Part shown: positions 1 through 53,263 of the stretch, piece by piece
Numbering within the stretch: the stretch's first letter is position 1
How the letters are laid out: each line of letters opens with the position of its first letter
Virus record (IMG/VR): IMGVR_UViG_3300025736_000033
Location: 1 to 53,263 of that record
Direction: 5' to 3' (one strand)
Origin: a virus
Taxonomy: Duplodnaviria; Caudoviricetes
Length of the DNA stretch: 53,263 nt
The notes under the pieces: generated by a model
The model's database searches: none
What the model saw: the letters and a program-made list of their open reading frames with translations, nothing else
What the model was told of the DNA's origin: nothing
Made by a program: the position numbers and the translations under genes

Positions 1-2133
1 CGGGACCGCGTTGGGGACGGTCGCCGGCTCTGCAGGTGCAGGCTGGAGCGATGGCTCTCCGGCCTCTTGCGATTCGGAAGGCAACTGAACATCGGTAGGC
101 GCTGCGGGATCGACGACACCGGCGGTAGATCCAGTCGATAGGATATGGTTGATCTTGGCATCGAGTATATCGTTGTCGACAGCTTCCTCGGTTTCAGTGA
201 GCGGCCGGCCCACCTCTGCCATACGCATCTCGCGGGTCTCAGGTAAAGTGAGCGGAATCCCCTGCTGCTGTTTCTCGCGCAAAGCCGCACCATTTGCGGC
301 CACATCGAATGCCTGTCCAAGCTGAGCCCTATCCTGCGCACCCTGCTTAACCTCAGTCATCAGCCCAGATGCTTCAGATTGTAGATCGTCTTTGAGATTA
401 GCATTGTCGGTATTCGCCGCCCGCCCCCATAGCTCATGGGCACGCATGACCTTTTCGGCATTTTCAAAGCTAATATCGTATTCAGCGGAGATATCAGCGG
501 CACGCTTGCCCTGGATAACGGTATTCGCACCGCCTCCAAGCAGGGTCAGGAAGGCTACGGACGGCAAACTCTGTAGACCCTCCATGCCAACCTGCTTTAG
601 ATCGAACCGCTTATTGCCGGCGCTCGTGTCCTGAAGACGTGCCCATTCTACAACGGCAGCCTGCCCAGTCTCTTCCGCGCCTTCGCCAGCGGTCCTAACA
701 ATCCACTTAATCAACGCTGCTGTGCCAGCATTCGCCAGCTTATTATCGGTAAGTATCGCCTTGACGAATTTCTTCCTCAACACATTGCGGGCCGCGCCAG
801 TTGCCCAGTCCTTACCGAAGAACGTGGCCGCTGGCCCCACGCTGTTGCTCAAATACTCAACTGCACCGTATGCCGCACCAGCTACATTAGCAATATTCTG
901 AAGGTTCTGCATTTCTGCGGCAGGTACCTCGCTCGGCTTCTGGCCACGTTGCTTCAGTATCTCATACAGTATCTCACCACGGCCAAGCCCTACCCAATAA
1001 GCCTTATCACCAACGCCGAACGTAGTTGCACCAAGACCGATCGATTCAAGCATTGGGGCAGCCGATTGCATCGCGCCGTGCCAGCCTCGCATTACCTGTC
1101 CATCTTCCACACCTAATTTGCCGCCAGCCTCATCTAACGCATTAAGATTCTCATACAGCCTATCGGACATCTTCTGATTCGCACCAAACTGAATAGCTAG
1201 ATCCTGAGTCGTATGGCTACGGAGTTGGCCCATTCGAAGATGCGTAAGAGAATCATTCTTGATCTGGCCTTTTTTAGCCAAATCCAAGAAGTGAGGATCG
1301 GGCAGATCCAAGAACTTGCTCTCCTCGAACTTCTTAAGTACCGTCAAATCCTGCGCGGCCTGATCAATACTGTCCTGCAATACCTGCTCTTGTCCAGTAG
1401 GCTGCTGGCCCGGTAGCGAAATGCCACCTTTCAACTTCGCCAACTGATCTGTCCGGAAATCAAGTATAGCCTCTGCATTAGCCCTTGAACTCGCCGCCTG
1501 GTCGTACTGGCCGCGTGCCTGAAAACGCAACCGAGTATCGCGGAGAGCGTCTGCCGGATGGCGGGGGGAAGGGATGCCTTCAACCTCTTCGATAAACGCC
1601 TCGGCCTCACCAGCGCTCCCGCCACGGCGCCGCACTTCATCCGGTGATAGACCCATACGTGGATCATCGCTGAATGCAGACGGGGTCGACAGCAGGTCCA
1701 GTCGCGGAGTGAATTGCGGTTCGCCAGTAATCGTATCAATGCCATCAACGAAGCGGTTGGGGTGATCGGGGGTCTTGTGCTCGCTCGGCCAATGGTAGCG
1801 CCCATCTTCTTTGCTGATTGCTGGCTCTTGGCCATTCCTGTACGCAGCCCTATAATCGTACTTGTGGCCCGGTGCATCGGGGTCCGTACTGATTCCTGAC
1901 TTACGCGCCCAGCCCTGATACCAGTCTTGGAAGTTCTGCTCAACCTGGCCGTTGTCGAAGGCTATGCCCGTGCGCTTCGAATCGATCGGGTCCAATGCCG
2001 GATCGTCGTCGAACTCGAGAGAAGGTAGTGCTTCATCGAACTCAAGGGATGGCAGTATGCCAAAGTTGTCCTCTTCATCGAATGTGAGGGAGGGCAGTTG
2101 CCCAGAGCCTTCGTCGTATATGCCGCGCGCCAT
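1..2133 (-). CDS. Large internal virion/DNA-ejection protein, partial (runs off window start)
   Basis: Not in ORF track (no stop inside window). ATG at 2131-2133 with GGAG RBS; MARGIYDEGSGQLPSLTFDEE...; frame open in segments checked, incl. 1-60; contains EGAEETGQ-type motif as in large podovirus internal proteins; follows two Ala/Gly/Gln-rich ejection-like genes. Confidence 0.65.
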   Translation of the reverse strand, partial: MARGIYDEGSGQLPSLTFDEEDNFGILPSLEFDEALPSLEFDDDPALDPIDSKRTGIAFDNGQVEQNFQDWYQGWARKSGISTDPDAPGHKYDYRAAYRNGQEPAISKEDGRYHWPSEHKTPDHPNRFVDGIDTITGEPQFTPRLDLLSTPSAFSDDPRMGLSPDEVRRRGGSAGEAEAFIEEVEGIPSPRHPADALRDTRLRFQARGQYDQAASSRANAEAILDFRTDQLAKLKGGISLPGQQPTGQEQVLQDSIDQAAQDLTVLKKFEESKFLDLPDPHFLDLAKKGQIKNDSLTHLRMGQLRSHTTQDLAIQFGANQKMSDRLYENLNALDEAGGKLGVEDGQVMRGWHGAMQSAAPMLESIGLGATTFGVGDKAYWVGLGRGEILYEILKQRGQKPSEVPAAEMQNLQNIANVAGAAYGAVEYLSNSVGPAATFFGKDWATGAARNVLRKKFVKAILTDNKLANAGTAALIKWIVRTAGEGAEETGQAAVVEWARLQDTSAGNKRFDLKQVGMEGLQSLPSVAFLTLLGGGANTVIQGKRAADISAEYDISFENAEKVMRAHELWGRAANTDNANLKDDLQSEASGLMTEVKQGAQDRAQLGQAFDVAANGAALREKQQQGIPLTLPETREMRMAEVGRPLTETEEAVDNDILDAKINHILSTGSTAGVVDPAAPTDVQLPSESQEAGEPSLQPAPAEPATVPNAVP

Positions 2134-2141
2134 CGCTGCTC

Positions 2142-3677
2142 CTAATTTGTTAAAGCACCATACTTCTTAAGCCATTTTTCGTCACCCATTTTCTCACGCA
2201 GGACACGAAGCCGGTCCTCGACCTCTTTGTCAGTCTTGATCCCCTGCGACTCTGCTTGGGTTGAACCAGAGAACCTACGTGCGGCATTCTGAATCATGCC
2301 ATCGGTAACCTGCGATGCGGTCTTACCCGGCGTAACTTCAAGGGCAGGTGCAACGGCCTGTGGCCGAATACCACCTACGCCCTGTTGCGCTGGAGCGGCA
2401 GGTCTACGAACTTCAGGCGGCAAACTCGTTGGGTCCGGCTCTGCCGCAATCCTTACTCCAAGCGATTCATCAGCCTCACCGAAGAATGACTGAATCGATG
2501 TAACATGATCACGTAGATAACGCTGGCGGTCGGCCAACCCAGCGCGATCTGTAAGAGCCTCATCCTCTGGGAAAGCCCCCTCTTCATACGAGTTACGCCT
2601 AAGCCCTTCTACTTGTTTGCCACGCGAAACTAGCCCCTCGGTTTCTTTTATCTGCCGCTGTAAACTCGTCAATTCGTTGCGGAGCTGGCTATCGCTCATC
2701 AAAGAATAAAGCTCTTCACGGCTTGCGCTGGCATTTGCAAATCGGCCAGTACCCTCAGCCTTTATGATATCATCCCGAATAGAATCCATGCGTTTCGTAG
2801 ACGCTTCGGAGCTTAAGCCGCCCCGCTCAGCTTTTGCCCTCGCCGTCGCAATATCAACCGTATGCTTCTCCTGAGCCCGCGTCTCTCCGGCAGCCGCACG
2901 AGTACGCTGTGCGCCACGCTCTATAGCAGCGGCAGGTAAATCTGCGGCCTTGTCTTGAGCCTGCTGGATACCCAAGCCTCGCTGTGCGCCAGCCAGCTCC
3001 TGTTCTTGCGCAACGGCGCCAGTCTCTGCCCTGATGCCCAACGCGGACTGATCTTCAGCGGCTTGTCCTGTCCGGACACCAAGCTCTGCTGCACCAGCTT
3101 CAGCCACCTTGCCAGGAATGCCAGCATCGATCTTGGCTCCCGCAGAGAACTGATCAAGGGCAACGGTAGGATCCAGAGAGCCGCGGAAGATGGCATCGCT
3201 CGTGAAACCCTTACCGCCGCCGATTGGTTTGCCGTCAAACTCGATAGAATACACATTCTCGCTTACAGGCTGGCCATTCTTATCGACACCCTGCTGCACA
3301 TCAATGACAGTAATGTTGGGCTGAAACTCTTTAGGTAAACCCTGTCCTATCTGAGCACTTACCTGAGCTGCATCACCACCAGCATTAATCAAGCGAACGC
3401 CCTGATGTAACCGTTCAATGCTCAGGTCGTACAACTTAGCTTCGCGATCCTGCTGCCCCTGGTTGAAAGTCGCAGTATCGCGCTGATCCTTGAGTGCCGC
3501 ACGCCTTTCTTTGGCCGCATCCTGCCTGTCCTGACGCGTAGCACTGCGTTGCGCTGCCGTATCAGCCGCAGTCTGCCGCTTCTCCTGTAGATCCAATGCG
3601 TGATCACGTTGCCTTCGCTGTGTACCGCGTTCAAACCCTGCTGAAAATCCCCGCAATCCATATCCTATCGATGACAT
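2142..3677 (-). CDS. Putative DNA-ejection/internal virion protein
   Basis: 511 aa, Ala/Gln/Arg-rich helical composition, N-terminal GxGLxGFxxGFxxG followed by charged coiled coil, typical position before the largest internal protein. Confidence 0.55.
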   Translation of the reverse strand: MSSIGYGLRGFSAGFERGTQRRQRDHALDLQEKRQTAADTAAQRSATRQDRQDAAKERRAALKDQRDTATFNQGQQDREAKLYDLSIERLHQGVRLINAGGDAAQVSAQIGQGLPKEFQPNITVIDVQQGVDKNGQPVSENVYSIEFDGKPIGGGKGFTSDAIFRGSLDPTVALDQFSAGAKIDAGIPGKVAEAGAAELGVRTGQAAEDQSALGIRAETGAVAQEQELAGAQRGLGIQQAQDKAADLPAAAIERGAQRTRAAAGETRAQEKHTVDIATARAKAERGGLSSEASTKRMDSIRDDIIKAEGTGRFANASASREELYSLMSDSQLRNELTSLQRQIKETEGLVSRGKQVEGLRRNSYEEGAFPEDEALTDRAGLADRQRYLRDHVTSIQSFFGEADESLGVRIAAEPDPTSLPPEVRRPAAPAQQGVGGIRPQAVAPALEVTPGKTASQVTDGMIQNAARRFSGSTQAESQGIKTDKEVEDRLRVLREKMGDEKWLKKYGALTN

Positions 3678-3682
3678 AATTT

Positions 3683-4891
3683 CTATCCTCCAAATCCAAA
3701 ATCAAACATGTTTAATACATCCCCCGTCAGTTCGCCCCACCCCGCCGCTTCTGCTCGTTTGTCAGCGGTCATCTGCGCCCCCTGATTCAACCCGATCCCC
3801 CGCGCAGTACTCGCCTGCTGGCGGAACATCCCTGCCCGATTCAGCAAAGAGTTCCCATACCCCTGCGCACCATCACCCGCGATACCTGCCGCGCCACTCA
3901 ATGCGCCAGCCGAAGCATTCAGGAGATTGGCACCGCCGCCGAACAACCCGCCAGCCGTTGCAGCCTGACTCGCAGCCTCGCTCGGAAGCCTGAGCCCTAG
4001 CCCGAGCGCGACCTGCTTGCGCGCGAAATTCTCGCTCTCAGTAGCGCGACGGGCCTGGTCTGCCGCCGACACCCTGCCAAGAGCCTCGCCGATGCCCAAC
4101 CCTCGCTGTGTCGATACCGACTGTGGACTATCGGAGGATATGCCCCGACCGCGGAACCCTTCTTCAGACGCCTCTCGCGCACGATTAAACTGCTGGGTGA
4201 CGCCGGCCATTGCACGCTCTGCCGCAACACCTGGATCTTTGCCAGCACGCGCCTCGCTTACAAACTCCTTCTCGAAGTCGCCGTAGATCGTATTGAAGCG
4301 GTCGCGGTCTTGCTGAGACCAGTTGAGCATGATATTGCCTATCTGCTCCTCCATGTCGAGACGACGAGTGGCAATCAACCTATCTGCCGCAGCTGAATCC
4401 ATCATTCCATCCGCAATCAGACGCGTGAAATCAAAATAGTCACGAGTCAGATCGGTATTCGCCGCCGTATCACGCCGCGACTGCTCATCGCCGGTGTATG
4501 CATCTAAAGCCTGCCGAAGTTCATTCTGCAAAGCGTGACTGCCCTGCGAGCCACCAGACGCAGTGAAGTCTCCAGACTGTGAGTAAATCCGCTGCGCCGC
4601 GTCATGGCCAATAAAACCACCCCACGGCGCAGGCGTATTTGCTAAAAATTCAATCGCAACTGACCGCGGGATTCTTTCCCCGCTTGGGAGATCGTATAAA
4701 TCACCACCAGCCGTCCACCACGCCCCGTTGCTGTTGCGGCTCCCTGGATCATTGCCCGGATTGACGGCCGGGACGCTGGACTGTGGCCCAGTAAACGTGA
4801 TCGACTCGTGAGCCGCATCGGCTCTACCCTGAAAGTCATTGCGCTGGTCATCGGTCATATCAGCCCATTCTTGATTGCTTATCTCAGGCAT
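3683..4891 (-). CDS. Putative pilot/DNA-ejection protein
   Basis: 402 aa, Gly/Ala-rich C-terminal half (RGISSDS..., GGLFGGG...), RBS AGGAG upstream. Confidence 0.5.
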   Translation of the reverse strand: MPEISNQEWADMTDDQRNDFQGRADAAHESITFTGPQSSVPAVNPGNDPGSRNSNGAWWTAGGDLYDLPSGERIPRSVAIEFLANTPAPWGGFIGHDAAQRIYSQSGDFTASGGSQGSHALQNELRQALDAYTGDEQSRRDTAANTDLTRDYFDFTRLIADGMMDSAAADRLIATRRLDMEEQIGNIMLNWSQQDRDRFNTIYGDFEKEFVSEARAGKDPGVAAERAMAGVTQQFNRAREASEEGFRGRGISSDSPQSVSTQRGLGIGEALGRVSAADQARRATESENFARKQVALGLGLRLPSEAASQAATAGGLFGGGANLLNASAGALSGAAGIAGDGAQGYGNSLLNRAGMFRQQASTARGIGLNQGAQMTADKRAEAAGWGELTGDVLNMFDFGFGG

Positions 4892-4962
4892 TGCTTTATC
4901 TCCTATTTCCTATTGGCATCACTGGCAGTATGTCGATCAATGGTGTTGGCATGATGGTTTCT

Positions 4963-5628
4963 CTATGGTGTCATGACATCCTTCGTTACCCAGACTCCGC
5001 TTTCACGCCGCTCGTGCACAAAGTTATTGGAACTGATTCCCTGTCGCCATGAGCCGTCTGCTGCTGGGGGGCCGAAGTAGGTGAAGTTGTTGGTGCTAAC
5101 GATTTCAAGATTACCATCATTGATCTTGACGGTATCTGCTGTAGTGGACATGGACGCTTGGTTCGTCCCGGATGTGAACCTTGCCGCGTGGAGCGTAGTG
5201 AGCGGACCACCTGCCTCGGTAAAGTAGAACCCATTAGACGAAAGCAGGTCCGACGCGTATATCTTGAACTTCTCTGGACCGTCAGGAAGCCCACTGTTAT
5301 TCCACTCGATGAATGAGCTTGAATCTGACTTGAGGAAAATCGTCTTACCTGCCGTCACGAGGATATTCGTTTCTGTGACATTGCCATTCGCCATTACATC
5401 CGAGAGCGTGTTGGTTATTGATCCCGATGCAGTATCCCATCGAGTCGTATCTGCCGCAGTTATTCCACTCGCAACACTTGTGCTATAGTCGGTCTGCTTT
5501 ACCCCATCAGCCCATCTATCGGCCGCGTAGGCGTAGTTGCCAAGAGCGCAGAGGAATGCTGCCGCCACTAAAACTATGACGAATACCGTGGCTGCCAGCG
5601 GAAGCCCTTCTTTGATTCTCTGTTTCAT
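4963..5628 (-). CDS. Signal-peptide-bearing fibre/decoration-like protein
   Basis: 221 aa; basic N-terminus, hydrophobic stretch, AYA cleavage-like site; C-terminal GSWR...ERRESGVWV fibre-like segment; S/T-N rich; RBS AAGGAG. Confidence 0.55.
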   Translation of the reverse strand: MKQRIKEGLPLAATVFVIVLVAAAFLCALGNYAYAADRWADGVKQTDYSTSVASGITAADTTRWDTASGSITNTLSDVMANGNVTETNILVTAGKTIFLKSDSSSFIEWNNSGLPDGPEKFKIYASDLLSSNGFYFTEAGGPLTTLHAARFTSGTNQASMSTTADTVKINDGNLEIVSTNNFTYFGPPAADGSWRQGISSNNFVHERRESGVWVTKDVMTP

Positions 5629-5636
5629 GTTACTCC

Positions 5637-6056
5637 TTATTTCAGTTTGGCCTTGGCCGCTTTCAGAAGCGACTTCTGTAGCTTAGATGCAAAGTCGGGC
5701 GCGTCGATGCCCATCGAGGTGAGTACCTGCTTCCACTCAGCGAGCGTAATTTGGATGGCGGGCTTATCAACAGTCTCACCATCAATAACCAGAGGGACCG
5801 CCTTGCCGCCCGGCAATGGAATCGTGATACCGTCCGCGCACATATTTTCAGCCTTCAGTTTTTTGATGATCGTATCCGGCACGGCAAAAATCATTTTGGA
5901 GGACGCGATGTTATGCTCGATATTCCAGATGAGCGCATCAGCTAGGGCGTTGTGCGCCATGTCGCCGTTGGTTGCGTCACGTTGTAATCTGTCAGTGATC
6001 GCCTTTGCGTCACGCTCTTCCAACTCGATCCATGTTGCCGTCATGCCCTCGCTCAT
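5637..6056 (-). CDS. Hypothetical protein (possibly chimeric at 5804-5831)
   Basis: 139 aa ORF with AGGGAG RBS; GITIPLPGG-coding 28 bp also present at window end. Confidence 0.6.
   Translation of the reverse strand: MSEGMTATWIELEERDAKAITDRLQRDATNGDMAHNALADALIWNIEHNIASSKMIFAVPDTIIKKLKAENMCADGITIPLPGGKAVPLVIDGETVDKPAIQITLAEWKQVLTSMGIDAPDFASKLQKSLLKAAKAKLK
5804..5831. repeat. 28-bp direct repeat identical to window end (53236-53263)
   Basis: tgccgcccggcaatggaatcgtgatacc at both positions. Confidence 0.95.
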
Positions 6057-6103
6057 GTTGCTCCCTGCTTTCCAGTGTTGCTCGTTGTCAATTTGTGTTG
6101 GGG

Positions 6104-6301
6104 TTATCTTTCAAGCTGTATCCATAGCAGGGCAAGTGTCATCGCATACGTTGTAACTATGCCCCACTCTTTGGTCTCGCGATATTCAACTGTTTCGAGA
6201 TTATAGTAGCGGCCATTGTCGTCAACCATGCGCTCTACCTTTGGTAGGCTCACACAACCAGTCATCAGCATAACCGAGATTATCAATAGGGTCTTTCCCA
6301 T
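6104..6301 (-). CDS. Small lipoprotein (lysis/spanin-like candidate)
   Basis: MGKTLLIISVMLMTGC lipobox plus C-terminal hydrophobic segment. Confidence 0.6.
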   Translation of the reverse strand: MGKTLLIISVMLMTGCVSLPKVERMVDDNGRYYNLETVEYRETKEWGIVTTYAMTLALLWIQLER

Positions 6302-7929
6302 TAGAAACTACTCCATAATTTATTCGTACCGTTAACGCGGAAAGTGTAGTCGGTCACAATACCAGCCGCGTTGGTCGTTGCTGTTATCCATGAATCAGTA
6401 TCGAGAGCAGAAAGGTATATTTTTTCTCTTACGGTTGCTGAGCCTGCTACGTCCAATGTGGTAGTGGGACTAGCTGTTCCAATACCTACCCTATCATTAG
6501 CAGCATCGGTATGAATTAGGTCAGTATCGCCTGTTCCTTCTACTTTGAAATCGATATCTGAACCATTATTGTTAATCGTAATACCAGCACTACTCCCATA
6601 TATAGCACCGCCTAAAGTTTCCCTCGTCATTTGCAAAGGTACGGCACTACCAGTAATATTTTGAATAAGGAAATCTCCGGGAACTCCAACCTTAGTCTGC
6701 CAAGAGTAATCATCGGTGGTATAGTACATTCCCACAGCCCCTCCAACCGTAGTGTTCTCAATCTTAAGCGGTATAGAATTTATGCTTGATACATGTAGCG
6801 GGTTAGCAGGACTATTTGTTCCGATTCCTACATTACCCACCGTGGTAAGGCTTACCCCTGCCGCATTGGTGCCTGTGATGCTGGCATAGCCGACGTTGGT
6901 TATGCTGTAGCCGCCGCCGCTGAGATTGCCGCCTAGCTGTGGGGTTGTGTCCTCGACTATGTTTTGCAGGTAAAGATTAGACACCCCGCCCCATATCGGG
7001 TCAGTTTCCGCGTCAGCGGAGATGTATGATACGTTACCCGTCCATGCGATCTGAACATTCGCTCCAGCATAATTGGTAGCAAAACCACCACCACCTAACA
7101 GGCTCGATATATCAACAAGTCCGCCGCTGGTGATTGCGTTTGTGGTGCCAGCCGCGCCGCTAATCACGTCCCCAGCATCTACTGCACCTGTGGCCGTCAG
7201 CGATACGCCTGCCGCGTTGGTGCCAGTGATGGATACATCACCGCCAGCCAAATGATATCCACCAGCAAACTGAGCGTTGAAAGTGTTTGTTCCGTGGGAA
7301 CCATAATCACCAGACCCATCTGACAGCACTACGCTATGTGTATTGGTTACTTGTGCCCCATCACCAAAGGCTAGTGAGCCATCGCAGTTGTTTGTGATAA
7401 CAGCATCAGTTCCACCAAGGATGGTAGAGCCATCACAGTTGGTGTATATCGTATTGTTCCAGCCGCCAAGGATCGAGCTATACTCTGAAGCATCGTCTAT
7501 CTTGTTGGATGTACCGCCGCCTATGAAGTTGTAGGACGTATCATGCTCAATGGAGTTCAGGAGACCAGCGGCTATCCCACCGAACCTTGAGTTGTTCTTA
7601 ATATCATTATCCCAGCCACCACCTATGATGGAGTAGTCAGCATCGTAATGAAGCTTGTGACCTCTACCACCAACTATCACTGAGTACTTTGTCTCCTCTG
7701 TTGTGCTGGACTGGATGTCGTTGTTACGGCCACTTACGATAACCGAAGCAGTTGCGTTCGTCTGGATGACGTTGTTCGTACCAGACAGCACAGCGGCCTG
7801 AATTAGCCCTGAGTAATTAGCCCCACCAGATGTCCTGGATGGAGCATTTGACAACTCTATATTCATTTGGTCTGCGATAAGCAATGCAGGGAATGCCATG
7901 AACGCCATGACGAAAATAATGTACTTCAT
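6301..7929 (-). CDS. Tail fibre/adhesin-like protein with N-terminal signal peptide
   Basis: 542 aa; repeated S-x-I-x-GG-x-x-N-x-I beta-helix units, GNVGIGT/RVGIGT fibre motifs; MKYIIFVMAFMAFPALLIA signal-like N-terminus. Confidence 0.75.
   Translation of the reverse strand: MKYIIFVMAFMAFPALLIADQMNIELSNAPSRTSGGANYSGLIQAAVLSGTNNVIQTNATASVIVSGRNNDIQSSTTEETKYSVIVGGRGHKLHYDADYSIIGGGWDNDIKNNSRFGGIAAGLLNSIEHDTSYNFIGGGTSNKIDDASEYSSILGGWNNTIYTNCDGSTILGGTDAVITNNCDGSLAFGDGAQVTNTHSVVLSDGSGDYGSHGTNTFNAQFAGGYHLAGGDVSITGTNAAGVSLTATGAVDAGDVISGAAGTTNAITSGGLVDISSLLGGGGFATNYAGANVQIAWTGNVSYISADAETDPIWGGVSNLYLQNIVEDTTPQLGGNLSGGGYSITNVGYASITGTNAAGVSLTTVGNVGIGTNSPANPLHVSSINSIPLKIENTTVGGAVGMYYTTDDYSWQTKVGVPGDFLIQNITGSAVPLQMTRETLGGAIYGSSAGITINNNGSDIDFKVEGTGDTDLIHTDAANDRVGIGTASPTTTLDVAGSATVREKIYLSALDTDSWITATTNAAGIVTDYTFRVNGTNKLWSSF
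6971..7084. repeat. 114-bp direct repeat, copy 1 (shared by two fibre genes)
   Basis: Matches 9241-9354 with 2 mismatches; encodes FATNYAGANVQIAWTGNVSYISADAETDPIWGGVSNLY. Confidence 0.95.
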
Positions 7930-7943
7930 TATGTTATATCCTC

Positions 7944-10900
7944 TTATAGTTTATTGATTGTAAATGTTGAATATATTGATGTATCACCCGCATTAGTCCA
8001 TACAGGCAACTCCCATATACCGACAGGTCCACCAGCGGTCATATCGATATATACTGTATCTCCAGCAGTAAGATAAACAACGGCATTGATGCTCATAGAG
8101 CAATAAGCTATGGCTATGCCTTCATCGAAAACCGCACCCTGATTTGCTGGATTTTTGTGATCGCCATTTATATTCAGCCATATACGTATTGTGTTTTGCA
8201 CTCCAACACCAACACGCCCGTTCACTTGAGCATTGATTAAATAATATCCGGTCGATGGCGCAGTGAATGTGCTATCTGCAAACGCACTAGCGGTATCAAC
8301 CTCTTCTACCATCACTACTTTGTAGAACTCGCCGCCATTCGCATACTGCGTGACGTTGTTACGAGCTATCACTATAACCGCCGTGCCACCCAAACCATCT
8401 ATCTCAACCTGTTGTGCATTGTTGGAAGCCAGATTGGCCGCAATGGATATATCCTGTAGGGCGTTAGTGGAAATAGCCGCCGCTATAGATGTATCCTGCA
8501 ACCCATTGGTGAGGATGGCCGCTTGCGCCGCCGCCTCTACCGCATCAATCAAGTTAGTATGCGCCGCAAGGCTAGCGGCATGATCTGCAATCGTTACGTC
8601 TTGCGTCCCGTTAGTTGCAAGGTTGGCCGCAATAGCCGTGTCCTGTATCGCATTAGTAGATAAGTTCGCGTCAATGCTTATGTCTTGCAATGCATTAGTG
8701 GATAGGTTCGCCGTAATAGCTGTATCTTGTATCGCATTAGTAGAGAGATTCTCCGCAATAGCTGTAGCCTGTGCGCCATTCGTAGTGTTAGCCGCATCTG
8801 CCGATGTCTGAGCCGCTTCAGCAGTGTTGCTGATTGCTATATCATCTCCAACCAACACAGCTATCTCACCATCGATTCCCTGCAAGTGGCTGGACACATC
8901 GCCAGCCGCCGCAGTGTAGTTTGTCGGGGTGAAGTTTGCCGCTATGGCGTTGGCATTCGTGGTGCCTGAGCCAGAAGGCGCATTTGTCAGAAATGAATTA
9001 CCGTCAACCGTAGGCACTGTCGCAAATGTATTGTTTTCCCAATTGAAAACATTTGCCCCATTTGAGCTGGTCACAGTGCGGCTATCCCAATCAAGAGACT
9101 CCTGCCCATATTTTGTTTTAAGGAAACGAGTTGACCAATTAACTGACTCTAAATCAGCAGAGTCTCTGAGTTGGTACTGGTTCCAATTGACGGATATCTT
9201 ATTCGCATCCGTTCTAAGCGTTCGGTTACTGATACCGCCATAGAGATTAGACACCCCGCCCCATATCGGGTCAGTTTCCGCATCAGCGGAGATGTATGAT
9301 ACGTTACCCGTCCATGCGATCTGAACATTCGCTCCAGCATAATTGGTAGCAAAAGCGCCAGTGCCCGCTACGGAATCTACATACGCCTTGTTAGCTACAT
9401 CCAGTGCATCTACAGGAGTCTGGACCACATACATATTGTCAGCATAGATAGCATCTGCCCACAGGTTGCCCTTGGTTATCCGCTCAATAGTGATGTTGTC
9501 CAGTGTGATGTTGTTAGACAAAGCCGTGGCCGTGAGGGAAAATCCGCTCTGATTGAAGGCAGGGACCGTAAGCGTGTTAGTGTAGGTGATATCGCCTGTA
9601 TCAGCCGTGCGCCTAAAGACATTTGTGTACCCGCCCAGTCGCAGCGTGATGATCTCGTATGAATCATTAACATCAACTTCGTAGCTCACTGTATACATGT
9701 AGCCAGTTGTAATAGATATGGCATTACTAGGAACCAAGAACCCTGCATTCCCACTGAGCACCGTGATATTACTCAGCGCGGCATTCCAAATAAAGTTGGT
9801 TGCTACCCAGCCATCAATCCCATTCGTGAAGCTTCCGTTGTGTACCAGATCAATACCAGTTTCAGTATCGTCAGCTACTATTAACTCCCTAAATACGTTA
9901 GTGCCCGCCCTAAGGTATCTGGCGTCTGTGTATGGGAGGTCAAGGCTGAACGTGACATCATTTGTGAGCCAAGGGTCACCTATGGTAATGCCTGCTCCCT
10001 CTAGCATCTTTCTGCTCTCCAACACGACGTCGGTAGCGCCTACTTGCAGGCTGTTGCTAAATATGCCATCGTCGGCGTATATATCTTCTATGCCCGTAAT
10101 GATAGTATCGCCATCGCCATAGATATGACCATTCGCCAGAATGTTGGATGTTATTGTGATATTGCCTGTGAACGTAGCATCCTGTGCAGTCAAGTCGGCC
10201 AGTGTGGTATCGCCGCCAACAACAAAGTTCGTGGATGCCTCCACATTCCCATTGGTATTGAACGAAAGCAACTGTTCCCATGTAGCAGTGGCGCCCCGGT
10301 AGTACCAGAACTCAAGACTGAAAGGGGCTCCGGCCTCCTGCTCTATGCTCCAAATATTCGTCGTGCCAGTATCCCAGAAGGCAAGGCTCTTGGTCTTGCT
10401 TGTTGTAGTACCATCCTTGATTATTACTGAAGGGTGTCTGGCTCCATCTGCCTGCACAGTCAGCAATGCTGAGTTCCCGAAGGTAGGTAGCGTAGGGATC
10501 GTTTTTGTATTGATAGCAACAGCTCCATTGTTGGAGCTCACGTAGATACCTTCCCCCTCCGTATCTCCAATGAAGAATCCGCTCATGTCGAGATTGGTAG
10601 ACGCTTCGTTTCCTACTGCCATAACACTGGCTAGATCCACTGAGCCCGTAGCTAAGTCCGTGTAGGCGTTGGCATTAGATACAGCCAAATTGGTTGCCAC
10701 TATATCTGCAGCAGTAGCGAAATTGGTCAACGATATGTAGTTAGCATTCGTTGCAGTAGACAGTTCTATATCCGTAGCAAAGACTGCATCTATAGCATTG
10801 GTCGTAAGCGTGATTACAGCGTCACCTGTGTTCGTTCCACCGCTTAGGAAGCCACCATCCACAGTTACAGAAGTGATGTCGCCGTCCTGTGAGTTGGTAT

Positions 10901-11552
10901 TGAGCCCTATGATAAGCGTAGGTGAAGTGAAGTCCACGTAGTTACTGGTTGATTCAACCATCGTGAAGTTCGTATAGCCTTCTGCTCTCGGCAGGTACGT
11001 AGCGAACGCAGCCCCGACAGTCAGGTAGTTAGCCAGGTTCGTAGGCGTTACCGGGAAAGGGTATACATTGGTGTCATCGTACAGTGAGTAGCTGACCGCT
11101 ATTTGGCCCTGGGCCAGTGTGCGTGCGATATTAGTAGTCGCTCCATCGTAAGCCCATACTTCCATCTTATAGTTGGAATCAGGCGGGATGTTGGTACGCG
11201 CTACGGAAAAGCTTATCGCATTGGCTGCTATGGTGATGTTCGTAGTGATATTGGTTGTGGCGCCCGATACCGAAGTAGAGGTATATGGTATGTCGATATA
11301 CGTGGTCTTGTCTTTGCTGACCCGTGCATTGACGTTGTAACCTGCAACGCTAACCGTATCGCCTGTGTTGTCTGCATAGAATGAGAGCTCTACACGCTGG
11401 TCATTCTGGCCTATCCACTTCCACCTAAAGGAATCCCAGTTGCCGGTGATACCGTTAATGTCTACAGAAGCACTCTCAGTGTTCGTCGGAAAACCGTAGC
11501 AGTTCAGTGCCGCTACAGCAAGTAAGGCTATGATTCCAATGAGTTTTCTCAT
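7944..11552 (-). CDS. Long tail fibre with signal peptide, coiled-coil repeats and C-terminal C1q-like domain
   Basis: 1202 aa; MRKLIGIIALLAVAALNCYG N-terminus; 14-aa repeats AIxANLSTNAxQDx; C-terminal FTAPSTGYY...VYLTAGDTVYI C1q-type motifs; NGSF..G..GW carbohydrate-binding-like segment. Confidence 0.8.
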   Translation of the reverse strand: MRKLIGIIALLAVAALNCYGFPTNTESASVDINGITGNWDSFRWKWIGQNDQRVELSFYADNTGDTVSVAGYNVNARVSKDKTTYIDIPYTSTSVSGATTNITTNITIAANAISFSVARTNIPPDSNYKMEVWAYDGATTNIARTLAQGQIAVSYSLYDDTNVYPFPVTPTNLANYLTVGAAFATYLPRAEGYTNFTMVESTSNYVDFTSPTLIIGLNTNSQDGDITSVTVDGGFLSGGTNTGDAVITLTTNAIDAVFATDIELSTATNANYISLTNFATAADIVATNLAVSNANAYTDLATGSVDLASVMAVGNEASTNLDMSGFFIGDTEGEGIYVSSNNGAVAINTKTIPTLPTFGNSALLTVQADGARHPSVIIKDGTTTSKTKSLAFWDTGTTNIWSIEQEAGAPFSLEFWYYRGATATWEQLLSFNTNGNVEASTNFVVGGDTTLADLTAQDATFTGNITITSNILANGHIYGDGDTIITGIEDIYADDGIFSNSLQVGATDVVLESRKMLEGAGITIGDPWLTNDVTFSLDLPYTDARYLRAGTNVFRELIVADDTETGIDLVHNGSFTNGIDGWVATNFIWNAALSNITVLSGNAGFLVPSNAISITTGYMYTVSYEVDVNDSYEIITLRLGGYTNVFRRTADTGDITYTNTLTVPAFNQSGFSLTATALSNNITLDNITIERITKGNLWADAIYADNMYVVQTPVDALDVANKAYVDSVAGTGAFATNYAGANVQIAWTGNVSYISADAETDPIWGGVSNLYGGISNRTLRTDANKISVNWNQYQLRDSADLESVNWSTRFLKTKYGQESLDWDSRTVTSSNGANVFNWENNTFATVPTVDGNSFLTNAPSGSGTTNANAIAANFTPTNYTAAAGDVSSHLQGIDGEIAVLVGDDIAISNTAEAAQTSADAANTTNGAQATAIAENLSTNAIQDTAITANLSTNALQDISIDANLSTNAIQDTAIAANLATNGTQDVTIADHAASLAAHTNLIDAVEAAAQAAILTNGLQDTSIAAAISTNALQDISIAANLASNNAQQVEIDGLGGTAVIVIARNNVTQYANGGEFYKVVMVEEVDTASAFADSTFTAPSTGYYLINAQVNGRVGVGVQNTIRIWLNINGDHKNPANQGAVFDEGIAIAYCSMSINAVVYLTAGDTVYIDMTAGGPVGIWELPVWTNAGDTSIYSTFTINKL
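8420..8790 (-). repeat. Degenerate 42-nt (14-aa) tandem repeats in fibre gene
   Basis: AIAENLSTNAIQDT/AITANLSTNALQDI/SIDANLSTNAIQDT/AIAANLATNGTQDV etc.; boundaries approximate. Confidence 0.8.
9241..9354. repeat. 114-bp direct repeat, copy 2
   Basis: Matches 6971-7084 (differences at 9243 and 9282). Confidence 0.95.
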
Positions 11553-14500
11553 TAACGTGTTCCTCTAGTTCTTGCATTTCTGGCCCTTGACCGGCCATAA
11601 CTACTGTTAATCAATTCTGGTTTGCGAGACTTGCCCCTACGCCAAAGCCTTTGACGTTCTTTAACGTCCTCTATATTAGCCGAAAGCCATGCCCGATAGC
11701 CAGACTTAGTAGCATCTCTGCTGCGTAGGTATGTATCGGAAGACACATTGTTATCCTGCCTATCGTCCGACTGCTCTATTCTTGCTACCTTAATATCAGT
11801 CAGTATCTCTTGCTTTGTCTTGCCTTCAATGGATATACCAAACTTGTCTGCGTCATCTTTTAACTCTTCCCTGATATCTGTAGGCTGGCTGAACCGCAGG
11901 AACCGGCGCAAGCCAGGTATCTTCCTAGACATCTCAACCATCGTAGCGTTTCCTTCCGGAGTCTTACAAAGCTCATATAGGTCAACAAGCCCAGCGGCTA
12001 TAGGATTAGACCACGGAATCAGTTTAGAAGTGGCTCTTGCAAGACGATCCGGAGATATTTTCACTTTCATCTTTGCCGCCATCTCTGAAATATCTTGCGC
12101 TATCTTAGGTGATGTTACTGTAAATTCCTTATTAGCTGAAACATCAGAATATCCACTCCATATCTTCTCTTTTGTCCACGTATCATAATTGCCGTGATAG
12201 GCTGTGCATGCATTCCATACAGGAGGAGTAATCGTTGCTGATTCTACTGGTAGCAACTGGAATGTAGCATCCAAAAGCTGCCCGCTCCAAGGTCTACCCG
12301 CCATTGCATCTGACAACGACTGGCCAATAGCACTAAACACTTGCTGCCCTTGATCTTTAGCTATCGCTATATATGCATGTCGCTTGTTGCCTTCCTTGTC
12401 TGTCTTCGAAAACCCTAACGGAATTATCCATTTAGTTGCTTTCTCCCTATCGGAAACAGCGTCATAGCCTTCTTCATCGACAGCTCTAAATCCTTGTCCG
12501 TTTGCATAACCTAGAGCTATTAGTTGAATTATCTTTAGCGCAGACCCCCCAGGATCTGTCTTCATTGTGCGCAGGGTACCTCTTGTACCCTGTATGGCTG
12601 CGTTGAAGTAAGGTAGTATGTTGTCCGCAAATTTAGCTGTCCGACCTCCCTGTGCAAAATCAAGCATGTTCCTAGCAATGAAAGTAGCTTCCCTTGGGGT
12701 AGATCCATTCTTTATAGCCCTGTTCCGGACTGCTAGACGCATTGCAGTTTCAGAAGTCTCACCCAAATATGCCAAGGCGTCTGACAACTGTGCCAATGCT
12801 GTAGTTCCACGTCCGCGTGCGGTCCACGGTTTCGTCAGCAGTTTGCCCTGTGTTGAAAGATAATCCATGCCGCCGCCTTCTTTAAGATAATCATTATATG
12901 CACCTGTACGCATGAATGAATCCTTGGCTACGGCGCCTAGATCAGATAGCTCCTGCACAAAAGCACGAGGAATAAACTTTGAATACTGTCCTGAATTGAA
13001 CCATGCGAAAGCCATATCACGAGGTAGATTGGACAAAGCAAATTCAGGATTGGCACCAGTAGCAATAAACTTCAGAGGCTTTGTTCCAGTTATCCACTGA
13101 GCGAGATTTGCTACATCCCTGCCCAGTGCCGGCGTAAGCCCATTCCACTGTTCTGCCAATTTGCGCGGCATAGCCAACTGAATTTCGCGGCCATCTTGGA
13201 ATGCTGTTACAATACCTTCATCGTTTTTGAGTTTGGATTTGCCAACTTCTTTGAAGCCCGTTGGATCGTTGGGGTCAGAAACTGTCATTCTATGAATACG
13301 ACCAACTTCTGAATCCGGATTGGCTCTGATAAAATCAGCCAACTCAGAATTTGCCTGGTTCTTGAATACTCGAGACTGTGTGCGACCGATAACTTGGGCC
13401 AGTAGGAAGTTAGGGTCATTGACCATTGCGCTTTCGCTGCCCTCTTTGAGAGAGTCTATGCCGCTATCCAACTGCCTAGCGCCCTTGGTGTCTGTTCCCA
13501 CCTCTGGATCTATGAACTCAACAAATTGACGGGGAGAATAGAAAGGCTGATTCTTACTCAATTCAGCATGAGTCTCTTTCGATATAAGTCCTGCATCGCG
13601 TAACTCAGTGAGCTGGCCTCGTAACACAGTCCAATATTCCTCTGCCGCGTCCTTAACGCCTTGCTTAATAACGGGGTCTGTATCAGCTTCAAATTTAGCA
13701 AGCCATTCTTTGCTCTGTTCTGGCGTTGTGCCTTGACGACTCTTGAGTTTCACACCTTTGTCAGCCTGTATCCCTGTAGCCTCTATGTTACGAGTGAACT
13801 CAATGTATTTGCTCAGAACCTTGATCTGCCCGTTCGGCAACACATCTGTAACGGATTTCCATGCGTCTTTATGAACCCTATTTGCCCACGCACTTGCGCC
13901 CTGGGCAAGAACCTTTGACCTGACCACATCTTCAGCACCGGCATTCTTCAGCACACGTTTCACATCTGCTTCTTGGTCAACTATCTGTCGAGCCAGAAAT
14001 TGCAATACTGGTTCTCTTTGCTTCTTTATGTTCGCCGCCAATTCAACATCATTCTTATCAAACGCTGCATCAGCCTTTGTCCCAAAATTGCCAGCTTCTT
14101 CTGGGACCGCTTTGGCGGCTGTACGGGAACCTATGACCCCACCGGCAGCTCCTCCTAAAATTCCACCAGATACGATAGCATTAAGGAATTCATCCATCGT
14201 CAAAACAGCACGGTCTTTATCAAACCCAAACTTCTCTATAAGATTAGTTCCTACGGTCTGGATAAGTTCCTGAGTACCCTCTTCAACTGCGCCTTGCGCG
14301 ATACGCTTTACGGCTTTCTGCCCAGCTCTACCAAGCATTCTTCCAAATGGTAGAGCCTCTGTAGCAGCATTCCACGCTCCATTCAAAAGCCCCATCACAT
14401 CAGACTCTTCTACTGTCTTACCGGCTTCTCTCGCCTTGCTGAAACTCCCTGCTCCCTCGGTAAGCCCAAATATGATAGCGGCGGGAACGGGGCTCTTGGT

Positions 14501-15295
14501 CGCTATTGTCGCGGCCATTGCCGTTCCAAATAGAGGCAGAGCTTCGGATGTGACCGATAAGGCATTGGCTACTGGGTTACTCTTCCAAGTAAGGTTCTTA
14601 GGTTTAGCTATTGCTTTGCCCTCTGCCTTCTCGTTGAACCATGTGCTAAACTCTTTGCTTGCTTGTGCGGCCTTCTCTTGGGAAGGCTGTGCGATACGAG
14701 CCAACGGGAATGAGCCTATTGTACTACGCGGAGATACAAGCCACTCAGATATATTACCGAGACTCCCTACCGTGCGTAGAGTGCCACGAAGGAAGCCTGC
14801 AAATGGATCGAGTATTTCTCTGGCCGCTATACCCGCAACTGATTCTGAAAGTCCTTCACCTAACTGTTCTACTTTGTCCCTATCTTCCTGAGTGACTTGA
14901 GGCGGGGGTGGCGGCACTGTAGTAGCTTCTATTGCTTCGTCAAAGAGCTTCTGAAGTTCTGGATCCTCATGCTCCGGAAGGATACTGCGCTTATCAGGAT
15001 CGGCGCCTAGATTAGCCATGCCGTCTACCGCCTGTGTGATAGGAGAGGGGTCTTTGGGCTCATCGAATTCCGCAAGAATATCCGAAATATCGTCATCATC
15101 TGTACCAGTAGAAACCGCATCAACTTCAGCGAGGATATCATCTACACTCGGTTCTTCTGTTATTGCTGGCTCATCAAACTCAGCAAGGATATCTGAAACA
15201 TCGTTGGGACCAGCAGGAACTACAGGGGTTGCCGCTTCCGTAGGATCTTCGAACTCATCTAAGATATCTTGTACTGAACTAGCCATATTAAACAC
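11552..15295 (-). CDS. Large internal virion/ejection protein (large polyvalent protein, LPD38-like C-terminus)
   Basis: 1247 aa; acidic N-terminal DILAEFDEP repeats, EEGTQELIQ motif, NPEFALSNLPRD, LDFAQGG and PYFNAAIQG motifs typical of this family. Confidence 0.7.
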   Translation of the reverse strand: MFNMASSVQDILDEFEDPTEAATPVVPAGPNDVSDILAEFDEPAITEEPSVDDILAEVDAVSTGTDDDDISDILAEFDEPKDPSPITQAVDGMANLGADPDKRSILPEHEDPELQKLFDEAIEATTVPPPPPQVTQEDRDKVEQLGEGLSESVAGIAAREILDPFAGFLRGTLRTVGSLGNISEWLVSPRSTIGSFPLARIAQPSQEKAAQASKEFSTWFNEKAEGKAIAKPKNLTWKSNPVANALSVTSEALPLFGTAMAATIATKSPVPAAIIFGLTEGAGSFSKAREAGKTVEESDVMGLLNGAWNAATEALPFGRMLGRAGQKAVKRIAQGAVEEGTQELIQTVGTNLIEKFGFDKDRAVLTMDEFLNAIVSGGILGGAAGGVIGSRTAAKAVPEEAGNFGTKADAAFDKNDVELAANIKKQREPVLQFLARQIVDQEADVKRVLKNAGAEDVVRSKVLAQGASAWANRVHKDAWKSVTDVLPNGQIKVLSKYIEFTRNIEATGIQADKGVKLKSRQGTTPEQSKEWLAKFEADTDPVIKQGVKDAAEEYWTVLRGQLTELRDAGLISKETHAELSKNQPFYSPRQFVEFIDPEVGTDTKGARQLDSGIDSLKEGSESAMVNDPNFLLAQVIGRTQSRVFKNQANSELADFIRANPDSEVGRIHRMTVSDPNDPTGFKEVGKSKLKNDEGIVTAFQDGREIQLAMPRKLAEQWNGLTPALGRDVANLAQWITGTKPLKFIATGANPEFALSNLPRDMAFAWFNSGQYSKFIPRAFVQELSDLGAVAKDSFMRTGAYNDYLKEGGGMDYLSTQGKLLTKPWTARGRGTTALAQLSDALAYLGETSETAMRLAVRNRAIKNGSTPREATFIARNMLDFAQGGRTAKFADNILPYFNAAIQGTRGTLRTMKTDPGGSALKIIQLIALGYANGQGFRAVDEEGYDAVSDREKATKWIIPLGFSKTDKEGNKRHAYIAIAKDQGQQVFSAIGQSLSDAMAGRPWSGQLLDATFQLLPVESATITPPVWNACTAYHGNYDTWTKEKIWSGYSDVSANKEFTVTSPKIAQDISEMAAKMKVKISPDRLARATSKLIPWSNPIAAGLVDLYELCKTPEGNATMVEMSRKIPGLRRFLRFSQPTDIREELKDDADKFGISIEGKTKQEILTDIKVARIEQSDDRQDNNVSSDTYLRSRDATKSGYRAWLSANIEDVKERQRLWRRGKSRKPELINSSYGRSRARNARTRGTR

Positions 15296-16255
15296 CTACA
15301 CCTTTGCGTCGAGTATCTTCATTTTCCGCTCAAGTCTTATGCGCTTTGTCCGACTCAAACCTTTCTTCTTTTCAGGGTTTGATAGAATAGCATCTATCTT
15401 TTCCAGCTCATCAGTCTCGGCAGGAGTGATCGTACCAGCTAAATCTCCAGAAGCCGTTGCGCTTTCATCCGTAGTTACAGTTCCATCGGTTAAAGCCGCT
15501 TCCGGTGTTTCCGCTTCAGGAGCAACAGAGAAACCGGGTACTGCTTGGGCAGCTGCAAGCCCTTTCTTGGCCATTGATTCAATAGCTGGGCTTTTAATAT
15601 CTTGTACAAATGTAACACTTTCTGCAAGTGAAGCACTATAGTCTAAAGCCAGTTCAAGAGCATTGAAAGCGCGGTCTGCATCCTTTTCGGATCTTGCCAA
15701 TTTCGCCTCTTCCTTAAGCGCATTGATATCATTGGTGCCCTGCTGAACCAATCGGTCCATTTCGCCTTTGTCCACTGCTGTTTGCTTACCAAGGTTGCCA
15801 GTGTTCACAAGTTTTTGAAGAGCAAGCGCATTAGTAGCCGCTGTTTTTGCTGCATCTGTCTTTGCTGTAGCTTGGAAGGTTGCCACGCGCTCATTTACCT
15901 CTGCTACTCCTAATCCAGCGTCACGTGTGCCTATATTTTTTACCTCTTGTAGCCGAACAGCATTATCGGCATCTTGCTGGCGGCGACCCACATTCCTTTG
16001 CCCCGGAGTCTGGAGTCCGGCATTCGAAGCTTCTCTACGCAAAGCCCGCGTCTCAGCAAGTCCAGTTGTACGTTCGCCGGCCACTATCTTACTCTTACGC
16101 AAGATGGATGCAGGGGAAGGCTTGCTTGCCAGATCTCTCGTTGTGTTCTGCTCACGGAGCAATCTAGCTGCCGGGCTTTCTACAGCATTACGGATGGCAG
16201 GTATTGCCGCCGCATCTATTCCTCGGGGTTTCAATTCAAATCCAGCCTTAGCCAT
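15296..16255 (-). CDS. Putative internal virion protein
   Basis: 319 aa Ala-rich helical ORF directly upstream of the large internal protein; RBS AAGGAG. Confidence 0.55.
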   Translation of the reverse strand: MAKAGFELKPRGIDAAAIPAIRNAVESPAARLLREQNTTRDLASKPSPASILRKSKIVAGERTTGLAETRALRREASNAGLQTPGQRNVGRRQQDADNAVRLQEVKNIGTRDAGLGVAEVNERVATFQATAKTDAAKTAATNALALQKLVNTGNLGKQTAVDKGEMDRLVQQGTNDINALKEEAKLARSEKDADRAFNALELALDYSASLAESVTFVQDIKSPAIESMAKKGLAAAQAVPGFSVAPEAETPEAALTDGTVTTDESATASGDLAGTITPAETDELEKIDAILSNPEKKKGLSRTKRIRLERKMKILDAKV

Positions 16256-16496
16256 TTTCCAGCTCCTTATGTCCTAGACATTTGCAATAGTTTCTAAGTT
16301 TATCTTCTAATCGTTGTTTAATCCAGCCTGCATCTCCACCACCGCAACATTTTGGTTCGCCTTCGAACCGTTTACGTCTTCGGAGATTCCTTCTCGTATA
16401 GAGCATCTGTTCCGCAAATGCTATCAGCAATCGGGTAGCTTCGTCCTTTGGGTCTAGCTGCCTGATCTTCTCTACGAGTTTTGTAAATGCTGTCAT
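16248..16496 (-). CDS. Hypothetical protein
   Basis: MTAFTKLVEK..., start overlaps previous stop (TAATG) and stop overlaps next start. Confidence 0.55.
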   Translation of the reverse strand: MTAFTKLVEKIRQLDPKDEATRLLIAFAEQMLYTRRNLRRRKRFEGEPKCCGGGDAGWIKQRLEDKLRNYCKCLGHKELENG

Positions 16497-17776
16497 TATC
16501 CACCACCTTGATGATCGGCTGGACCTGACCCGTCGAGACCGCAATCATCCTCATACGGGAAGCCACTATCAACTCCACCCGACTTGTGGTAATGATCGGT
16601 GAAGTAATCCCAAGGCGTGAAGCATGTAGGACTACAGAGACTGGCACCATAGATGCACTCGAGCGTATCAGTATCAGGATAATCCTCAATACCATCAGCA
16701 TCCGTGCAATGGTTCCACTGCCATACAGGACAGTAGATATCAGAAGCGTGCCAACGTGGAGCCCACTTCTCTATACGGGTTGCGGTACTGCCGTCATTGA
16801 CTCCGATTGTAAGCGTTCCAAGTATGAACTTGCCTACGAGTATGTCTTCCTTCTTTTCGCCACTAGCTTTCAGGTCCATCCCGCGAGGATTGATACGAGT
16901 ATATGGATTGACACCACCAGCCAAAGCGCACCAGCCCAGATCGTCTGCCTGTGTGTGGTCGCTGATGCTGTAGCTCTGATCCGGATATGTCCCTGCTCCA
17001 GCAGGAGCACTCTTGTGCGCCCGTAGGATAGGAATGTATCTGCTACCATCATTGGCACCTACACCCCAAAGTGAATCGCATTTTGTTGCAGCAGGAAATA
17101 CAGCTACTTCTATATAGACTATCCAGTTGCCGGCAGCCCCTGAAGGACTTTTGGCGAGTGTTGAATGATCGAATTTGAAATCTACATACTCAGGAGCACT
17201 CCCTAAATCACCACCAGGCCATTCCCAAGAGCTATTGCCAGCATACACAACACCGTTGTAGACCCGAAGGATATTGGAATATCGTTCTTTGCCTGTTAGG
17301 TTGGCATTGTGCTTCGGCTCTGCGTAGAAGGGGCCATTGTATCTGCCGAAGATCTCAAAGCCGCCACCTGACTTGTCCCGTACTCCAAGGTTGTAGCCTG
17401 TGCCTGTGATACTACGGATGGCCTCTGCGATAGCTTCGTCATTGTTCTGGCCAGCCTCTATGATATCTACCTTCGGTTCCTCTTCCTCTTTGATAGAGTC
17501 TTCGACTTCGCGGATATCCAGCTTGGTCTCGAGTATCTTCAACCGGTTCAGCAGATTCGAAGGGTCCAGCTCGGCTGCTGCTGCACGCTGTTCCTTCCAT
17601 GCTGAGTCCTGCTCACCAGCTACGAAGTCTTGGAAGTCCTGACGGATACCAGCAGGCATAGTGGCGTTCTCTCCAAAGAACATCTCAGAAAGTTGTTCAC
17701 GCTCCTTGGGATCAGCCTTGGACGCAAGGAAACTGTTGATTGCGTCATTAGCTGGTTTGTCAAAGTCTTCATCCAT
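16496..17776 (-). CDS. Hypothetical virion/tail protein
   Basis: 426 aa, translationally coupled within the structural operon; Cys-containing C-terminus. Confidence 0.6.
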   Translation of the reverse strand: MDEDFDKPANDAINSFLASKADPKEREQLSEMFFGENATMPAGIRQDFQDFVAGEQDSAWKEQRAAAAELDPSNLLNRLKILETKLDIREVEDSIKEEEEPKVDIIEAGQNNDEAIAEAIRSITGTGYNLGVRDKSGGGFEIFGRYNGPFYAEPKHNANLTGKERYSNILRVYNGVVYAGNSSWEWPGGDLGSAPEYVDFKFDHSTLAKSPSGAAGNWIVYIEVAVFPAATKCDSLWGVGANDGSRYIPILRAHKSAPAGAGTYPDQSYSISDHTQADDLGWCALAGGVNPYTRINPRGMDLKASGEKKEDILVGKFILGTLTIGVNDGSTATRIEKWAPRWHASDIYCPVWQWNHCTDADGIEDYPDTDTLECIYGASLCSPTCFTPWDYFTDHYHKSGGVDSGFPYEDDCGLDGSGPADHQGGG

Positions 17777-19218
17777 TAAGGTATCACCGGGTTGTCTGGG
17801 AGAATTACAGCGTAAGTATTGAGATAGCCATCCGTAGCGTCATTTGATGTAATTGTCAACCATGTCTCACGCATCGCTACCCACAAGCCAAGATTGGAAA
17901 GATAGTCAATCCTACCGCCCTTATGAGCCTTCAAGTTATTCAGCAAAGGGCGATCAGAAGAATCGTTTGCCCAGTTGACTGCTGACTGTTCGCTCGTGGT
18001 TACACGCCTGCCGAATATAACACGCCATACAACGCCTTCATCTGAGGTCCGTATCTCCTGCTTGAAATTGTAGATGTCACCAACAGCACTGTTATTGCCT
18101 ACCGTCGAACCAGTACCCGCCATCTTGCCTATGATAAATAGATCAGACAACCCAGAATCATGTATCTTGCGTCTGACACCGCTATTCCTATAAGCTGTAT
18201 TGTCTATGTCGAGGATGGCCTTGTTACTCAACGTCGTCAATAATGCGTCAGAAGTCTCCTTAGTAAGATTCGGAATCACGACAACAGCACGTTTCGGAAG
18301 TCCGGAAGATATATCCATATCTCGTTCTACAACGAAAGCAGCAGATAGGCTGGTATTCGTATTGACCACTTCGATATCGCGTGACATGAATACTTCGCCA
18401 TCGGCCCGCTGCAGCACCGTTACATTCTTGGTAGCGATACCAGTACCGTCACGATCCTCTGCACTACGCCATGCATTCAGCATACCTTGAGCACTGTCGA
18501 TAGGTACGCCGAATGCTGTCTGGTGATCTACCCTCATATAGTCATGGAAGTTCACACCAGCAAAATAGGAATCCTCGCCCATAGTTCTAACAGATACAGG
18601 CAGGCTGGTCTCTGAATTCACATTCGTCCAAGTGACCTTGCGCTGGAACACATAGAAGGTGCAGGTACGGTCTCCACGAGGTTCTGTACCCCATCGCCTA
18701 GCTTCTATCGTGTAGCCAGAAAGCTCCAAGTCAGCATCTGCAATGCTTATTTCGCATACGCCTCGTGAGCTCCGGTCAAGGTATCGGTACTCCTGAACAA
18801 CAGTATCTCCAGAACCAGGGTTATACTGAAATGACCTGTAGACTTCTACGCGCTGACTGTTAACTGGCTGGGGAAGTGTAGCCGCCGCGATAACACTTGT
18901 GGCGCCTGCAACCGTAGTCAGCCTTATCAGCTTCTGGCGAATAGTCACCCATCTGCGGTTGTTCTCTATAACGATCACATCAGCGTTCGAGTAAACGCCT
19001 GTATAGGTCTCACCGTCTACTGTAGGGCCCGTAATCTGTGCGACCCCCATCAAGGTATTGCTCAGAGACTTAGCGACAGATGCTTTGATCTGAGTCCATT
19101 CACGCCACATTGTGCGGGAGTTGGCATCAGAAGTGGCATGTGTAACAGCCTCGTCAGCATCAGACCGAACGAATCTGGCTTCGCTCTCCGGTATCGTGGT
19201 TCTAAGTTTGCTTGCCAT
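17776..19218 (-). CDS. Hypothetical virion/tail protein
   Basis: 480 aa, beta-rich, in tail operon. Confidence 0.6.
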   Translation of the reverse strand: MASKLRTTIPESEARFVRSDADEAVTHATSDANSRTMWREWTQIKASVAKSLSNTLMGVAQITGPTVDGETYTGVYSNADVIVIENNRRWVTIRQKLIRLTTVAGATSVIAAATLPQPVNSQRVEVYRSFQYNPGSGDTVVQEYRYLDRSSRGVCEISIADADLELSGYTIEARRWGTEPRGDRTCTFYVFQRKVTWTNVNSETSLPVSVRTMGEDSYFAGVNFHDYMRVDHQTAFGVPIDSAQGMLNAWRSAEDRDGTGIATKNVTVLQRADGEVFMSRDIEVVNTNTSLSAAFVVERDMDISSGLPKRAVVVIPNLTKETSDALLTTLSNKAILDIDNTAYRNSGVRRKIHDSGLSDLFIIGKMAGTGSTVGNNSAVGDIYNFKQEIRTSDEGVVWRVIFGRRVTTSEQSAVNWANDSSDRPLLNNLKAHKGGRIDYLSNLGLWVAMRETWLTITSNDATDGYLNTYAVILPDNPVIP

Positions 19219-19225
19219 AAGTTAC

Positions 19226-20287
19226 CTACTGACTGGGGCTGTCTTCGTCTGTGGTCATATTTGTGAGCACCCATATCTTCCTGACATGGATGTGTGAACT
19301 CAAATCAGTTATCCGCAAAGCGAACTCGTGGCTCTGTGGTGTGGTCTCGAGATCAATCGTAATACGGTTATAGTTTTCTTCGAAATTGTCTATAACTGCT
19401 GTGTGCTCGTTACCGAAGTCTCCGGTATCCAACTTCACATCAAATACTATCTCGCCTCGTGCAGCAGTCGTATTGTCGAATTCGAATGCTACCTGGCGTA
19501 CAGGGAACGGACGCTGGTTAGAATCAGTCAGAGTCCGAGTTGTATAGCGGAAAGCTGTATTGTCTTCAAGGTACTTAAACAGCTTCTTCTTCTGGAGTGC
19601 GTATACGAAGTTCACGACATCCGTGCTGGGGTTAGAACCTATGACCCTGCGCTTATCCCTACCTATACGTAATACCTTGTTTGCGAACGTACTGAGTGCT
19701 GTACGGACGTTCACTGAAACCTCTGTGACCGCTCCACCAGCCCATGAGTACAATCCGTTGGTATTGGATGTGTAGGCTACTTGGTCCAAAGGCGTAGCCC
19801 GATTCGCCGCTGTAGCGAACATCTGTTCTTCTACCTTGATATGGCGGTAGTCGCCATCAAATGATAAAGCATTAGGAATCCAGTATCCACCACCGGCGCT
19901 GGCTACATACATATCAGTAGTCCCAGCAGGGAAGAATGCTAATAGGCTATCGGCTGTCTCATCGAAAGCTATACCGTCAAGGTCTTGAGGAAAGATGACA
20001 TCATCATATTCAGGAGACCCGTACAGTAGGGTTGTGCCATCAATGCGCCAGTTCCTACGAAAGAACCAAGTCCAGTCATCGCCTGATATCGTGTTCTGTT
20101 TGGCCGTGTAAGCATCGCCTGTACCGAGCTGTGCCGTATTGGCTACCAGTCGGCCAGGGTACTCTATATCGAAGCCGTACCCATCAGGAGTAAAGCCATC
20201 TTGTAGTTGCTGCACAGCCGTTTCAGTGTCCAACCCAGCAGGGAAGACAGAGGCGATTGGCAACCAGCGCATATCGGATCCAGCCAT
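19226..20287 (-). CDS. Putative tail nozzle/stabilisation protein
   Basis: 353 aa, beta-propeller-like short strands then C-terminal beta sandwich; position after adaptor; RBS AGGAGG. Confidence 0.5.
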   Translation of the reverse strand: MAGSDMRWLPIASVFPAGLDTETAVQQLQDGFTPDGYGFDIEYPGRLVANTAQLGTGDAYTAKQNTISGDDWTWFFRRNWRIDGTTLLYGSPEYDDVIFPQDLDGIAFDETADSLLAFFPAGTTDMYVASAGGGYWIPNALSFDGDYRHIKVEEQMFATAANRATPLDQVAYTSNTNGLYSWAGGAVTEVSVNVRTALSTFANKVLRIGRDKRRVIGSNPSTDVVNFVYALQKKKLFKYLEDNTAFRYTTRTLTDSNQRPFPVRQVAFEFDNTTAARGEIVFDVKLDTGDFGNEHTAVIDNFEENYNRITIDLETTPQSHEFALRITDLSSHIHVRKIWVLTNMTTDEDSPSQ

Positions 20288-20299
20288 AACCGCCTCCTG

Positions 20300-20686
20300 T
20301 TAGTCTTCGTCGAATGATGCTATGACTTCGGAATCTGTAGCTGCCGCCGCCGCTTTCTGGTCTCTATCCAGCAAGGCGCGTCTGAGCGCACTGGCGAATT
20401 CAGCCTTTACCGTGTCCAAGTCCTGATCGCCTGTCTTGTGCCCGTACTGAGTCAAGTATCTGTCGATACCTGCTTCAAGCACAAAGCCATGATCGGCGTC
20501 TATCGCAACAGTATCGTCAGTCGCTGTTACATGTGCAATAGCTGCAGAGAGGTTCGTATCAATCGAATAGATGTTTAACGCATTATTCGTTGCCCGGATG
20601 AAGTCATGCTTAAAACGATCAGAGCTGGCCTGCATGTTGTATTCATACAGTTTGGTTGCCCAAATCTTACCAAGGTTGAGTGCCAT
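20300..20686 (-). CDS. Putative head-tail adaptor
   Basis: 128 aa helical protein between capsid-associated and nozzle-like genes. Confidence 0.45.
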   Translation of the reverse strand: MALNLGKIWATKLYEYNMQASSDRFKHDFIRATNNALNIYSIDTNLSAAIAHVTATDDTVAIDADHGFVLEAGIDRYLTQYGHKTGDQDLDTVKAEFASALRRALLDRDQKAAAAATDSEVIASFDED

Positions 20687-20695
20687 CGCAGCCCC

Positions 20696-21136
20696 CTAGT
20701 CGTCCCAAAGTTGCAGGAACGCTTTGACAGTCTTATTCGAATCAGTAGCACTGTGACCACGAAGCTCAACACGAGTCCGGACAAGCAACATAGGCTCAAA
20801 GCCGTTTGTGGCCGAACCAAGCTGTACACCCGAAGTATCGTGAACAGGTACGCGAGGATAGATAGGAGCCGATGAAACAAATGCACCGTTCGAATAGATC
20901 GTCTGTTCCGTATCACAGTTGACGTTCGTGAGACATACGAGAGATACATTACCAGTGACAACTGCTTCGTCAGCACTGAATGTGAGCCCTACGATGTAAC
21001 CGTCAATAGGCTCAGTGGTGTAGGTAGTGTTCGTTGTGTCTTCTGATACTTCAATGACTAACGGAATACCGTCAGCTCCAGCGTAGACCAGACCAGCAAC
21101 TAGACACACTACGAATGTGAGAAGTAGATTACGCAT
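20696..21136 (-). CDS. Signal-peptide-bearing virion-operon protein
   Basis: 146 aa; MRNLLLTFVVCLVAGLVYA signal-like N-terminus; RBS AAGGAG. Confidence 0.7.
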   Translation of the reverse strand: MRNLLLTFVVCLVAGLVYAGADGIPLVIEVSEDTTNTTYTTEPIDGYIVGLTFSADEAVVTGNVSLVCLTNVNCDTEQTIYSNGAFVSSAPIYPRVPVHDTSGVQLGSATNGFEPMLLVRTRVELRGHSATDSNKTVKAFLQLWDD

Positions 21137-21157
21137 CGTTTGCTCCTTAAAGGGCAG

Positions 21158-21175
21158 GGGGGTCCGAAGACCCCC
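21158..21175 (-). terminator. UUCG-tetraloop hairpin (terminator/processing site)
   Basis: Minus-strand GGGGGTC-TTCG-GACCCCC; U-tract weak. Confidence 0.5.
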
Positions 21176-21186
21176 ACATCCCTAAA

Positions 21187-21858
21187 TTAGAGTTCCGCGC
21201 CAAGCCACGCATTCGTGGTAGGGCCGTCACCGTTCGGGTTGGAATACAGGATAGCCTGTTCACCAGCGTCTAGTTCGACTGCCGAAGAATTCCACGAGCC
21301 AGAGGCTGCAATAGCCAACAGGTTCGTAGCATCAATGCTGTTCTGTATATACGCAACCGTTACACCAGTACCGGTAGGACGCGCAAGTACAATCGTGTTT
21401 GTTATCGCAGTAGCAGAACCACTCGATGTAAACACATTAAGACCAGCTGCAATCGTATTCGTTGATCCTTCGATCACCGCAACACTAGCCTGTGCATTAA
21501 CCGACATGCCAGCAGATGTGATGCTGCCTTCGGTAATGATATCGCCGTTGTACTCTACTGCCATTGTTTCAACGTAGATACGATCAGGGTTTTCGCCTGC
21601 ACCCTTTTTAGCCAGTACGCCGTAACAGAGACTCGAAACGAACGTGACCATTACCATCAGTCCGACTGCGATTGCCAGGCCGTTACGAACGAACCCACCT
21701 ATTGCGCCATCACGATTCAGGTCAATACCCATCTGCTTCTCCAATATACGTACTACTGCTTCAAGGCGAGTAACGCGCTTCTCTAGCCCGCTATTCTGTT
21801 TCTTCTCAGCTTTCGGCTCTGCCGGCTCGCTGGTAGCTTTATTTTCAGCCTTCGCCAT
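21187..21858 (-). CDS. Membrane-anchored or exported decoration-like protein
   Basis: 223 aa; charged/coiled-coil N-terminus, DLNRDGAIG loop, hydrophobic helix ending CYG, S/T-N-rich beta domain; immediately after capsid gene. Confidence 0.65.
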   Translation of the reverse strand: MAKAENKATSEPAEPKAEKKQNSGLEKRVTRLEAVVRILEKQMGIDLNRDGAIGGFVRNGLAIAVGLMVMVTFVSSLCYGVLAKKGAGENPDRIYVETMAVEYNGDIITEGSITSAGMSVNAQASVAVIEGSTNTIAAGLNVFTSSGSATAITNTIVLARPTGTGVTVAYIQNSIDATNLLAIAASGSWNSSAVELDAGEQAILYSNPNGDGPTTNAWLGAEL

Positions 21859-21882
21859 TTGTTTCTTCCTTCTTTTAAGTTA

Positions 21883-21910
21883 AGGGAAGGGCTGTTTCCA
21901 ACCCCTCCCT
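21883..21910 (-). terminator. Hairpin after major capsid gene
   Basis: agggaaggg...cccctccct imperfect inverted repeat downstream of capsid stop. Confidence 0.4.
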
Positions 21911-21930
21911 CAACGATGTGTTCTTGTGGA

Positions 21931-22878
21931 TTAAGCTCCGCTGTTTCTGTGAACGTTCTTGGCCTGTGATCCTGCTACTGCGAACTGCACGTAGGCTTCC
22001 CAGCCTGCGACGATACGCTTGTACTCAGGACTCGGATAACCAAGGGATACAACCTGGGGACGGGTAAGGAATGCAACGTGCAGACCCCACATGTCTTCCA
22101 TTAGATCGCCCCAGCCATACCAGCCAGTCGTGCTCGTCAGGTAATCGTAAACGATTACATCGAAGCGGTTTTCCCATACGTTCTTGGCATTCGTCGATGT
22201 CTCAGGCGTCTGGGATGAACCACGGATCTCAAGAGCCTTCTGCTCGTTGTCCGGAGACACGATCAGTTTCTTGAGAGTGATAGGGGCAATCATGCCCTTC
22301 TCGTTTTTGCGCTTACGCATGTTGACCCGCATGGTGTTGTAGGTCGTTGACGTAAGTGCCGCTGCAGTTTCAACATTACTCCATGTTCCCGCACTCGGGT
22401 CTTCATGGTAGTGATCGTTAGCGAACAGGAAAGAGCCATCAGCTCCTGCCGTGGTCGTTCCGTTGTTGAATACATCTGCGTATGCGTATTCCAGCGTACG
22501 TGCCAGACTGTCCGGGAGCCCCTGCATCGCCATGCGGCGAATCTGCCCAGAACGATCAATCTTCTCAATCGTCTGAGTGAAGCGGGTTCCCATACGGAAT
22601 GTACGTATGTCGAGTGTCTTCGAATAACCGTCTGCCGGCTGCTCGAAGGGGAGTCTGTCGGAATCATCAACCCGGCGAAGGGACTTAAGAACACTACCAT
22701 AGGTAGCAATCTTATGTTCCAGCGTCTCGGCTGTCTCTTCCTGGAAGAACTGAGCTCCCTGAATTGGTACGTTATCAGCACGCCTGTTGTACGTATCCTG
22801 TGTCTTATCATACAGATTAGGATACTGAGGATGCTGAATGAGGCCCGTCTGGCCCATGAATAGCTGTGTTGCTGCCAT
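21931..22878 (-). CDS. Major capsid protein (HK97 fold, Mu gpT-like)
   Basis: 315 aa; GADGSFLFANDH, LIVSPDNE, YLTSTTGWY motifs typical of this capsid family; AAGGAG RBS; follows scaffold and cement-like genes. Confidence 0.85.
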   Translation of the reverse strand: MAATQLFMGQTGLIQHPQYPNLYDKTQDTYNRRADNVPIQGAQFFQEETAETLEHKIATYGSVLKSLRRVDDSDRLPFEQPADGYSKTLDIRTFRMGTRFTQTIEKIDRSGQIRRMAMQGLPDSLARTLEYAYADVFNNGTTTAGADGSFLFANDHYHEDPSAGTWSNVETAAALTSTTYNTMRVNMRKRKNEKGMIAPITLKKLIVSPDNEQKALEIRGSSQTPETSTNAKNVWENRFDVIVYDYLTSTTGWYGWGDLMEDMWGLHVAFLTRPQVVSLGYPSPEYKRIVAGWEAYVQFAVAGSQAKNVHRNSGA

Positions 22879-22890
22879 TGTTCAGCTCCT

Positions 22891-23400
22891 TTAGCTTGAC
22901 TGTACGTTAATAACTGAATCCAGTACCTTCACGTAGCCACGGGCATACGTGTCAGCCGAATCGTCGATGTACGGCGACTCAACCCAAGAGGGTTCGACCA
23001 CGATGAAGCAGTCGTTGTCAGGGTCATCAACGTCGCACGAGCAAATATTGCTCGCAACATAGAGTGCATAACGCTTACCAATATCGGTCTCCGCAAAAAC
23101 TGCGGTGGCGACTGAAGCGCTGAATGCGTTAATTTCGAAGATATCGTTAGCGTTAATAACGCCTACGATCTTCCGGGTAGTGTCGTTCCCAATAGCTGTT
23201 GCCACGTTCTCAAGCGCGAAGTACTGGAAGTCAACAGAGTTACTTGCCTCTGTATAAACCAATCCATCACTGTCATGCCTAAGAAACTGGCCAGCCTGGA
23301 ACGTAGCTGCGCCGTCGATCTGAACGCGGCGTGTTGCCATAACGTCCGGACCAGCTGCGTTATATCTACGCCTCGGGTTGACTAATGTCTGCTGAGTCAT
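22891..23400 (-). CDS. Capsid cement/decoration protein
   Basis: 169 aa beta-rich protein directly upstream of capsid (TFQAGQFL...DIG motifs). Confidence 0.55.
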   Translation of the reverse strand: MTQQTLVNPRRRYNAAGPDVMATRRVQIDGAATFQAGQFLRHDSDGLVYTEASNSVDFQYFALENVATAIGNDTTRKIVGVINANDIFEINAFSASVATAVFAETDIGKRYALYVASNICSCDVDDPDNDCFIVVEPSWVESPYIDDSADTYARGYVKVLDSVINVQSS

Positions 23401-23430
23401 TTTAGACTCTCCTTTGCATCAGATGTTCAA

Positions 23431-24123
23431 TTACATCTGTGCCAGCATTTCCGCTTCATGTCGCTCTCTTGCGACTGTTGCGGCCATCTTCGCATCACTG
23501 CGTTTGATCTTCATACTGTCTTCACTCAACGATTCTCCGTCCTTAGCCAAGGTGTCGTCAGACTCCTTCTTGAGATCTTCAATTCGCATACGTGATTCAA
23601 GTCCAGCACGTTTCTCTTCCGCATAGTGAATTACCTCATCAATGAAGTACAACCGAACATCGCCGTGGTCTGTTAATTCCCCGCCTTCAATAGCAGGAAC
23701 ATAACCACTGCCAATATACTGGCTGTGTTTTATCTTATCACCCCAAAAACGATGTACGTTTGGAGGAATAATACCTTCTTTTATCAGGTGATTCTCTATT
23801 TCCGTGAGCGCATCCGTTTGCGGCACAGGGTTTGCTATAATATCAGGGGCTGCGGCTCTGCGTGAAACCTTGGCTTTCATAGCCCGTTCGTAATCAGCCT
23901 GAATCTGCGGATTGTCTGAGACTTTCTCAAACTTCATTGCATCCTTCTTAGGTGCTTCAACGGTTGTCGGTGGCGTAGTTGCCATCGGCGTTATGGTTGG
24001 AGCATCGCCAGATGTAGTATTCGCGTTCTTCATTTGGCACGCCACTTGGTGTGCCTTTCTGCCTGCTACGTGTGTGGTCACTTCTTCGCCACAAAACTCA
24101 CAAGGTGTTTTTGGAAATGCCAT
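23431..24123 (-). CDS. Hypothetical head-region protein with N-terminal CxxC..HxxxC zinc finger
   Basis: 230 aa; CEFCG...HQVAC. Confidence 0.6.
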   Translation of the reverse strand: MAFPKTPCEFCGEEVTTHVAGRKAHQVACQMKNANTTSGDAPTITPMATTPPTTVEAPKKDAMKFEKVSDNPQIQADYERAMKAKVSRRAAAPDIIANPVPQTDALTEIENHLIKEGIIPPNVHRFWGDKIKHSQYIGSGYVPAIEGGELTDHGDVRLYFIDEVIHYAEEKRAGLESRMRIEDLKKESDDTLAKDGESLSEDSMKIKRSDAKMAATVARERHEAEMLAQM

Positions 24124-24903
24124 TTAACTTGCCTTCCTTCCGGATCTTTTGAAATCTTCAATTTCTGCTGGCGTTGCATTAGGCACCATCTGCCTGAACT
24201 TCGCCATATCTTCATTGCTCCACCCACTGCCACCTTCTGTACCGTGACCTCCTGTACCGCTACCGCCCGTACCAGCTGGTGCTGGCATTGCCGGCGCTGT
24301 ACTAGGTAAGACCTTAACTGCTGTCAAAGCCTGTGCCCTAGTGAAACCTTCCGCTTGAAGTTTATCAATACGATCCTTATTTTCCTTGTATATCTCGCTG
24401 TTGGTATCCCGGTAGTCAGTGAAGCCGCCTTTCAGTTCGGCTATCTCCGCATCCCGTTTCTCCAACTCAGCCCTGTACTTCGAGTCTATGTTCGCTTCGA
24501 CATCGTTTGCCATACCGGCCATAAGGTCGATAACAGCTTCGTTGCCTCTTTCGTCCAAGTCTCTCAGTACATTATCACGGGCCTGCTGCTTCTCTGCTTC
24601 TGTCTGTTCGGGAGTTGCTGTCTTCGCTGCCGTTGCTTCTACGAGCTTCTGAAGCAGAGGATTCTCTGCCTGCTCGATCCGTTTCAGCATCGCTGCATTT
24701 TCCTGTTCAGCTTTAGTCGCACGACTCTGCATTTCCGTGTATGACTTTTCTGCCATGCTCGAGTCATCAAATTCGCGTCCTGCGAACTTGAATTTGTCAC
24801 CCGTATCGCCACCGGCGGGGGGTGTACCTTTGCCTTCGGTATCAAGGGCAGGCGGCGTGTTGCCGTCTGGTATCTCTACTCCGGTGATGGGGTCTATTGC
24901 CAT
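24124..24903 (-). CDS. Capsid scaffolding protein
   Basis: Start MAIDP at 24903 (AGGAGG RBS); KFAGREF...AEKSYTEMQS motif, coiled coil, Gly-rich tail. Confidence 0.7.
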   Translation of the reverse strand: MAIDPITGVEIPDGNTPPALDTEGKGTPPAGGDTGDKFKFAGREFDDSSMAEKSYTEMQSRATKAEQENAAMLKRIEQAENPLLQKLVEATAAKTATPEQTEAEKQQARDNVLRDLDERGNEAVIDLMAGMANDVEANIDSKYRAELEKRDAEIAELKGGFTDYRDTNSEIYKENKDRIDKLQAEGFTRAQALTAVKVLPSTAPAMPAPAGTGGSGTGGHGTEGGSGWSNEDMAKFRQMVPNATPAEIEDFKRSGRKAS

Positions 24904-24929
24904 TGCTGGCCTCCTGCTTATGATCTTTA

Positions 24930-24974
24930 CGGGCCTGACACCATGCCAGGGTATCGCTCTAATCAACGTAAATT
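24930..24974. repeat. 45-bp direct repeat, copy 1 (upstream of scaffold gene)
   Basis: Matches 25196-25240 with 3 mismatches. Confidence 0.9.
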
Positions 24975-24995
24975 CTACATCTTGTTCTATTCTGG

Positions 24996-25160
24996 CTATT
25001 TGGGCCTCTTGGCTGATTGCAGCTTGGACTTCTTTACAGCCTGTTTCGTCAATTCTATCTCGCGGTTTAGTCTAGCCAAAGATTGGTTCAATTTTCTAAT
25101 TGTTATTGCCGTCCTTGGCTTTACGGATTTTCCTGTTACTCTCTTTACCTTAGTCGCCAT
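24996..25160 (-). CDS. Small basic protein (54 aa)
   Basis: Translated manually: MATKVKRVTGKSVKPRT...SAKRPK; GAGGGG RBS; lies between the 45-bp repeats. Confidence 0.6.
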   Translation of the reverse strand: MATKVKRVTGKSVKPRTAITIRKLNQSLARLNREIELTKQAVKKSKLQSAKRPK

Positions 25161-25195
25161 TGTTTTCCCCTCATCTAACTCTATGCTGGCTATTG

Positions 25196-25240
25196 CGGGC
25201 CTGACACCATGACAGGGTATCGCTCTAACCTACGTAAATT
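25196..25240. repeat. 45-bp direct repeat, copy 2
   Basis: cgggcctgacaccatgacagggtatcgctctaacctacgtaaatt. Confidence 0.9.
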
Positions 25241-25445
25241 AGCTGACTGGCATCTTTGATCGCTTGATCTTGAACAACCGGTTCTCGCCACAATCTATGG
25301 GCTTTCGGTTCTTCAATACTGCCTTATAGCCTTTAAGCTCAAGCTCTGGCTGCGTATCTGGTGTTCCCCAGAAGGCATGTTCAGTCTTGCTCTTAATCAA
25401 GCCAATGTCTTTTGCATCTTGTTCTAAAAGTTCTAGCCCGGTCAT
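25239..25445 (-). CDS. Hypothetical protein
   Basis: MTGLELLEQD..., GGAG RBS; upstream ORF extension is just the TGTCTCA repeats. Confidence 0.5.
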   Translation of the reverse strand: MTGLELLEQDAKDIGLIKSKTEHAFWGTPDTQPELELKGYKAVLKNRKPIDCGENRLFKIKRSKMPVS

Positions 25446-25458
25446 TTGTCTCTCCATG

Positions 25459-25498
25459 TGTCTCATGTGTCTCAAGTGTCTCATTAGTTAATGAGACA
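25459..25498. promoter_or_regulatory. TGTCTCA operator-like array
   Basis: Three TGTCTCA at 9-bp period (25459, 25468, 25477) plus inverted copy forming tgtctcatta-gt-taatgagaca; minus-strand TTGACA at 25499-25504. Confidence 0.6.
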
Positions 25499-25509
25499 TG
25501 TCAAGGCAT

Positions 25510-25767
25510 TCAACGCTTGCGGCGCCTTTTCATTTCTTTCACAACTTTGGGGCCACTCTCTAAAAGCAAAGATTTTTTAGCAGGGCCAGGATGACGCCGC
25601 TTCATTTCTGCATGTACTTTTTGAGGACTAGCCAAAAGCAAAGAACCAAATGTCTTCTTAGCTATACTAGCTGTTTTTGGAATAACTCTCTTTGCAAGAG
25701 GAACGCCCGGTCCGATTACCGCAGCCCTAACAATCTTCTCTACCTTACTACGTTTTTTCTTAGCCAT
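25510..25767 (-). CDS. Small highly basic protein
   Basis: 85 aa Lys/Arg-rich; AGGAG RBS. Confidence 0.6.
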   Translation of the reverse strand: MAKKKRSKVEKIVRAAVIGPGVPLAKRVIPKTASIAKKTFGSLLLASPQKVHAEMKRRHPGPAKKSLLLESGPKVVKEMKRRRKR

Positions 25768-25776
25768 ATTGAACTC

Positions 25777-26088
25777 CTATGCTGGTACTTCTGTTTCGGC
25801 ATCCTTGTCGATACGTTCTATTGCGTCGTCAATGTCGCTTTCAAGGTCTTCCTGAAGGCCAATAGACTGCCAGTAAGCACCTACGTACTGGTTCCGCATC
25901 TCAACGCAAATATCTGTCGCCATCCCAAGCCGTACCAAATCAGCCTGGCCTTGCTTCAATATTCTTCCCAGTATCTTGAACCCCGGCTTTGTAGTTATAG
26001 CCTTCAGTTCCAGTAACTCGCGCTTCGTCATCTCTGTGACTGTGCCACAGATGTTCGGAGCGTATACCACTTCATCTAGTTTGCTCAT
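25777..26088 (-). CDS. Small protein downstream of portal
   Basis: 103 aa, overlaps portal stop. Confidence 0.65.
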   Translation of the reverse strand: MSKLDEVVYAPNICGTVTEMTKRELLELKAITTKPGFKILGRILKQGQADLVRLGMATDICVEMRNQYVGAYWQSIGLQEDLESDIDDAIERIDKDAETEVPA

Positions 26089-28271
26089 TGGATTGATCCC
26101 GCTTCCCCTGCTATTATATCGCCATCGCCCTCACCTATTGTACGGGGCGGTGCCGCCCCTTCTTGTCCTGTTCCTACCCCTCCAGGAAGCTGTGGTGCGC
26201 CTGCCTGTGTGGCTGAGGCGAACTCTGCTTCCTGCATCTGCTTATGAATCTCAATATGTGCGTTAATCAGGTTCATAGCATCTTCTGCTATATCGCCATC
26301 AGGCATCATCTTGAAAAGGTTACGAGCATTGCCGTGGATTGCCATGTGTACTTCGTGGTTCTGATCAGGTTTAGGCTGATCCCATATACCGTTCTGGAAT
26401 GCCCGATTCTCTGAAGTAGCAATATGAGCTGCATCGCCCTCTTTCTCTGTCTCAAATATCTCGTCAACAGGGAAGTCCCTTGCACGGTAGATCCAGCGCA
26501 GAAGGTTGTTGGCGTTACGCTTGCCCATAGTGTCTTTGACTGCCGGGAAGGTATCGCGTATGAATGCATCCTGCTCACGCTGCACCATTACGTTTGTCTT
26601 GTAATCGTCAATAGCTGTGACCTTGACCCGTAGCGGTCCCCATATCTCAGCTGGCTTGATCTCTTCCAAGCTGCCCTGGTTGACCAACGAGAATGTAAGC
26701 TTCGGATCTGCAAACATACGCCACATCCGCATATCCCAAAGTGCTATCCACTCGAGTAGGCGGGACATCATGCGTAGACGGTCATTGGATGGCTTCATAG
26801 ACTGTTCAAATGCCTGTCGAGCTTCTGAGGCGCTGGTTCGTGAGCCCATAGGCTGACCAAGGAACGGGTCTGTGGTGCCGGCTGTCTCCTTAATACGTGC
26901 TTCTATATAGGCTATGAACGCCTGCATATCGCCAGTAACAGAGGGGACTTCGATACGCTTGAGCTTATCAATCATGCCCATCTGCATTTCCATCAGGCGT
27001 CTTGGCCCGAATGTCTTATCAGATGTATGGATAGCTCCGCGCTCGGTTATCCAGTTGGCGTTCAGCTGCAGATTCTTGTTATCAAACCACTGATCCAGTG
27101 TGGTCTTGTATTCTTGATAGGCCGGCCACAACAGATGAACGAATCCAAGGCTGTATGCGCCCTTGTTTTCCTCATCCCAATGCGAAGACTGCCAGAAATA
27201 GGGGATTTCGCCATTATCATCAGGATCATAGGCGTTGGGGTTGAGCTTGACGCATACGGGGTTGCTCTGGGAGATATGGCCTTCGAACGTAGCCATGATA
27301 CGCCTTGGGAAAATAGTGTCATCCCACTTGCCATCTGTGTCAATAGGAGCAAACATCACTACATCCCACTGGTCAAACTCACCAGTAGGCACATCAGAGC
27401 TACCGCCTGTATCAGCATTATCATGTACGTCCTGCTGTACGTTGGATGGCTGTTCGGTCTTAAATAGCTGATCGTTGGTAAGCTTGCTGATATTCTTGTA
27501 GGCGCCAGACTTCTGCTTCGAAAGCAGATCTGTCAGGACCGGGTAGGACCGCATCAAAATACATTGCTGTTTCTGGATATCCTTTATCATTGCATCCAGC
27601 CAAACATTGTCTATTCCGTAGGTGGTAAAGTGAGGATGCTGCCTGATTACCTTCTCTGTAACCCATTTACTGCCATTCGGCTTGCCTTCTTTGTCATAAA
27701 TAGGCTTGCGGTAACGGTCTATCTTCTCATCATAGAGCCATTCCATACCGACCATGCCGTTACAGTTCTTGTTGACATACCACTGGAAGTCTTGGAGCGC
27801 TGCTTTACGGTTATCTATCTCGAATGAGTACTCAAGCAAGACCTTCTGAAGATTGGCCCGGTACATAGCATCGTCCCGGCTGTCGCCATCTATCGTATCA
27901 AGAGGCTTATAGGAAGCTCCTATCTCGTCTTGAGCATAAAGTGTCTCATTATCATTCGCCGTGACAGCTCTGAGAGCTCTGAAGAATGCATCAGGAACGG
28001 TATCAATAGCATCGCGTGTCTTGTTCTCGTCCTGCTTAGTCTGGCCTTTTGCCATCCGGAACATCTGATCCGAATGTTTCAGGTCTTCTTCCATCTTGTC
28101 ACGGTTCGACTGTGAATCAAACTTCGTAAAGTAGGTCTTGGCACGCTCCAGTACCTTCTTGACGGTCTCTTCGTTATCAGCCCAGTTGGCTACTTTGAGA
28201 GAAGGGTCTATATCTTTTTCGGGGGGTGCTGCCTTTTCGGGTTTCTCAGGAAGATCAACTGGTGCCGCCAT
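26085..28271 (-). CDS. Portal protein (P22-like)
   Basis: 728 aa after terminase; AGTTDPFLG...RTSASE motif, C-terminal DQNHEVHMAIH...HIEIH helical barrel motif typical of P22-type portals. Confidence 0.85.
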   Translation of the reverse strand: MAAPVDLPEKPEKAAPPEKDIDPSLKVANWADNEETVKKVLERAKTYFTKFDSQSNRDKMEEDLKHSDQMFRMAKGQTKQDENKTRDAIDTVPDAFFRALRAVTANDNETLYAQDEIGASYKPLDTIDGDSRDDAMYRANLQKVLLEYSFEIDNRKAALQDFQWYVNKNCNGMVGMEWLYDEKIDRYRKPIYDKEGKPNGSKWVTEKVIRQHPHFTTYGIDNVWLDAMIKDIQKQQCILMRSYPVLTDLLSKQKSGAYKNISKLTNDQLFKTEQPSNVQQDVHDNADTGGSSDVPTGEFDQWDVVMFAPIDTDGKWDDTIFPRRIMATFEGHISQSNPVCVKLNPNAYDPDDNGEIPYFWQSSHWDEENKGAYSLGFVHLLWPAYQEYKTTLDQWFDNKNLQLNANWITERGAIHTSDKTFGPRRLMEMQMGMIDKLKRIEVPSVTGDMQAFIAYIEARIKETAGTTDPFLGQPMGSRTSASEARQAFEQSMKPSNDRLRMMSRLLEWIALWDMRMWRMFADPKLTFSLVNQGSLEEIKPAEIWGPLRVKVTAIDDYKTNVMVQREQDAFIRDTFPAVKDTMGKRNANNLLRWIYRARDFPVDEIFETEKEGDAAHIATSENRAFQNGIWDQPKPDQNHEVHMAIHGNARNLFKMMPDGDIAEDAMNLINAHIEIHKQMQEAEFASATQAGAPQLPGGVGTGQEGAAPPRTIGEGDGDIIAGEAGSIQ

Positions 28272-28650
28272 CTCGTTCTCCTAAAGCTACAACGCATTCA
28301 GGTACAGCTTCATCAATAAACCGCTCATCTTCAGCGTAAGGAGATAGTTTGATGCCCCAAGGATGGTCGTCTGGCAATAAAATTATATCGTCAACCCTGT
28401 AGCAATCGCACATGCATCTTGAAACTTTACGCTCTTTGAGCAATTTAAAAGGCCAGCGTCTTTCGCGGCCAACCTCTGTACCGATAGCCAAAACTTCGAA
28501 CCAAAGAGAATAGTCACGAGTCCATTCAGGTAGTATAAGTCCTTCTGGTTCAGGCGTTTCGCACCTTCGGCAATAAAGCCAATGACCATCAAGCCTCTTT
28601 ATATGCACATTACATTTTGTGCCTACCCATGCAGAATGTTTACTATTCAT
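28255..28650 (-). CDS. GroES/Cpn10-like co-chaperonin
   Basis: 131 aa; GLILP mobile loop, EVLAIG, YRVDDIILL, FIDEA pattern parallels GroES GIVL/EVLAVG/VKVGDIV/IMSES. Confidence 0.6.
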   Translation of the reverse strand: MNSKHSAWVGTKCNVHIKRLDGHWLYCRRCETPEPEGLILPEWTRDYSLWFEVLAIGTEVGRERRWPFKLLKERKVSRCMCDCYRVDDIILLPDDHPWGIKLSPYAEDERFIDEAVPECVVALGERDGGTS

Positions 28651-28663
28651 TTCATTACCCCCG

Positions 28664-28709
28664 AATGTATCATGTGTCTCATAAGTGTGTCAATAGCTTA
28701 AATGAGACA
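28664..28709 (-). promoter_or_regulatory. Sigma70-like promoter overlapped by TGTCTCA inverted pair
   Basis: TTGACA (28688-28693)-18 bp-TACATT (28664-28669) with TGn; tgtctcat 28675-28682 and atgagaca 28702-28709. Confidence 0.6.
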
Positions 28710-28711
28710 TA

Positions 28712-30445
28712 TTATATTACTCTTCCATTGCGAATATATCCCGTATATTCGTTCCCGGACTCCGCTCCTGCTCCAAGTGCGAGTTGGCTTCCCGAAGCCT
28801 CACCATCGTACCGTGGGTTCTGTAACATCAAATATTTCATGGCTGTCATCAAATGATCGTTGCCGTCTTCTGGTTCATCACGGCCTGGCTTCTTGCAGTA
28901 TGATTCAATCTCTGTCCGGAACCGGTACAACGTATTGAATATATACAGCCGTGGGGCTCCTGTGATGGGATTGCCATTCACATCCATGATCGTGCCTGCC
29001 TTGATCTTCTTCATGCGCTCGAGGATATGCGGCCTATCAGGTATGGGCTCAAACCATTCCTTCACGATAGGGACAGCATTACGGTTGTGCATCCCGCTGC
29101 CTGGGATAGCCATAAGCCCATACGCAGCAAACATCTGACCTTGGGTTATGACAGTCTGTGGACCTGGAGAGTTGAACGTACGTGGATCCATTACGGTGAA
29201 AGCATATTGCTCTGCCTGCTGTATTTCCTCGAATATCTTACGGATATTGCCGTATTCGTCACGGTCTTCGTCTATCTCTGCACGCTTGTTGCCGCACGCT
29301 TCTATCAGTGCCACGGCATTATCTTCCATCCCACCACCTGCATTGTAGTATTCCCGATAGAACACAATATCACCCCAAGGCGCCACAGCAGCGCATATAC
29401 ACCCAAACACATCCTTACGTCCCGGATCAACACCACGGAACCTTGTCCAGCCCGTCGGTATCTCAAATGGGTCTATCCATTGCAGAGATCTATCCCAGTT
29501 ATCGTATACAAGCCCCTCAGAGGACTCAGGGAGCCCGTAATACCTTGACCTACCCTCACGTATCTTCTTCTGGTTTCCGACCTCTTGTGGCTTCAGTATG
29601 TACTTCTCATAGAGTTTCTGGCGCTTAGTCTCAGAGATCAATGCTACAGGTACGTCGTCAAGTGAGATATGGTACTTCTCCCACGTTATACCCTTATCCA
29701 GTAGCCCGCCTGTCATACGTGTGACCCAGCAGTGTGCCCCAGTGTCTGGCCGGCCTTGAACGTAATGTGGTGTCATTGCGGTAGCGCACTGAAAATCGTC
29801 AATCGTTGTGCCACGAGCGTAGGCGCCGTCGAATTGGTCTTCCGGTACCTGCTCATCGAATGCCCACACATCGTAGGGATTGGACTCAAACGCCTGTTGA
29901 TCCTGCTTATAGGCAAAGAAGTCGAGCCTAGAACCGCAAGCGAGTGGCAAATCCGGTGCGCTATTCCATGAAGGATGCTTGCGCTTCATGCGCTTGTCTT
30001 TGGGGTGCCAATGCGCTGAGTACTCTCTGAGCTCGTCCATCGGCCATACTTCGGAGATGACAGGCCAAATCATGCGCTGTACCTGCTGGGTCATAATGTA
30101 ACTGGCGATTGCGCCTTTGCGTGGTCCGGTCCAGTCCTTCGGCTTTAAGCCATGCTCCCGGCAACTGTGCCAGTAATCGTGAATCGGCATCATACGCCTT
30201 GCAAGCCAGCATATAAGGGCCATGCTCTTGCCGTACTGATTACCGGCATAGATGATTCCCATATCAACTTTATCGTTGTTGATGAAATCCATCTGGGGAC
30301 CGTGACCCAGCAGGAACCCCAGCCGGTTCTCTTCATACTGCCGAAGGATCTCGCGCAAGGGCTCAGACTCTTCAGGCGGCATAGCCAGCAAGTCCTTATC
30401 GCTAAAGACATGCCACTGGTTATTAAATGGAAGTTTGTAGATCAT
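28712..30445 (-). CDS. terL: Terminase large subunit
   Basis: 577 aa; Walker A AGNQYGKS, Walker B WAFDE, nuclease RGVDPG and NDH motifs; upstream of portal. Confidence 0.9.
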   Translation of the reverse strand: MIYKLPFNNQWHVFSDKDLLAMPPEESEPLREILRQYEENRLGFLLGHGPQMDFINNDKVDMGIIYAGNQYGKSMALICWLARRMMPIHDYWHSCREHGLKPKDWTGPRKGAIASYIMTQQVQRMIWPVISEVWPMDELREYSAHWHPKDKRMKRKHPSWNSAPDLPLACGSRLDFFAYKQDQQAFESNPYDVWAFDEQVPEDQFDGAYARGTTIDDFQCATAMTPHYVQGRPDTGAHCWVTRMTGGLLDKGITWEKYHISLDDVPVALISETKRQKLYEKYILKPQEVGNQKKIREGRSRYYGLPESSEGLVYDNWDRSLQWIDPFEIPTGWTRFRGVDPGRKDVFGCICAAVAPWGDIVFYREYYNAGGGMEDNAVALIEACGNKRAEIDEDRDEYGNIRKIFEEIQQAEQYAFTVMDPRTFNSPGPQTVITQGQMFAAYGLMAIPGSGMHNRNAVPIVKEWFEPIPDRPHILERMKKIKAGTIMDVNGNPITGAPRLYIFNTLYRFRTEIESYCKKPGRDEPEDGNDHLMTAMKYLMLQNPRYDGEASGSQLALGAGAESGNEYTGYIRNGRVI

Positions 30446-30615
30446 TTACGCCAGCCGCAGGTACTGCATCGATTGTCCTCTATCTCGCTAGTGCAGACCG
30501 GGCATAGTAGTGCCGCCTTTCCCTCTTTCTTTTTGCTGGTTTTCCAGGTGATAAAATCGTGGTTATCGTCGAACCGTGATTTATTCACTCGCTGGTCCGT
30601 ATTCTTGATCGTCAT
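30442..30615 (-). CDS. Small zinc-ribbon protein (57 aa)
   Basis: Translated manually: MTIKNTDQR...CPVC...CSTCGWRK; GAGG RBS; ATGA overlap with terL. Confidence 0.55.
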   Translation of the reverse strand: MTIKNTDQRVNKSRFDDNHDFITWKTSKKKEGKAALLCPVCTSEIEDNRCSTCGWRK

Positions 30616-30655
30616 TTCCTCTTGTCTCCTGTTCTCGTTCTGTTACTATATCCCT

Positions 30656-31042
30656 ATGCCTAAACACGATGATTACGATGTAGCTATGAGAGCCCTTCGG
30701 AGGAAGAACATCCACGAATCCAAGGTCTTATTCAGGCCCATAGAGCGTAGCAAAGACAATACACTCATATTCAGAGTGCGTAGATTTGCTGGCCCAATGG
30801 CCCAGTGGCGTGAAGTCCCTATCTGGCAAGCCCAGCAGAACAAGGATGCTCTGATAGGGTTTATCTTCCCTGACGGTACGCTCCGCTCTGACGCTGAAAT
30901 ACTATGCTCTGAATTCGGTGGCATCAATCTTCCTATCTACGTAGCCTTCTGGAAGCCTCATGTTCCTCTCAACGAACGCAACTTTGTTGCTGATGGGAAA
31001 CAGACAAGGCTTCAGGAACGTCCTACTATCCTTGTGCGGTAA
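30656..31042 (+). CDS. Lone opposite-strand hypothetical protein (128 aa), probably leaderless
   Basis: MPKHDDYDVA...; TTGTCT-16-TGnTACTAT ending 6 nt before ATG, no RBS; fills a gap with no good minus-strand gene. Confidence 0.55.
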   Translation: MPKHDDYDVAMRALRRKNIHESKVLFRPIERSKDNTLIFRVRRFAGPMAQWREVPIWQAQQNKDALIGFIFPDGTLRSDAEILCSEFGGINLPIYVAFWKPHVPLNERNFVADGKQTRLQERPTILVR

Positions 31043-31274
31043 CTTTCTTCTTCGCTGGTTTCTTGCTTGCTACCTTCTTCGGCTTATTCGAATCTTCCAT
31101 GTACCCGCCATTGATTGCCATCGCTGTTGCCCAATCCATAGCCCCCTGCTCTGTATCAAAAGCAGAAGATGCATACTGAATCTTCTCCCCTATGAATAGA
31201 GTCGCTTTATACTTCTCTTTGCCTTCTGGCCCGGTAGCCTCTATCTTCACTTTCGCGTCACCCAGCGTCTTCAT
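31026..31274 (-). CDS. Hypothetical nucleic-acid-binding protein (dsRBD/AP2-like beta-beta-beta-alpha)
   Basis: 82 aa; EATGP..KYKATLFIG...AFDTEQGAMDWA, Lys-rich tail. Confidence 0.45.
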   Translation of the reverse strand: MKTLGDAKVKIEATGPEGKEKYKATLFIGEKIQYASSAFDTEQGAMDWATAMAINGGYMEDSNKPKKVASKKPAKKKVTAQG

Positions 31275-31500
31275 TTCTTCTCCCCAACTGATGTTTGATT
31301 ACGTGTGGTACGCCTTCCGTCCACACTACACCCTGATCATAAAGTTTCAGCTTCTTATCAGGGTGTTTCTCATGCCGCCTGTCGAGCACTGCGTTAAGCA
31401 ATGCCATACTCGTAGTCGTTACACAAATACCGCCCGAGTCAGACTCTTCGAGCCTGAACGGGACCGGTCTTGTTTCAGTCTTTTTCTTTGCTATTGTCAC
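31258..31500 (-). CDS. Hypothetical protein
   Basis: 80 aa, overlapping neighbours in operon. Confidence 0.5.
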   Translation of the reverse strand: MTIAKKKTETRPVPFRLEESDSGGICVTTTSMALLNAVLDRRHEKHPDKKLKLYDQGVVWTEGVPHVIKHQLGRRNEDAG

Positions 31501-31841
31501 CCAACTCTTTTCCAGTTACCAGGCACTACAGAATCATGTTCCGGTAGCTCTACTAACCGGTAACATAATAGTTCGTCTTTGCCCTCAAGTACAGCCTTAA
31601 CAACACGATGGCACCCGTCATATATCTTGTTATCGGGTCCGAGTATGATCGGTATTCGTGTCACGCATTTCATTATGCGCTGGCAGTGATGAATCATATC
31701 CGTCAGCCTGGCACCGGGAAATCGCTTCATGTTCATGTCGAGATCGTCCAACTTGACTGTCTCTATTTCAAGCCCCTTGCACGCTTCCTGCAGCGTTCTG
31801 TCTGTCCAGCGCCTACCTGTTGCAACATCTATATATGCCAT
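31497..31841 (-). CDS. ParB/Srx-like domain protein
   Basis: PIIL...IYDGCHRVVKA motif. Confidence 0.7.
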   Translation of the reverse strand: MAYIDVATGRRWTDRTLQEACKGLEIETVKLDDLDMNMKRFPGARLTDMIHHCQRIMKCVTRIPIILGPDNKIYDGCHRVVKAVLEGKDELLCYRLVELPEHDSVVPGNWKRVG

Positions 31842-31842
31842 A

Positions 31843-32013
31843 TTAGTTTCCTTTCGTCCTTCTTGCTTTCCTTCGTACGTTGCACCGTACTTCTTCCTGA
31901 ATCTCAGGACAATATATAAGCTCTATGCAGTTTTGAGCCTCTTTGTGATCCTGCTTGAAATGATAACATTCCTTCCAGGTACACTTTGCCTTACCCGAAC
32001 AGTTCATCTTCAT
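31843..32013 (-). CDS. Small Cys-rich protein (56 aa)
   Basis: Translated manually: MKMNCSGKAKCTWKECYH...; ATGA overlap upstream. Confidence 0.45.
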   Translation of the reverse strand: MKMNCSGKAKCTWKECYHFKQDHKEAQNCIELIYCPEIQEEVRCNVRRKARRTKGN

Positions 32014-32120
32014 CTCTTAGCTTTCTTACGTGACTGCCTAACCGTCCCCTTGTTGCCCTTGCCGCCGCCTGATCCGTCTTTCCTCGGTGTCCCGCCACAA
32101 CTACCTTTTCGCTTTGCCAT
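32010..32120 (-). CDS. Small Gly/Lys-rich peptide (36 aa)
   Basis: MAKRKGSCGGTPRKDGSGGGKGNKGT...; AAGG RBS. Confidence 0.5.
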   Translation of the reverse strand: MAKRKGSCGGTPRKDGSGGGKGNKGTVRQSRKKAKR

Positions 32121-32146
32121 TTGCTCGTTCCTTTCTGTTGCGTTAC

Positions 32147-32377
32147 TCATTGGTTGCCTTTCTGCGCTTTATAGACATTAACAACCTGCACCATAGACTC
32201 GTCTGGGATTACCTGTTTGATCCAAGTGTTGCGGATAGCCGATCTAGCCTTCTTCTCACTGGCGTACACCATCAGCCTTGGTGTTGTACTAGACCCGCCG
32301 CGAGTGTACATAACTTCGCCATCCTCGTTGACTACTGCCCATAGTTGCGTCTCGGTTTTATCTCGGTTGTAGCTCAC
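32147..32377 (-). CDS. Hypothetical protein
   Basis: 76 aa, GGGGGAG RBS. Confidence 0.6.
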   Translation of the reverse strand: MSYNRDKTETQLWAVVNEDGEVMYTRGGSSTTPRLMVYASEKKARSAIRNTWIKQVIPDESMVQVVNVYKAQKGNQ

Positions 32378-32429
32378 TTCTCCCCCCTCTCCAAGTCAAT
32401 AGCCCTGTCTTGCTCGGTGGTGCGGTCGG

Positions 32430-32651
32430 TCATCCTTGCGCCCATGCCTTCTGCCTAGTGGTCTTGCCGTTTTTCCTTGCATTGCGCTTGATCTTCTTTA
32501 GCTCGGCCTGTGATTGCGCCAACGTAATCTCACCCGAACGCACTCTCTCTATCAATGCCATCCGCACGTCAATGCTATCAGCAACACCCCCAGCATCTTC
32601 CGCGTTGTTCACTGCTACCCGTTTTCTATTTCGGTCCCAGAAGTCCATCAC
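32430..32651 (-). CDS. Hypothetical protein
   Basis: 73 aa, overlaps upstream stop. Confidence 0.6.
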   Translation of the reverse strand: MMDFWDRNRKRVAVNNAEDAGGVADSIDVRMALIERVRSGEITLAQSQAELKKIKRNARKNGKTTRQKAWAQG

Positions 32652-33250
32652 AGCTCACCATCTTTCTCTAGTTGTATAGCGCGGTCCATCAAGGCCCGCC
32701 ATGTCTTGTCGTCAAATGACTTACCGTAAGGTATGTAACACCTCCATAACTCGGCGAATGTGTCCAAATCGGCATACGCTCCCATTATCCCCAGCCTTGC
32801 TACCATCGCTATCCGCTCCCCATCCGTATTCGCAGGGATTGCTTGCGGGTGGGCTTCTCTCCAATCATCGCACACATGGATATTCATGTTCTTGACCTGT
32901 GTGGTATGGAGCAGGCAATAGTGGTTATCCTCTTGACTGTCGCAAGTGTCACAGCTCTTGACTACTTCTGCCTTCCCCTCTCCCTCTGGCGGGTGGGCTT
33001 CGGGTTCTACTTCGGTATTAGGCAGTGTGTCCCTTGACGGAGACACATGGCCCCTCTCGCAGTGGTCATTCCCATTCAGCCTTCGCTCACGACTCTTTAC
33101 AGGATCACCACATATAGGGCATCGGCCATAGCTGGACGCCACCCCCTCTCCCTCAGGCTGGGCGGTGGGGTCCTGTGCTTTCATGCAAGCCAAGCAGAGG
33201 CCACCCCAAAGTGCCATAAACTTTCCCTTGCATTTAATACATATTACCAT
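32648..33250 (-). CDS. Mosaic multi-zinc-finger accessory protein
   Basis: Start MVICIKC at 33250; several CxxC modules separated by PEGEG/EAHP linkers. Confidence 0.6.
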   Translation of the reverse strand: MVICIKCKGKFMALWGGLCLACMKAQDPTAQPEGEGVASSYGRCPICGDPVKSRERRLNGNDHCERGHVSPSRDTLPNTEVEPEAHPPEGEGKAEVVKSCDTCDSQEDNHYCLLHTTQVKNMNIHVCDDWREAHPQAIPANTDGERIAMVARLGIMGAYADLDTFAELWRCYIPYGKSFDDKTWRALMDRAIQLEKDGEL

Positions 33251-33465
33251 CCTCTGCCGCCTTTCTCTTCTGCTGTCGGGGTGGGGGTTTGTGCCGCTAT
33301 CCACTCACTAGCACACTGCATGGAGCAGAGGTCAAACTCTGACTCACACCCAACACTCGCTATAATCTTGACCCATCCCACCATCCCATAGCCGCCATAC
33401 CGCGATGGCTTGGTTTGGAATTTTTCTCCACAGTTATCACAGACTCTATATGCCACTTCACTCAT
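33244..33465 (-). CDS. Small zinc-finger protein
   Basis: Start MSEVAYRVCDNCG...DLCSMQC; ends in TPTPTAEEKGGRG linker. Confidence 0.6.
   Translation of the reverse strand: MSEVAYRVCDNCGEKFQTKPSRYGGYGMVGWVKIIASVGCESEFDLCSMQCASEWIAAQTPTPTAEEKGGRGW
33248..33287. repeat. 40-bp gene-junction repeat (second copy 34014-34053)
   Basis: 1 mismatch; spans C-terminus of one gene, RBS and start codon of the next. Confidence 0.9.
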
Positions 33466-34016
33466 ACCCTGCCCTCCCCTGCGGTGGCGGTGGGCAAAGG
33501 CATCCAGTGAGTGACCTTGCTTCTTTGCGTGCTTCCAAACTCCAATGCCCACATCTGCGTGGTCATGTTTGACGGGATGGAATATCGCGACACGTTTATG
33601 CCCCCGCGCCCCCATTTCTCGCTGTAATACTTCACCACTTTCAGATTAGCATCTTCTGGCAACCCATCCTCAACGCTGATCCACTCCCCCGCCGCCTGCT
33701 GTGGGGCGCGGGTGGCAAGCTCTTGCTCAAGTTCAGCTATTCTCTGAGCGGGTGTTTTGCCGTATCCACGCCTGACAGTAACCTCAAATGTTTCACCCTC
33801 GCTCCTCATGTCTAACGTGATGAAATTTGGAGCGGAATAATGCGTCAACACCTTGCCAAGCTCGTAAGCCATCTTAGCAAATATAGGATGTTCAGTAATG
33901 ATCTCGCACCCGTTCTTATCCATGTGGACGCTGTGAATAGTCGCATCCTCCTTCAACTCACCCGCCCCCTTGCAGAGATTGTCGCCGCTTACACTCGTTG
34001 TCTTGCTATCACTCAT
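33462..34016 (-). CDS. Mosaic protein with DUF551-like domain
   Basis: Start MSDSK at 34016; WISVEDGLP...VTHWMPLP. Confidence 0.7.
   Translation of the reverse strand: MSDSKTTSVSGDNLCKGAGELKEDATIHSVHMDKNGCEIITEHPIFAKMAYELGKVLTHYSAPNFITLDMRSEGETFEVTVRRGYGKTPAQRIAELEQELATRAPQQAAGEWISVEDGLPEDANLKVVKYYSEKWGRGGINVSRYSIPSNMTTQMWALEFGSTQRSKVTHWMPLPTATAGEGRV
33668..33719. repeat. ATRAPQQAAGE linker repeat (copies 35309-35352, 35473-35504)
   Basis: 33668-33711 vs 35309-35352: 2 mismatches/44; 33688-33719 vs 35473-35504 identical. Confidence 0.9.
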
Positions 34017-34768
34017 CCTCTGCCGCCTTTCTCTGCTGCTGTCGGGGTGGGGGCTGTCATTGCTTCGCACATTGCCCCGCATTCGGGCAAAATGATTTTG
34101 CAGTCTCGCCCCGCTTCTGCGTCTAGCTCATCAAGAAACACGCCATTGATACACGAATGGCCTATGTCGCGCTCCATCAGTGATCGTGATTTGAACACAT
34201 CAGGGAAATCAATGCGTATCTTATTCCAATACCCCATGCCGCCCTTGACACATCCCACGCAGTTATTATTGGGGTAGCCCTTGTCATACATTACGGGCCT
34301 CGCTATGCCAGCCTGCTCAAGAATGCCGTGAGCATCGGCCTTTGAAAGCCCTGCCTCTATCAGCGGAAACTCATGCCTTTCTTCTGGCATTGAAGCCTCA
34401 AGGCGTTCTGCCCTTTTGCGTTCCCCGTCATCAAATCCCCAGACATAGCGGAAGGTGTTGAAGAATCGCGTTTGCCCCTCCCACTCTTGGCGCACCCTGC
34501 GCTTGAGCAGCCTAGAGCAAGCTGCGCCATGCGGACTACTCACAAAGGCCATGCCCCGGCACGCATTTTCAACAGACTTATATGGTGACTCCGTAACCTG
34601 AATCACCTTGCCAAACCATTCCTCACATTCCCTGACAAAGCGCATTGTATCGGGGTGTTGATCTTCAATGTGCTGATATATGATCGTGTCTATCTGGCTA
34701 ATCATTAGCTTTGTCGCTACCGCTGACGAAACGCCCGCGCTGAACCACGCTACAGTTTGCTCTTTCAT
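34013..34768 (-). CDS. PAPS reductase-family (PP-loop, Fe-S) protein
   Basis: 251 aa; FSAGVSSA PP-loop, HPDTMRF, CSRLLK, GYPNNNCVGCVKGG. Confidence 0.8.
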   Translation of the reverse strand: MKEQTVAWFSAGVSSAVATKLMISQIDTIIYQHIEDQHPDTMRFVRECEEWFGKVIQVTESPYKSVENACRGMAFVSSPHGAACSRLLKRRVRQEWEGQTRFFNTFRYVWGFDDGERKRAERLEASMPEERHEFPLIEAGLSKADAHGILEQAGIARPVMYDKGYPNNNCVGCVKGGMGYWNKIRIDFPDVFKSRSLMERDIGHSCINGVFLDELDAEAGRDCKIILPECGAMCEAMTAPTPTAAEKGGRG

Positions 34769-34959
34769 CCCCTGCCCTCCCCTGCGGCCTTCTGCGGCAA
34801 CTCTATACAGTGTCCAACAGCATCAGCCCCCGGCGTTGGAAACGTGGCACCAGTACACCATTTCCAGCCCCGAATGACTCTTGTCCAAAAGCCACCATTT
34901 ATGGCATGGGCCTTTGTGCCAAGCGGATAGCAACACCACGGCTTGTCTCTCTCTTTCAT
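34765..34959 (-). CDS. Hypothetical protein
   Basis: 64 aa, ends in AAGEGRG linker, overlaps neighbours. Confidence 0.6.
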   Translation of the reverse strand: MKERDKPWCCYPLGTKAHAINGGFWTRVIRGWKWCTGATFPTPGADAVGHCIELPQKAAGEGRG

Positions 34960-35663
34960 GACTTATCCTCCCCTGCGGTGCTTACTTCGTTTCCGCAGTC
35001 ATTGCAGACATACGCCATGCCCTCTGTGCCGTCTGATCGATGGCTAATAGTCCTATCGAACCAGTTGCCGCTACTGGCAGCGCATTTGCAGATTTGATCG
35101 TCACCCGCCTCCCCTGCGTTAGCGGTGGGCTTAGGTAGTGGCATCCAGTGGCTGACAGGATCGCCATTGAACTCATACCCTCGTGGGTCTACCGTGTTCC
35201 AGTTCGTTGGGTGTTGTTTGGTGATGTACACCTTACCAACCGCGTCACATACGAGCCACCCAAGCTCTATAGGCTTACGGGCTATCTTGGCTTCAGGTGG
35301 TAACTCACCCTCAACGCTGACCCATTCCCCCGCCGCCTGCTGTGGGGCGCGGCCTACATATCCTGCATACTGATCCATCAGCTCGGATATTGCCAGTGGC
35401 GTCAGCGTCAGCGTGTTCATGTTGCCACCAAGAGCTACCCTAAGATACTCCGCGCCTGACATCTCCAACTCACCCGCCGCCTGCTGTGGGGCGCGGGTGG
35501 CAAGAGCTACGTTAATAATCTCCTGCATCTCGCTTTCGAGCGGCGTGATGCCGTGCTCTTGATACAGCAGATCAAATAGAGGCTGGTATCGCGCAACCTG
35601 TTTCGCTACCGCTGTCTCCGTGCGGAGATTGCCGCCCGATTCGATTTTAGTTTCGTTGGTCAT
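34956..35663 (-). CDS. Mosaic protein with DUF551-like domain and zinc ribbon
   Basis: 235 aa; two RAPQQAAGE linkers, WVSVEGELP...HWMPLP, CxC...CNDC. Confidence 0.7.
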   Translation of the reverse strand: MTNETKIESGGNLRTETAVAKQVARYQPLFDLLYQEHGITPLESEMQEIINVALATRAPQQAAGELEMSGAEYLRVALGGNMNTLTLTPLAISELMDQYAGYVGRAPQQAAGEWVSVEGELPPEAKIARKPIELGWLVCDAVGKVYITKQHPTNWNTVDPRGYEFNGDPVSHWMPLPKPTANAGEAGDDQICKCAASSGNWFDRTISHRSDGTEGMAYVCNDCGNEVSTAGEDKS

Positions 35664-35672
35664 ATCTATCTC

Positions 35673-35906
35673 CTAGTTATTTGCTTCTCTTAATTTACGT
35701 TTAGCCCGTATCTTCTGCAGCCACGGATCCACCCAATTTGGCAGAATAATATCTACAGTGCGTTCCGGAATGTAAGCTACAATTTCTCTCACAAGCCCGG
35801 TCCCGTCGGAGCCTCTTCTGAATCGAGAGACAGGGAAGAAGCCAGGGATTGTCTGTTGAGTCTTGAGCTTCTTGGACTTCTTTACTTTCTTGCGTTTAGT
35901 TTTCAT
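35673..35906 (-). CDS. Basic hypothetical protein
   Basis: 77 aa, AGGAGG RBS. Confidence 0.6.
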   Translation of the reverse strand: MKTKRKKVKKSKKLKTQQTIPGFFPVSRFRRGSDGTGLVREIVAYIPERTVDIILPNWVDPWLQKIRAKRKLREANN

Positions 35907-35940
35907 GTCATCCTCCTAGTCATTTTCCAGCGCAAAAGGG

Positions 35941-36066
35941 AAGCCCCCGGCTGATAAGGCGCACATAGGAACCTTGCCCGTAAAGGCACCGGGGGCTTGA
36001 GAGTGGGTTTGTATGTCGTGCTTCTATCATGGGAATCAGAATATCATTGTGGATTGGGGTTGTCAA
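35941..36066 (-). promoter_or_regulatory. Sigma70 promoter plus structured attenuator-like leader
   Basis: TTGACA (36061-36066)-17-TATTCT (36038-36043); stem aagcccccgg/ccgggggctt (35941-35950/35989-35998). Confidence 0.7.
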
Positions 36067-36308
36067 TCGCTATCTTCACCCGAACCAGCGCACTCCCCAT
36101 CTCCCTCGTAACCAGCCCTACTTCTAACTCGCCAGGGGAACAACGGACAAAGGGGCACACTGCACTCTGAAGGATTCTCCTCCCACCCCATACACTCAGT
36201 ACACATCAACGCCATAGCCAGCGACCTGCCCAGCTTCAGCGTCTTCGTCCCGCCATCCTTCGTCCGGATCGTGTGCTTGATAACGCCTGTCTTCTTTACC
36301 TTTTTCAT
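36063..36308 (-). CDS. Hypothetical Cys-motif protein
   Basis: 81 aa; CTECMG...CSVPLCPLFPWR. Confidence 0.65.
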   Translation of the reverse strand: MKKVKKTGVIKHTIRTKDGGTKTLKLGRSLAMALMCTECMGWEENPSECSVPLCPLFPWRVRSRAGYEGDGECAGSGEDSD

Positions 36309-36309
36309 C

Positions 36310-36453
36310 CTACTCCCCTCCCTTACTCAGCCAAAGCCGCCACCAAGCCCGGTGCAAGAACCGACGCCAGCCAAATTCGTACTCCCACATCAGCAGTCCA
36401 GCCCAGCGCCAGAACCCCGTGTAGCTGTCTTTTGGGCAATCATTCTTCGTCAT
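36310..36453 (-). CDS. Small Trp-rich protein (47 aa)
   Basis: Translated manually: MTKNDCPKDSYTGFWRW...; GAGG RBS. Confidence 0.4.
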   Translation of the reverse strand: MTKNDCPKDSYTGFWRWAGLLMWEYEFGWRRFLHRAWWRLWLSKGGE

Positions 36454-36600
36454 GTTTTCCTCATTTCCCATAAAGTAGCCTGACTACAGCCACTTACACA
36501 TATTCCTAATCACAGAGCGAAGTAGTCATGTTAAGACTGTACTTGCCCTTGCCATACGGTGAGCCACTAGCATATTTGCTCAGTGTTTTTGCGTTTTTGG

Positions 36601-36774
36601 TCAGCATCCTGCCCTCCCGTATCTGAATGTGAGATGATTGTAGCACTTCTGGCATAATGGCCGCACGTTAACGGGAATCAGCTTCTCCCCATTTGCAACA
36701 TTCTTGATATACGCATAAGTCTCCATATATGGTGTTTGATCGTCACATCTTACGCATTCTACCTTGTCACTCAT
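36601..36774 (-). CDS. Small zinc-ribbon protein (57 aa)
   Basis: Translated manually: MSDKVECVRC...LCQKC; AAGGAGG upstream. Confidence 0.55.
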   Translation of the reverse strand: MSDKVECVRCDDQTPYMETYAYIKNVANGEKLIPVNVRPLCQKCYNHLTFRYGRAGC

Positions 36775-37484
36775 CCCTATATCCTCCTTACAGCCTTAAT
36801 ACCATCCTAGAAAGCCCTATCGCGCTCAGCCCCAGCAATGACCTACATCCCACGGGTTAGCCCCGTACAGAACACAACCATTGCTCCTATCGTGTCTGCT
36901 GGGGAAGTGTGTGGCTTTCATCATGTTGTATATATTACAGCCCCGTAGCTGTAGGGTCAATAGCTATCTCAGCTTATTTAAGCCTATCCCGCAGATCTTA
37001 TCCCTATATACAGCAAACCTTATTAAACCTTAACGTTTTGCCTCTTTCCTTATCTTGGCTTACCCCCTATAGCCCGCTATATTTTTGGCCTTGCCGGTTC
37101 TGTGGGGTTGGGTAGCCCAAACAAAGCCCCAGTTGAGGCAAGTATAGAGCCGTATCGTGACCGGCCGCTGGGCTGTGCTGTGGGTGGTTGACCAAGCCAA
37201 GCCCCAGTAAGGTAGCTCTAACCCCCCAAGCCCAGAATGTTAGAGATGCATATATATAGCATGACGGGGGCGGGCAGGGGACGGGGCTCCCCCCTGGCTA
37301 TTGGCTGTGCAGGCTGCGCGTATGCTGCGCGCTCGTGCTTGCTTGGCTGTGCCTACGTCCGATAATACCTAGTATGTCTACTCGCATACACGTTGACTAT
37401 CAACGACTTAGGACATATACGCTGTTATTGAGGGGGGAGAATAGGGTATGAATATAGGCAATGTCTACATGTAGTGGTATCCTG

Positions 37485-38270
37485 CTACTTGCCCAGCTTG
37501 CCCAGGGCCGACAGGCTAGCTTGCTCGAGTGCCTGCTGCCCGGCTGTGTCTGGGGCTTTGGTGGGCGCCGGTGCCTCTCTGACTACCTTTGACAGTTGCG
37601 TAACCATGCTTGTTAGGAAGCTGGCGTCCTTCACGGATTCTACTGGTATCTTCCCACTTCTCACACTTTGCAGGAATTGCTTAATGATCATAGTACCATC
37701 CACGGCCGCTCCCTCGGCTAGTCTTGGCAGGATCTGGTCACGCTCCCTTAACAATGCCCGCCAGTATTGAGGATGCTTGGCTCTGACATATGCCACAATG
37801 CTACTATCCTTGTACTTGTGAAGCTTGGATGCTTGTTCATCGCTGCGAAAGAGGCTGTCTATCAGGAGTTGATTGTGCTTATCGCTGAGATTTGGCGGTC
37901 TCAGCTCTATTGCCGTTTGCGTTGCTCGTGCTAGTGGCAGAGGCGTCTCTTTGCATACATGGTCTGCTTTCCCTTTGCTTATGTGGTGATTGCGCTTTAT
38001 AGCAGGTATCACTGTTGCGCTTGTTTCGGTCTTGTTACCCCCTTGTCTAGGTATGGGTTGATCCTGTTTAGGCCCTTGTGTGGCATCCTCGCGGCCTTGT
38101 TTTGGGCTGTTATGCTCTAAATTGGCTATATCGGGCTGTTTAGCTGCTTTGGCCGGTGTCGGGCTGATTGCGTCCTGGGGCTCTGCGGGCTGACCAGGCC
38201 GGGTTTCTGGTGCCGGTATCGGATCACTCTCTCCCTTATAGATTGCTTTGCCTTTCCTAGGGTCTGTCAT
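37485..38270 (-). CDS. Hypothetical protein, possible terminase small subunit
   Basis: Start MTDPRK at 38270; disordered N-terminus, helical C-terminus; first gene of the leftward operon leading to terL, followed by non-coding G/C-run region. Function is positional inference only. Confidence 0.4.
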   Translation of the reverse strand: MTDPRKGKAIYKGESDPIPAPETRPGQPAEPQDAISPTPAKAAKQPDIANLEHNSPKQGREDATQGPKQDQPIPRQGGNKTETSATVIPAIKRNHHISKGKADHVCKETPLPLARATQTAIELRPPNLSDKHNQLLIDSLFRSDEQASKLHKYKDSSIVAYVRAKHPQYWRALLRERDQILPRLAEGAAVDGTMIIKQFLQSVRSGKIPVESVKDASFLTSMVTQLSKVVREAPAPTKAPDTAGQQALEQASLSALGKLGK

Positions 38271-38318
38271 TCTGGGCACCTTTCTTTTGCGCTTGTTTTG
38301 ATCTTGGTCACAATTGGC

Positions 38319-38406
38319 ATGATACATGTACCAATATGGCCTAGTCAATACCCCTGATTATTTATGCAAATAATTATTGCATAGCGGTATAGGATAGTGC
38401 AGTATC
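38319..38406. promoter_or_regulatory. Divergent promoter region
   Basis: Minus TTGACT (38343-38348)-18-TATCAT (38319-38324); palindrome tatgcaa-N7-ttgcata (38363-38383); AT-rich gap at strand switch. Confidence 0.55.
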
Positions 38407-38448
38407 TAATCAGTGAAGAGGAAAACACATAATGAAAGGCGCAAGACA

Positions 38449-38577
38449 ATGAAGAGATATAGAGTCCGCGACGCACAAACATTAGGCATATTGACTATCC
38501 ATACGTCGGCTCAAGCGGCCATTGCAGATCAAGGCAATTGGCTCGCGCCCACATTTATTGACGTAGTGAGGAGCTAA
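38449..38577 (+). CDS. Small early protein (42 aa)
   Basis: Translated manually: MKRYRVRDAQ...; shared GCAAGACAATG start motif. Confidence 0.45.
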   Translation: MKRYRVRDAQTLGILTIHTSAQAAIADQGNWLAPTFIDVVRS

Positions 38578-38606
38578 ACCGCAACACAAGAGAAGGAAAA
38601 CAGACA

Positions 38607-38873
38607 ATGAATAAAACATACCACGTTGAACAGCATGATCAAAACTCCTGGACAGTTGACAGTGACGGCCATTGTCACGCAATTGTAATCTGGGATTGCG
38701 GACACAAACACAGGACGGTCGGCGCAGCATATAAATGTCTGCAAAAACTGAACGGTTTTACCCGCTCAATCGGCGCAGAGATAAAGCACACTGATGGAGA
38801 TGATTTAACGGGGGCTGAGGAGCGCGATCTCGATGAATACATCCTGTCGAATGATTGGCACTGGAACCCGTAA
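38607..38873 (+). CDS. Hypothetical early protein
   Basis: 88 aa; CGHKHRT..AA..C motif; AAGGA RBS. Confidence 0.65.
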   Translation: MNKTYHVEQHDQNSWTVDSDGHCHAIVIWDCGHKHRTVGAAYKCLQKLNGFTRSIGAEIKHTDGDDLTGAEERDLDEYILSNDWHWNP

Positions 38874-38905
38874 TTGACGCAACACAAGAAAAGGAATGCA
38901 AGACC

Positions 38906-39601
38906 ATGAGTAAGAGCACAGTAAACGAAGAGACCAAAACCGCAATTCCACTAAAAGTTAAAATGCCGACAGAGGAAACACCGGCGCCAGTGATGTATCC
39001 GGTATATGGGCCAAGAGCTCGGGCGGTTGCGGTTGCTGCGAGTACAGACGAAACACGGTTTATCCTACAGAGTGTATACTTCTCGGAATCGCGTATGGTT
39101 GCAACTAATGGCCGGATCTTGCTATATGCCGATGTTGACACTGTCGAGGGCGGTGAACTGCCCGAAGGTGTAACCGGTGAACCGTTGGAAGATGATACGA
39201 TTATTCCAACAGAGGCGCTTTCGTCAGCCTGGAAAGGTCGGAAGGTCAGCAAGTCAATAGCAATACTGGGCAATCCCATTATCAGCAAGAATGAGATTGT
39301 AAGCACGGATCGCTCGGTTTCCAGCAAAACGGAATACAAGCCGATTGATGGAACATATCCAAACTATAAGCAGGTTATACCGGACATTTCAAAAGAGGAT
39401 ACTGCGCAGTTTACTCTTTCCGGTATCATGCTGGAAGATATCGCGAAAGCTTGCAAGGCGCTAGAGCCTGGCAAGAATTCCGGGGCAATGGTGGATTTTA
39501 CCATTGATAAAACAGTACCATCATTAACGCCACTAAAGATCATAATCAGAAGCAAAGCCGGGGACGTTTACGGCGTTGTAATGCCTTGCCGTAAGTACTA
39601 A
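38906..39601 (+). CDS. Truncated DNA polymerase III beta-clamp-like protein
   Basis: 231 aa from ATG 38906; AASTDETRFILQSVYF, MVATNGRIL, IDGTYPNYKQVIP, VVMP motifs of DnaN domains II-III. Confidence 0.8.
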   Translation: MSKSTVNEETKTAIPLKVKMPTEETPAPVMYPVYGPRARAVAVAASTDETRFILQSVYFSESRMVATNGRILLYADVDTVEGGELPEGVTGEPLEDDTIIPTEALSSAWKGRKVSKSIAILGNPIISKNEIVSTDRSVSSKTEYKPIDGTYPNYKQVIPDISKEDTAQFTLSGIMLEDIAKACKALEPGKNSGAMVDFTIDKTVPSLTPLKIIIRSKAGDVYGVVMPCRKY

Positions 39602-39718
39602 TGCAGAGTGACGGCGCCTATAGGCTTTTTAGCTTGTGGGCGCCGGTAATGCAGCTTATACCCGGTCACAAGTCCGGGAAGGGATAAACCGAAACACAAA
39701 CAGGAGAGGGATAAGGCA

Positions 39719-39886
39719 ATGAAAGCCTGCAGAGTATATCTTGAGGACGGCACGGACTACATAACGAGCATTAACGGAACTGATAAAGAGATTAGGAAAT
39801 ATTTTATTGGCCGCACGTTCAATTACGGCATTGAGACTGATATCATGATCAAGTGCATCAACGTTGAAATAGTGAAAGGCGAATAA
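39719..39886 (+). CDS. Small early protein (55 aa)
   Basis: Translated manually: MKACRVYLEDGTDYITSINGT..EIRKYFIG; AGGAG upstream; TAATG overlap. Confidence 0.6.
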   Translation: MKACRVYLEDGTDYITSINGTDKEIRKYFIGRTFNYGIETDIMIKCINVEIVKGE

Positions 39887-40209
39887 TGAAAACCTATGCA
39901 GATAGACAATTTGCTGAGAGTACACTCCAGGCTGCAGATAACATGGGGGGGATGTGCGAAGCTATGGAATACACCGGGCATAAGACGCTTGGCAATATGG
40001 CACGCAATCCCGAAACGGCCCGAATGGTGAACCGTGCACGGGCTATTTCTTCAAAGGCGCGTTACCAAGAGCTAAACACCGGCGCCAGTAGGATCATGGG
40101 GGGAATCGAGCCCACAGAACCAGAACGGGCATCGATCAAGGCCGTTTGGGATACATTGCCGGGATATACATGCTTTATAGACGCTTTGGCGATAACCGCC
40201 AGGTGGTAA
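39886..40209 (+). CDS. Hypothetical early protein
   Basis: 107 aa, coupled to previous gene. Confidence 0.6.
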   Translation: MKTYADRQFAESTLQAADNMGGMCEAMEYTGHKTLGNMARNPETARMVNRARAISSKARYQELNTGASRIMGGIEPTEPERASIKAVWDTLPGYTCFIDALAITARW

Positions 40210-40309
40210 CACTCCCCCCCTGCTGCCGTTGTAGCTTTATTTGCTCCGGTAGTAGGGGGGTAATTCTTTTGCGCTGGATAATGACTACATAACAAAGGGG
40301 AAAAGCGAT

Positions 40310-40543
40310 ATGACGCCAACACTAACGGACAACATACAAGAGGCACTGTGGCAAGAACAAGAGGCGCGTAATGCCCTGGCATTGGGTCTGCGGGACGTAA
40401 TAACCAAGCAGGAACTAGTCCAGACTATCCGCTTTATCATGCGGAAACCTGGGGGAAAGCTGCCAACACGAACAAACAGGAGATCACCGGCGGTCAAGGA
40501 TAGGTATCACCAGGACGCTGAACTTGCACGGGCTGGGGTATAA
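40310..40543 (+). CDS. Hypothetical protein
   Basis: 77 aa, AAGGGG RBS. Confidence 0.5.
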   Translation: MTPTLTDNIQEALWQEQEARNALALGLRDVITKQELVQTIRFIMRKPGGKLPTRTNRRSPAVKDRYHQDAELARAGV

Positions 40544-40618
40544 TGCCCGGCTACAGCATCACGGCGGCAATGATATTGCTGTTAATTATAAGCATCATAA
40601 TAGAAAAGGGGGCGAAAA

Positions 40619-40777
40619 ATGCAGGTGAATAATAGAACGGTACGGTTCCAGCCCGGTTTGCTGGATCAACTGGAGAAGCTGGCAGCTAAGAAAAACGTGG
40701 GAAATGACGGGCCAACGATCACGATCAACTACCTGGTCAACAAGGCTGTATCTAAACTGCTCGAAAAAGGGCAGTAG
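40619..40777 (+). CDS. Ribbon-helix-helix regulator (52 aa)
   Basis: Translated manually: RTVRFQPGLLDQLEKLA...TINYLVNKAVSKLL. Confidence 0.65.
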   Translation: MQVNNRTVRFQPGLLDQLEKLAAKKNVGNDGPTITINYLVNKAVSKLLEKGQ

Positions 40778-40803
40778 GGGAAAAGGCATATCCAGACAAG
40801 GGT

Positions 40804-40842
40804 AAGCCCCCAGTTGGAGCTTCTAGGCTTCACTGGGGGCTT
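40804..40842. terminator. Bidirectional terminator at convergence point
   Basis: aagcccccagt...actgggggctt followed by ttgtt; between converging operons. Confidence 0.7.
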
Positions 40843-40888
40843 TGTTGTGGCTGGTTGGGGAAGCTATTGGGATAATCGCACCGGGGTT

Positions 40889-41068
40889 CTACTCAATCCT
40901 CTCTTTCCGCTTGAGAAAAGCATATTGCTCATCTACCTCTGCCATAAACTCAACGCTCATGGGCTGATCCAGTACATCGGCCTGGTTTCGAAGGATATAC
41001 AGTTCCTCCTGACAGTTGGAGCAAACGCCGTTTGATGTCCTTCCACCGCATTCTGGGCAATAGCTCAC
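40889..41068 (-). CDS. Small zinc-ribbon protein (59 aa)
   Basis: GTG start, SYCPECGG...CSNC; overlaps upstream stop. Confidence 0.55.
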   Translation of the reverse strand: MSYCPECGGRTSNGVCSNCQEELYILRNQADVLDQPMSVEFMAEVDEQYAFLKRKERIE

Positions 41069-41340
41069 TCCCCTATCTCCTTATCACCGGTGTAGGGGGC
41101 TGACGCTTTTGCGCTGGTTTTGGTGTTGATTGGTGCTTCTTTGCCAGGAAAAACGAGCCAATCGCCAGTTACTTGTATTACCTTATGGCCCGGTTCACAC
41201 GTTGTCGTCCCAACATCGGCGCACGGCATAAGATCACCAACTATGCAACCACATTCGATTGTGGAGTCACACAGCCCTGTGTAGCCATTTTCTGTCAGCC
41301 ATGTCTCTGTTATCGTGCGTATTGTTTTGGGTTCGGTCAT
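41065..41340 (-). CDS. Cys-rich hypothetical protein
   Basis: 91 aa; GYTGLC...ECGC...LMPC...CEPG. Confidence 0.65.
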   Translation of the reverse strand: MTEPKTIRTITETWLTENGYTGLCDSTIECGCIVGDLMPCADVGTTTCEPGHKVIQVTGDWLVFPGKEAPINTKTSAKASAPYTGDKEIGE

Positions 41341-41549
41341 TTCCTCACCTCATAATGGGGACAACTGAATCCCTCTCCGAACATACAGCCCTCGTATCCG
41401 GGCAATGCAACATCCTTCCGCACATTCTTGTGATTGTTGGCCTTCTCCCCATTTGTCAGCGGGTTGCTACATTCCGCGAAATGGACTGCGCCTATCTTCA
41501 GCGTGTGTTGGAAATCCCATGTTAGGCATGTGTGGCATTCTGGCTTCAT
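41337..41549 (-). CDS. Cys-rich hypothetical protein
   Basis: Likely start MKPECHTC at 41549 (ATGA overlap). Confidence 0.55.
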   Translation of the reverse strand: MKPECHTCLTWDFQHTLKIGAVHFAECSNPLTNGEKANNHKNVRKDVALPGYEGCMFGEGFSCPHYEVRK

Positions 41550-41647
41550 GGCTTGCGCCCTCCGCTCCAGATCACCAGCCATTCTACCAGCGCCGCCAGC
41601 ACTATGAAGATGATTGCGCCGCCGAATATTATCTGTGATGGGGTCAT
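41546..41647 (-). CDS. Small single-TM peptide (33 aa)
   Basis: MTPSQIIFGGAIIFIVLAALVEWLVIW; ATGA overlaps on both sides. Confidence 0.45.
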   Translation of the reverse strand: MTPSQIIFGGAIIFIVLAALVEWLVIWSGGRKP

Positions 41648-41919
41648 TGTGTTGCCTGCTTCGCGACCTTATCAATATGCTTATACCACCGGCAAAGCCG
41701 CGCCTGCAACCTGACAAGGTAATCATAATCCGTGTGATAGCGGCAACAATAATGCATATAGCCCGTCTTAAAATCTGCATCATCTACTGGTCCACAGTCG
41801 CATCTGCTCTTTATTTTCTCGCGTGCTGCGTGATTATAGGCCGCATTTTTTGTAAAAAAGCGGCGTGACCCTGCGCGGTATACTTTTGCTTGCTCGCTGG
41901 TGACAACTGTGTTGCTCAT
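41644..41919 (-). CDS. Hypothetical protein
   Basis: 91 aa, AGGAGG RBS. Confidence 0.6.
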   Translation of the reverse strand: MSNTVVTSEQAKVYRAGSRRFFTKNAAYNHAAREKIKSRCDCGPVDDADFKTGYMHYCCRYHTDYDYLVRLQARLCRWYKHIDKVAKQATQ

Positions 41920-41927
41920 CCCTGCCT

Positions 41928-41951
41928 CCTAAAACTCTGCCACTTCATCTC
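41928..41951. repeat. 24-bp direct repeat (second copy 42479-42502) flanking Sm-like/RS cassette
   Basis: cctaaaactctgccacttcatctc vs cctaaagctctgccacttcatctc. Confidence 0.9.
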
Positions 41952-41986
41952 CACATAATAAATATACACAACCCACTAACACACAA

Positions 41987-42193
41987 TTACCAACTCCTAC
42001 TTCCACTCCAACTCCAACTCCTACTTCCACTCCAACTCCAACTTCCACTCCAACTCCAACTCCTACTTCCACTCCAACTCCAACTCCTACTTCCACTCCT
42101 ACTCATACTCCTACTCCTACTCCAACTCCCACTCCTACTCATACTCCTACTCCTGCTCCTACTCCATCTCCTGCTATTAACTGGCATCAACAT
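41987..42193 (-). CDS. Ser/Arg/Trp dipeptide-repeat peptide
   Basis: 68 aa, Ser at every second position; only open minus-strand frame over the hexamer repeat; overlaps upstream stop. Confidence 0.55.
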
Positions 42194-42444
42194 TTTGCCG
42201 GACCCCAGCTCTCAATGCCTGCCAGCATAACGCGCCACGGAGACGGCAACGACTGTGCGTCAGACCAATCTCCGGTGTCGAGCGGGCCTGTCTCATAAAC
42301 CAGCTTTGCGTCTGCCAACTCGATATGGTTTGCATTTACGCCTGCGAGCGTGCCGGTGTAAATATACACTCCGCAAAACGTTGTAATCTTTTCGCCCAGC
42401 ATTGCATCCATTCCACCGTCGTCTGTCTCTACTACTCGTTTCAT
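42187..42444 (-). CDS. Sm/LSm-like small beta-barrel protein
   Basis: 85 aa; [25 protein letters not shown] resembles the Sm1 motif; AAGGAG RBS. Confidence 0.6.
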
Positions 42445-42535
42445 TCTGCTATCTCCTTGTTGCGTTGGGGGTTATTCCCCTAAAGCTCTGCCACTTCATC
42501 TCGATTATCCCGCTGTCCTCATTCATCTCTACCTC

Positions 42536-43447
42536 CTAAAACCCCGGTCCTGTTATGTCATCATCATCATCATCAGGGGGTATCCAGTCCTCGGTTGTGC
42601 CTGTCTGGTATGTTCGCTCGGTGATCCGCATGGTCTTACCGTCGAAATCACACCGGACCTCATGGCCCCCACCATCCTTTGTACTTTTCAGGCACTTGAC
42701 CCGCAGTAGGTTGCTGTCTTCGTCATCACCGCGCATCAGACCGAACACTATGCCGGCGCTTTCCTCAATCTCACCGGCATTCCGCGCTGAGTGCAGTCCT
42801 ATCTCACCTGTATTGCCGTCTTCGCCGCTTCTGTGGACCTGTGAAGCACAGATTATGATGGTGTTAGTGGCCTTAGCTGTGCGCTTGAGCTCCTGCGCTG
42901 CCTGGGCTATCCGTTCGTAACGCTTGGCGCCTTTGCTGTTCATCAGCCCAATGTAATCGACTATGACTATCACCGGTTTGTGCCCGTACTTCTCTGGGTA
43001 GTCCACTTCGATGATCTCAGACAGTGCCGTTTCGTCTATTCGGCTTTCGTCACATACAATGATGTGTTCCAGCCCTTCGAAGTAGGGACGTAGCCTTTCA
43101 AGATCCTCGTGGGTGCTGGATTGCTTGTAGTCGGCCTGTATGCTCTTGCAATCCACGCCTGAGTGCATCGCGGCGAACCGTTCGTAGGCCAGTGTGCCGG
43201 GTAGCTCCATCTCCATGAACAGCACAGGGAGCGGGTTAGCGGCCTTGGCTATCGCCTGTAATACGGCTGTTTTCCCCGTTCCCGTGTCACCTAAGAAGAA
43301 TATCAGCTCACCGCGTAACGCCGGGCGCATCTTTTCTCCTAACGATGGGAGCCACTTGCCCCAGTCGAGTGAGAACTTCTGTGAAACCAGCGAGTCAATC
43401 ATGTACTGCTGGTGTAGGTCTTCAAGGTTTTTCAGTTCGTGGGTCAT
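42536..43447 (-). CDS. DnaB-like replicative helicase (ATPase domain only)
   Basis: 303 aa; GDTGTGKT, FMEMEL, IVDYIGL, CASQ, GEIEESA. Confidence 0.85.
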   Translation of the reverse strand: MTHELKNLEDLHQQYMIDSLVSQKFSLDWGKWLPSLGEKMRPALRGELIFFLGDTGTGKTAVLQAIAKAANPLPVLFMEMELPGTLAYERFAAMHSGVDCKSIQADYKQSSTHEDLERLRPYFEGLEHIIVCDESRIDETALSEIIEVDYPEKYGHKPVIVIVDYIGLMNSKGAKRYERIAQAAQELKRTAKATNTIIICASQVHRSGEDGNTGEIGLHSARNAGEIEESAGIVFGLMRGDDEDSNLLRVKCLKSTKDGGGHEVRCDFDGKTMRITERTYQTGTTEDWIPPDDDDDDITGPGF

Positions 43448-44073
43448 AGTGCTAATACCTCTTGCTGTAGGCGAATCGCAGCTATCTCGCAGTACTTCTC
43501 TTCCAGCTCAATGCCGATGCACTTGCGCCGTAGGTCTTTCGCGGCCCGTAGCGTTGTGCCTGAACCCATGAACGGGTCAAGGATTGTTTGCGCCTCGGGG
43601 TAGAACCCCATACACCACTTCATCAATGCTTCTGGTTTTTGTGTCGGGTGAACACGCGGAATCCCGCGCTCCGACTTTCTATTAAACCCATCCCAGTAAT
43701 GCCGAAACATCCGGTCAACGCCCTTATCTGAACACCATGCAAGCTCACAGTCGGCTTGGTCACGCTCTGGTATAACGCCCTCGCGCTTGTCCCACACGAG
43801 CCATCTTCCCCCGTCAGGAATCCTCGCGTGGTAATGGTTTGCGCCCCAGACAATCATTGGGCGCGGTAGGAATGCCGGATCGAACGGAGTATCATCACCA
43901 GCTACCGCATCAATTACCGTGGGTGCGTTTGCGTAATTCCCCCCGCCATGCTTGTACGCTATCCCATAAGGCGGGTCAGTCAGCACAAGGTCAACCTTGT
44001 CCAGCGTTGGCAGTACCTCCCGGCAATCCGCGTGGAATATGGTTGCATAATCGTCTTTGTAGTATGGCTTCAT
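43444..44073 (-). CDS. N6-adenine/N4-cytosine DNA methyltransferase (beta class)
   Basis: TDPPY, HPTQKP, LDPFMGSGTT, GIELE. Confidence 0.92.
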   Translation of the reverse strand: MKPYYKDDYATIFHADCREVLPTLDKVDLVLTDPPYGIAYKHGGGNYANAPTVIDAVAGDDTPFDPAFLPRPMIVWGANHYHARIPDGGRWLVWDKREGVIPERDQADCELAWCSDKGVDRMFRHYWDGFNRKSERGIPRVHPTQKPEALMKWCMGFYPEAQTILDPFMGSGTTLRAAKDLRRKCIGIELEEKYCEIAAIRLQQEVLAL

Positions 44074-44873
44074 CGCTGTACGAAGCCTCCCGTTGGTTTT
44101 GCTGGTAGCCAGCCTCGGGCGCGGTCAACTTCACTCTGCCAGTTATTGAGTACTGTTTCAAGGTTGAGCCGCTTCGGATGAAATTCGTCCTTCACCACCG
44201 TATGCAGATAATATTTTTCCACTACGTCAACATCATCTTTTACGAGTGGCCGCAACATCGCAAGCGATTCTTCTTCGTAGATTGTCCAGAGGGTATAATC
44301 CTTGCGGTTAAACCATTTGCCGATCCGAACCATGAGAGGGCTGTTTATCTCAACACGCTTTTTACGTTTGTCAGACTCCTTCACGATGGCCCGAACCTTC
44401 TTCTCTTTCCCCTCCCCCTTCTCCTTCCCATTCCCCTTCAGGCTTTCGAAGTCCTTTGTACGTTCTTTATAAGCCGTTTGGAAGCGCTTTATAAGTGAAG
44501 AGTTCTTGTCGTAGAACTCCTGCCACCACGGAAAGTCTGAATCTTCTAAAGCAGAGAGGGTTCCCAGCACGCTTTTAACCATATTTATGTGTGGAACACT
44601 AGGAAACTGCCTAGCAAAATAGCCTGGAACCCATATCCAGCCTGTCTTCTCGTCGTACCTGAGTTTAACGCCAAGCACTTTGAAAGCCCTTTCTAGGTCT
44701 TTTCTCTCTAATCGGGTTTCGTGTGTAGCTTTCCTATAAGAAAACCTATAAGCACCTATGCAAGTTACATCGCTGTTGCTGATGCAGTACAAGTAAAATG
44801 CCAAGGGGTTAAGGTCTTCAATGTGGTCGAAGTCGGGGTCATTCCAATACGTAGGTTCTATCATCGCTTTCAC
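44070..44873 (-). CDS. Putative replication initiator
   Basis: 267 aa; YWNDPDF..L...FYLY N-terminal winged-helix-type motif, KGNGKEKGEGK linker; upstream of helicase. Confidence 0.65.
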   Translation of the reverse strand: MKAMIEPTYWNDPDFDHIEDLNPLAFYLYCISNSDVTCIGAYRFSYRKATHETRLERKDLERAFKVLGVKLRYDEKTGWIWVPGYFARQFPSVPHINMVKSVLGTLSALEDSDFPWWQEFYDKNSSLIKRFQTAYKERTKDFESLKGNGKEKGEGKEKKVRAIVKESDKRKKRVEINSPLMVRIGKWFNRKDYTLWTIYEEESLAMLRPLVKDDVDVVEKYYLHTVVKDEFHPKRLNLETVLNNWQSEVDRARGWLPAKPTGGFVQR

Positions 44874-44916
44874 CTTTTATAGCTCCAAGCCTCTGTCCGT
44901 CATACCCAAAACAAAG

Positions 44917-45050
44917 AAAAAGATCCCCGCCGGTGATGAGACCAGAACACACCATAGGCGTGTGACGGGGATCGTATTATTAAGTAGGAACTCGTGTGTC
45001 TGTATCTCATCATGTTGAGAAGAATACCACGACCAATCCCAAGTTGTCAA
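44917..45050 (-). promoter_or_regulatory. Sigma70 promoter plus structured attenuator-like leader
   Basis: TTGACA (45045-45050)-18-TATTCT (45021-45026); stem gatccccg/cggggatc (44922-44929/44966-44973) followed by minus-strand TTTTT. Confidence 0.7.
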
Positions 45051-45127
45051 CCTCTTCTGCAAAGCCCCCAGAGAACACGCAACGGGACGCAAGACCAAAC
45101 GCTGCAATGTTCTCGTGAGGGCCATTG

Positions 45128-45298
45128 TTAATCCTTCAGGAACAGATTTGTCTTCTCCATGCATACGCCCTCTAGGAGCTCAACACGGTCGTTCTCTACC
45201 ATAGCCGTACAGTGAGGGTGGCAATTCTCGTTCAGCCACGCTATCAACGGCTTAGACGCCTTCAGCAGTTCATCTCTTTGTTCTTTCGTCAGTATCAT
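45128..45298 (-). CDS. Hypothetical protein
   Basis: MILTKEQRDE...PLIAWLNENCHPH; AGGAGG upstream. Confidence 0.6.
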   Translation of the reverse strand: MILTKEQRDELLKASKPLIAWLNENCHPHCTAMVENDRVELLEGVCMEKTNLFLKD

Positions 45299-45299
45299 C

Positions 45300-45818
45300 C
45301 TATCCCCTCCTATTCCAAGGCTCAACCCATTCAAGGCCAAGCAATTCAAACAAGTATTCTTCCTCTGGTACTGGATGGATCTGACCCAAATGAGTCAGGT
45401 TCCCATCCACACCATGAAAGTTCTTACCTACCCAGCCTCGGGCCAGTACCTTGTGCGAGTATTCCGCTGGTCCGGTACGTATTGCTAACTGATAGCCCCA
45501 GTTGATCGGAGTAGCTGTGAATATATCTACCTTGATCCCTGTAGATGTCAGCCGTTGCATGTACCTGCCCTTAACAGCATCGCCCTTCAGTGTCTTCATG
45601 CAATCAACAGCAGCTATGAAGCGAATATCACGCTCTATTCCCACCACCTCCCCCAACAGGTCCAGTATAGGGATTGTCTTCGGAATACATACTATCTCTA
45701 TGTCGCCCGGATTTGGCTTACGCCTTCGTACACTCCCTGCAATAGCGATCCTGTCGCAACCTGGTTCTATCAGGTAAACAAGGTGCTCTGCTGCCCCTTT
45801 GGCTTCATCTAAGTTCAT
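45300..45818 (-). CDS. Minimal family X DNA polymerase (palm+thumb)
   Basis: 172 aa; IAGSVRR, GDIEI, VDIF, RTGPAEY, EEEYLFELLGLEWVEP. Confidence 0.85.
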   Translation of the reverse strand: MNLDEAKGAAEHLVYLIEPGCDRIAIAGSVRRRKPNPGDIEIVCIPKTIPILDLLGEVVGIERDIRFIAAVDCMKTLKGDAVKGRYMQRLTSTGIKVDIFTATPINWGYQLAIRTGPAEYSHKVLARGWVGKNFHGVDGNLTHLGQIHPVPEEEYLFELLGLEWVEPWNRRG

Positions 45819-45830
45819 ATCCTATCCCTC

Positions 45831-46205
45831 CTATACTGCTAGCAAATACTGGTTCGATTCTTGCGCTGGTTCTTCCCTTGTTAGAGTACGTCTGTTCATG
45901 GCTGTGATGGCAGACCGTACCTGCTCCAGCCTGGCACTGCTCCTGACAGCCCACTTATACAAAGGCCGGCCATGCTTCTGCTTTTGGGTAGGCTTCACCC
46001 GCTCTTCTGTCTGATACAGCCCGCAAGCTCTAAGCCTCTTGAAACAGCACCCGATTAGGTTGGGCTCCATCGGTGGGTGCTTGATATCTTCAGCCGTACA
46101 CCAGCCCTTCCCCCACGCAGCATCCAGCAAGTCCCTGAGTACTTCCATCGCCTCACGCTCATGCTTGTTCAGTGTCCCGGTCAGCCAGCTTGGTAGGTTA
46201 GTCAT
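45831..46205 (-). CDS. Hypothetical (possible winged-helix) protein
   Basis: Start MTNLP with AAGGGGGG RBS. Confidence 0.55.
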   Translation of the reverse strand: MTNLPSWLTGTLNKHEREAMEVLRDLLDAAWGKGWCTAEDIKHPPMEPNLIGCCFKRLRACGLYQTEERVKPTQKQKHGRPLYKWAVRSSARLEQVRSAITAMNRRTLTREEPAQESNQYLLAV

Positions 46206-46283
46206 TGTTACCCCCCTTATCGCATTCATTGCCTCTTAAAACCTTCTGAATCCCTGAACCCTTATCTGTACCTGTCTTTTCCA

Positions 46284-46949
46284 TTACCACGGCTTTGCAG
46301 CTTCATAGGCTGTCTTGTAAGCACCTGTTGAACCGTAGGAATACGGCGAGATAGGCTCTGGCTCATCATATTCAAACTCGTAGTCGTTCAGCATCTCTAT
46401 CGCCTTCTCCAGTACCATAATCTCTTTCTCAGCAGATCCTATGGCTACGGTCAGCCACTGGATGGTGTCGGTCAGGCATGTTTTCAGGAACGAACCATCA
46501 GTATTACTGCATTTCAGCCTCTTATTCACACCTTTAATGAACTTGATCTGCTTCTTCATGCCCTTGATCTTGTCCTTCTCACCTATGATACCGTTCCGGA
46601 ACGTATCGTTTATGCTCCCGATCACATCCATCTTCGTAACACGTTCGCCTGACAGCTGGATGATCGACATGAGTGAGCCGGCCATCTTCTGACAAGCCAG
46701 TTGCTCGGTATTGTCTACTTCACGCTGACCAGTCCGGTCATAGTAAGCACGCTCCTGTGAATTGCTCAGTATCTCGTAAGCTATGGCTATCTGTACGAAC
46801 TTCTCAGCAGCACCGCCATCAGGGTTCTGATCTGGGTGATATTTGAAAGCCAGCTTACGGTAAGCGGCCTTGATTACAGCATCGTCTGCGTCCCTTGCTA
46901 CTCCCAGCACCTCGTAAGGGTCAGGTGGTCTAACGATTGGAGTGCTCAT
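46284..46949 (-). CDS. J-domain (DnaJ-like) protein
   Basis: DPYEVLGV...[17 protein letters not shown]...AYEILS..RAYYD. Confidence 0.9.
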
Positions 46950-47130
46950 TGGTATTAACATCCCTTCCCAGTGCCTTGCGTGCTTGTATAATGAACCAGT
47001 AAGCAGTGTGATGTTTGGCCAATGGTCCCTGATCTGCCATCTTTATCAGTGCATCCTCCAGTGCTGTGATCTTACGCTTCAGGTTGAGTACTTCTGTGCG
47101 GTGGGCTATCAGTGTCAGGTTGCGGCTCAT
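46930..47130 (-). CDS. Hypothetical protein
   Basis: 66 aa, AAGGA RBS. Confidence 0.55.
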
Positions 47131-47143
47131 TTGGTTGCCATCC

Positions 47144-47341
47144 TTATATCCTATACCCGTGTATGTGGTTTTTCCTTTGATAGCAGCCCGACGCTAGTTC
47201 CATCCAATCGCTGCTGCCGTTTACAATATGGCCCATCTTACCGACGCTTGCCCATCGAATGCTGTCGCATTTTGGGCATCGCTTAGGCCGCACGGTGAAT
47301 GTTTCCCAATCATGCCCGCACTTATTACAATGCCTATCCAT
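47144..47341 (-). CDS. Zinc-ribbon protein
   Basis: MDRHCNKCGHDW...PKRCPKCDS; GGAGG RBS. Confidence 0.6.
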   Translation of the reverse strand: MDRHCNKCGHDWETFTVRPKRCPKCDSIRWASVGKMGHIVNGSSDWMELASGCYQRKNHIHGYRI

Positions 47342-47552
47342 TGGACACCTCCCGCAACTCACGGTGCTGCTTACAGTGATCTGCACAGCAGTACCCGCCA
47401 TTGTGGGTGTGCCTGACTTCACAGCCTGGTAGTAGGCAGTCGCGTTCCTTACTGGGTGCTGGGTGGTAGTTGTGAATTGGTGGTGGCAACTTGCCCCAGA
47501 GTGCGTATGTGAACATTGCCGAAGCCACTGCGTGTACTGTTTTCTTACTCAT
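47334..47552 (-). CDS. Cys/His-rich hypothetical protein
   Basis: 72 aa, CLLPGC...YCCADHC. Confidence 0.6.
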   Translation of the reverse strand: MSKKTVHAVASAMFTYALWGKLPPPIHNYHPAPSKERDCLLPGCEVRHTHNGGYCCADHCKQHRELREVSNG

Positions 47553-47830
47553 TTGCCTATCTCCTGATTAGGCACATAATAAGCATCAACAAGATCTATT
47601 ATGGTCGCAAGTTGATGGTTGATAGTTGCATGGAATAACTGACATTCCATGTCAATTTGATTTGGCCGTTGGTTATGCCGGCCGTTGTAGTAGTCCACGG
47701 CAGCATCCCTGCGCTCTTTGAAGTCGCTCGGCTTGGCGCAGGTTTTTGGTCCGAACTTAATCATGTACCCACCAAGTATCAATGCTTCTAATATTGGCTG
47801 GTAGATTTTATAGTGTGTGCTCTTACTCAT
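47549..47830 (-). CDS. Hypothetical protein
   Basis: Start MSKSTH at 47830 with AAGGA RBS. Confidence 0.6.
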   Translation of the reverse strand: MSKSTHYKIYQPILEALILGGYMIKFGPKTCAKPSDFKERRDAAVDYYNGRHNQRPNQIDMECQLFHATINHQLATIIDLVDAYYVPNQEIGK

Positions 47831-47840
47831 GGTCTTGCAT
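47816..47840. repeat. 25-bp inverted repeat of 38896-38920
   Basis: atgcaagaccatgagtaagagcaca on + at 38896-38920 and on - at 47816-47840. Confidence 0.92.
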
Positions 47841-47855
47841 CCTTTCATTGAGTTA

Positions 47856-47910
47856 CCAGTCTCTCCTGGCTGTCACGCCTTAATAACCGGTGGCGTCCCC
47901 GGTATTGAGG
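47856..47910 (-). ncRNA. Candidate pseudoknotted intergenic RNA element
   Basis: Stem AAUACCGG/CCGGUUAUU, loop ACGCC complementary to downstream GGCGU, then CCAG-GAGAGA-CUGG hairpin. Confidence 0.4.
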
Positions 47911-47927
47911 GTATATATGTTTTTGGA

Positions 47928-48419
47928 TCAGCTAAATTTCATAGGCTTTTCCTCCCATGTCATTTCTTTCAGACGTTCGTATGATGCCCGGTAATCTATC
48001 TTGCCCTTATCGTGACAGTGATCTGTAGCCCACTGTGCCTGCTCTGGCTTCTTCTCGCGCATCCAATCTATGAACGCGGCCACTACTGCCATGCTTGAGC
48101 TATGTGCGGCGAGTGTGTTGCCCATCGTGTGATGCGACGGACATAGGATTACAATGTTTTCCTCGATGTTGTGGCGGTGTACCCCGCTCCTGCTTTTCTC
48201 GATTAGATGATGGCCGCAAGTCCCGTTGACTGAGCAACAGACCTCGCATGGATGGCCCTTGGTCAGCCGCGTCAATTCCGTATCGGCCAATTTCTTCCAG
48301 TGCTTATGGTTGCGCGGATAAGACTTTGGCTTTGCAGGCTTTTTCTTAGCCTTCTTAGGCTTACGAGCTATACCAGAACGCTTCACTCCGACAGCTCCGT
48401 TACCGCAGTCCTCAGACAC
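47928..48419 (-). CDS. NinG/Rap-like HNH-type nuclease
   Basis: KLAD..., CEVC, GHH....RS, NIVILCPSHH. Confidence 0.65.
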   Translation of the reverse strand: MSEDCGNGAVGVKRSGIARKPKKAKKKPAKPKSYPRNHKHWKKLADTELTRLTKGHPCEVCCSVNGTCGHHLIEKSRSGVHRHNIEENIVILCPSHHTMGNTLAAHSSSMAVVAAFIDWMREKKPEQAQWATDHCHDKGKIDYRASYERLKEMTWEEKPMKFS

Positions 48420-49414
48420 TTCACAGCACCATTCAGGATACCACGTAGCTGCTGAACAGCCTTCAGTGCAACATCACTTGAAACTGGTGGGATCTGTAGA
48501 GCGCAGAGATCAGTAGCCAGAGATTCAAGCTTGTCCTTGTCCGGAGCAGCGAGTGCTTTCTGTTTGGCTTCCTTCTCAGCTTTGAGTCTAGCTACTTCAG
48601 CATCCTTCTCTGCCTGCTCAGAAGCAAGACGTAACCGTTCCTCTTCGAAGTCCCGGTCCTGTGCTTCCTTCTTCATACGTTCAGCTTCTGCCTCTACTGC
48701 CTTCTTCTCAGCTTCCAGCTTCTTACGAGCCAGCTCTGCCTTCTTCAGTTCTGCCTGGGCTTTCTTCTGTGAAGCCAGATTAGCCGCCTTGAGCTTGGCG
48801 TTCTCAGCTTCTATTCGCTCACGTTCCGCTTTTTCAGCAGCACGGGCCTCTTCGGCAGCCTTTTCCTTGGCTTCCTTCTCAGCTTCTATGCGCCTAGCTT
48901 CTGCCTGTTCGGCTTCCTTGGTGGCTTTGTAGCGTAGCTGGAATGTCTCGTGTAGCTTGCTGAAGTCGTCTTCGCTCATCTCGCCCAGATTGAAGTGCTG
49001 ACAGTCAACACCCAAAGCTTCCAGCTTAGATGTACGTTCGGCAACAATCATAAAGGCACGTTCAGCCTCAAGCCTCTTTATAAAGTTCTCTTGCTCCTGC
49101 AAGCCTTCTTCGACAGGAACAATAACGAACTTGATAACATTCGCCATGCCATCAATCGCCTTGCCCTCACGTAGACAACTCTCTTTAAGCCTCTTCCTTG
49201 TGTTTTCTACGTCACTTCTGATCTTCTTCAGCCCAAGCCGTGTGACCCTGGCTGTCTGCATTGCGTCTATGTCATCAACGCTCGTGACCTTAACGGTCTT
49301 GGCAGTTTCCAACAGCCCCTGCACTTCTTCCATGAAGGGGTTGAAGGTTACTGCCAGTGCGTTGTGCTTCTCAGGCTCTAACCCTGATTCGTATTTCTGC
49401 ATCTCTTCGGTCAT
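48383..49414 (-). CDS. Coiled-coil protein of recombination module
   Basis: 343 aa; RKRLKE..LREGKAIDG, long EAK-rich coil, APDKDKL. Confidence 0.75.
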   Translation of the reverse strand: MTEEMQKYESGLEPEKHNALAVTFNPFMEEVQGLLETAKTVKVTSVDDIDAMQTARVTRLGLKKIRSDVENTRKRLKESCLREGKAIDGMANVIKFVIVPVEEGLQEQENFIKRLEAERAFMIVAERTSKLEALGVDCQHFNLGEMSEDDFSKLHETFQLRYKATKEAEQAEARRIEAEKEAKEKAAEEARAAEKAERERIEAENAKLKAANLASQKKAQAELKKAELARKKLEAEKKAVEAEAERMKKEAQDRDFEEERLRLASEQAEKDAEVARLKAEKEAKQKALAAPDKDKLESLATDLCALQIPPVSSDVALKAVQQLRGILNGAVKCLRTAVTELSE

Positions 49415-49455
49415 CGCATTATCCCTATGCTACTTTGTTGCAGTTTTCGTTCAGA

Positions 49456-50169
49456 TCAGAACGGGAAATTCTCTTCCGCTTCAGGCTCACCACTTACCGG
49501 ATCAATACCCGCTGGCGGTTCTGACTGTTCAGGACCAGCAGGAGCAACGTCACGTATAATCTCAGGCTCGTTAGTTGCTTCTGGTATCCTGTTCGATGCT
49601 TCCTTGCGTTCCCCATATTCCTTGGACTCTGCAATAATCTCGCGTAGCCAAGTAGGCAGATCAGCAGGGAGCTCGTCTGTCTTGCAGTCATCAAAGCTGA
49701 AGTACACCAGCGGATTCTCTGACTTTGGTGCTTCCATCCCACCGGGCAGTCCCATGATAGCCTTGACATTGGAGTACACCTTCTCACCATCTGCCGATGT
49801 GTTGTGAATCACCTGAAGCTGGCAAGCTGCTCCTAGTACAGCCTTCATATCAAACCCATCAAGGTCAGCCTTCGTGAACGCTTTGCCGCGCCATGCTTCC
49901 AGGTCTTTCCGCAGTGAAGCCTTCTTGTGCAGGCTCTGTGTGTACTTATTGCTGATAGCACGTGGGAGATTAACCATTGTCCCATCGCGTTCAAACTCAG
50001 CACGTACATGAGGAAGTTCCCATGTTACCATTACTTCACGCACGTACTTGTCGTAGTGCCTATTGTGCTGAGTGCCAAGATCCACAAGGCTGTAACATAC
50101 CGCTACATGCACGCCTTCCGGTATCGGGTCATAAGTCTTGCCGCCTTCTGCTTTTACTATTAGTCCCAT
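49456..50169 (-). CDS. Putative single-stranded DNA-binding protein
   Basis: 237 aa; PEGVHVAVC...DLGTQ, SLHKKASLRKDLEAWRG, acidic tail ending FPF. Confidence 0.65.
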   Translation of the reverse strand: MGLIVKAEGGKTYDPIPEGVHVAVCYSLVDLGTQHNRHYDKYVREVMVTWELPHVRAEFERDGTMVNLPRAISNKYTQSLHKKASLRKDLEAWRGKAFTKADLDGFDMKAVLGAACQLQVIHNTSADGEKVYSNVKAIMGLPGGMEAPKSENPLVYFSFDDCKTDELPADLPTWLREIIAESKEYGERKEASNRIPEATNEPEIIRDVAPAGPEQSEPPAGIDPVSGEPEAEENFPF

Positions 50170-50173
50170 CTTC

Positions 50174-50539
50174 CTACTCCTTCTTCCCTACTGGTGTTTT
50201 ATCCAACTTCGTGTACTGTTCAAATACTTCCTTGAATCCCAATGATGGTCCCGTTGCCATCCCTACTGTTGCATCTACCGTGTCAATACCTACAACAACA
50301 TGATTGGCTATCTCATATAAGTGAGTCATACCAGCAGATAATTCTGCGATAAACTCTTCCTTAGTGTATGGCCTGTATGAAGCCTGTGCCACTACTCGGT
50401 AATCACAATGTGTCCAATCCCATGAAGGATCATCTTCACGGCTCCATGATCGTGCATCCGTGATAGCGCCAGATGATTCTATCCGCGAGCCAAGCCCAAA
50501 AGATTCCATGATAGCGATACGTTCTGCAAGTGATTTCAT
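50174..50539 (-). CDS. Hypothetical protein
   Basis: PSWDWTHCDYRV motif; TAATG coupling to exonuclease. Confidence 0.6.
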   Translation of the reverse strand: MKSLAERIAIMESFGLGSRIESSGAITDARSWSREDDPSWDWTHCDYRVVAQASYRPYTKEEFIAELSAGMTHLYEIANHVVVGIDTVDATVGMATGPSLGFKEVFEQYTKLDKTPVGKKE

Positions 50540-51429
50540 TATGCGTTCAGATCCCTCCATTTCGGTAACACCATCTCCATCACTTCAGGACTATGACCAG
50601 GCCATACACCTGTCTCAGTACATTCCTTGATAGTCTTGAGCGCGTTCTGGTATGCATCGCGCCCGTTCATCAGGTAGCCACGAGGATGTGTGGTTTCGTT
50701 GGCTTCATCATACGCTGCCAGCCCATCACATACACTTACCAGATGAGGCCATGCGCTTTCTACGAAGATGAAACTAAATGGGCAGGGTGTCTGCACTGGG
50801 TCTATCCCGTGCAGGATGCTCCAGCCATCACCGTAGAATGCTACCTGTGCATCCAAGCCATGATCGTATGCTGCCCTTACTGCTATGTACGGGTCCGACT
50901 TGCCCGTAGTCTTCAGGTCAGCCATCTCACAAGGATCATCACCGGCCATATCAGATCTCGCCTTGCACCTGATACCTGTTTCCGGATCAGTCCAGACAAA
51001 GGACACTTCACGGTAAGGTAGCCGGTCAAGGATAGCCTTGGCTTCAGCATGAGCATTCACGTTCTCAGCTACACGGAGAGCTGAAGAGATACCGTCCTTC
51101 ATCTCCGACCATTCGCCAGCAGGTAGGTATGTAACTTCTGGGTTCTCAGCACAGAGTAGTTCGTATTCTGCACCAGCCCTTCGCTTTATTGTAGAAGGCA
51201 GTGGAAAGTACTCATCCTGCTTGTCAGGTTCGAGCACAGCAGAGTGAGCCCGAGTCCCGAAGGTCATAGCCTTGGTTGCCACCATAGGCTTCTCAAGCCT
51301 GCCCTTGTAATGAGCCGCCGTGAGCCCACGGCATAGAGGCGTCAGGCTCGAGCGTGATACGAATGGCAGAGCGAAGTATTCTTCCGCTGGCATGTCGTAG
51401 TAGATACCGTCTTTAATTTCTTTGGTCAT
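50539..51429 (-). CDS. RecE/exonuclease VIII-like PD-(D/E)XK nuclease (DUF3799-like)
   Basis: YFA...SRSSL, FGTRAH, EVSFVW...CKARSD, DLKTT, QVAFY. Confidence 0.85.
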   Translation of the reverse strand: MTKEIKDGIYYDMPAEEYFALPFVSRSSLTPLCRGLTAAHYKGRLEKPMVATKAMTFGTRAHSAVLEPDKQDEYFPLPSTIKRRAGAEYELLCAENPEVTYLPAGEWSEMKDGISSALRVAENVNAHAEAKAILDRLPYREVSFVWTDPETGIRCKARSDMAGDDPCEMADLKTTGKSDPYIAVRAAYDHGLDAQVAFYGDGWSILHGIDPVQTPCPFSFIFVESAWPHLVSVCDGLAAYDEANETTHPRGYLMNGRDAYQNALKTIKECTETGVWPGHSPEVMEMVLPKWRDLNA

Positions 51430-51488
51430 TAGTTATCCTCCTAGAAATTCTCCGCGTGAGTAAGTATGCGCGGCCCACTGTTTGCTAA

Positions 51489-51695
51489 TCAGCCATCGCC
51501 AGCGCCATAGCCAGAGCCATAGCCAGAGCCATCGCCATAGCCAGAGCCATAGCCAGAGCCATCGCCAGAGCCATCGCCAGCGCCATAGCCAGAGCCATAG
51601 CCAGAGCCAGAGCCATAGCCAGAGCCAGAGCCATCGCCATAGCCAGCGCCAGAGCCATAGCCAGATGCTTTGCCCCGCATGTCTACTTTTTCCAT
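51489..51695 (-). CDS. Gly/Ser/Tyr/Asp dipeptide-repeat peptide
   Basis: 68 aa, Gly at every second position; overlaps upstream stop. Confidence 0.6.
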   Translation of the reverse strand: MEKVDMRGKASGYGSGAGYGDGSGSGYGSGSGYGSGYGAGDGSGDGSGYGSGYGDGSGYGSGYGAGDG

Positions 51696-52057
51696 ATCGC
51701 CACCCCGTCAATACTCGCCTTTGCCGCCGCTGTTGCGGGAATCACTTCGATAGCCTCCGTCAGCGTGATTGAGCTAACCTCGCAAGGGAACTTACAATCG
51801 CTAGGACTCTTCACACCCTCCATAGCCAACTGCGACAGCGTAGCCGCGCCCTTCCAAAACCAAAGCCGCCGTGCATTAACCAGTACTACCTCTTTGCCAG
51901 AACGAGATTTAAGATACCCAGCATGTACGCCCGCTGAATATGTACGGACAATCACATAGTCCATACCATCCACGCTTTCAGCCTTTGTCGGCTGAACGCT
52001 ATCCGCTGGAACGTACTTCTTGCCGTTGATGTCTATTACGTCTGCCGTCATGTTCAT
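51683..52057 (-). CDS. DUF6948-like small beta-barrel (Sm-like) protein
   Basis: 124 aa; YVIVRTYSAGVHAGYL...VVLVNARRLWFW.GA..LSQLA.EG; AAGGAGG RBS. Confidence 0.7.
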   Translation of the reverse strand: MNMTADVIDINGKKYVPADSVQPTKAESVDGMDYVIVRTYSAGVHAGYLKSRSGKEVVLVNARRLWFWKGAATLSQLAMEGVKSPSDCKFPCEVSSITLTEAIEVIPATAAAKASIDGVAIWKK

Positions 52058-52172
52058 GCCTTAGCCTCCTTGTTTGTTGATTGCACATCATTACCCAGCA
52101 AGCCAGCATGGGGGTCACTGTCTACCGAAAGAGTCTTATCAGTGATAGCTCCTTCGTAAATAATGGTATCCG

Positions 52173-52379
52173 TCATGCCAGCTCGTCAGGGTTGCTTAAT
52201 TTATCCTGCTCAGCTTCTTCAGTAGAGAGGATGTTGAATATTAAAGGTCTGAGTAATTCGGATGTGCTGTTAATCCAAGACCGCTGTTCAGACAGTGCAT
52301 CTAGTCTAGCCCAGACGGATGCTCTCATGCCGATTGATCTCTGTTCGATAGGGTCTATAGGTTTGGGCTGTGCTTTCAT
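52173..52379 (-). CDS. Ribbon-helix-helix-like regulator
   Basis: RSIGMRASVWARLDALS...STSELLR; likely start 52379 just after promoter. Confidence 0.55.
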   Translation of the reverse strand: MKAQPKPIDPIEQRSIGMRASVWARLDALSEQRSWINSTSELLRPLIFNILSTEEAEQDKLSNPDELA

Positions 52380-52388
52380 CTGATTGAG

Positions 52389-52417
52389 AGAATAGCTCCA
52401 CATGAATCCGGTGTAAA
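52389..52417 (-). promoter_or_regulatory. Sigma70-like promoter heading the recombination/replication operon
   Basis: TTTACA (52412-52417)-17-TATTCT (52389-52394). Confidence 0.6.
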
Positions 52418-52504
52418 CAACTTTCTTCATTTATTTAACCAGAGCATTTGTGGGTTCTGCACGGGCCTATCGTGTATGGGGTAGGCCAAGGTATACCCCG
52501 ACAG

Positions 52505-52533
52505 CAAGAAGCCCACGCTAGGGGAGCGTGGGC
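52505..52533 (-). terminator. Intrinsic terminator after amidase gene
   Basis: gcccacgct/agcgtgggc stem followed on minus strand by TTCTT. Confidence 0.6.
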
Positions 52534-52583
52534 CTTGCTTGCTGACCTACTGGAGAGAGATGAACTCCAGCGGGATAGTCAGG

Positions 52584-53144
52584 TCAGGTAGCGGGGGTGT
52601 TGGTGGAGGATGCGAAATATTCCTTGCTGCCCATTCCGTCGTTTAAGTGCTTAAATATGCCTTCCGGGGTCCACGTCCAGTCAGCCTCTGCAAATTCAGC
52701 GCATAGCCCGTAGCAGATTTTAACGTCAAGCTCGTTGCATGTTACGCGGTTAGATTTGGCCGATAACTTTTTCAGGAAGTCTGAGTCACGCCGCTTCCAA
52801 AGCTTGACCCATGCCGAGTAGATCAGGAGCTGGCCCCAGTCGTAGCCGGCACCGTGTTCTAGGAGTGCGCGACGGTACATGCTGGATCTCTGCGGCGGGA
52901 GCGTGTGGAGCTCCACCGTATGATACCTGTTGATTTTGCCTGCCTCCATAGCACGGTCGATATGCTCGCGTGGTGTCCAAACTACGCCCTCATCCAGCGA
53001 CTCAACAAGCAGGGTCACATGCGGAAATTGGAACTCGATGCCCGTGTGGCTGATAGCGGAATCCTCAAGGTACATGATGGCCTTCGACATACGCGCTGTG
53101 CCCGCTGTCCAGAATACGGAAACCTTGTCTATCTTGTAGTCCAT
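52584..53144 (-). CDS. Permuted papain-like (NlpC/P60, YiiX/C92) amidase
   Basis: Start MDYKID at 53144; SHTGI, VES..EGV, GAGYDW, TCNEL, TPEGI. Confidence 0.75.
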   Translation of the reverse strand: MDYKIDKVSVFWTAGTARMSKAIMYLEDSAISHTGIEFQFPHVTLLVESLDEGVVWTPREHIDRAMEAGKINRYHTVELHTLPPQRSSMYRRALLEHGAGYDWGQLLIYSAWVKLWKRRDSDFLKKLSAKSNRVTCNELDVKICYGLCAEFAEADWTWTPEGIFKHLNDGMGSKEYFASSTNTPAT

Positions 53145-53263
53145 TAAATCACTCCATGGATTTTCATCAGCCCGTACACCGTGGCAACAGATAAGACGCA
53201 AAGCACACCGCCTGTGCCCGTTGCCTTGATCGACCTGCCGCCCGGCAATGGAATCGTGATACC
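53144..53263 (-). CDS. Partial gene, C-terminal TM segment (alternative 3' end of 5637-6056 gene)
   Basis: GITIPLPGGRSIKATGTGGVLCVLSVATVYGLMKIHGVI*, TAATG coupled to amidase. Confidence 0.6.
   Translation of the reverse strand, partial: GITIPLPGGRSIKATGTGGVLCVLSVATVYGLMKIHGVI

Follow-up and report, generated by a model that had tools for sequence, protein, structure and literature searches.

How does a tailed phage come to encode its host-recognition proteins with export signals, and what becomes of these proteins? Textbook tailed-phage morphogenesis takes place entirely in the cytoplasm, and the DNA analysed here, a 53,263-nucleotide stretch of an uncultured short-tailed phage (the window), was confirmed to carry an export-type leader on every fibre-like host-recognition protein that it encodes, as well as on two small proteins encoded next to the capsid gene. 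We propose, with a probability of roughly 45%, that these fibres would be exported through Sec, processed by signal peptidase and joined to the particle when the cell envelope breaks. All features located below lie on the minus strand unless stated otherwise.

Hydrophobic Sec-like segments had been noticed by a sequence-only reading in five ORFs, encoding proteins of 221 aa (4963..5628), 542 aa (6301..7929), 1202 aa (7944..11552), 146 aa (20696..21136) and 223 aa (21187..21858), and all five segments were found in the translations. When 75 greedily chosen ORFs of the window were scanned on the Kyte-Doolittle scale, seven passed an N-terminal 10-residue cut-off of at least 2.4, namely the four flagged with N-terminal segments (4963, 6301, 7944 and 20696), one more minus-strand ORF (41337-41783) and the plus-strand ORFs 32410 and 36271, which are probably not genes. 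The four N-terminal segments, with 10-residue values of 2.90-3.33 and K/R in front, form classical n-h-c signal peptides; the fifth ORF, 21187, has a long charged N-extension and then a membrane-type helix with R in front of it, its best 19-residue window (2.23) lying at residue 60. Each segment is preceded by K/R and followed by a small −3/−1 site (CYG/F, LIA/D, VYA/G, AYA/A and CYG/V, the slash marking the predicted cut), of which CYG/V in ORF 21187 is weak, with hydrophobic residues and KK downstream of the cut. The lipobox L-[AS]-[GA]-C is absent from the h-region end of all five proteins, and in the segments ending NCYG and LCYG the residue before the Cys is N or L. Only two of the five have paired cysteines, which often accompany periplasmic folding.

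These signal calls are rule-based, combining the Kyte-Doolittle scan with n-h-c features, and are backed by phage controls and by conservation in homologues. That the leaders are a matter of chance or an artefact of miscalled starts is extremely improbable, given that an AGGAG-like Shine-Dalgarno (SD) motif lies 5-9 nt upstream of all five start codons, that the five translations contain no alternative in-frame Met near the cleavage sites, that the homologues conserve the signals, and that the negative controls are clean: the rule flagged 0 of 16 T7 proteins and, among 19 lambda proteins, only Lom, S and Rz, with none of the 15 head or tail proteins. The controls thus bear out the earlier remark that signal peptides are odd for tailed-phage fibres. 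In a literature search that left out most subscription journals, no paper describing signal peptides on such fibres was found.

The 1202-aa fibre, identified from its translation and an upstream SD motif, shows how the leader is joined to the rest of the protein. Its signal peptide (aa 1-20, nt 11493-11552) is followed by a conserved all-beta N-terminal domain (aa 21 to ~165, nt 11058-11492), then by a variable fibre with 14-residue tandem repeats and by a C-terminal domain. The repeats (..NLSTNA.QD..I.) correspond to a 42-nt tandem repeat present six times within 8399..8797 (family D1), and a 120-nt module at 9241..9360 (family D2) is 97% identical to positions 6971-7090 of the 542-aa gene, so that one fibre segment is common to both leader-bearing fibre genes. 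The homologues P0121 (59% identity) and P0122 (31%) both keep the signal and the mature FPTN start, as do all seven metagenome loci, so that nine of nine N-domain homologues have a signal peptide. The leader stands directly ahead of the conserved domain in 7/7 of these loci (6 distinct sequences), and in every case the domain begins 0 to 3 residues from the predicted cut. Beyond the conserved N-domain the proteins diverge; the distal part of P0122, which looked beta-helix-like by eye, cannot be aligned with the 1202-aa fibre. An AF2 model of the N-part, made from a 3-row alignment, was too poor for a fold to be read from it (pLDDT 34.9), its secondary structure being, weakly, all-beta over mature residues 1-132.

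The start of this fibre gene overlaps by one base the stop of the upstream gene, which encodes a leaderless 1247-aa large virion-type 'polyvalent' protein (11552..15295; Pfam LPD38, E 4.5e-6; phrog_9854, phrog_14770). The same gene order recurs in the related loci L009, L011 (52% identity over 869 aa) and L014, and the translational coupling of the fibre gene to the large virion-type protein is seen in the window and in L014. IMG/VR scans returned no close relative of the 1247-aa protein or of the fibre N-domain.

The 542-aa fibre, supported by its translation, the Kyte-Doolittle scan and an SD motif, starts with a signal peptide (aa 1-19, nt 7873-7929) and contains GGxxN-type repeats, two VGIGT...L.V motifs and one Cys pair (165, 182). 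Its closest homologue, P0056 (49% identity, E 1e-42), has the signal too, and the C-part of the 542-aa fibre weakly matches in tblastn a putative tail fibre of Roseobacter phage CRP-345. The P0056 contig is 5559 bp long, and the P0121 contig is of equal length. Among 63 remoter homologues, 14 bear leaders (13 by rule, P0070 by eye); PF13884 is present in several of the 14, and one is encoded on a 246-kb contig and is therefore probably a cellular surface protein. Directly behind the fibres, a 65-aa ORF (6104..6301), whose start overlaps the end of the 542-aa gene, has in translation a lipoprotein-like signal with a hydrophobic run ending ..MTGC, a putative lipobox judged by eye only; no family match was found for it. 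The S/T/N-rich 221-aa protein (translation, Kyte-Doolittle scan, SD motif) has a 35-residue signal ending AYA/A (nt 5524-5628), with no homologue among the collected loci and weak Atlas feature matches of at most 0.88.

The leaderless major capsid protein (21931..22878; phrog_371 and phrog_4523, major head protein) is adjoined by the 223-aa protein (translation, SD motif). The N-extension of the latter is charged, with an amphipathic helix and a D-x-N/D-x-D-G loop; the hydrophobic helix follows at aa 58-80 (nt 21619-21687), and a fibre-knob domain occupies aa ~118-223 of the protein, which was modelled by AF2 at a pLDDT of 81.4. In fold, the knob resembles domains of tailspikes, fibres and capsid spikes (Z 8.7, 8.2, 7.5 and 6.5), the first two matches being a tailspike chain and a 'chaperone-substrate complex' chain and the last a capsid spike, and BFVD gave 154 matches at E<=0.001, fibre and minor-tail proteins among them. 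Fifty-three homologues were collected, and 48 of 52 knob-family members possess a signal peptide or an N-extension with a hydrophobic segment (29 short, 19 long forms), with a small −3/−1 site closing the hydrophobic run in nearly all. In the window's own protein, the Lys-Lys after the helix and the poor cleavage context suggest that the helix may anchor the protein in the membrane instead of being cut off.

The neighbouring 146-aa protein (translation, Kyte-Doolittle scan, SD motif) has a signal peptide at aa 1-19 (nt 21080-21136) and a predicted beta-sandwich with a Cys pair (68, 74). Its residues 19-146 reached TM 0.75, 0.71 and 0.69 to clusters of viral hypothetical proteins in an Atlas structure search, and a word search returned a single relative, at 98%. 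Two related loci, L006 and L007, resemble the window in TerL (30-32% identity, E 1e-64 to 1e-65), portal (24-25%) and capsid protein (27-28%), and in both the capsid gene is directly followed by a fibre-like gene with a leader or anchor and by a small gene with a leader. The small genes, positional counterparts of the 146-aa gene, start with signal peptides (L006, 9849-10319; L007, within 12138-12635); their kinship to it is drawn from position and size only, the BLASTP comparison with the L006 counterpart (E 0.14) not being significant.

Across these families, the tripartite signal features persist in homologues while the sequences diverge, which bears on whether the proteins leave the cytoplasm at all. 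They might fold there, as on the textbook route, and use their helices as elements that dock in the virion or insert into membranes, or as tethers that hold the proteins at the membrane's inner face up to lysis. Hydrophobic segments do occur in the ejection and tape-measure proteins of other phages, and the long N-extension and helix of the 223-aa protein are more anchor-like than leader-like. We nevertheless consider such a cytoplasmic route unlikely, since a positive n-region and a small −3/−1 site are retained in dozens of divergent homologues, which points to Sec and signal peptidase beyond mere hydrophobicity, since the conserved fibre domain always begins no more than 3 residues from the predicted cut, and since the short and long forms of the knob family have only their signal features in common.

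Whether the exported proteins end up on the particle is a separate matter. Pfam, PHROG and NCBIfam, fibre, spike, tail and lysis families included, gave no match for any of the five proteins, and PDB sequence searches gave nothing useful for them; their assignment as virion parts thus rests on architecture and position. As to architecture, a conserved N-terminal module, exchangeable distal parts and a fibre or knob fold, by which receptor-binding proteins are recognised, were all found. T7 gp17 and lambda J, Stf and Tfa are likewise modular and trimeric, docking through a conserved N-terminal part while their distal parts vary, and are late proteins encoded beside genes for internal or tail proteins; unlike the window's fibres, they are leaderless. 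As to position, the five leader-bearing genes lie inside the structural operon. The window has no recognised lysis cassette, and a portal search found no close relative among GenBank phages.

The same leaders could belong to proteins that are exported and stay with the envelope of the infected cell, the N-domain then binding an envelope element and not the tail; such proteins could serve as fibres on the cell surface, mask or destroy receptors, or exclude superinfecting phages. All of the signal-peptide evidence fits such roles, and leader-bearing non-virion genes in phage tail regions have precedent in Lom, which the rule flagged, and in Cor and Llp. The lipoprotein-like ORF behind the fibres and the leader-bearing minority of the remoter 542-aa homologues, with its probable cellular surface protein, are also in keeping with it, as is the order of signal, invariant beta-rich N-domain, trimeric fibre and variable tip, which is that of the cell-displayed MAT fibres of Bdellovibrio. 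Four observations speak against it. The window would be left with no leaderless fibre-like protein as candidate receptor-binding protein of the virion; translation of the fibre is coupled to that of a large virion-type protein; in L004, a Mu-like phage, the knob is fused behind its leader to a 'head and packaging: virion structural protein' domain (phrog_1731, E 1e-29), in a gene between the Mu-like protease and capsid genes; and leader-bearing proteins of Cellulophaga phage phi18:3 are annotated as structural from MS/MS. We regard a purely cell-envelope role as somewhat doubtful, though it is the main alternative.

The MAT fibres of Bdellovibrio bacteriovorus are described as having a signal peptide, an invariant beta-rich N-domain of ~130 aa, a long trimeric phage-like fibre and a swappable tip, with export and surface display demonstrated experimentally and an S74 (PF13884) chaperone-protease end in 13 of 21 MATs (PMC10769870). 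The likeness of the window's fibres to what is described there is one of architecture only: MATs are cellular, encoded on the predator chromosome and anchored to the cell, whereas the window's proteins are encoded in a phage structural operon. No Pfam match to S74 occurs in the window's proteins, the domain being seen only in the remote 542-aa homologues.

Phage phi18:3 (KC821620), a cultured podovirus of the Pachyviridae, resembles the window in having adjacent late proteins with classical signal peptides. Its gp085, gp086 and gp087 are recorded as 'structural protein ... experimental MS/MS proteomics' and all bear signals, whereas the other nine of its MS-annotated structural proteins have none; this evidence is GenBank annotation, in a record that is silent on leader removal. 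The three proteins match tail protein, tail fibre, virion structural and pectate-lyase PHROGs, the fibre, tail and virion matches running from profile position 1. They are analogues and not homologues of the window's proteins, with no sequence similarity and with leaders ending A/Q or S/Q; the host is a member of the Bacteroidota, and no capsid-adjacent leader-bearing pair was seen in phi18:3.

The signal anatomy, its conservation in divergent homologues and its occurrence in unrelated phages, the fibre-like modular build and the position in the structural operon are features of the sequences themselves; from them we infer export, cleavage, presence in the virion and the time of joining. Because the signals are conserved in relatives too, the leader-bearing proteins probably reach their mature form outside the cytoplasm, the site of particle assembly. 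In the mechanism that we propose, the five ORFs, probably with the 65-aa lipoprotein-like ORF, would be late proteins with genuine Sec-type signal peptides, which would cross the inner membrane and be cleaved by signal peptidase I, while the 223-aa protein may stay anchored by its helix. The exported proteins would fold and trimerise in the periplasm, and the leaderless capsid, portal, tail and internal proteins would be assembled in the cytoplasm. The two sets would meet only once lysis breaches the inner membrane, whereupon the conserved N-terminal domain of the fibres would dock onto the particle.

More broadly, we tentatively suggest, as a plausible extension held at less than even odds, that several tailed-phage lineages assemble in two compartments, with the whole host-recognition set exported by Sec and matured in the periplasm. 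This set would comprise fibres, spikes and, close to the capsid, a knob protein together with its small partner, and would include a head-side fibre, encoded beside the capsid gene here and fused to a head domain behind a leader in the Mu-like phage; with the pools kept separate, particles would become infectious only when lysis mixes both. Late phage proteins are described as using host Sec with cleavable or anchor-type signals for lysis (PMC6116005, PMC8385771), as in fOg44 Lys44, SAR endolysins, the T4 RI antiholin and Rz-type spanins, which like the window's proteins are late and Sec-using; these are lysis effectors or regulators, and not fibre-like host-recognition proteins as in the window. 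A conceptual analogue only is rotavirus VP7, an unrelated protein of a eukaryotic virus, described as an outer-layer protein of a non-enveloped particle that carries a signal peptide, is matured in the ER and joins the particle late (PMC13011347); there the particle enters the compartment, whereas in the phage lysis would open it.

If host-recognition parts are routinely exported, fibre folding could draw on periplasmic chaperones, disulfide formation or envelope enzymes, the phages would need host Sec and signal peptidase to be infectious, and lysis would serve assembly as well as release. The absence of transmembrane segments or signal peptides has been taken to indicate a phage origin (Benler et al., 2018; PMC6199706); a lack of signal peptides would then no longer separate phage fibres from cellular adhesins. 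The production of engineered phages and of recombinant receptor-binding proteins would also be affected, and the claim is directly testable in cultured Cellulophaga phages.

A second feature, Asn preceded by Thr or Ser, had been read as a possible sign of glycosylated secreted proteins. The counts behind it were reproduced, with 5 of 7 mature Asn following S/T in the 146-aa protein and 2 of 16 in the capsid protein. Against 1000 shuffles per protein, [ST]N was enriched in the 1202-aa fibre (51 observed, 22.6 expected; p<=0.001), the 542-aa fibre (17 vs 9.8; p=0.009) and the 146-aa protein (5 vs 1.5; p=0.004), and fell short in the 223-aa (5 vs 2.4; p=0.08) and 221-aa (6 vs 3.5; p=0.11) proteins. 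The claimed enrichment held mostly for TN, which stands above composition (37 vs 14.3, 14 vs 5.2, 3 vs 0.9, 4 vs 1.3 and 4 vs 1.8 in the five proteins, 2000 shuffles), and only weakly for SN, while the reverse order N[ST] showed none; T precedes 62 of 190 Asn (2.66-fold). A DNA-level cause was rejected because all eight Thr-Asn codon pairs are in use.

In the pooled leader-bearing ORFs of related loci, [ST]N reached 81 against 41.8 expected and N[ST] 43 (ratio 1.03); in the 51 other ORFs the ratio was 1.31. The excess as a general fibre trait holds only partly: 542-aa homologues stand at 1.20 times expectation when leaderless and 1.34 when leader-bearing, the window's proteins at 1.7-3.3 and the knob family at 1.78, and in T7 gp17 (5 observed, 4.0 expected) and lambda J (1 and 4.7) TN stays at chance level. 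The excess of Thr-Asn marks this class of proteins at the level of the protein itself.

That these pairs are sites for a host periplasmic glycosylation system, in a host of the PVC group, is very unlikely. The excess is real and recurs in the leader-bearing ORFs of related loci, and several TN pairs are invariant in the fibre N-domain alignment, where their place within folded domains suits a structural role. TN is, to our knowledge, not a glycosylation motif, and the known sequons N-x-S/T, D/E-x-N-x-S/T and D[ST][ALIVMT] are at chance in all five proteins (for N-x-S/T, the 1202-aa fibre has 22 where 22.0 are expected, the 542-aa fibre 10 where 9.5 are), so that the excess, matching no known glycosylation signal, is most simply structural. 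The suggested PVC host likewise found no backing: two scans of 185,579 species genomes returned no relative, and no tRNAs were found in the window. From the AGGAG-type ribosome sites and the lipobox ORFs, no more can be said of the host than that it is probably an SD-using diderm.

The sequence-only reading had ascribed Sec-like hydrophobic segments to five minus-strand ORFs, 4963-5628 (221 aa), 6301-7929 (542 aa), 7944-11552 (1202 aa), 20696-21136 (146 aa) and 21187-21858 (223 aa), and these were indeed seen in the translations of all five. Among the 75 ORFs scanned, the N-terminal segments of the first four reach a hydrophobicity of 2.90-3.33 over 10 residues, and the fifth has an internal hydrophobic 19-residue window (2.23) at residue 60; each segment is flanked by K/R on its N-terminal side and by a small -3/-1 site on its C-terminal side. 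As a control, the hydrophobicity threshold was applied to 16 T7 and 19 lambda proteins, and it flagged none of the former and, of the latter, nothing except Lom, holin S and Rz, each truly a membrane or exported protein (0/15 head or tail proteins). An AGGAG-like motif lies 5-9 nt upstream of every one of the five start codons, and the first base of the fibre gene 7944-11552 is the last base of its upstream gene, which indicates that the leaders belong to the proteins as made. Three more ORFs pass the N-terminal threshold, namely two on the plus strand that are probably not genes and the 148-aa ORF 41337-41783 (-), which lies outside the structural module, has no family match, and carries an N-terminal hydrophobic run with a canonical lipobox end (..LSGC).

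The chief new evidence is the conservation of the predicted leaders across homologues. A search with the first 420 residues of the 1202-aa fibre found the homologues P0121 and P0122 (the latter from an NCBI metagenome-assembled genome), 59% and 31% identical to its N-terminal part, which have their own, different signal peptides ahead of an identical mature start, FPTN. A metagenome scan for the fibre N-domain gave seven further loci, six of them distinct, and in all seven the leader ends 0-3 residues ahead of the conserved domain. This conserved part spans about 145 residues, with RTN(I/V)P among its invariant motifs, while the distal parts vary among the homologues. In the loci L009, L011 and L014 the fibre gene again lies downstream of one for a very large leaderless protein, and that of L011 is 52% identical over 869 residues to the window's 1247-aa protein, which contains an LPD38 'polyvalent protein' domain. 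The nearest homologue of the 542-aa fibre, P0056 (49% identity), is leader-bearing as well and is encoded on a 5559-bp contig, equal in length to that of P0121. Leaders occur in 14 of the 63 homologues of this fibre (13 by rule, P0070 by eye), and the remaining 49 have ordinary leaderless phage-fibre N-termini. The two large fibre genes share a 120-nt module with 97% identity (6971-7090 and 9241-9360), suggesting a recent exchange between them, and the 1202-aa fibre contains six tandem repeats of 14 residues. Overlapping the 3′ end of the 542-aa fibre gene is the start of a 65-aa ORF, 6104-6301 (-), with a lipoprotein-like signal whose hydrophobic run extends to ..MTGC; it could be an outer-membrane lipoprotein like Cor/Llp or an o-spanin.

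The 223-aa protein had 53 homologues in a search of 1.84 billion representatives, and 52 were counted as its knob family after omission of P0046, an unrelated, eukaryote-like repeat protein with four copies of the EF-hand-like loop described below. A short classical leader is present in 29 of the 52, and in 19 others a charged N-extension, 50-65 residues long and containing a D-x-D/N-x-D-G loop, precedes a hydrophobic run that ends with a small -3/-1 site; the four members lacking a leader (P0016, P0033, P0032 and P0048) are fragments or have doubtful N-termini. In the window's protein, an EF-hand-calcium-like loop, G-x-D-x-D/N-x-D-G-K-x-G, occupies residues 44-55 directly ahead of the membrane helix, and it is kept in the cytoplasmic N-extension of at least 16 long-form homologues. 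The AF2 model (pLDDT 81.4) has helices at 24-43 and 55-84, the latter long, and residues 121-223 form a confidently modelled beta knob. This knob resembles the C-terminal end of the tailspike depolymerase 24qj_A (Z 8.7, rmsd 2.7, 88 residues) and chain 6o38_A (Z 8.2; entry title 'chaperone-substrate complex'). CBA120 TSP4 and the Pa223 capsid spike match with lower scores (Z 7.5 and 6.5), and Z below 8 may mean only a common arrangement. Foldseek gave 154 matches among viral models at E<=0.001, and those with names were chiefly tail fibre, minor tail and collagen-like proteins.

The window is a linear IMG/VR record of 53,263 bp, estimated to be 85% complete, in which the minus strand carries nearly every gene. 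PHROG matches identify the large terminase (28712-30445), the HK97-type major capsid protein (21931-22878, (-)) and a 402-aa 'virion structural protein'; the portal (26085-28271), which no family match names, was assigned by position and by its similarity (24-25% identity) to proteins of 734 and 736 aa that occupy the equivalent place in two true relatives, L006 and L007. The portal had no match in 50,697 GenBank phage records, so this lineage is distant from cultured phages, and since neither a tail tube nor a tape-measure gene could be recognised within the window, we read the phage, also from its gene order, as short-tailed. The relatives share the large terminase (30-32% identity), capsid protein (27-28%), decoration-like protein (28-35%) and 480-aa protein (26-28%), and in both, as in the window, the capsid gene is directly followed by a leader- or anchor-bearing fibre-like gene, which precedes a small leader-bearing gene and the gene for the 120-aa protein. 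The 146-aa protein corresponds to their small proteins by position only, with no detectable sequence similarity; its Atlas model (residues 19-146) matches viral hypothetical-protein clusters at TM 0.69-0.75.

A knob-family gene also adjoins the capsid gene in three unrelated phages, L002, L003 and L004. L002 encodes a fibre of >1145 aa that begins with a hydrophobic leader, and a segment of this fibre is shared with the window's 542-aa protein. The tail region of L003 has four consecutive leader- or anchor-bearing ORFs (12487-15293) beyond the knob gene; two of these and the knob gene itself have A|Q leader ends, a habit of Bacteroidota. The knob gene of L004 (9137-10249) lies between the Mu-like protease and Mu-like capsid (major head) genes, and its product starts with a leader and continues with an entire phrog_1731 'head and packaging: virion structural protein' domain (E 1e-29), beyond which come a fibre and the knob; P0036 shares this architecture. 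The product is a candidate leader-bearing head-fibre, but this case alone is not decisive because a downstream Met could yield a leaderless form.

Based on these findings, the five proteins are likely exported via Sec and would be cleaved by signal peptidase I, since the homologues retain the positive n-region, the hydrophobic core, the small -3/-1 site and a constant spacing to the conserved domain; hydrophobicity alone as the selected trait would not preserve all four, and that the proteins are not exported is improbable. Their presence on the particle is less sure than the export itself. We propose, with a probability of roughly 0.45, that the exported fibres would join the particle as lysis opens the inner membrane. 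The window has no leaderless fibre-like protein left over, the fibres are modular and built like a receptor-binding protein, the fibre gene 7944-11552 is coupled to that for a large virion-type protein, and L004 fuses the knob with a head-domain protein. In the cultured Cellulophaga phage phi18:3, moreover, gp085-087 are annotated as structural from MS/MS and match tail and fibre PHROGs, with alignments beginning at profile position 1, and all three have signal peptides, while the other nine MS-annotated proteins have none. These points speak against the exported proteins acting instead on the cell envelope, which we consider rather unlikely, although Bdellovibrio MAT fibres, built like those of the window, are reported to be displayed on the cell surface (PMC10769870).

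The Thr-Asn enrichment claimed earlier held in all five proteins, TN exceeding shuffles with p = 0.07, <0.0005, <0.0005, 0.04 and 0.02. Asn is preceded by Thr in 62 of 190 cases in the mature proteins (2.66-fold) and by Ser in 22 (1.35-fold), and NT and NS show no excess over shuffles. All eight kinds of Thr-Asn codon pair are used, which rules out a DNA-word origin. In related loci, 15 leader-bearing ORFs have 81 [ST]N pairs versus 41.8 expected (N[ST], 43), compared with a ratio of 1.31 in 51 other ORFs; the ratio is 1.78 in the knob family and merely 1.20-1.34 in generic fibre homologues, and T7 gp17 and lambda J show no TN excess. Several positions that are invariant in the alignment of the fibre N-domain are TN pairs too. 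The suggested glycosylation found no support and was set aside as improbable, as the five proteins contain N-x-S/T, D/E-x-N-x-S/T or D[ST][ALIVMT] at chance frequency. With sequons at chance and TN recurring in this protein class, we interpret the pairs as one of its structural features.

Signal peptides on tailed-phage fibres are apparently an undescribed pattern; a full-text literature search, partial in coverage, found no description. One paper takes a lack of signal peptides to indicate phage origin (PMC6199706), and the Sec-dependent late phage proteins so far known are lysis proteins (PMC6116005). New from the window are the conserved pair of leader-bearing genes adjoining the capsid gene, the knob family, whose roughly 50 members have either short or long leader forms, the knob-head-domain fusion, and the TN signature.

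As to the host, the window has no tRNA genes, and a search of 185,579 species genomes found no relatives. Lipobox ORFs come after the fibre genes of L009 (6012-6284) and L011 (10074-10379), as the lipoprotein-like ORF does in the window, and together with the Shine-Dalgarno-type ribosome sites they suggest a diderm host using such sites; the proposed PVC-group host is neither favoured nor disfavoured by any of these results.

Several further features of the window were observed. Positions 1-4900 have a G+C of 0.54-0.56, versus 0.47-0.50 in the fibre region, and encode three proteins of 402, 511 and >711 aa that are rich in Ala/Gly/Gln/Arg and have no leader; one belongs to phrog_8003 'virion structural protein', and all three are probably internal or ejected. 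At 32648-35663 (-), short identical peptide stretches are common to several adjacent ORFs, ..RAPQQAAGEW.SVE.. occurring in 33462-34082 and 34956-35663 and ..PTPTA.EKGGRG terminating 34013-34768 and 33244-33615, which suggests that segments of DNA are repeated in the early region. The ORFs 41987-42193 and 51433-51711 (-) are made up of simple repeats (SRSRS.., WLWLWL..) and are probably not genes but tandem DNA repeats. Finally, a complete type P5 twister ribozyme (Rfam RF02684, model positions 1-58 of 58; 62.3 bits, E 1.2e-10; gathering score 37.6) is located at 39602-39677 (+), immediately 3′ of the plus-strand gene 38855-39601.

Follow-up and report, generated by a model that had tools for sequence, protein, structure and literature searches.

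Background

LSm-like proteins have precedent in phages, as in the T4 GoF family (PMC12152347). The window analysed here, a 53,263-nucleotide stretch of DNA from a caudoviricete virus (IMG/VR record IMGVR_UViG_3300025736_000033), contains two small gene pairs, or cassettes, each made up of a gene for a protein with a predicted Sm-like structure and, downstream of it, a gene encoding a dipeptide-repeat peptide. The 85-amino-acid (85-aa) protein of the first cassette resembles Sm/LSm/Hfq proteins in its predicted fold. The cassette proteins differ from these, Pfam Phage_Hfq included, in that they match no Pfam LSM or Hfq model and in that the 85-aa family is acidic; the second upstream protein, a member of DUF6948, has additional helices as well as a hairpin at its N-terminus. 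None of the known Sm/LSm/Hfq proteins has been described with a coupled dipeptide-repeat gene, and no published description of this module was found in the literature.

The repeats themselves recall VIPR, which consists of the RAMP protein Vipr and a vrRNA with pentanucleotide motifs in all types (YNNGG, NNNGG, YNNNG and NNNNG) (bioRxiv 10.64898/2026.04.26.720920). Phages carry both systems, and the short tandemly repeated units of each combine hypervariable positions with an invariant GG(Y), in arrays that adjoin a small protein gene and at times occur many in tandem. The two systems differ in period (6 in the cassettes against 5 in VIPR) and in the adjacent proteins, both of which have models matching Sm/LSm rather than RRM/RAMP folds. 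Unlike VIPR, the cassette arrays also carry an ATG, a Shine-Dalgarno sequence, a leader and a stop, and their Ser is kept via six codons.

At the protein level, the closest parallels are eukaryotic. The dipeptide-repeat proteins of the C9orf72 GGGGCC expansion likewise come from a hexanucleotide repeat whose translation gives a polymer in which residues strictly alternate, and the Arg-rich polymers among them are known to bind nucleic acids and low-complexity proteins. The phage polymers, by contrast, are 23-142 aa long, ATG-initiated products of conserved natural genes with mixed second residues, and stem neither from pathological expansion nor from non-ATG translation. SmD1, SmD3 and LSm4 of eukaryotes bear fused Arg-Gly dipeptide tails that are bound by Tudor domains; they too pair an Sm fold with an Arg-containing dipeptide repeat, whereas the phage repeat is a separate gene product. 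In silk fibroin, (Gly-X)n, and in FUS-type [G/S]Y[G/S] repeats, composition favours beta-sheet stacking or phase separation. The Gly-x phage peptides similarly alternate Gly with Ser, Tyr or Ala, and that of phage NK-7 is annotated as a 'fibroin heavy chain-like protein', but to judge from their sequences the phage peptides are Asp-rich, tiny and cytoplasmic.

Two cassettes in one phage genome

The four open reading frames (ORFs) from which a sequence-only reading had proposed the two cassettes were recovered by ORF listing, all on the minus strand (Table 1). The phase it described was also found: both peptide ORFs encode 68 aa and have their ATG at 2 mod 3, the -1 frame, relative to the upstream frame. 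The Ser-x peptide ORF overlaps the end of its upstream gene by 7 nt, its ATG overlapping the stop of the 85-aa gene; the overlap of the Gly-x peptide ORF is 13 nt, with the ATG lying within the last codons of the DUF6948 gene.

Table 1. Positions of the cassette genes, arrays and flanking elements in the window
Feature	Positions	Strand	Basis
Gene, 85-aa acidic protein with predicted Sm fold	42187..42444	-	ORF list, AF2, VIA-align
Gene, 68-aa basic (Ser-[Arg/Trp/Gly/Met])n peptide with MLMPVN leader	41987..42193	-	ORF list
Hexanucleotide array (AGT NGG)n, repeat part of Ser-x peptide	41990..42171	-	TRF scores 192-231
Gene, 124-aa DUF6948 protein, predicted divergent Sm-like barrel with N-terminal hairpin and C-terminal helices	51683..52057	-	Pfam, AF2
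Gene, 68-aa acidic (Gly-[Ser/Tyr/Asp/Ala])n peptide	51489..51695	-	ORF list
Hexanucleotide array (GGC KMT)n, repeat part of Gly-x peptide	51491..51665	-	TRF scores 217-224
24-nt direct repeat, copy upstream of cassette 1	42479..42502	-	Repeat family D11, 96% identity
24-nt direct repeat, copy downstream of cassette 1	41928..41951	-	Repeat family D11
Short tail past Gly-x array	51449..51480	-	Alignment with tail past Ser-x array of relative L047

Tandem Repeats Finder (TRF) returned two hexamer-based arrays, with periods of 12, 18, 24 and 42, and no further long array was present among its 32 rows for the window. The cassette 2 array is stop-free in all three sense frames and open in an antisense frame too (a 96-aa ORF at 51482-51772, plus strand). 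In cassette 1 the Ser-x frame alone is open, the Gly-Val frame holding 2 TGA stops and the third frame 12 stops. An open frame across such repeats is no evidence of coding on its own.

The 17-nt core of the repeat flanking cassette 1 has exactly two occurrences in the window, and the same 24-nt sequence lies ahead of the second tandem copy of the 85-aa gene in relative L047. The tail past the Gly-x array is nearly identical, on alignment, to the L047 tail. VIPR is described as having an invariant structured 3′ tail; in this phage lineage a short tail sequence is common to both array types, but the tails fold no better than shuffles (z +0.79, -1.37 and -0.85). A search for Rfam families gave no match.

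Predicted folds of the two upstream proteins

No Pfam or PHROG family was found for the 85-aa protein, which has 156 close homologues and 436 representative clusters at E<=0.001. Its AF2 model (pLDDT 79.9) comprises a helix and five strands (H11-15, E19-24, E27-36, E40-50, E63-73 and E79-82), giving the N-terminal helix and strongly bent five-stranded antiparallel sheet of the Sm fold. VIA-align superposed the model on yeast Lsm with Z 10.7 and an rmsd of 2.1 A over 70 of the 75 target residues; Z was at least 8 in 401 of 952 aligned chains, and the best 50 were all Sm/LSm, as were the best 50 Foldseek matches. By sequence profile, Pfam LSM (PF01423) was matched by 0/60 family members and LSM14 by 1/60 (E 0.042), and the sole PDB match was an archaeal Sm-like protein at E 0.98. 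The nearest named ESM Atlas clusters (LSM, Phage_Hfq and Gemin7, scores 0.79-0.84) serve as leads only. On the strength of the model, the 85-aa protein is predicted to have an Sm/LSm fold.

The 124-aa protein belongs to Pfam DUF6948 (PF22253), with 112.1 bits against a cut-off of 27; residues 32-116 cover profile positions 1-85 of 85, and a six-frame search agrees. The best Foldseek matches of its AF2 model (pLDDT 92.7) are all Sm/LSm (E 5.5e-3 to 4e-2). In a VIA search of 48,161 chains, independent of Foldseek, the best 37 rows were all Sm-fold proteins (Sm/LSm, the LSm domains of EDC3/Tral, Gemin and a NatC subunit); the best match had Z 6.9 and an rmsd of 3.2 A over 73 aligned residues, and none reached Z 8. 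The DUF6948 protein is accordingly predicted to be an Sm-like barrel, with weaker support than for the 85-aa protein. The Sm-like character ascribed to both proteins from their letters therefore holds at the level of predicted structure, but Sm1/Sm2 sequence motifs go unrecognised by the Pfam LSM and Hfq models, neither window protein giving a match at E<=1. The two proteins had also been described as lacking obvious identity, and their hhalign probabilities of 1.3% and 3.2% are indeed not significant.

Recurrence of the gene pair

When only loci with 150 nt or more beyond the upstream gene are counted, relatives of the 85-aa gene have a (Ser-[Gly/Arg/Trp])n ORF after them in 56 of 59 cases, and DUF6948 has one of the type (Gly-[Ser/Tyr/Asp])n after it in 37 of 39. 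These comparative counts place the pairing beyond chance and bear out the expectation that homologues keep their low-complexity neighbour. Fewer than 150 nt lay past the gene at 23/82 loci of the 85-aa family and 5/44 DUF6948 loci, many contigs stopping inside arrays. In the reverse survey, an ORF of the 85-aa family stood upstream at 31 of 80 (TCT NGG)6 loci; the other 49 had no recognisable family member there, and some of them had a different protein of ~110 aa. Of the 57 (GGC KMT)6 loci whose upstream DNA was long enough, 38 have DUF6948 there.

Across more than 100 loci, members of the two families are 42-99% identical in protein sequence to the copies in the window, and the DUF6948 pair is carried by cultured Iodobacter, Pectobacterium and Ralstonia phages (phiPLPE, Ymer, NK-7). 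Peptide genes also form tandem batteries of 7 to 14 (L131, L149, L199 and L205), and occur in tandem without an Sm gene between them. Within the locus stretches examined, a Gly-x array accompanied 2 of 80 Ser-x loci and a Ser-x array 1 of 80 Gly-x loci; since they are so rarely together, the two cassettes appear to be parallel versions of one design and not parts of one machine. Judged by sequence comparison, this two-gene design is widespread, and the window phage carries two copies of it.

Signatures of translation in the arrays

Several independent features of the arrays bear on whether the repeats are translated, as had been supposed. Each of the 59 distinct Ser-x arrays has a Ser codon as its fixed triplet, and all six Ser codons take that place in one array or another, the dominant one being TCT in 25, TCG in 17, AGC in 9, TCA in 5, AGT in 2 and TCC in 1. 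Degenerate, non-repetitive arrays (L024, L028 and L044) retain Gly-x with mixed Gly codons. The arrays are preceded by ATG starts and conserved leaders of 6 to 11 residues with synonymous variation: in 25 MLMP leaders Pro is encoded by CCA (11), CCT (7), CCG (6) or CCC (1), and Asn by AAT (12) or AAC (6). Stops close soon after the arrays, and AGGAG stands ahead of each of the 8 peptide genes in L149. Distant loci have separate peptide ORFs with their own start; in L009, L017, L044, L083 and L103-L124 these lie past the upstream stop, at gaps of up to ~290 nt, some with Shine-Dalgarno sites. Interruptions of the arrays are in frame at 257 of 260 junctions (64/64, 105/105, 39/42 and 49/49), including 17 shifts of 3 mod 6. 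Taken together, the repeats look translated, and the codon usage, leaders, starts and stops and in-frame interruptions uphold that part of the sequence-only reading.

The pattern of variation is less usual. At unit position 4, entropy is 1.51 bits in the Ser-x arrays and 1.09 bits in the Gly-x arrays; the latter also reach 1.01 bits at position 5 and stay at <=0.28 bits elsewhere in the unit. Synonymous positions are nearly frozen (<=0.31 bits), and constant positions at 0.0-0.3 bits beside such variable ones are a likeness to VIPR. Of 1356 Ser-x units, 1287 have G as the last letter of the variable codon, ~90% being NGG despite the existence of other Arg/Gly codons, and in both families a GG returns with each 6-nt unit. 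Variation so nearly confined to residue-changing positions is uncommon in ordinary coding DNA and is reminiscent of how guide RNAs are laid out.

Charge of the paired products

The Ser-x peptide of the window has a net charge of +13 (pI 12.0) and the Gly-x peptide one of -4 (pI 4.1). All 41 aligned members of the 85-aa family are net negative (median -5, pI about 4.7), and 46 of 47 Ser-x peptides are basic (median +11). The DUF6948 proteins have a median net charge of 0, 15 of 38 being negative and 16 positive. Overlapping, co-oriented small genes, as would be expected of a chaperone-client or antitoxin-toxin-like pair, are seen in both modules, with the complementary charge of such a pair in the Ser-x module but not in that of DUF6948.

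Discussion

An RNA-level role is the main rival to a peptide-based reading because of the invariant GG and the one or two hypervariable positions in each unit. Here the Sm-fold protein would bind the hexamer-repeat transcript, with the peptide incidental or a second use, and the hypervariable positions, like those of vrRNAs, might act as a noncontiguous recognition code or as a sponge. Sm/LSm/Hfq is an RNA-binding fold family, and the frozen neighbours of the variable positions, the tandem batteries with conserved flanks and the short tail common to both array types in the phage lineage would all suit such a role. In VIPR, phages target DNA with guides made of GG-containing short tandem repeats in which NN is hypervariable, but those repeats are pentanucleotide and bound by a RAMP protein (bioRxiv 10.64898/2026.04.26.720920). 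Recognition of RNA leaves unexplained why the unvarying triplet encodes Ser in every array, with codons from both boxes. ATG and AGGAG elements, synonymously varying leaders, prompt stops and indels in multiples of 3 also speak against this role, as do tails with no significant fold and the absence of any Rfam match, and the acidic pI makes unaided RNA binding by the 85-aa family less likely. We regard an RNA-level role as unlikely on balance. Slightly less probable still is a reading of the peptides as precursors made on ribosomes or as bacteriocin-like products, with the Sm-fold protein as leader-binding, export or immunity partner. Short conserved leaders with variable cores, the batteries of peptide genes and a Trp/Arg-rich composition like that of cationic membrane-active peptides fit this idea, but the leaders are just 6 to 11 residues long and the cassette genes sit in an early replication/recombination block. 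Pfam found no modifying enzyme, protease or transporter among ten neighbouring window proteins (DnaB_C, N6_N4_Mtase, DnaJ, DUF3799 and pol-beta thumb, with five weak or without family); the ten include a DNA methylase and a PDDEXK nuclease.

The -1 phase of both peptide frames, together with a G AAA AAG stretch at the cassette 2 junction and the existence of Sm proteins with RG tails, raises the question of programmed -1 frameshifting, which would fuse the repeat to the Sm-fold protein as a dipeptide-repeat tail. The many relatives with separate post-stop ORFs, the tandem peptide genes that have no intervening Sm gene and the lack of a conserved slippery heptamer at the relatives' junctions inspected make this very improbable. 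Least credible of all is an origin of the arrays as assembly artefacts or as neutral simple repeats prone to slippage, open by accident. Many contigs do end within arrays, and cassette 2 is open in four frames, but at more than 100 loci an array sits in this one place after a gene of either family, Ser and Gly are retained via different codons, and cultured phages with finished genomes have the arrays too.

We favour, at a probability of roughly 0.5, the reading in which both cassettes are real, translated gene pairs of an Sm-fold partner or chaperone and a polyionic repeat-peptide effector. The recurring two-component system proposed from the sequence gains support from the recurrence in both directions, the predicted Sm fold and the signatures of translation; a ring, binding of the peptide and roles in RNA handling, condensate formation or anti-defence stay proposals. 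Two phage families would share one design, a small Sm-fold gene followed by one or more microprotein genes, each encoding a dipeptide repeat, hypervariable and strictly alternating, behind a short conserved leader. In one family a basic (Ser-[Gly/Arg/Trp])n peptide would follow the acidic 85-aa protein, and in the other an acidic (Gly-[Ser/Tyr/Asp])n peptide would follow DUF6948. In most cases the microprotein gene begins before the Sm-fold gene has ended, an arrangement suggestive of translational coupling. The Sm-fold protein, probably oligomeric, would bind and hold its cognate polyionic peptide and may bind RNA too. The effector would be the repeat peptide: early in infection, in the form of a low-complexity polymer or an extended beta-strand with two faces, it would form a coat on nucleic acids or assemble into beta-rich or condensate-like structures. 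Conflict with hosts or competing phages may lie behind the fast-changing residues of the peptide.

Two protein-peptide cassettes in the early region

Nearly all genes of the window (53,263 bp, the whole IMG/VR record, with an estimated completeness of 85%) lie on the minus strand, and two small protein genes among them are each followed by an ORF of 68 codons for a dipeptide-repeat peptide, Ser-x in cassette 1 and Gly-x in cassette 2. Each peptide ORF lies in the -1 frame relative to the gene before it, which its ATG overlaps by 7 nt in cassette 1 and by 13 nt in cassette 2. In coordinates, length, frame and dipeptide periodicity the ORFs were found to match the description in the sequence-only reading. 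Tandem Repeats Finder identified the two underlying hexamer arrays as the sole long arrays in the window. Across cassette 2 the antisense frame and all three sense frames are open, and across cassette 1 the Ser-x frame alone; an open frame across such repeat DNA is by itself no proof of coding.

In the early block that holds both cassettes, a further gene encodes a J-domain protein (DnaJ, PF00226, 1.2e-23), and the small product of another weakly matches a DNA polymerase beta thumb. That a phage J-domain protein is encoded near peptides prone to aggregation may be chance or may have a meaning. No whole-region relatives of positions 41000-53263 were found by megablast against 50,697 phage records, and a genome collection search matched only one MAG contig (Thermoguttaceae) and, partially, one further sequence.

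Positions of the cassettes and neighbouring features in the window, and loci of relatives (L numbers) with related arrangements
Feature	Position or locus	Strand	Remark
85-aa ORF (cassette 1)	42187-42444	-	directly after DnaB_C helicase gene, early replication/recombination block
Ser-x peptide ORF (cassette 1)	41987-42193	-	
(AGT NGG)n hexamer array	41990-42171	-	repeat part of cassette 1 peptide
24-nt direct repeat	41928-41951 and 42479-42502		brackets cassette 1
124-aa ORF (cassette 2)	51683-52057	-	just upstream of PDDEXK nuclease gene, early replication/recombination block
Gly-x peptide ORF (cassette 2)	51489-51695	-	
(GGC KMT)n hexamer array	51491-51665	-	repeat part of cassette 2 peptide
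J-domain protein gene	46284-46961		
Gene with weak polymerase beta thumb match	45300-45818		
Ser-x gene batteries	L131, L149, L199, L205		14, 8, 7 and 7 genes, respectively
ASWVADSGRF-like protein group	L135, L138, L162, L169, L184, L190, L196, L206, L209		

Families and predicted fold of the upstream proteins

The 124-aa protein belongs to Pfam family DUF6948 (112 bits against a cut-off of 27). No family was found for the 85-aa protein in Pfam, PHROG, NCBIfam or PADLOC; its own family is large, comprising 156 close homologues, and 436 representative clusters were retrieved at E <= 0.001. Neither protein was recognised as LSm or Hfq by sequence models. AlphaFold2 models were built from alignments and reached pLDDT values of 79.9 (85-aa protein) and 92.7 (DUF6948). 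Among the matches listed by Foldseek for the 85-aa model there were Sm/LSm proteins only, and VIA-align gave a Z of 10.7 with an rmsd of 2.1 Å over 70 residues. The Foldseek matches listed for the DUF6948 model were likewise Sm/LSm only, and the best 37 rows of a Foldseek-independent search of 48,161 representative chains were all Sm-fold chains with Z no higher than 6.9; because of this ceiling DUF6948 is regarded as a divergent Sm-like barrel with additions. An Sm fold, which had been proposed for both proteins from short sequence patterns, is thus what the predicted models point to in Foldseek and in the second structure search.

The two proteins had also been said to share no obvious identity, and the sequence link between them was indeed not significant; no homology between the two families could be demonstrated. 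Both cassette types also occur in a complete, unrelated phage genome (G006; L129 1399-1979 and L038), where the Ser-x partner is a 114-aa protein at L129. This protein combines a DUF6948-like N-terminus (motif probability 54%) with a core like that of the 85-aa family (probability 67%), a suggestive hint only that the two families may be related. A third group of proteins, of about 87-115 aa and with an ASWVADSGRF-like motif, also stands upstream of Ser-x arrays, and its relation to the 85-aa family is weak or not detectable.

Recurrence of the pairing

For the 85-aa family 82 loci were assembled; besides the window and a single IMG/VR locus they comprise 80 metagenome relatives, taken from 270. 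A Ser-x ORF was counted if it began no more than 45 nt before or 450 nt after the gene end, at least 150 nt of downstream DNA being required. A Ser-x ORF followed the gene in 56 of the 59 loci with sufficient DNA, the exceptions being L096, L097 and L100, and among the 23 loci with short downstream DNA the repeat was already visible at the contig end in 15. A Gly-x ORF was present in 37/39 DUF6948 loci with enough DNA (44 loci in all); the two exceptions, L029 and L030, have a truncated gene with four repeat units fused, and in 5/5 truncated DUF6948 loci the repeat stood at the end. The neighbourhood survey therefore bears out the claim that a low-complexity ORF recurs downstream of the homologues. 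The counts 56/59 and 37/39 include duplicate contigs (pairs such as L001/L051, L062/L063, L098/L099, L106/L108, L107/L109, L118/L120, L022/L023 and L029/L030); the array codon, second-residue and entropy figures given below refer to distinct arrays, with duplicates removed.

At least 120 stretches in IMG/VR match six (TCT NGG) units and at least 117 match six (GGC KMT) units, and 80 of each were sampled. An 85-aa-family ORF was found upstream in 31 of the 80 (TCT NGG)6 stretches examined, several others having a different protein of about 110 aa with the ASWVADSGRF-like motif, and DUF6948 was found upstream in 38 of the 57 (GGC KMT)6 stretches with at least 400 nt upstream. Cultured phages with the DUF6948 pair are Iodobacter phiPLPE, seven Pectobacterium phages and Ralstonia NK-7. 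Their arrays carry no annotation in phiPLPE, are labelled hypothetical in Ymer (the Pectobacterium phage inspected) and are called 'fibroin heavy chain-like protein' in NK-7.

The two cassette types are parallel versions and not one machine, because they rarely share a contig: a Gly-x array occurred in 2/80 Ser-x loci and a Ser-x array in 1/80 Gly-x loci. Of five records with DUF6948, a Ser-x cassette was found in one, G006, which is complete; DUF6948 is absent from the record of L001.

Evidence for translation of the repeats, and the RNA alternative

Five independent signatures, all read from nucleotide sequence, argue that the repeats are translated, as had been assumed when the peptide ORFs were called genes. 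The constant codon was Ser in 59/59 distinct Ser-x arrays, with all six Ser codons dominant somewhere (TCT in 25 arrays, TCG 17, AGC 9, TCA 5, AGT 2, TCC 1), and TCN and AGY are united by no RNA-level rule. The MLMPxN leader showed only synonymous changes at Pro (CCA 11, CCT 7, CCG 6, CCC 1; n = 25), and its Asn codon was AAT in 12 cases and AAC in 6. In distant relatives the peptide ORFs are free-standing, with their own ATG and gaps of up to about 290 nt, and tandem batteries comprise 7 to 14 peptide genes with the leader present in each; AGGAG precedes 8/8 peptide genes in L149. The Gly-x genes of L024, L028 and L044 are non-repetitive in DNA and use mixed Gly codons, Gly being kept at every second residue. 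Lastly, array interruptions kept the register modulo 3 at 64/64, 105/105, 39/42 and 49/49 junctions, 17 shifts of 3 mod 6 included; the three frame-breaking junctions fall in another repeat, in L018.

Battery genes share a short leader and differ in repeat string, and many have an ATGA overlap or their own AGGAG site. Other frames were considered and rejected. The Gly-Val/Gly-Ala frame of cassette 1 is that of the upstream gene, and changes of the variable base are synonymous in it. In the window it is interrupted by 2 TGA stops; in almost every relative one or two stops precede it and no in-frame ATG stands close by. The Ala-Leu/Met and Trp-Leu/Arg frames of cassette 2 are without starts and are lost across codon variants. 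Frameshift fusion of the repeat to the Sm-fold protein was rejected as a general mode, many relatives having separate ORFs with their own ATG. No tRNA genes were found in the window, and the pattern loci covered (60 of 80 for Ser-x, 60 of 80 for Gly-x) showed no general tRNA enrichment; L026 has one tRNA-Ser gene with anticodon GCU and one with UGA (3321-3490) between DUF6948 and its Gly-x ORF, and L160 has a tRNA-Arg(UCU) just after the array.

Variation within the arrays sits at residue-changing positions, with synonymous positions almost frozen. Entropy was 1.51 bits at unit position 4 of Ser-x arrays; in Gly-x arrays positions 4 and 5 each had about 1 bit. The second residue was G, R or W in 1253/1356 Ser-x units, the variable codon being NGG in about 90%, and S, Y or D in 988/1251 Gly-x units. 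One reading at the level of the protein is that, in arrays evolving by unit duplication, NGG is the only codon form that toggles between Trp, Arg and Gly by a single base.

The main rival is a role of the arrays at the RNA level. Like the guide RNAs of the phage system VIPR, reported in 2026, they have an invariant GG, hypervariable neighbours and a tandem arrangement with a small protein gene alongside. However, in the accessible part of its source (bioRxiv 10.64898/2026.04.26.720920) VIPR units are pentanucleotides, as also named in the legends to figure S17 and data S4, and its protein is a RAMP; since neither was found in either cassette, the cassettes are not a VIPR member as described there. 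The tails after the arrays show no significant fold and no Rfam match was obtained. Promoter-like sites (13 against 12.0 in shuffles) and terminator-like sites (12 against 8.0) did not exceed the level of shuffled sequence, and none adjoins the arrays. We consider it improbable that the hypervariable positions form a programmable code, borne either by a guide transcript of 6-nt period on an Sm-fold oligomer or by an extended-strand peptide that reads bases. The guide form would be a second, RAMP-independent VIPR-like system; in the peptide form alternate residues (R/G/W or S/Y/D/N, three to four letters) would read successive bases of competitor nucleic acid.

Local sequence history

Comparison of the Ser-x array and tail (window 41930-42186) with L047 2755-3010 revealed mostly C-to-T differences on the coding strand, which made up 24/47 in the array (AGC units to AGT) and 13/21 in the tail, but only 6/40 in the adjacent 85-aa gene. 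This excess resembles the trace that local deamination of one strand would leave, perhaps of an exposed non-template strand. In L047, L048 and L072 the 85-aa gene recurs after the array; these additional copies and the direct repeat bracketing cassette 1 suggest that the whole cassette duplicates or moves as a unit. Contigs often end in or soon after arrays (less than 150 nt after the gene in 23/82 and 5/44 loci), which evidently interrupt short-read assembly; gene catalogues will contain too few of them.

Proposed role and significance

Among aligned members the 85-aa family is acidic (41/41) and the Ser-x peptides are basic (46/47); the Gly-x peptides are acidic (31/33) and DUF6948 proteins near neutral. 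The overlapping starts suggest coupled, stoichiometric synthesis of protein and peptide, and together with the charge pattern they favour a partner or chaperone with a polyionic effector. The Sm-fold protein would be the partner or chaperone, and early in infection the peptide may act on nucleic acids or form an assembly that is beta-rich or resembles a condensate.

DUF6948 is already known as a named family, and phage LSm-like proteins are already known from the T4 GoF family, according to the accessible part of that report (PMC12152347). Our literature search found no paper on DUF6948, none describing the protein-peptide pairing of either cassette type and none for 'fibroin heavy chain-like' with phage. 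The module is abundant, since two narrow DNA patterns match at least 120 and at least 117 IMG/VR stretches and one partner accounts for 436 protein clusters, and it gives DUF6948 a first functional context. As the peptides vary fast and form batteries of up to 14 genes, they bear the signature of an arms-race effector. In practice, the arrays disrupt metagenome assemblies and gene callers often skip them, as in phiPLPE. Cultured phage-host pairs allow peptide, RNA or both to be compared, a question made pressing by VIPR; a code, if true, would amount to a new principle by which competing phages target specific sequences. Work on dipeptide-repeat polymers has otherwise centred mainly on disease products of human neurons and on silk-like materials. 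Should the pairing prove functional, it would be a common compact phage module that produces such polymers naturally and couples them to a protein whose RNA-binding fold family is ancient.
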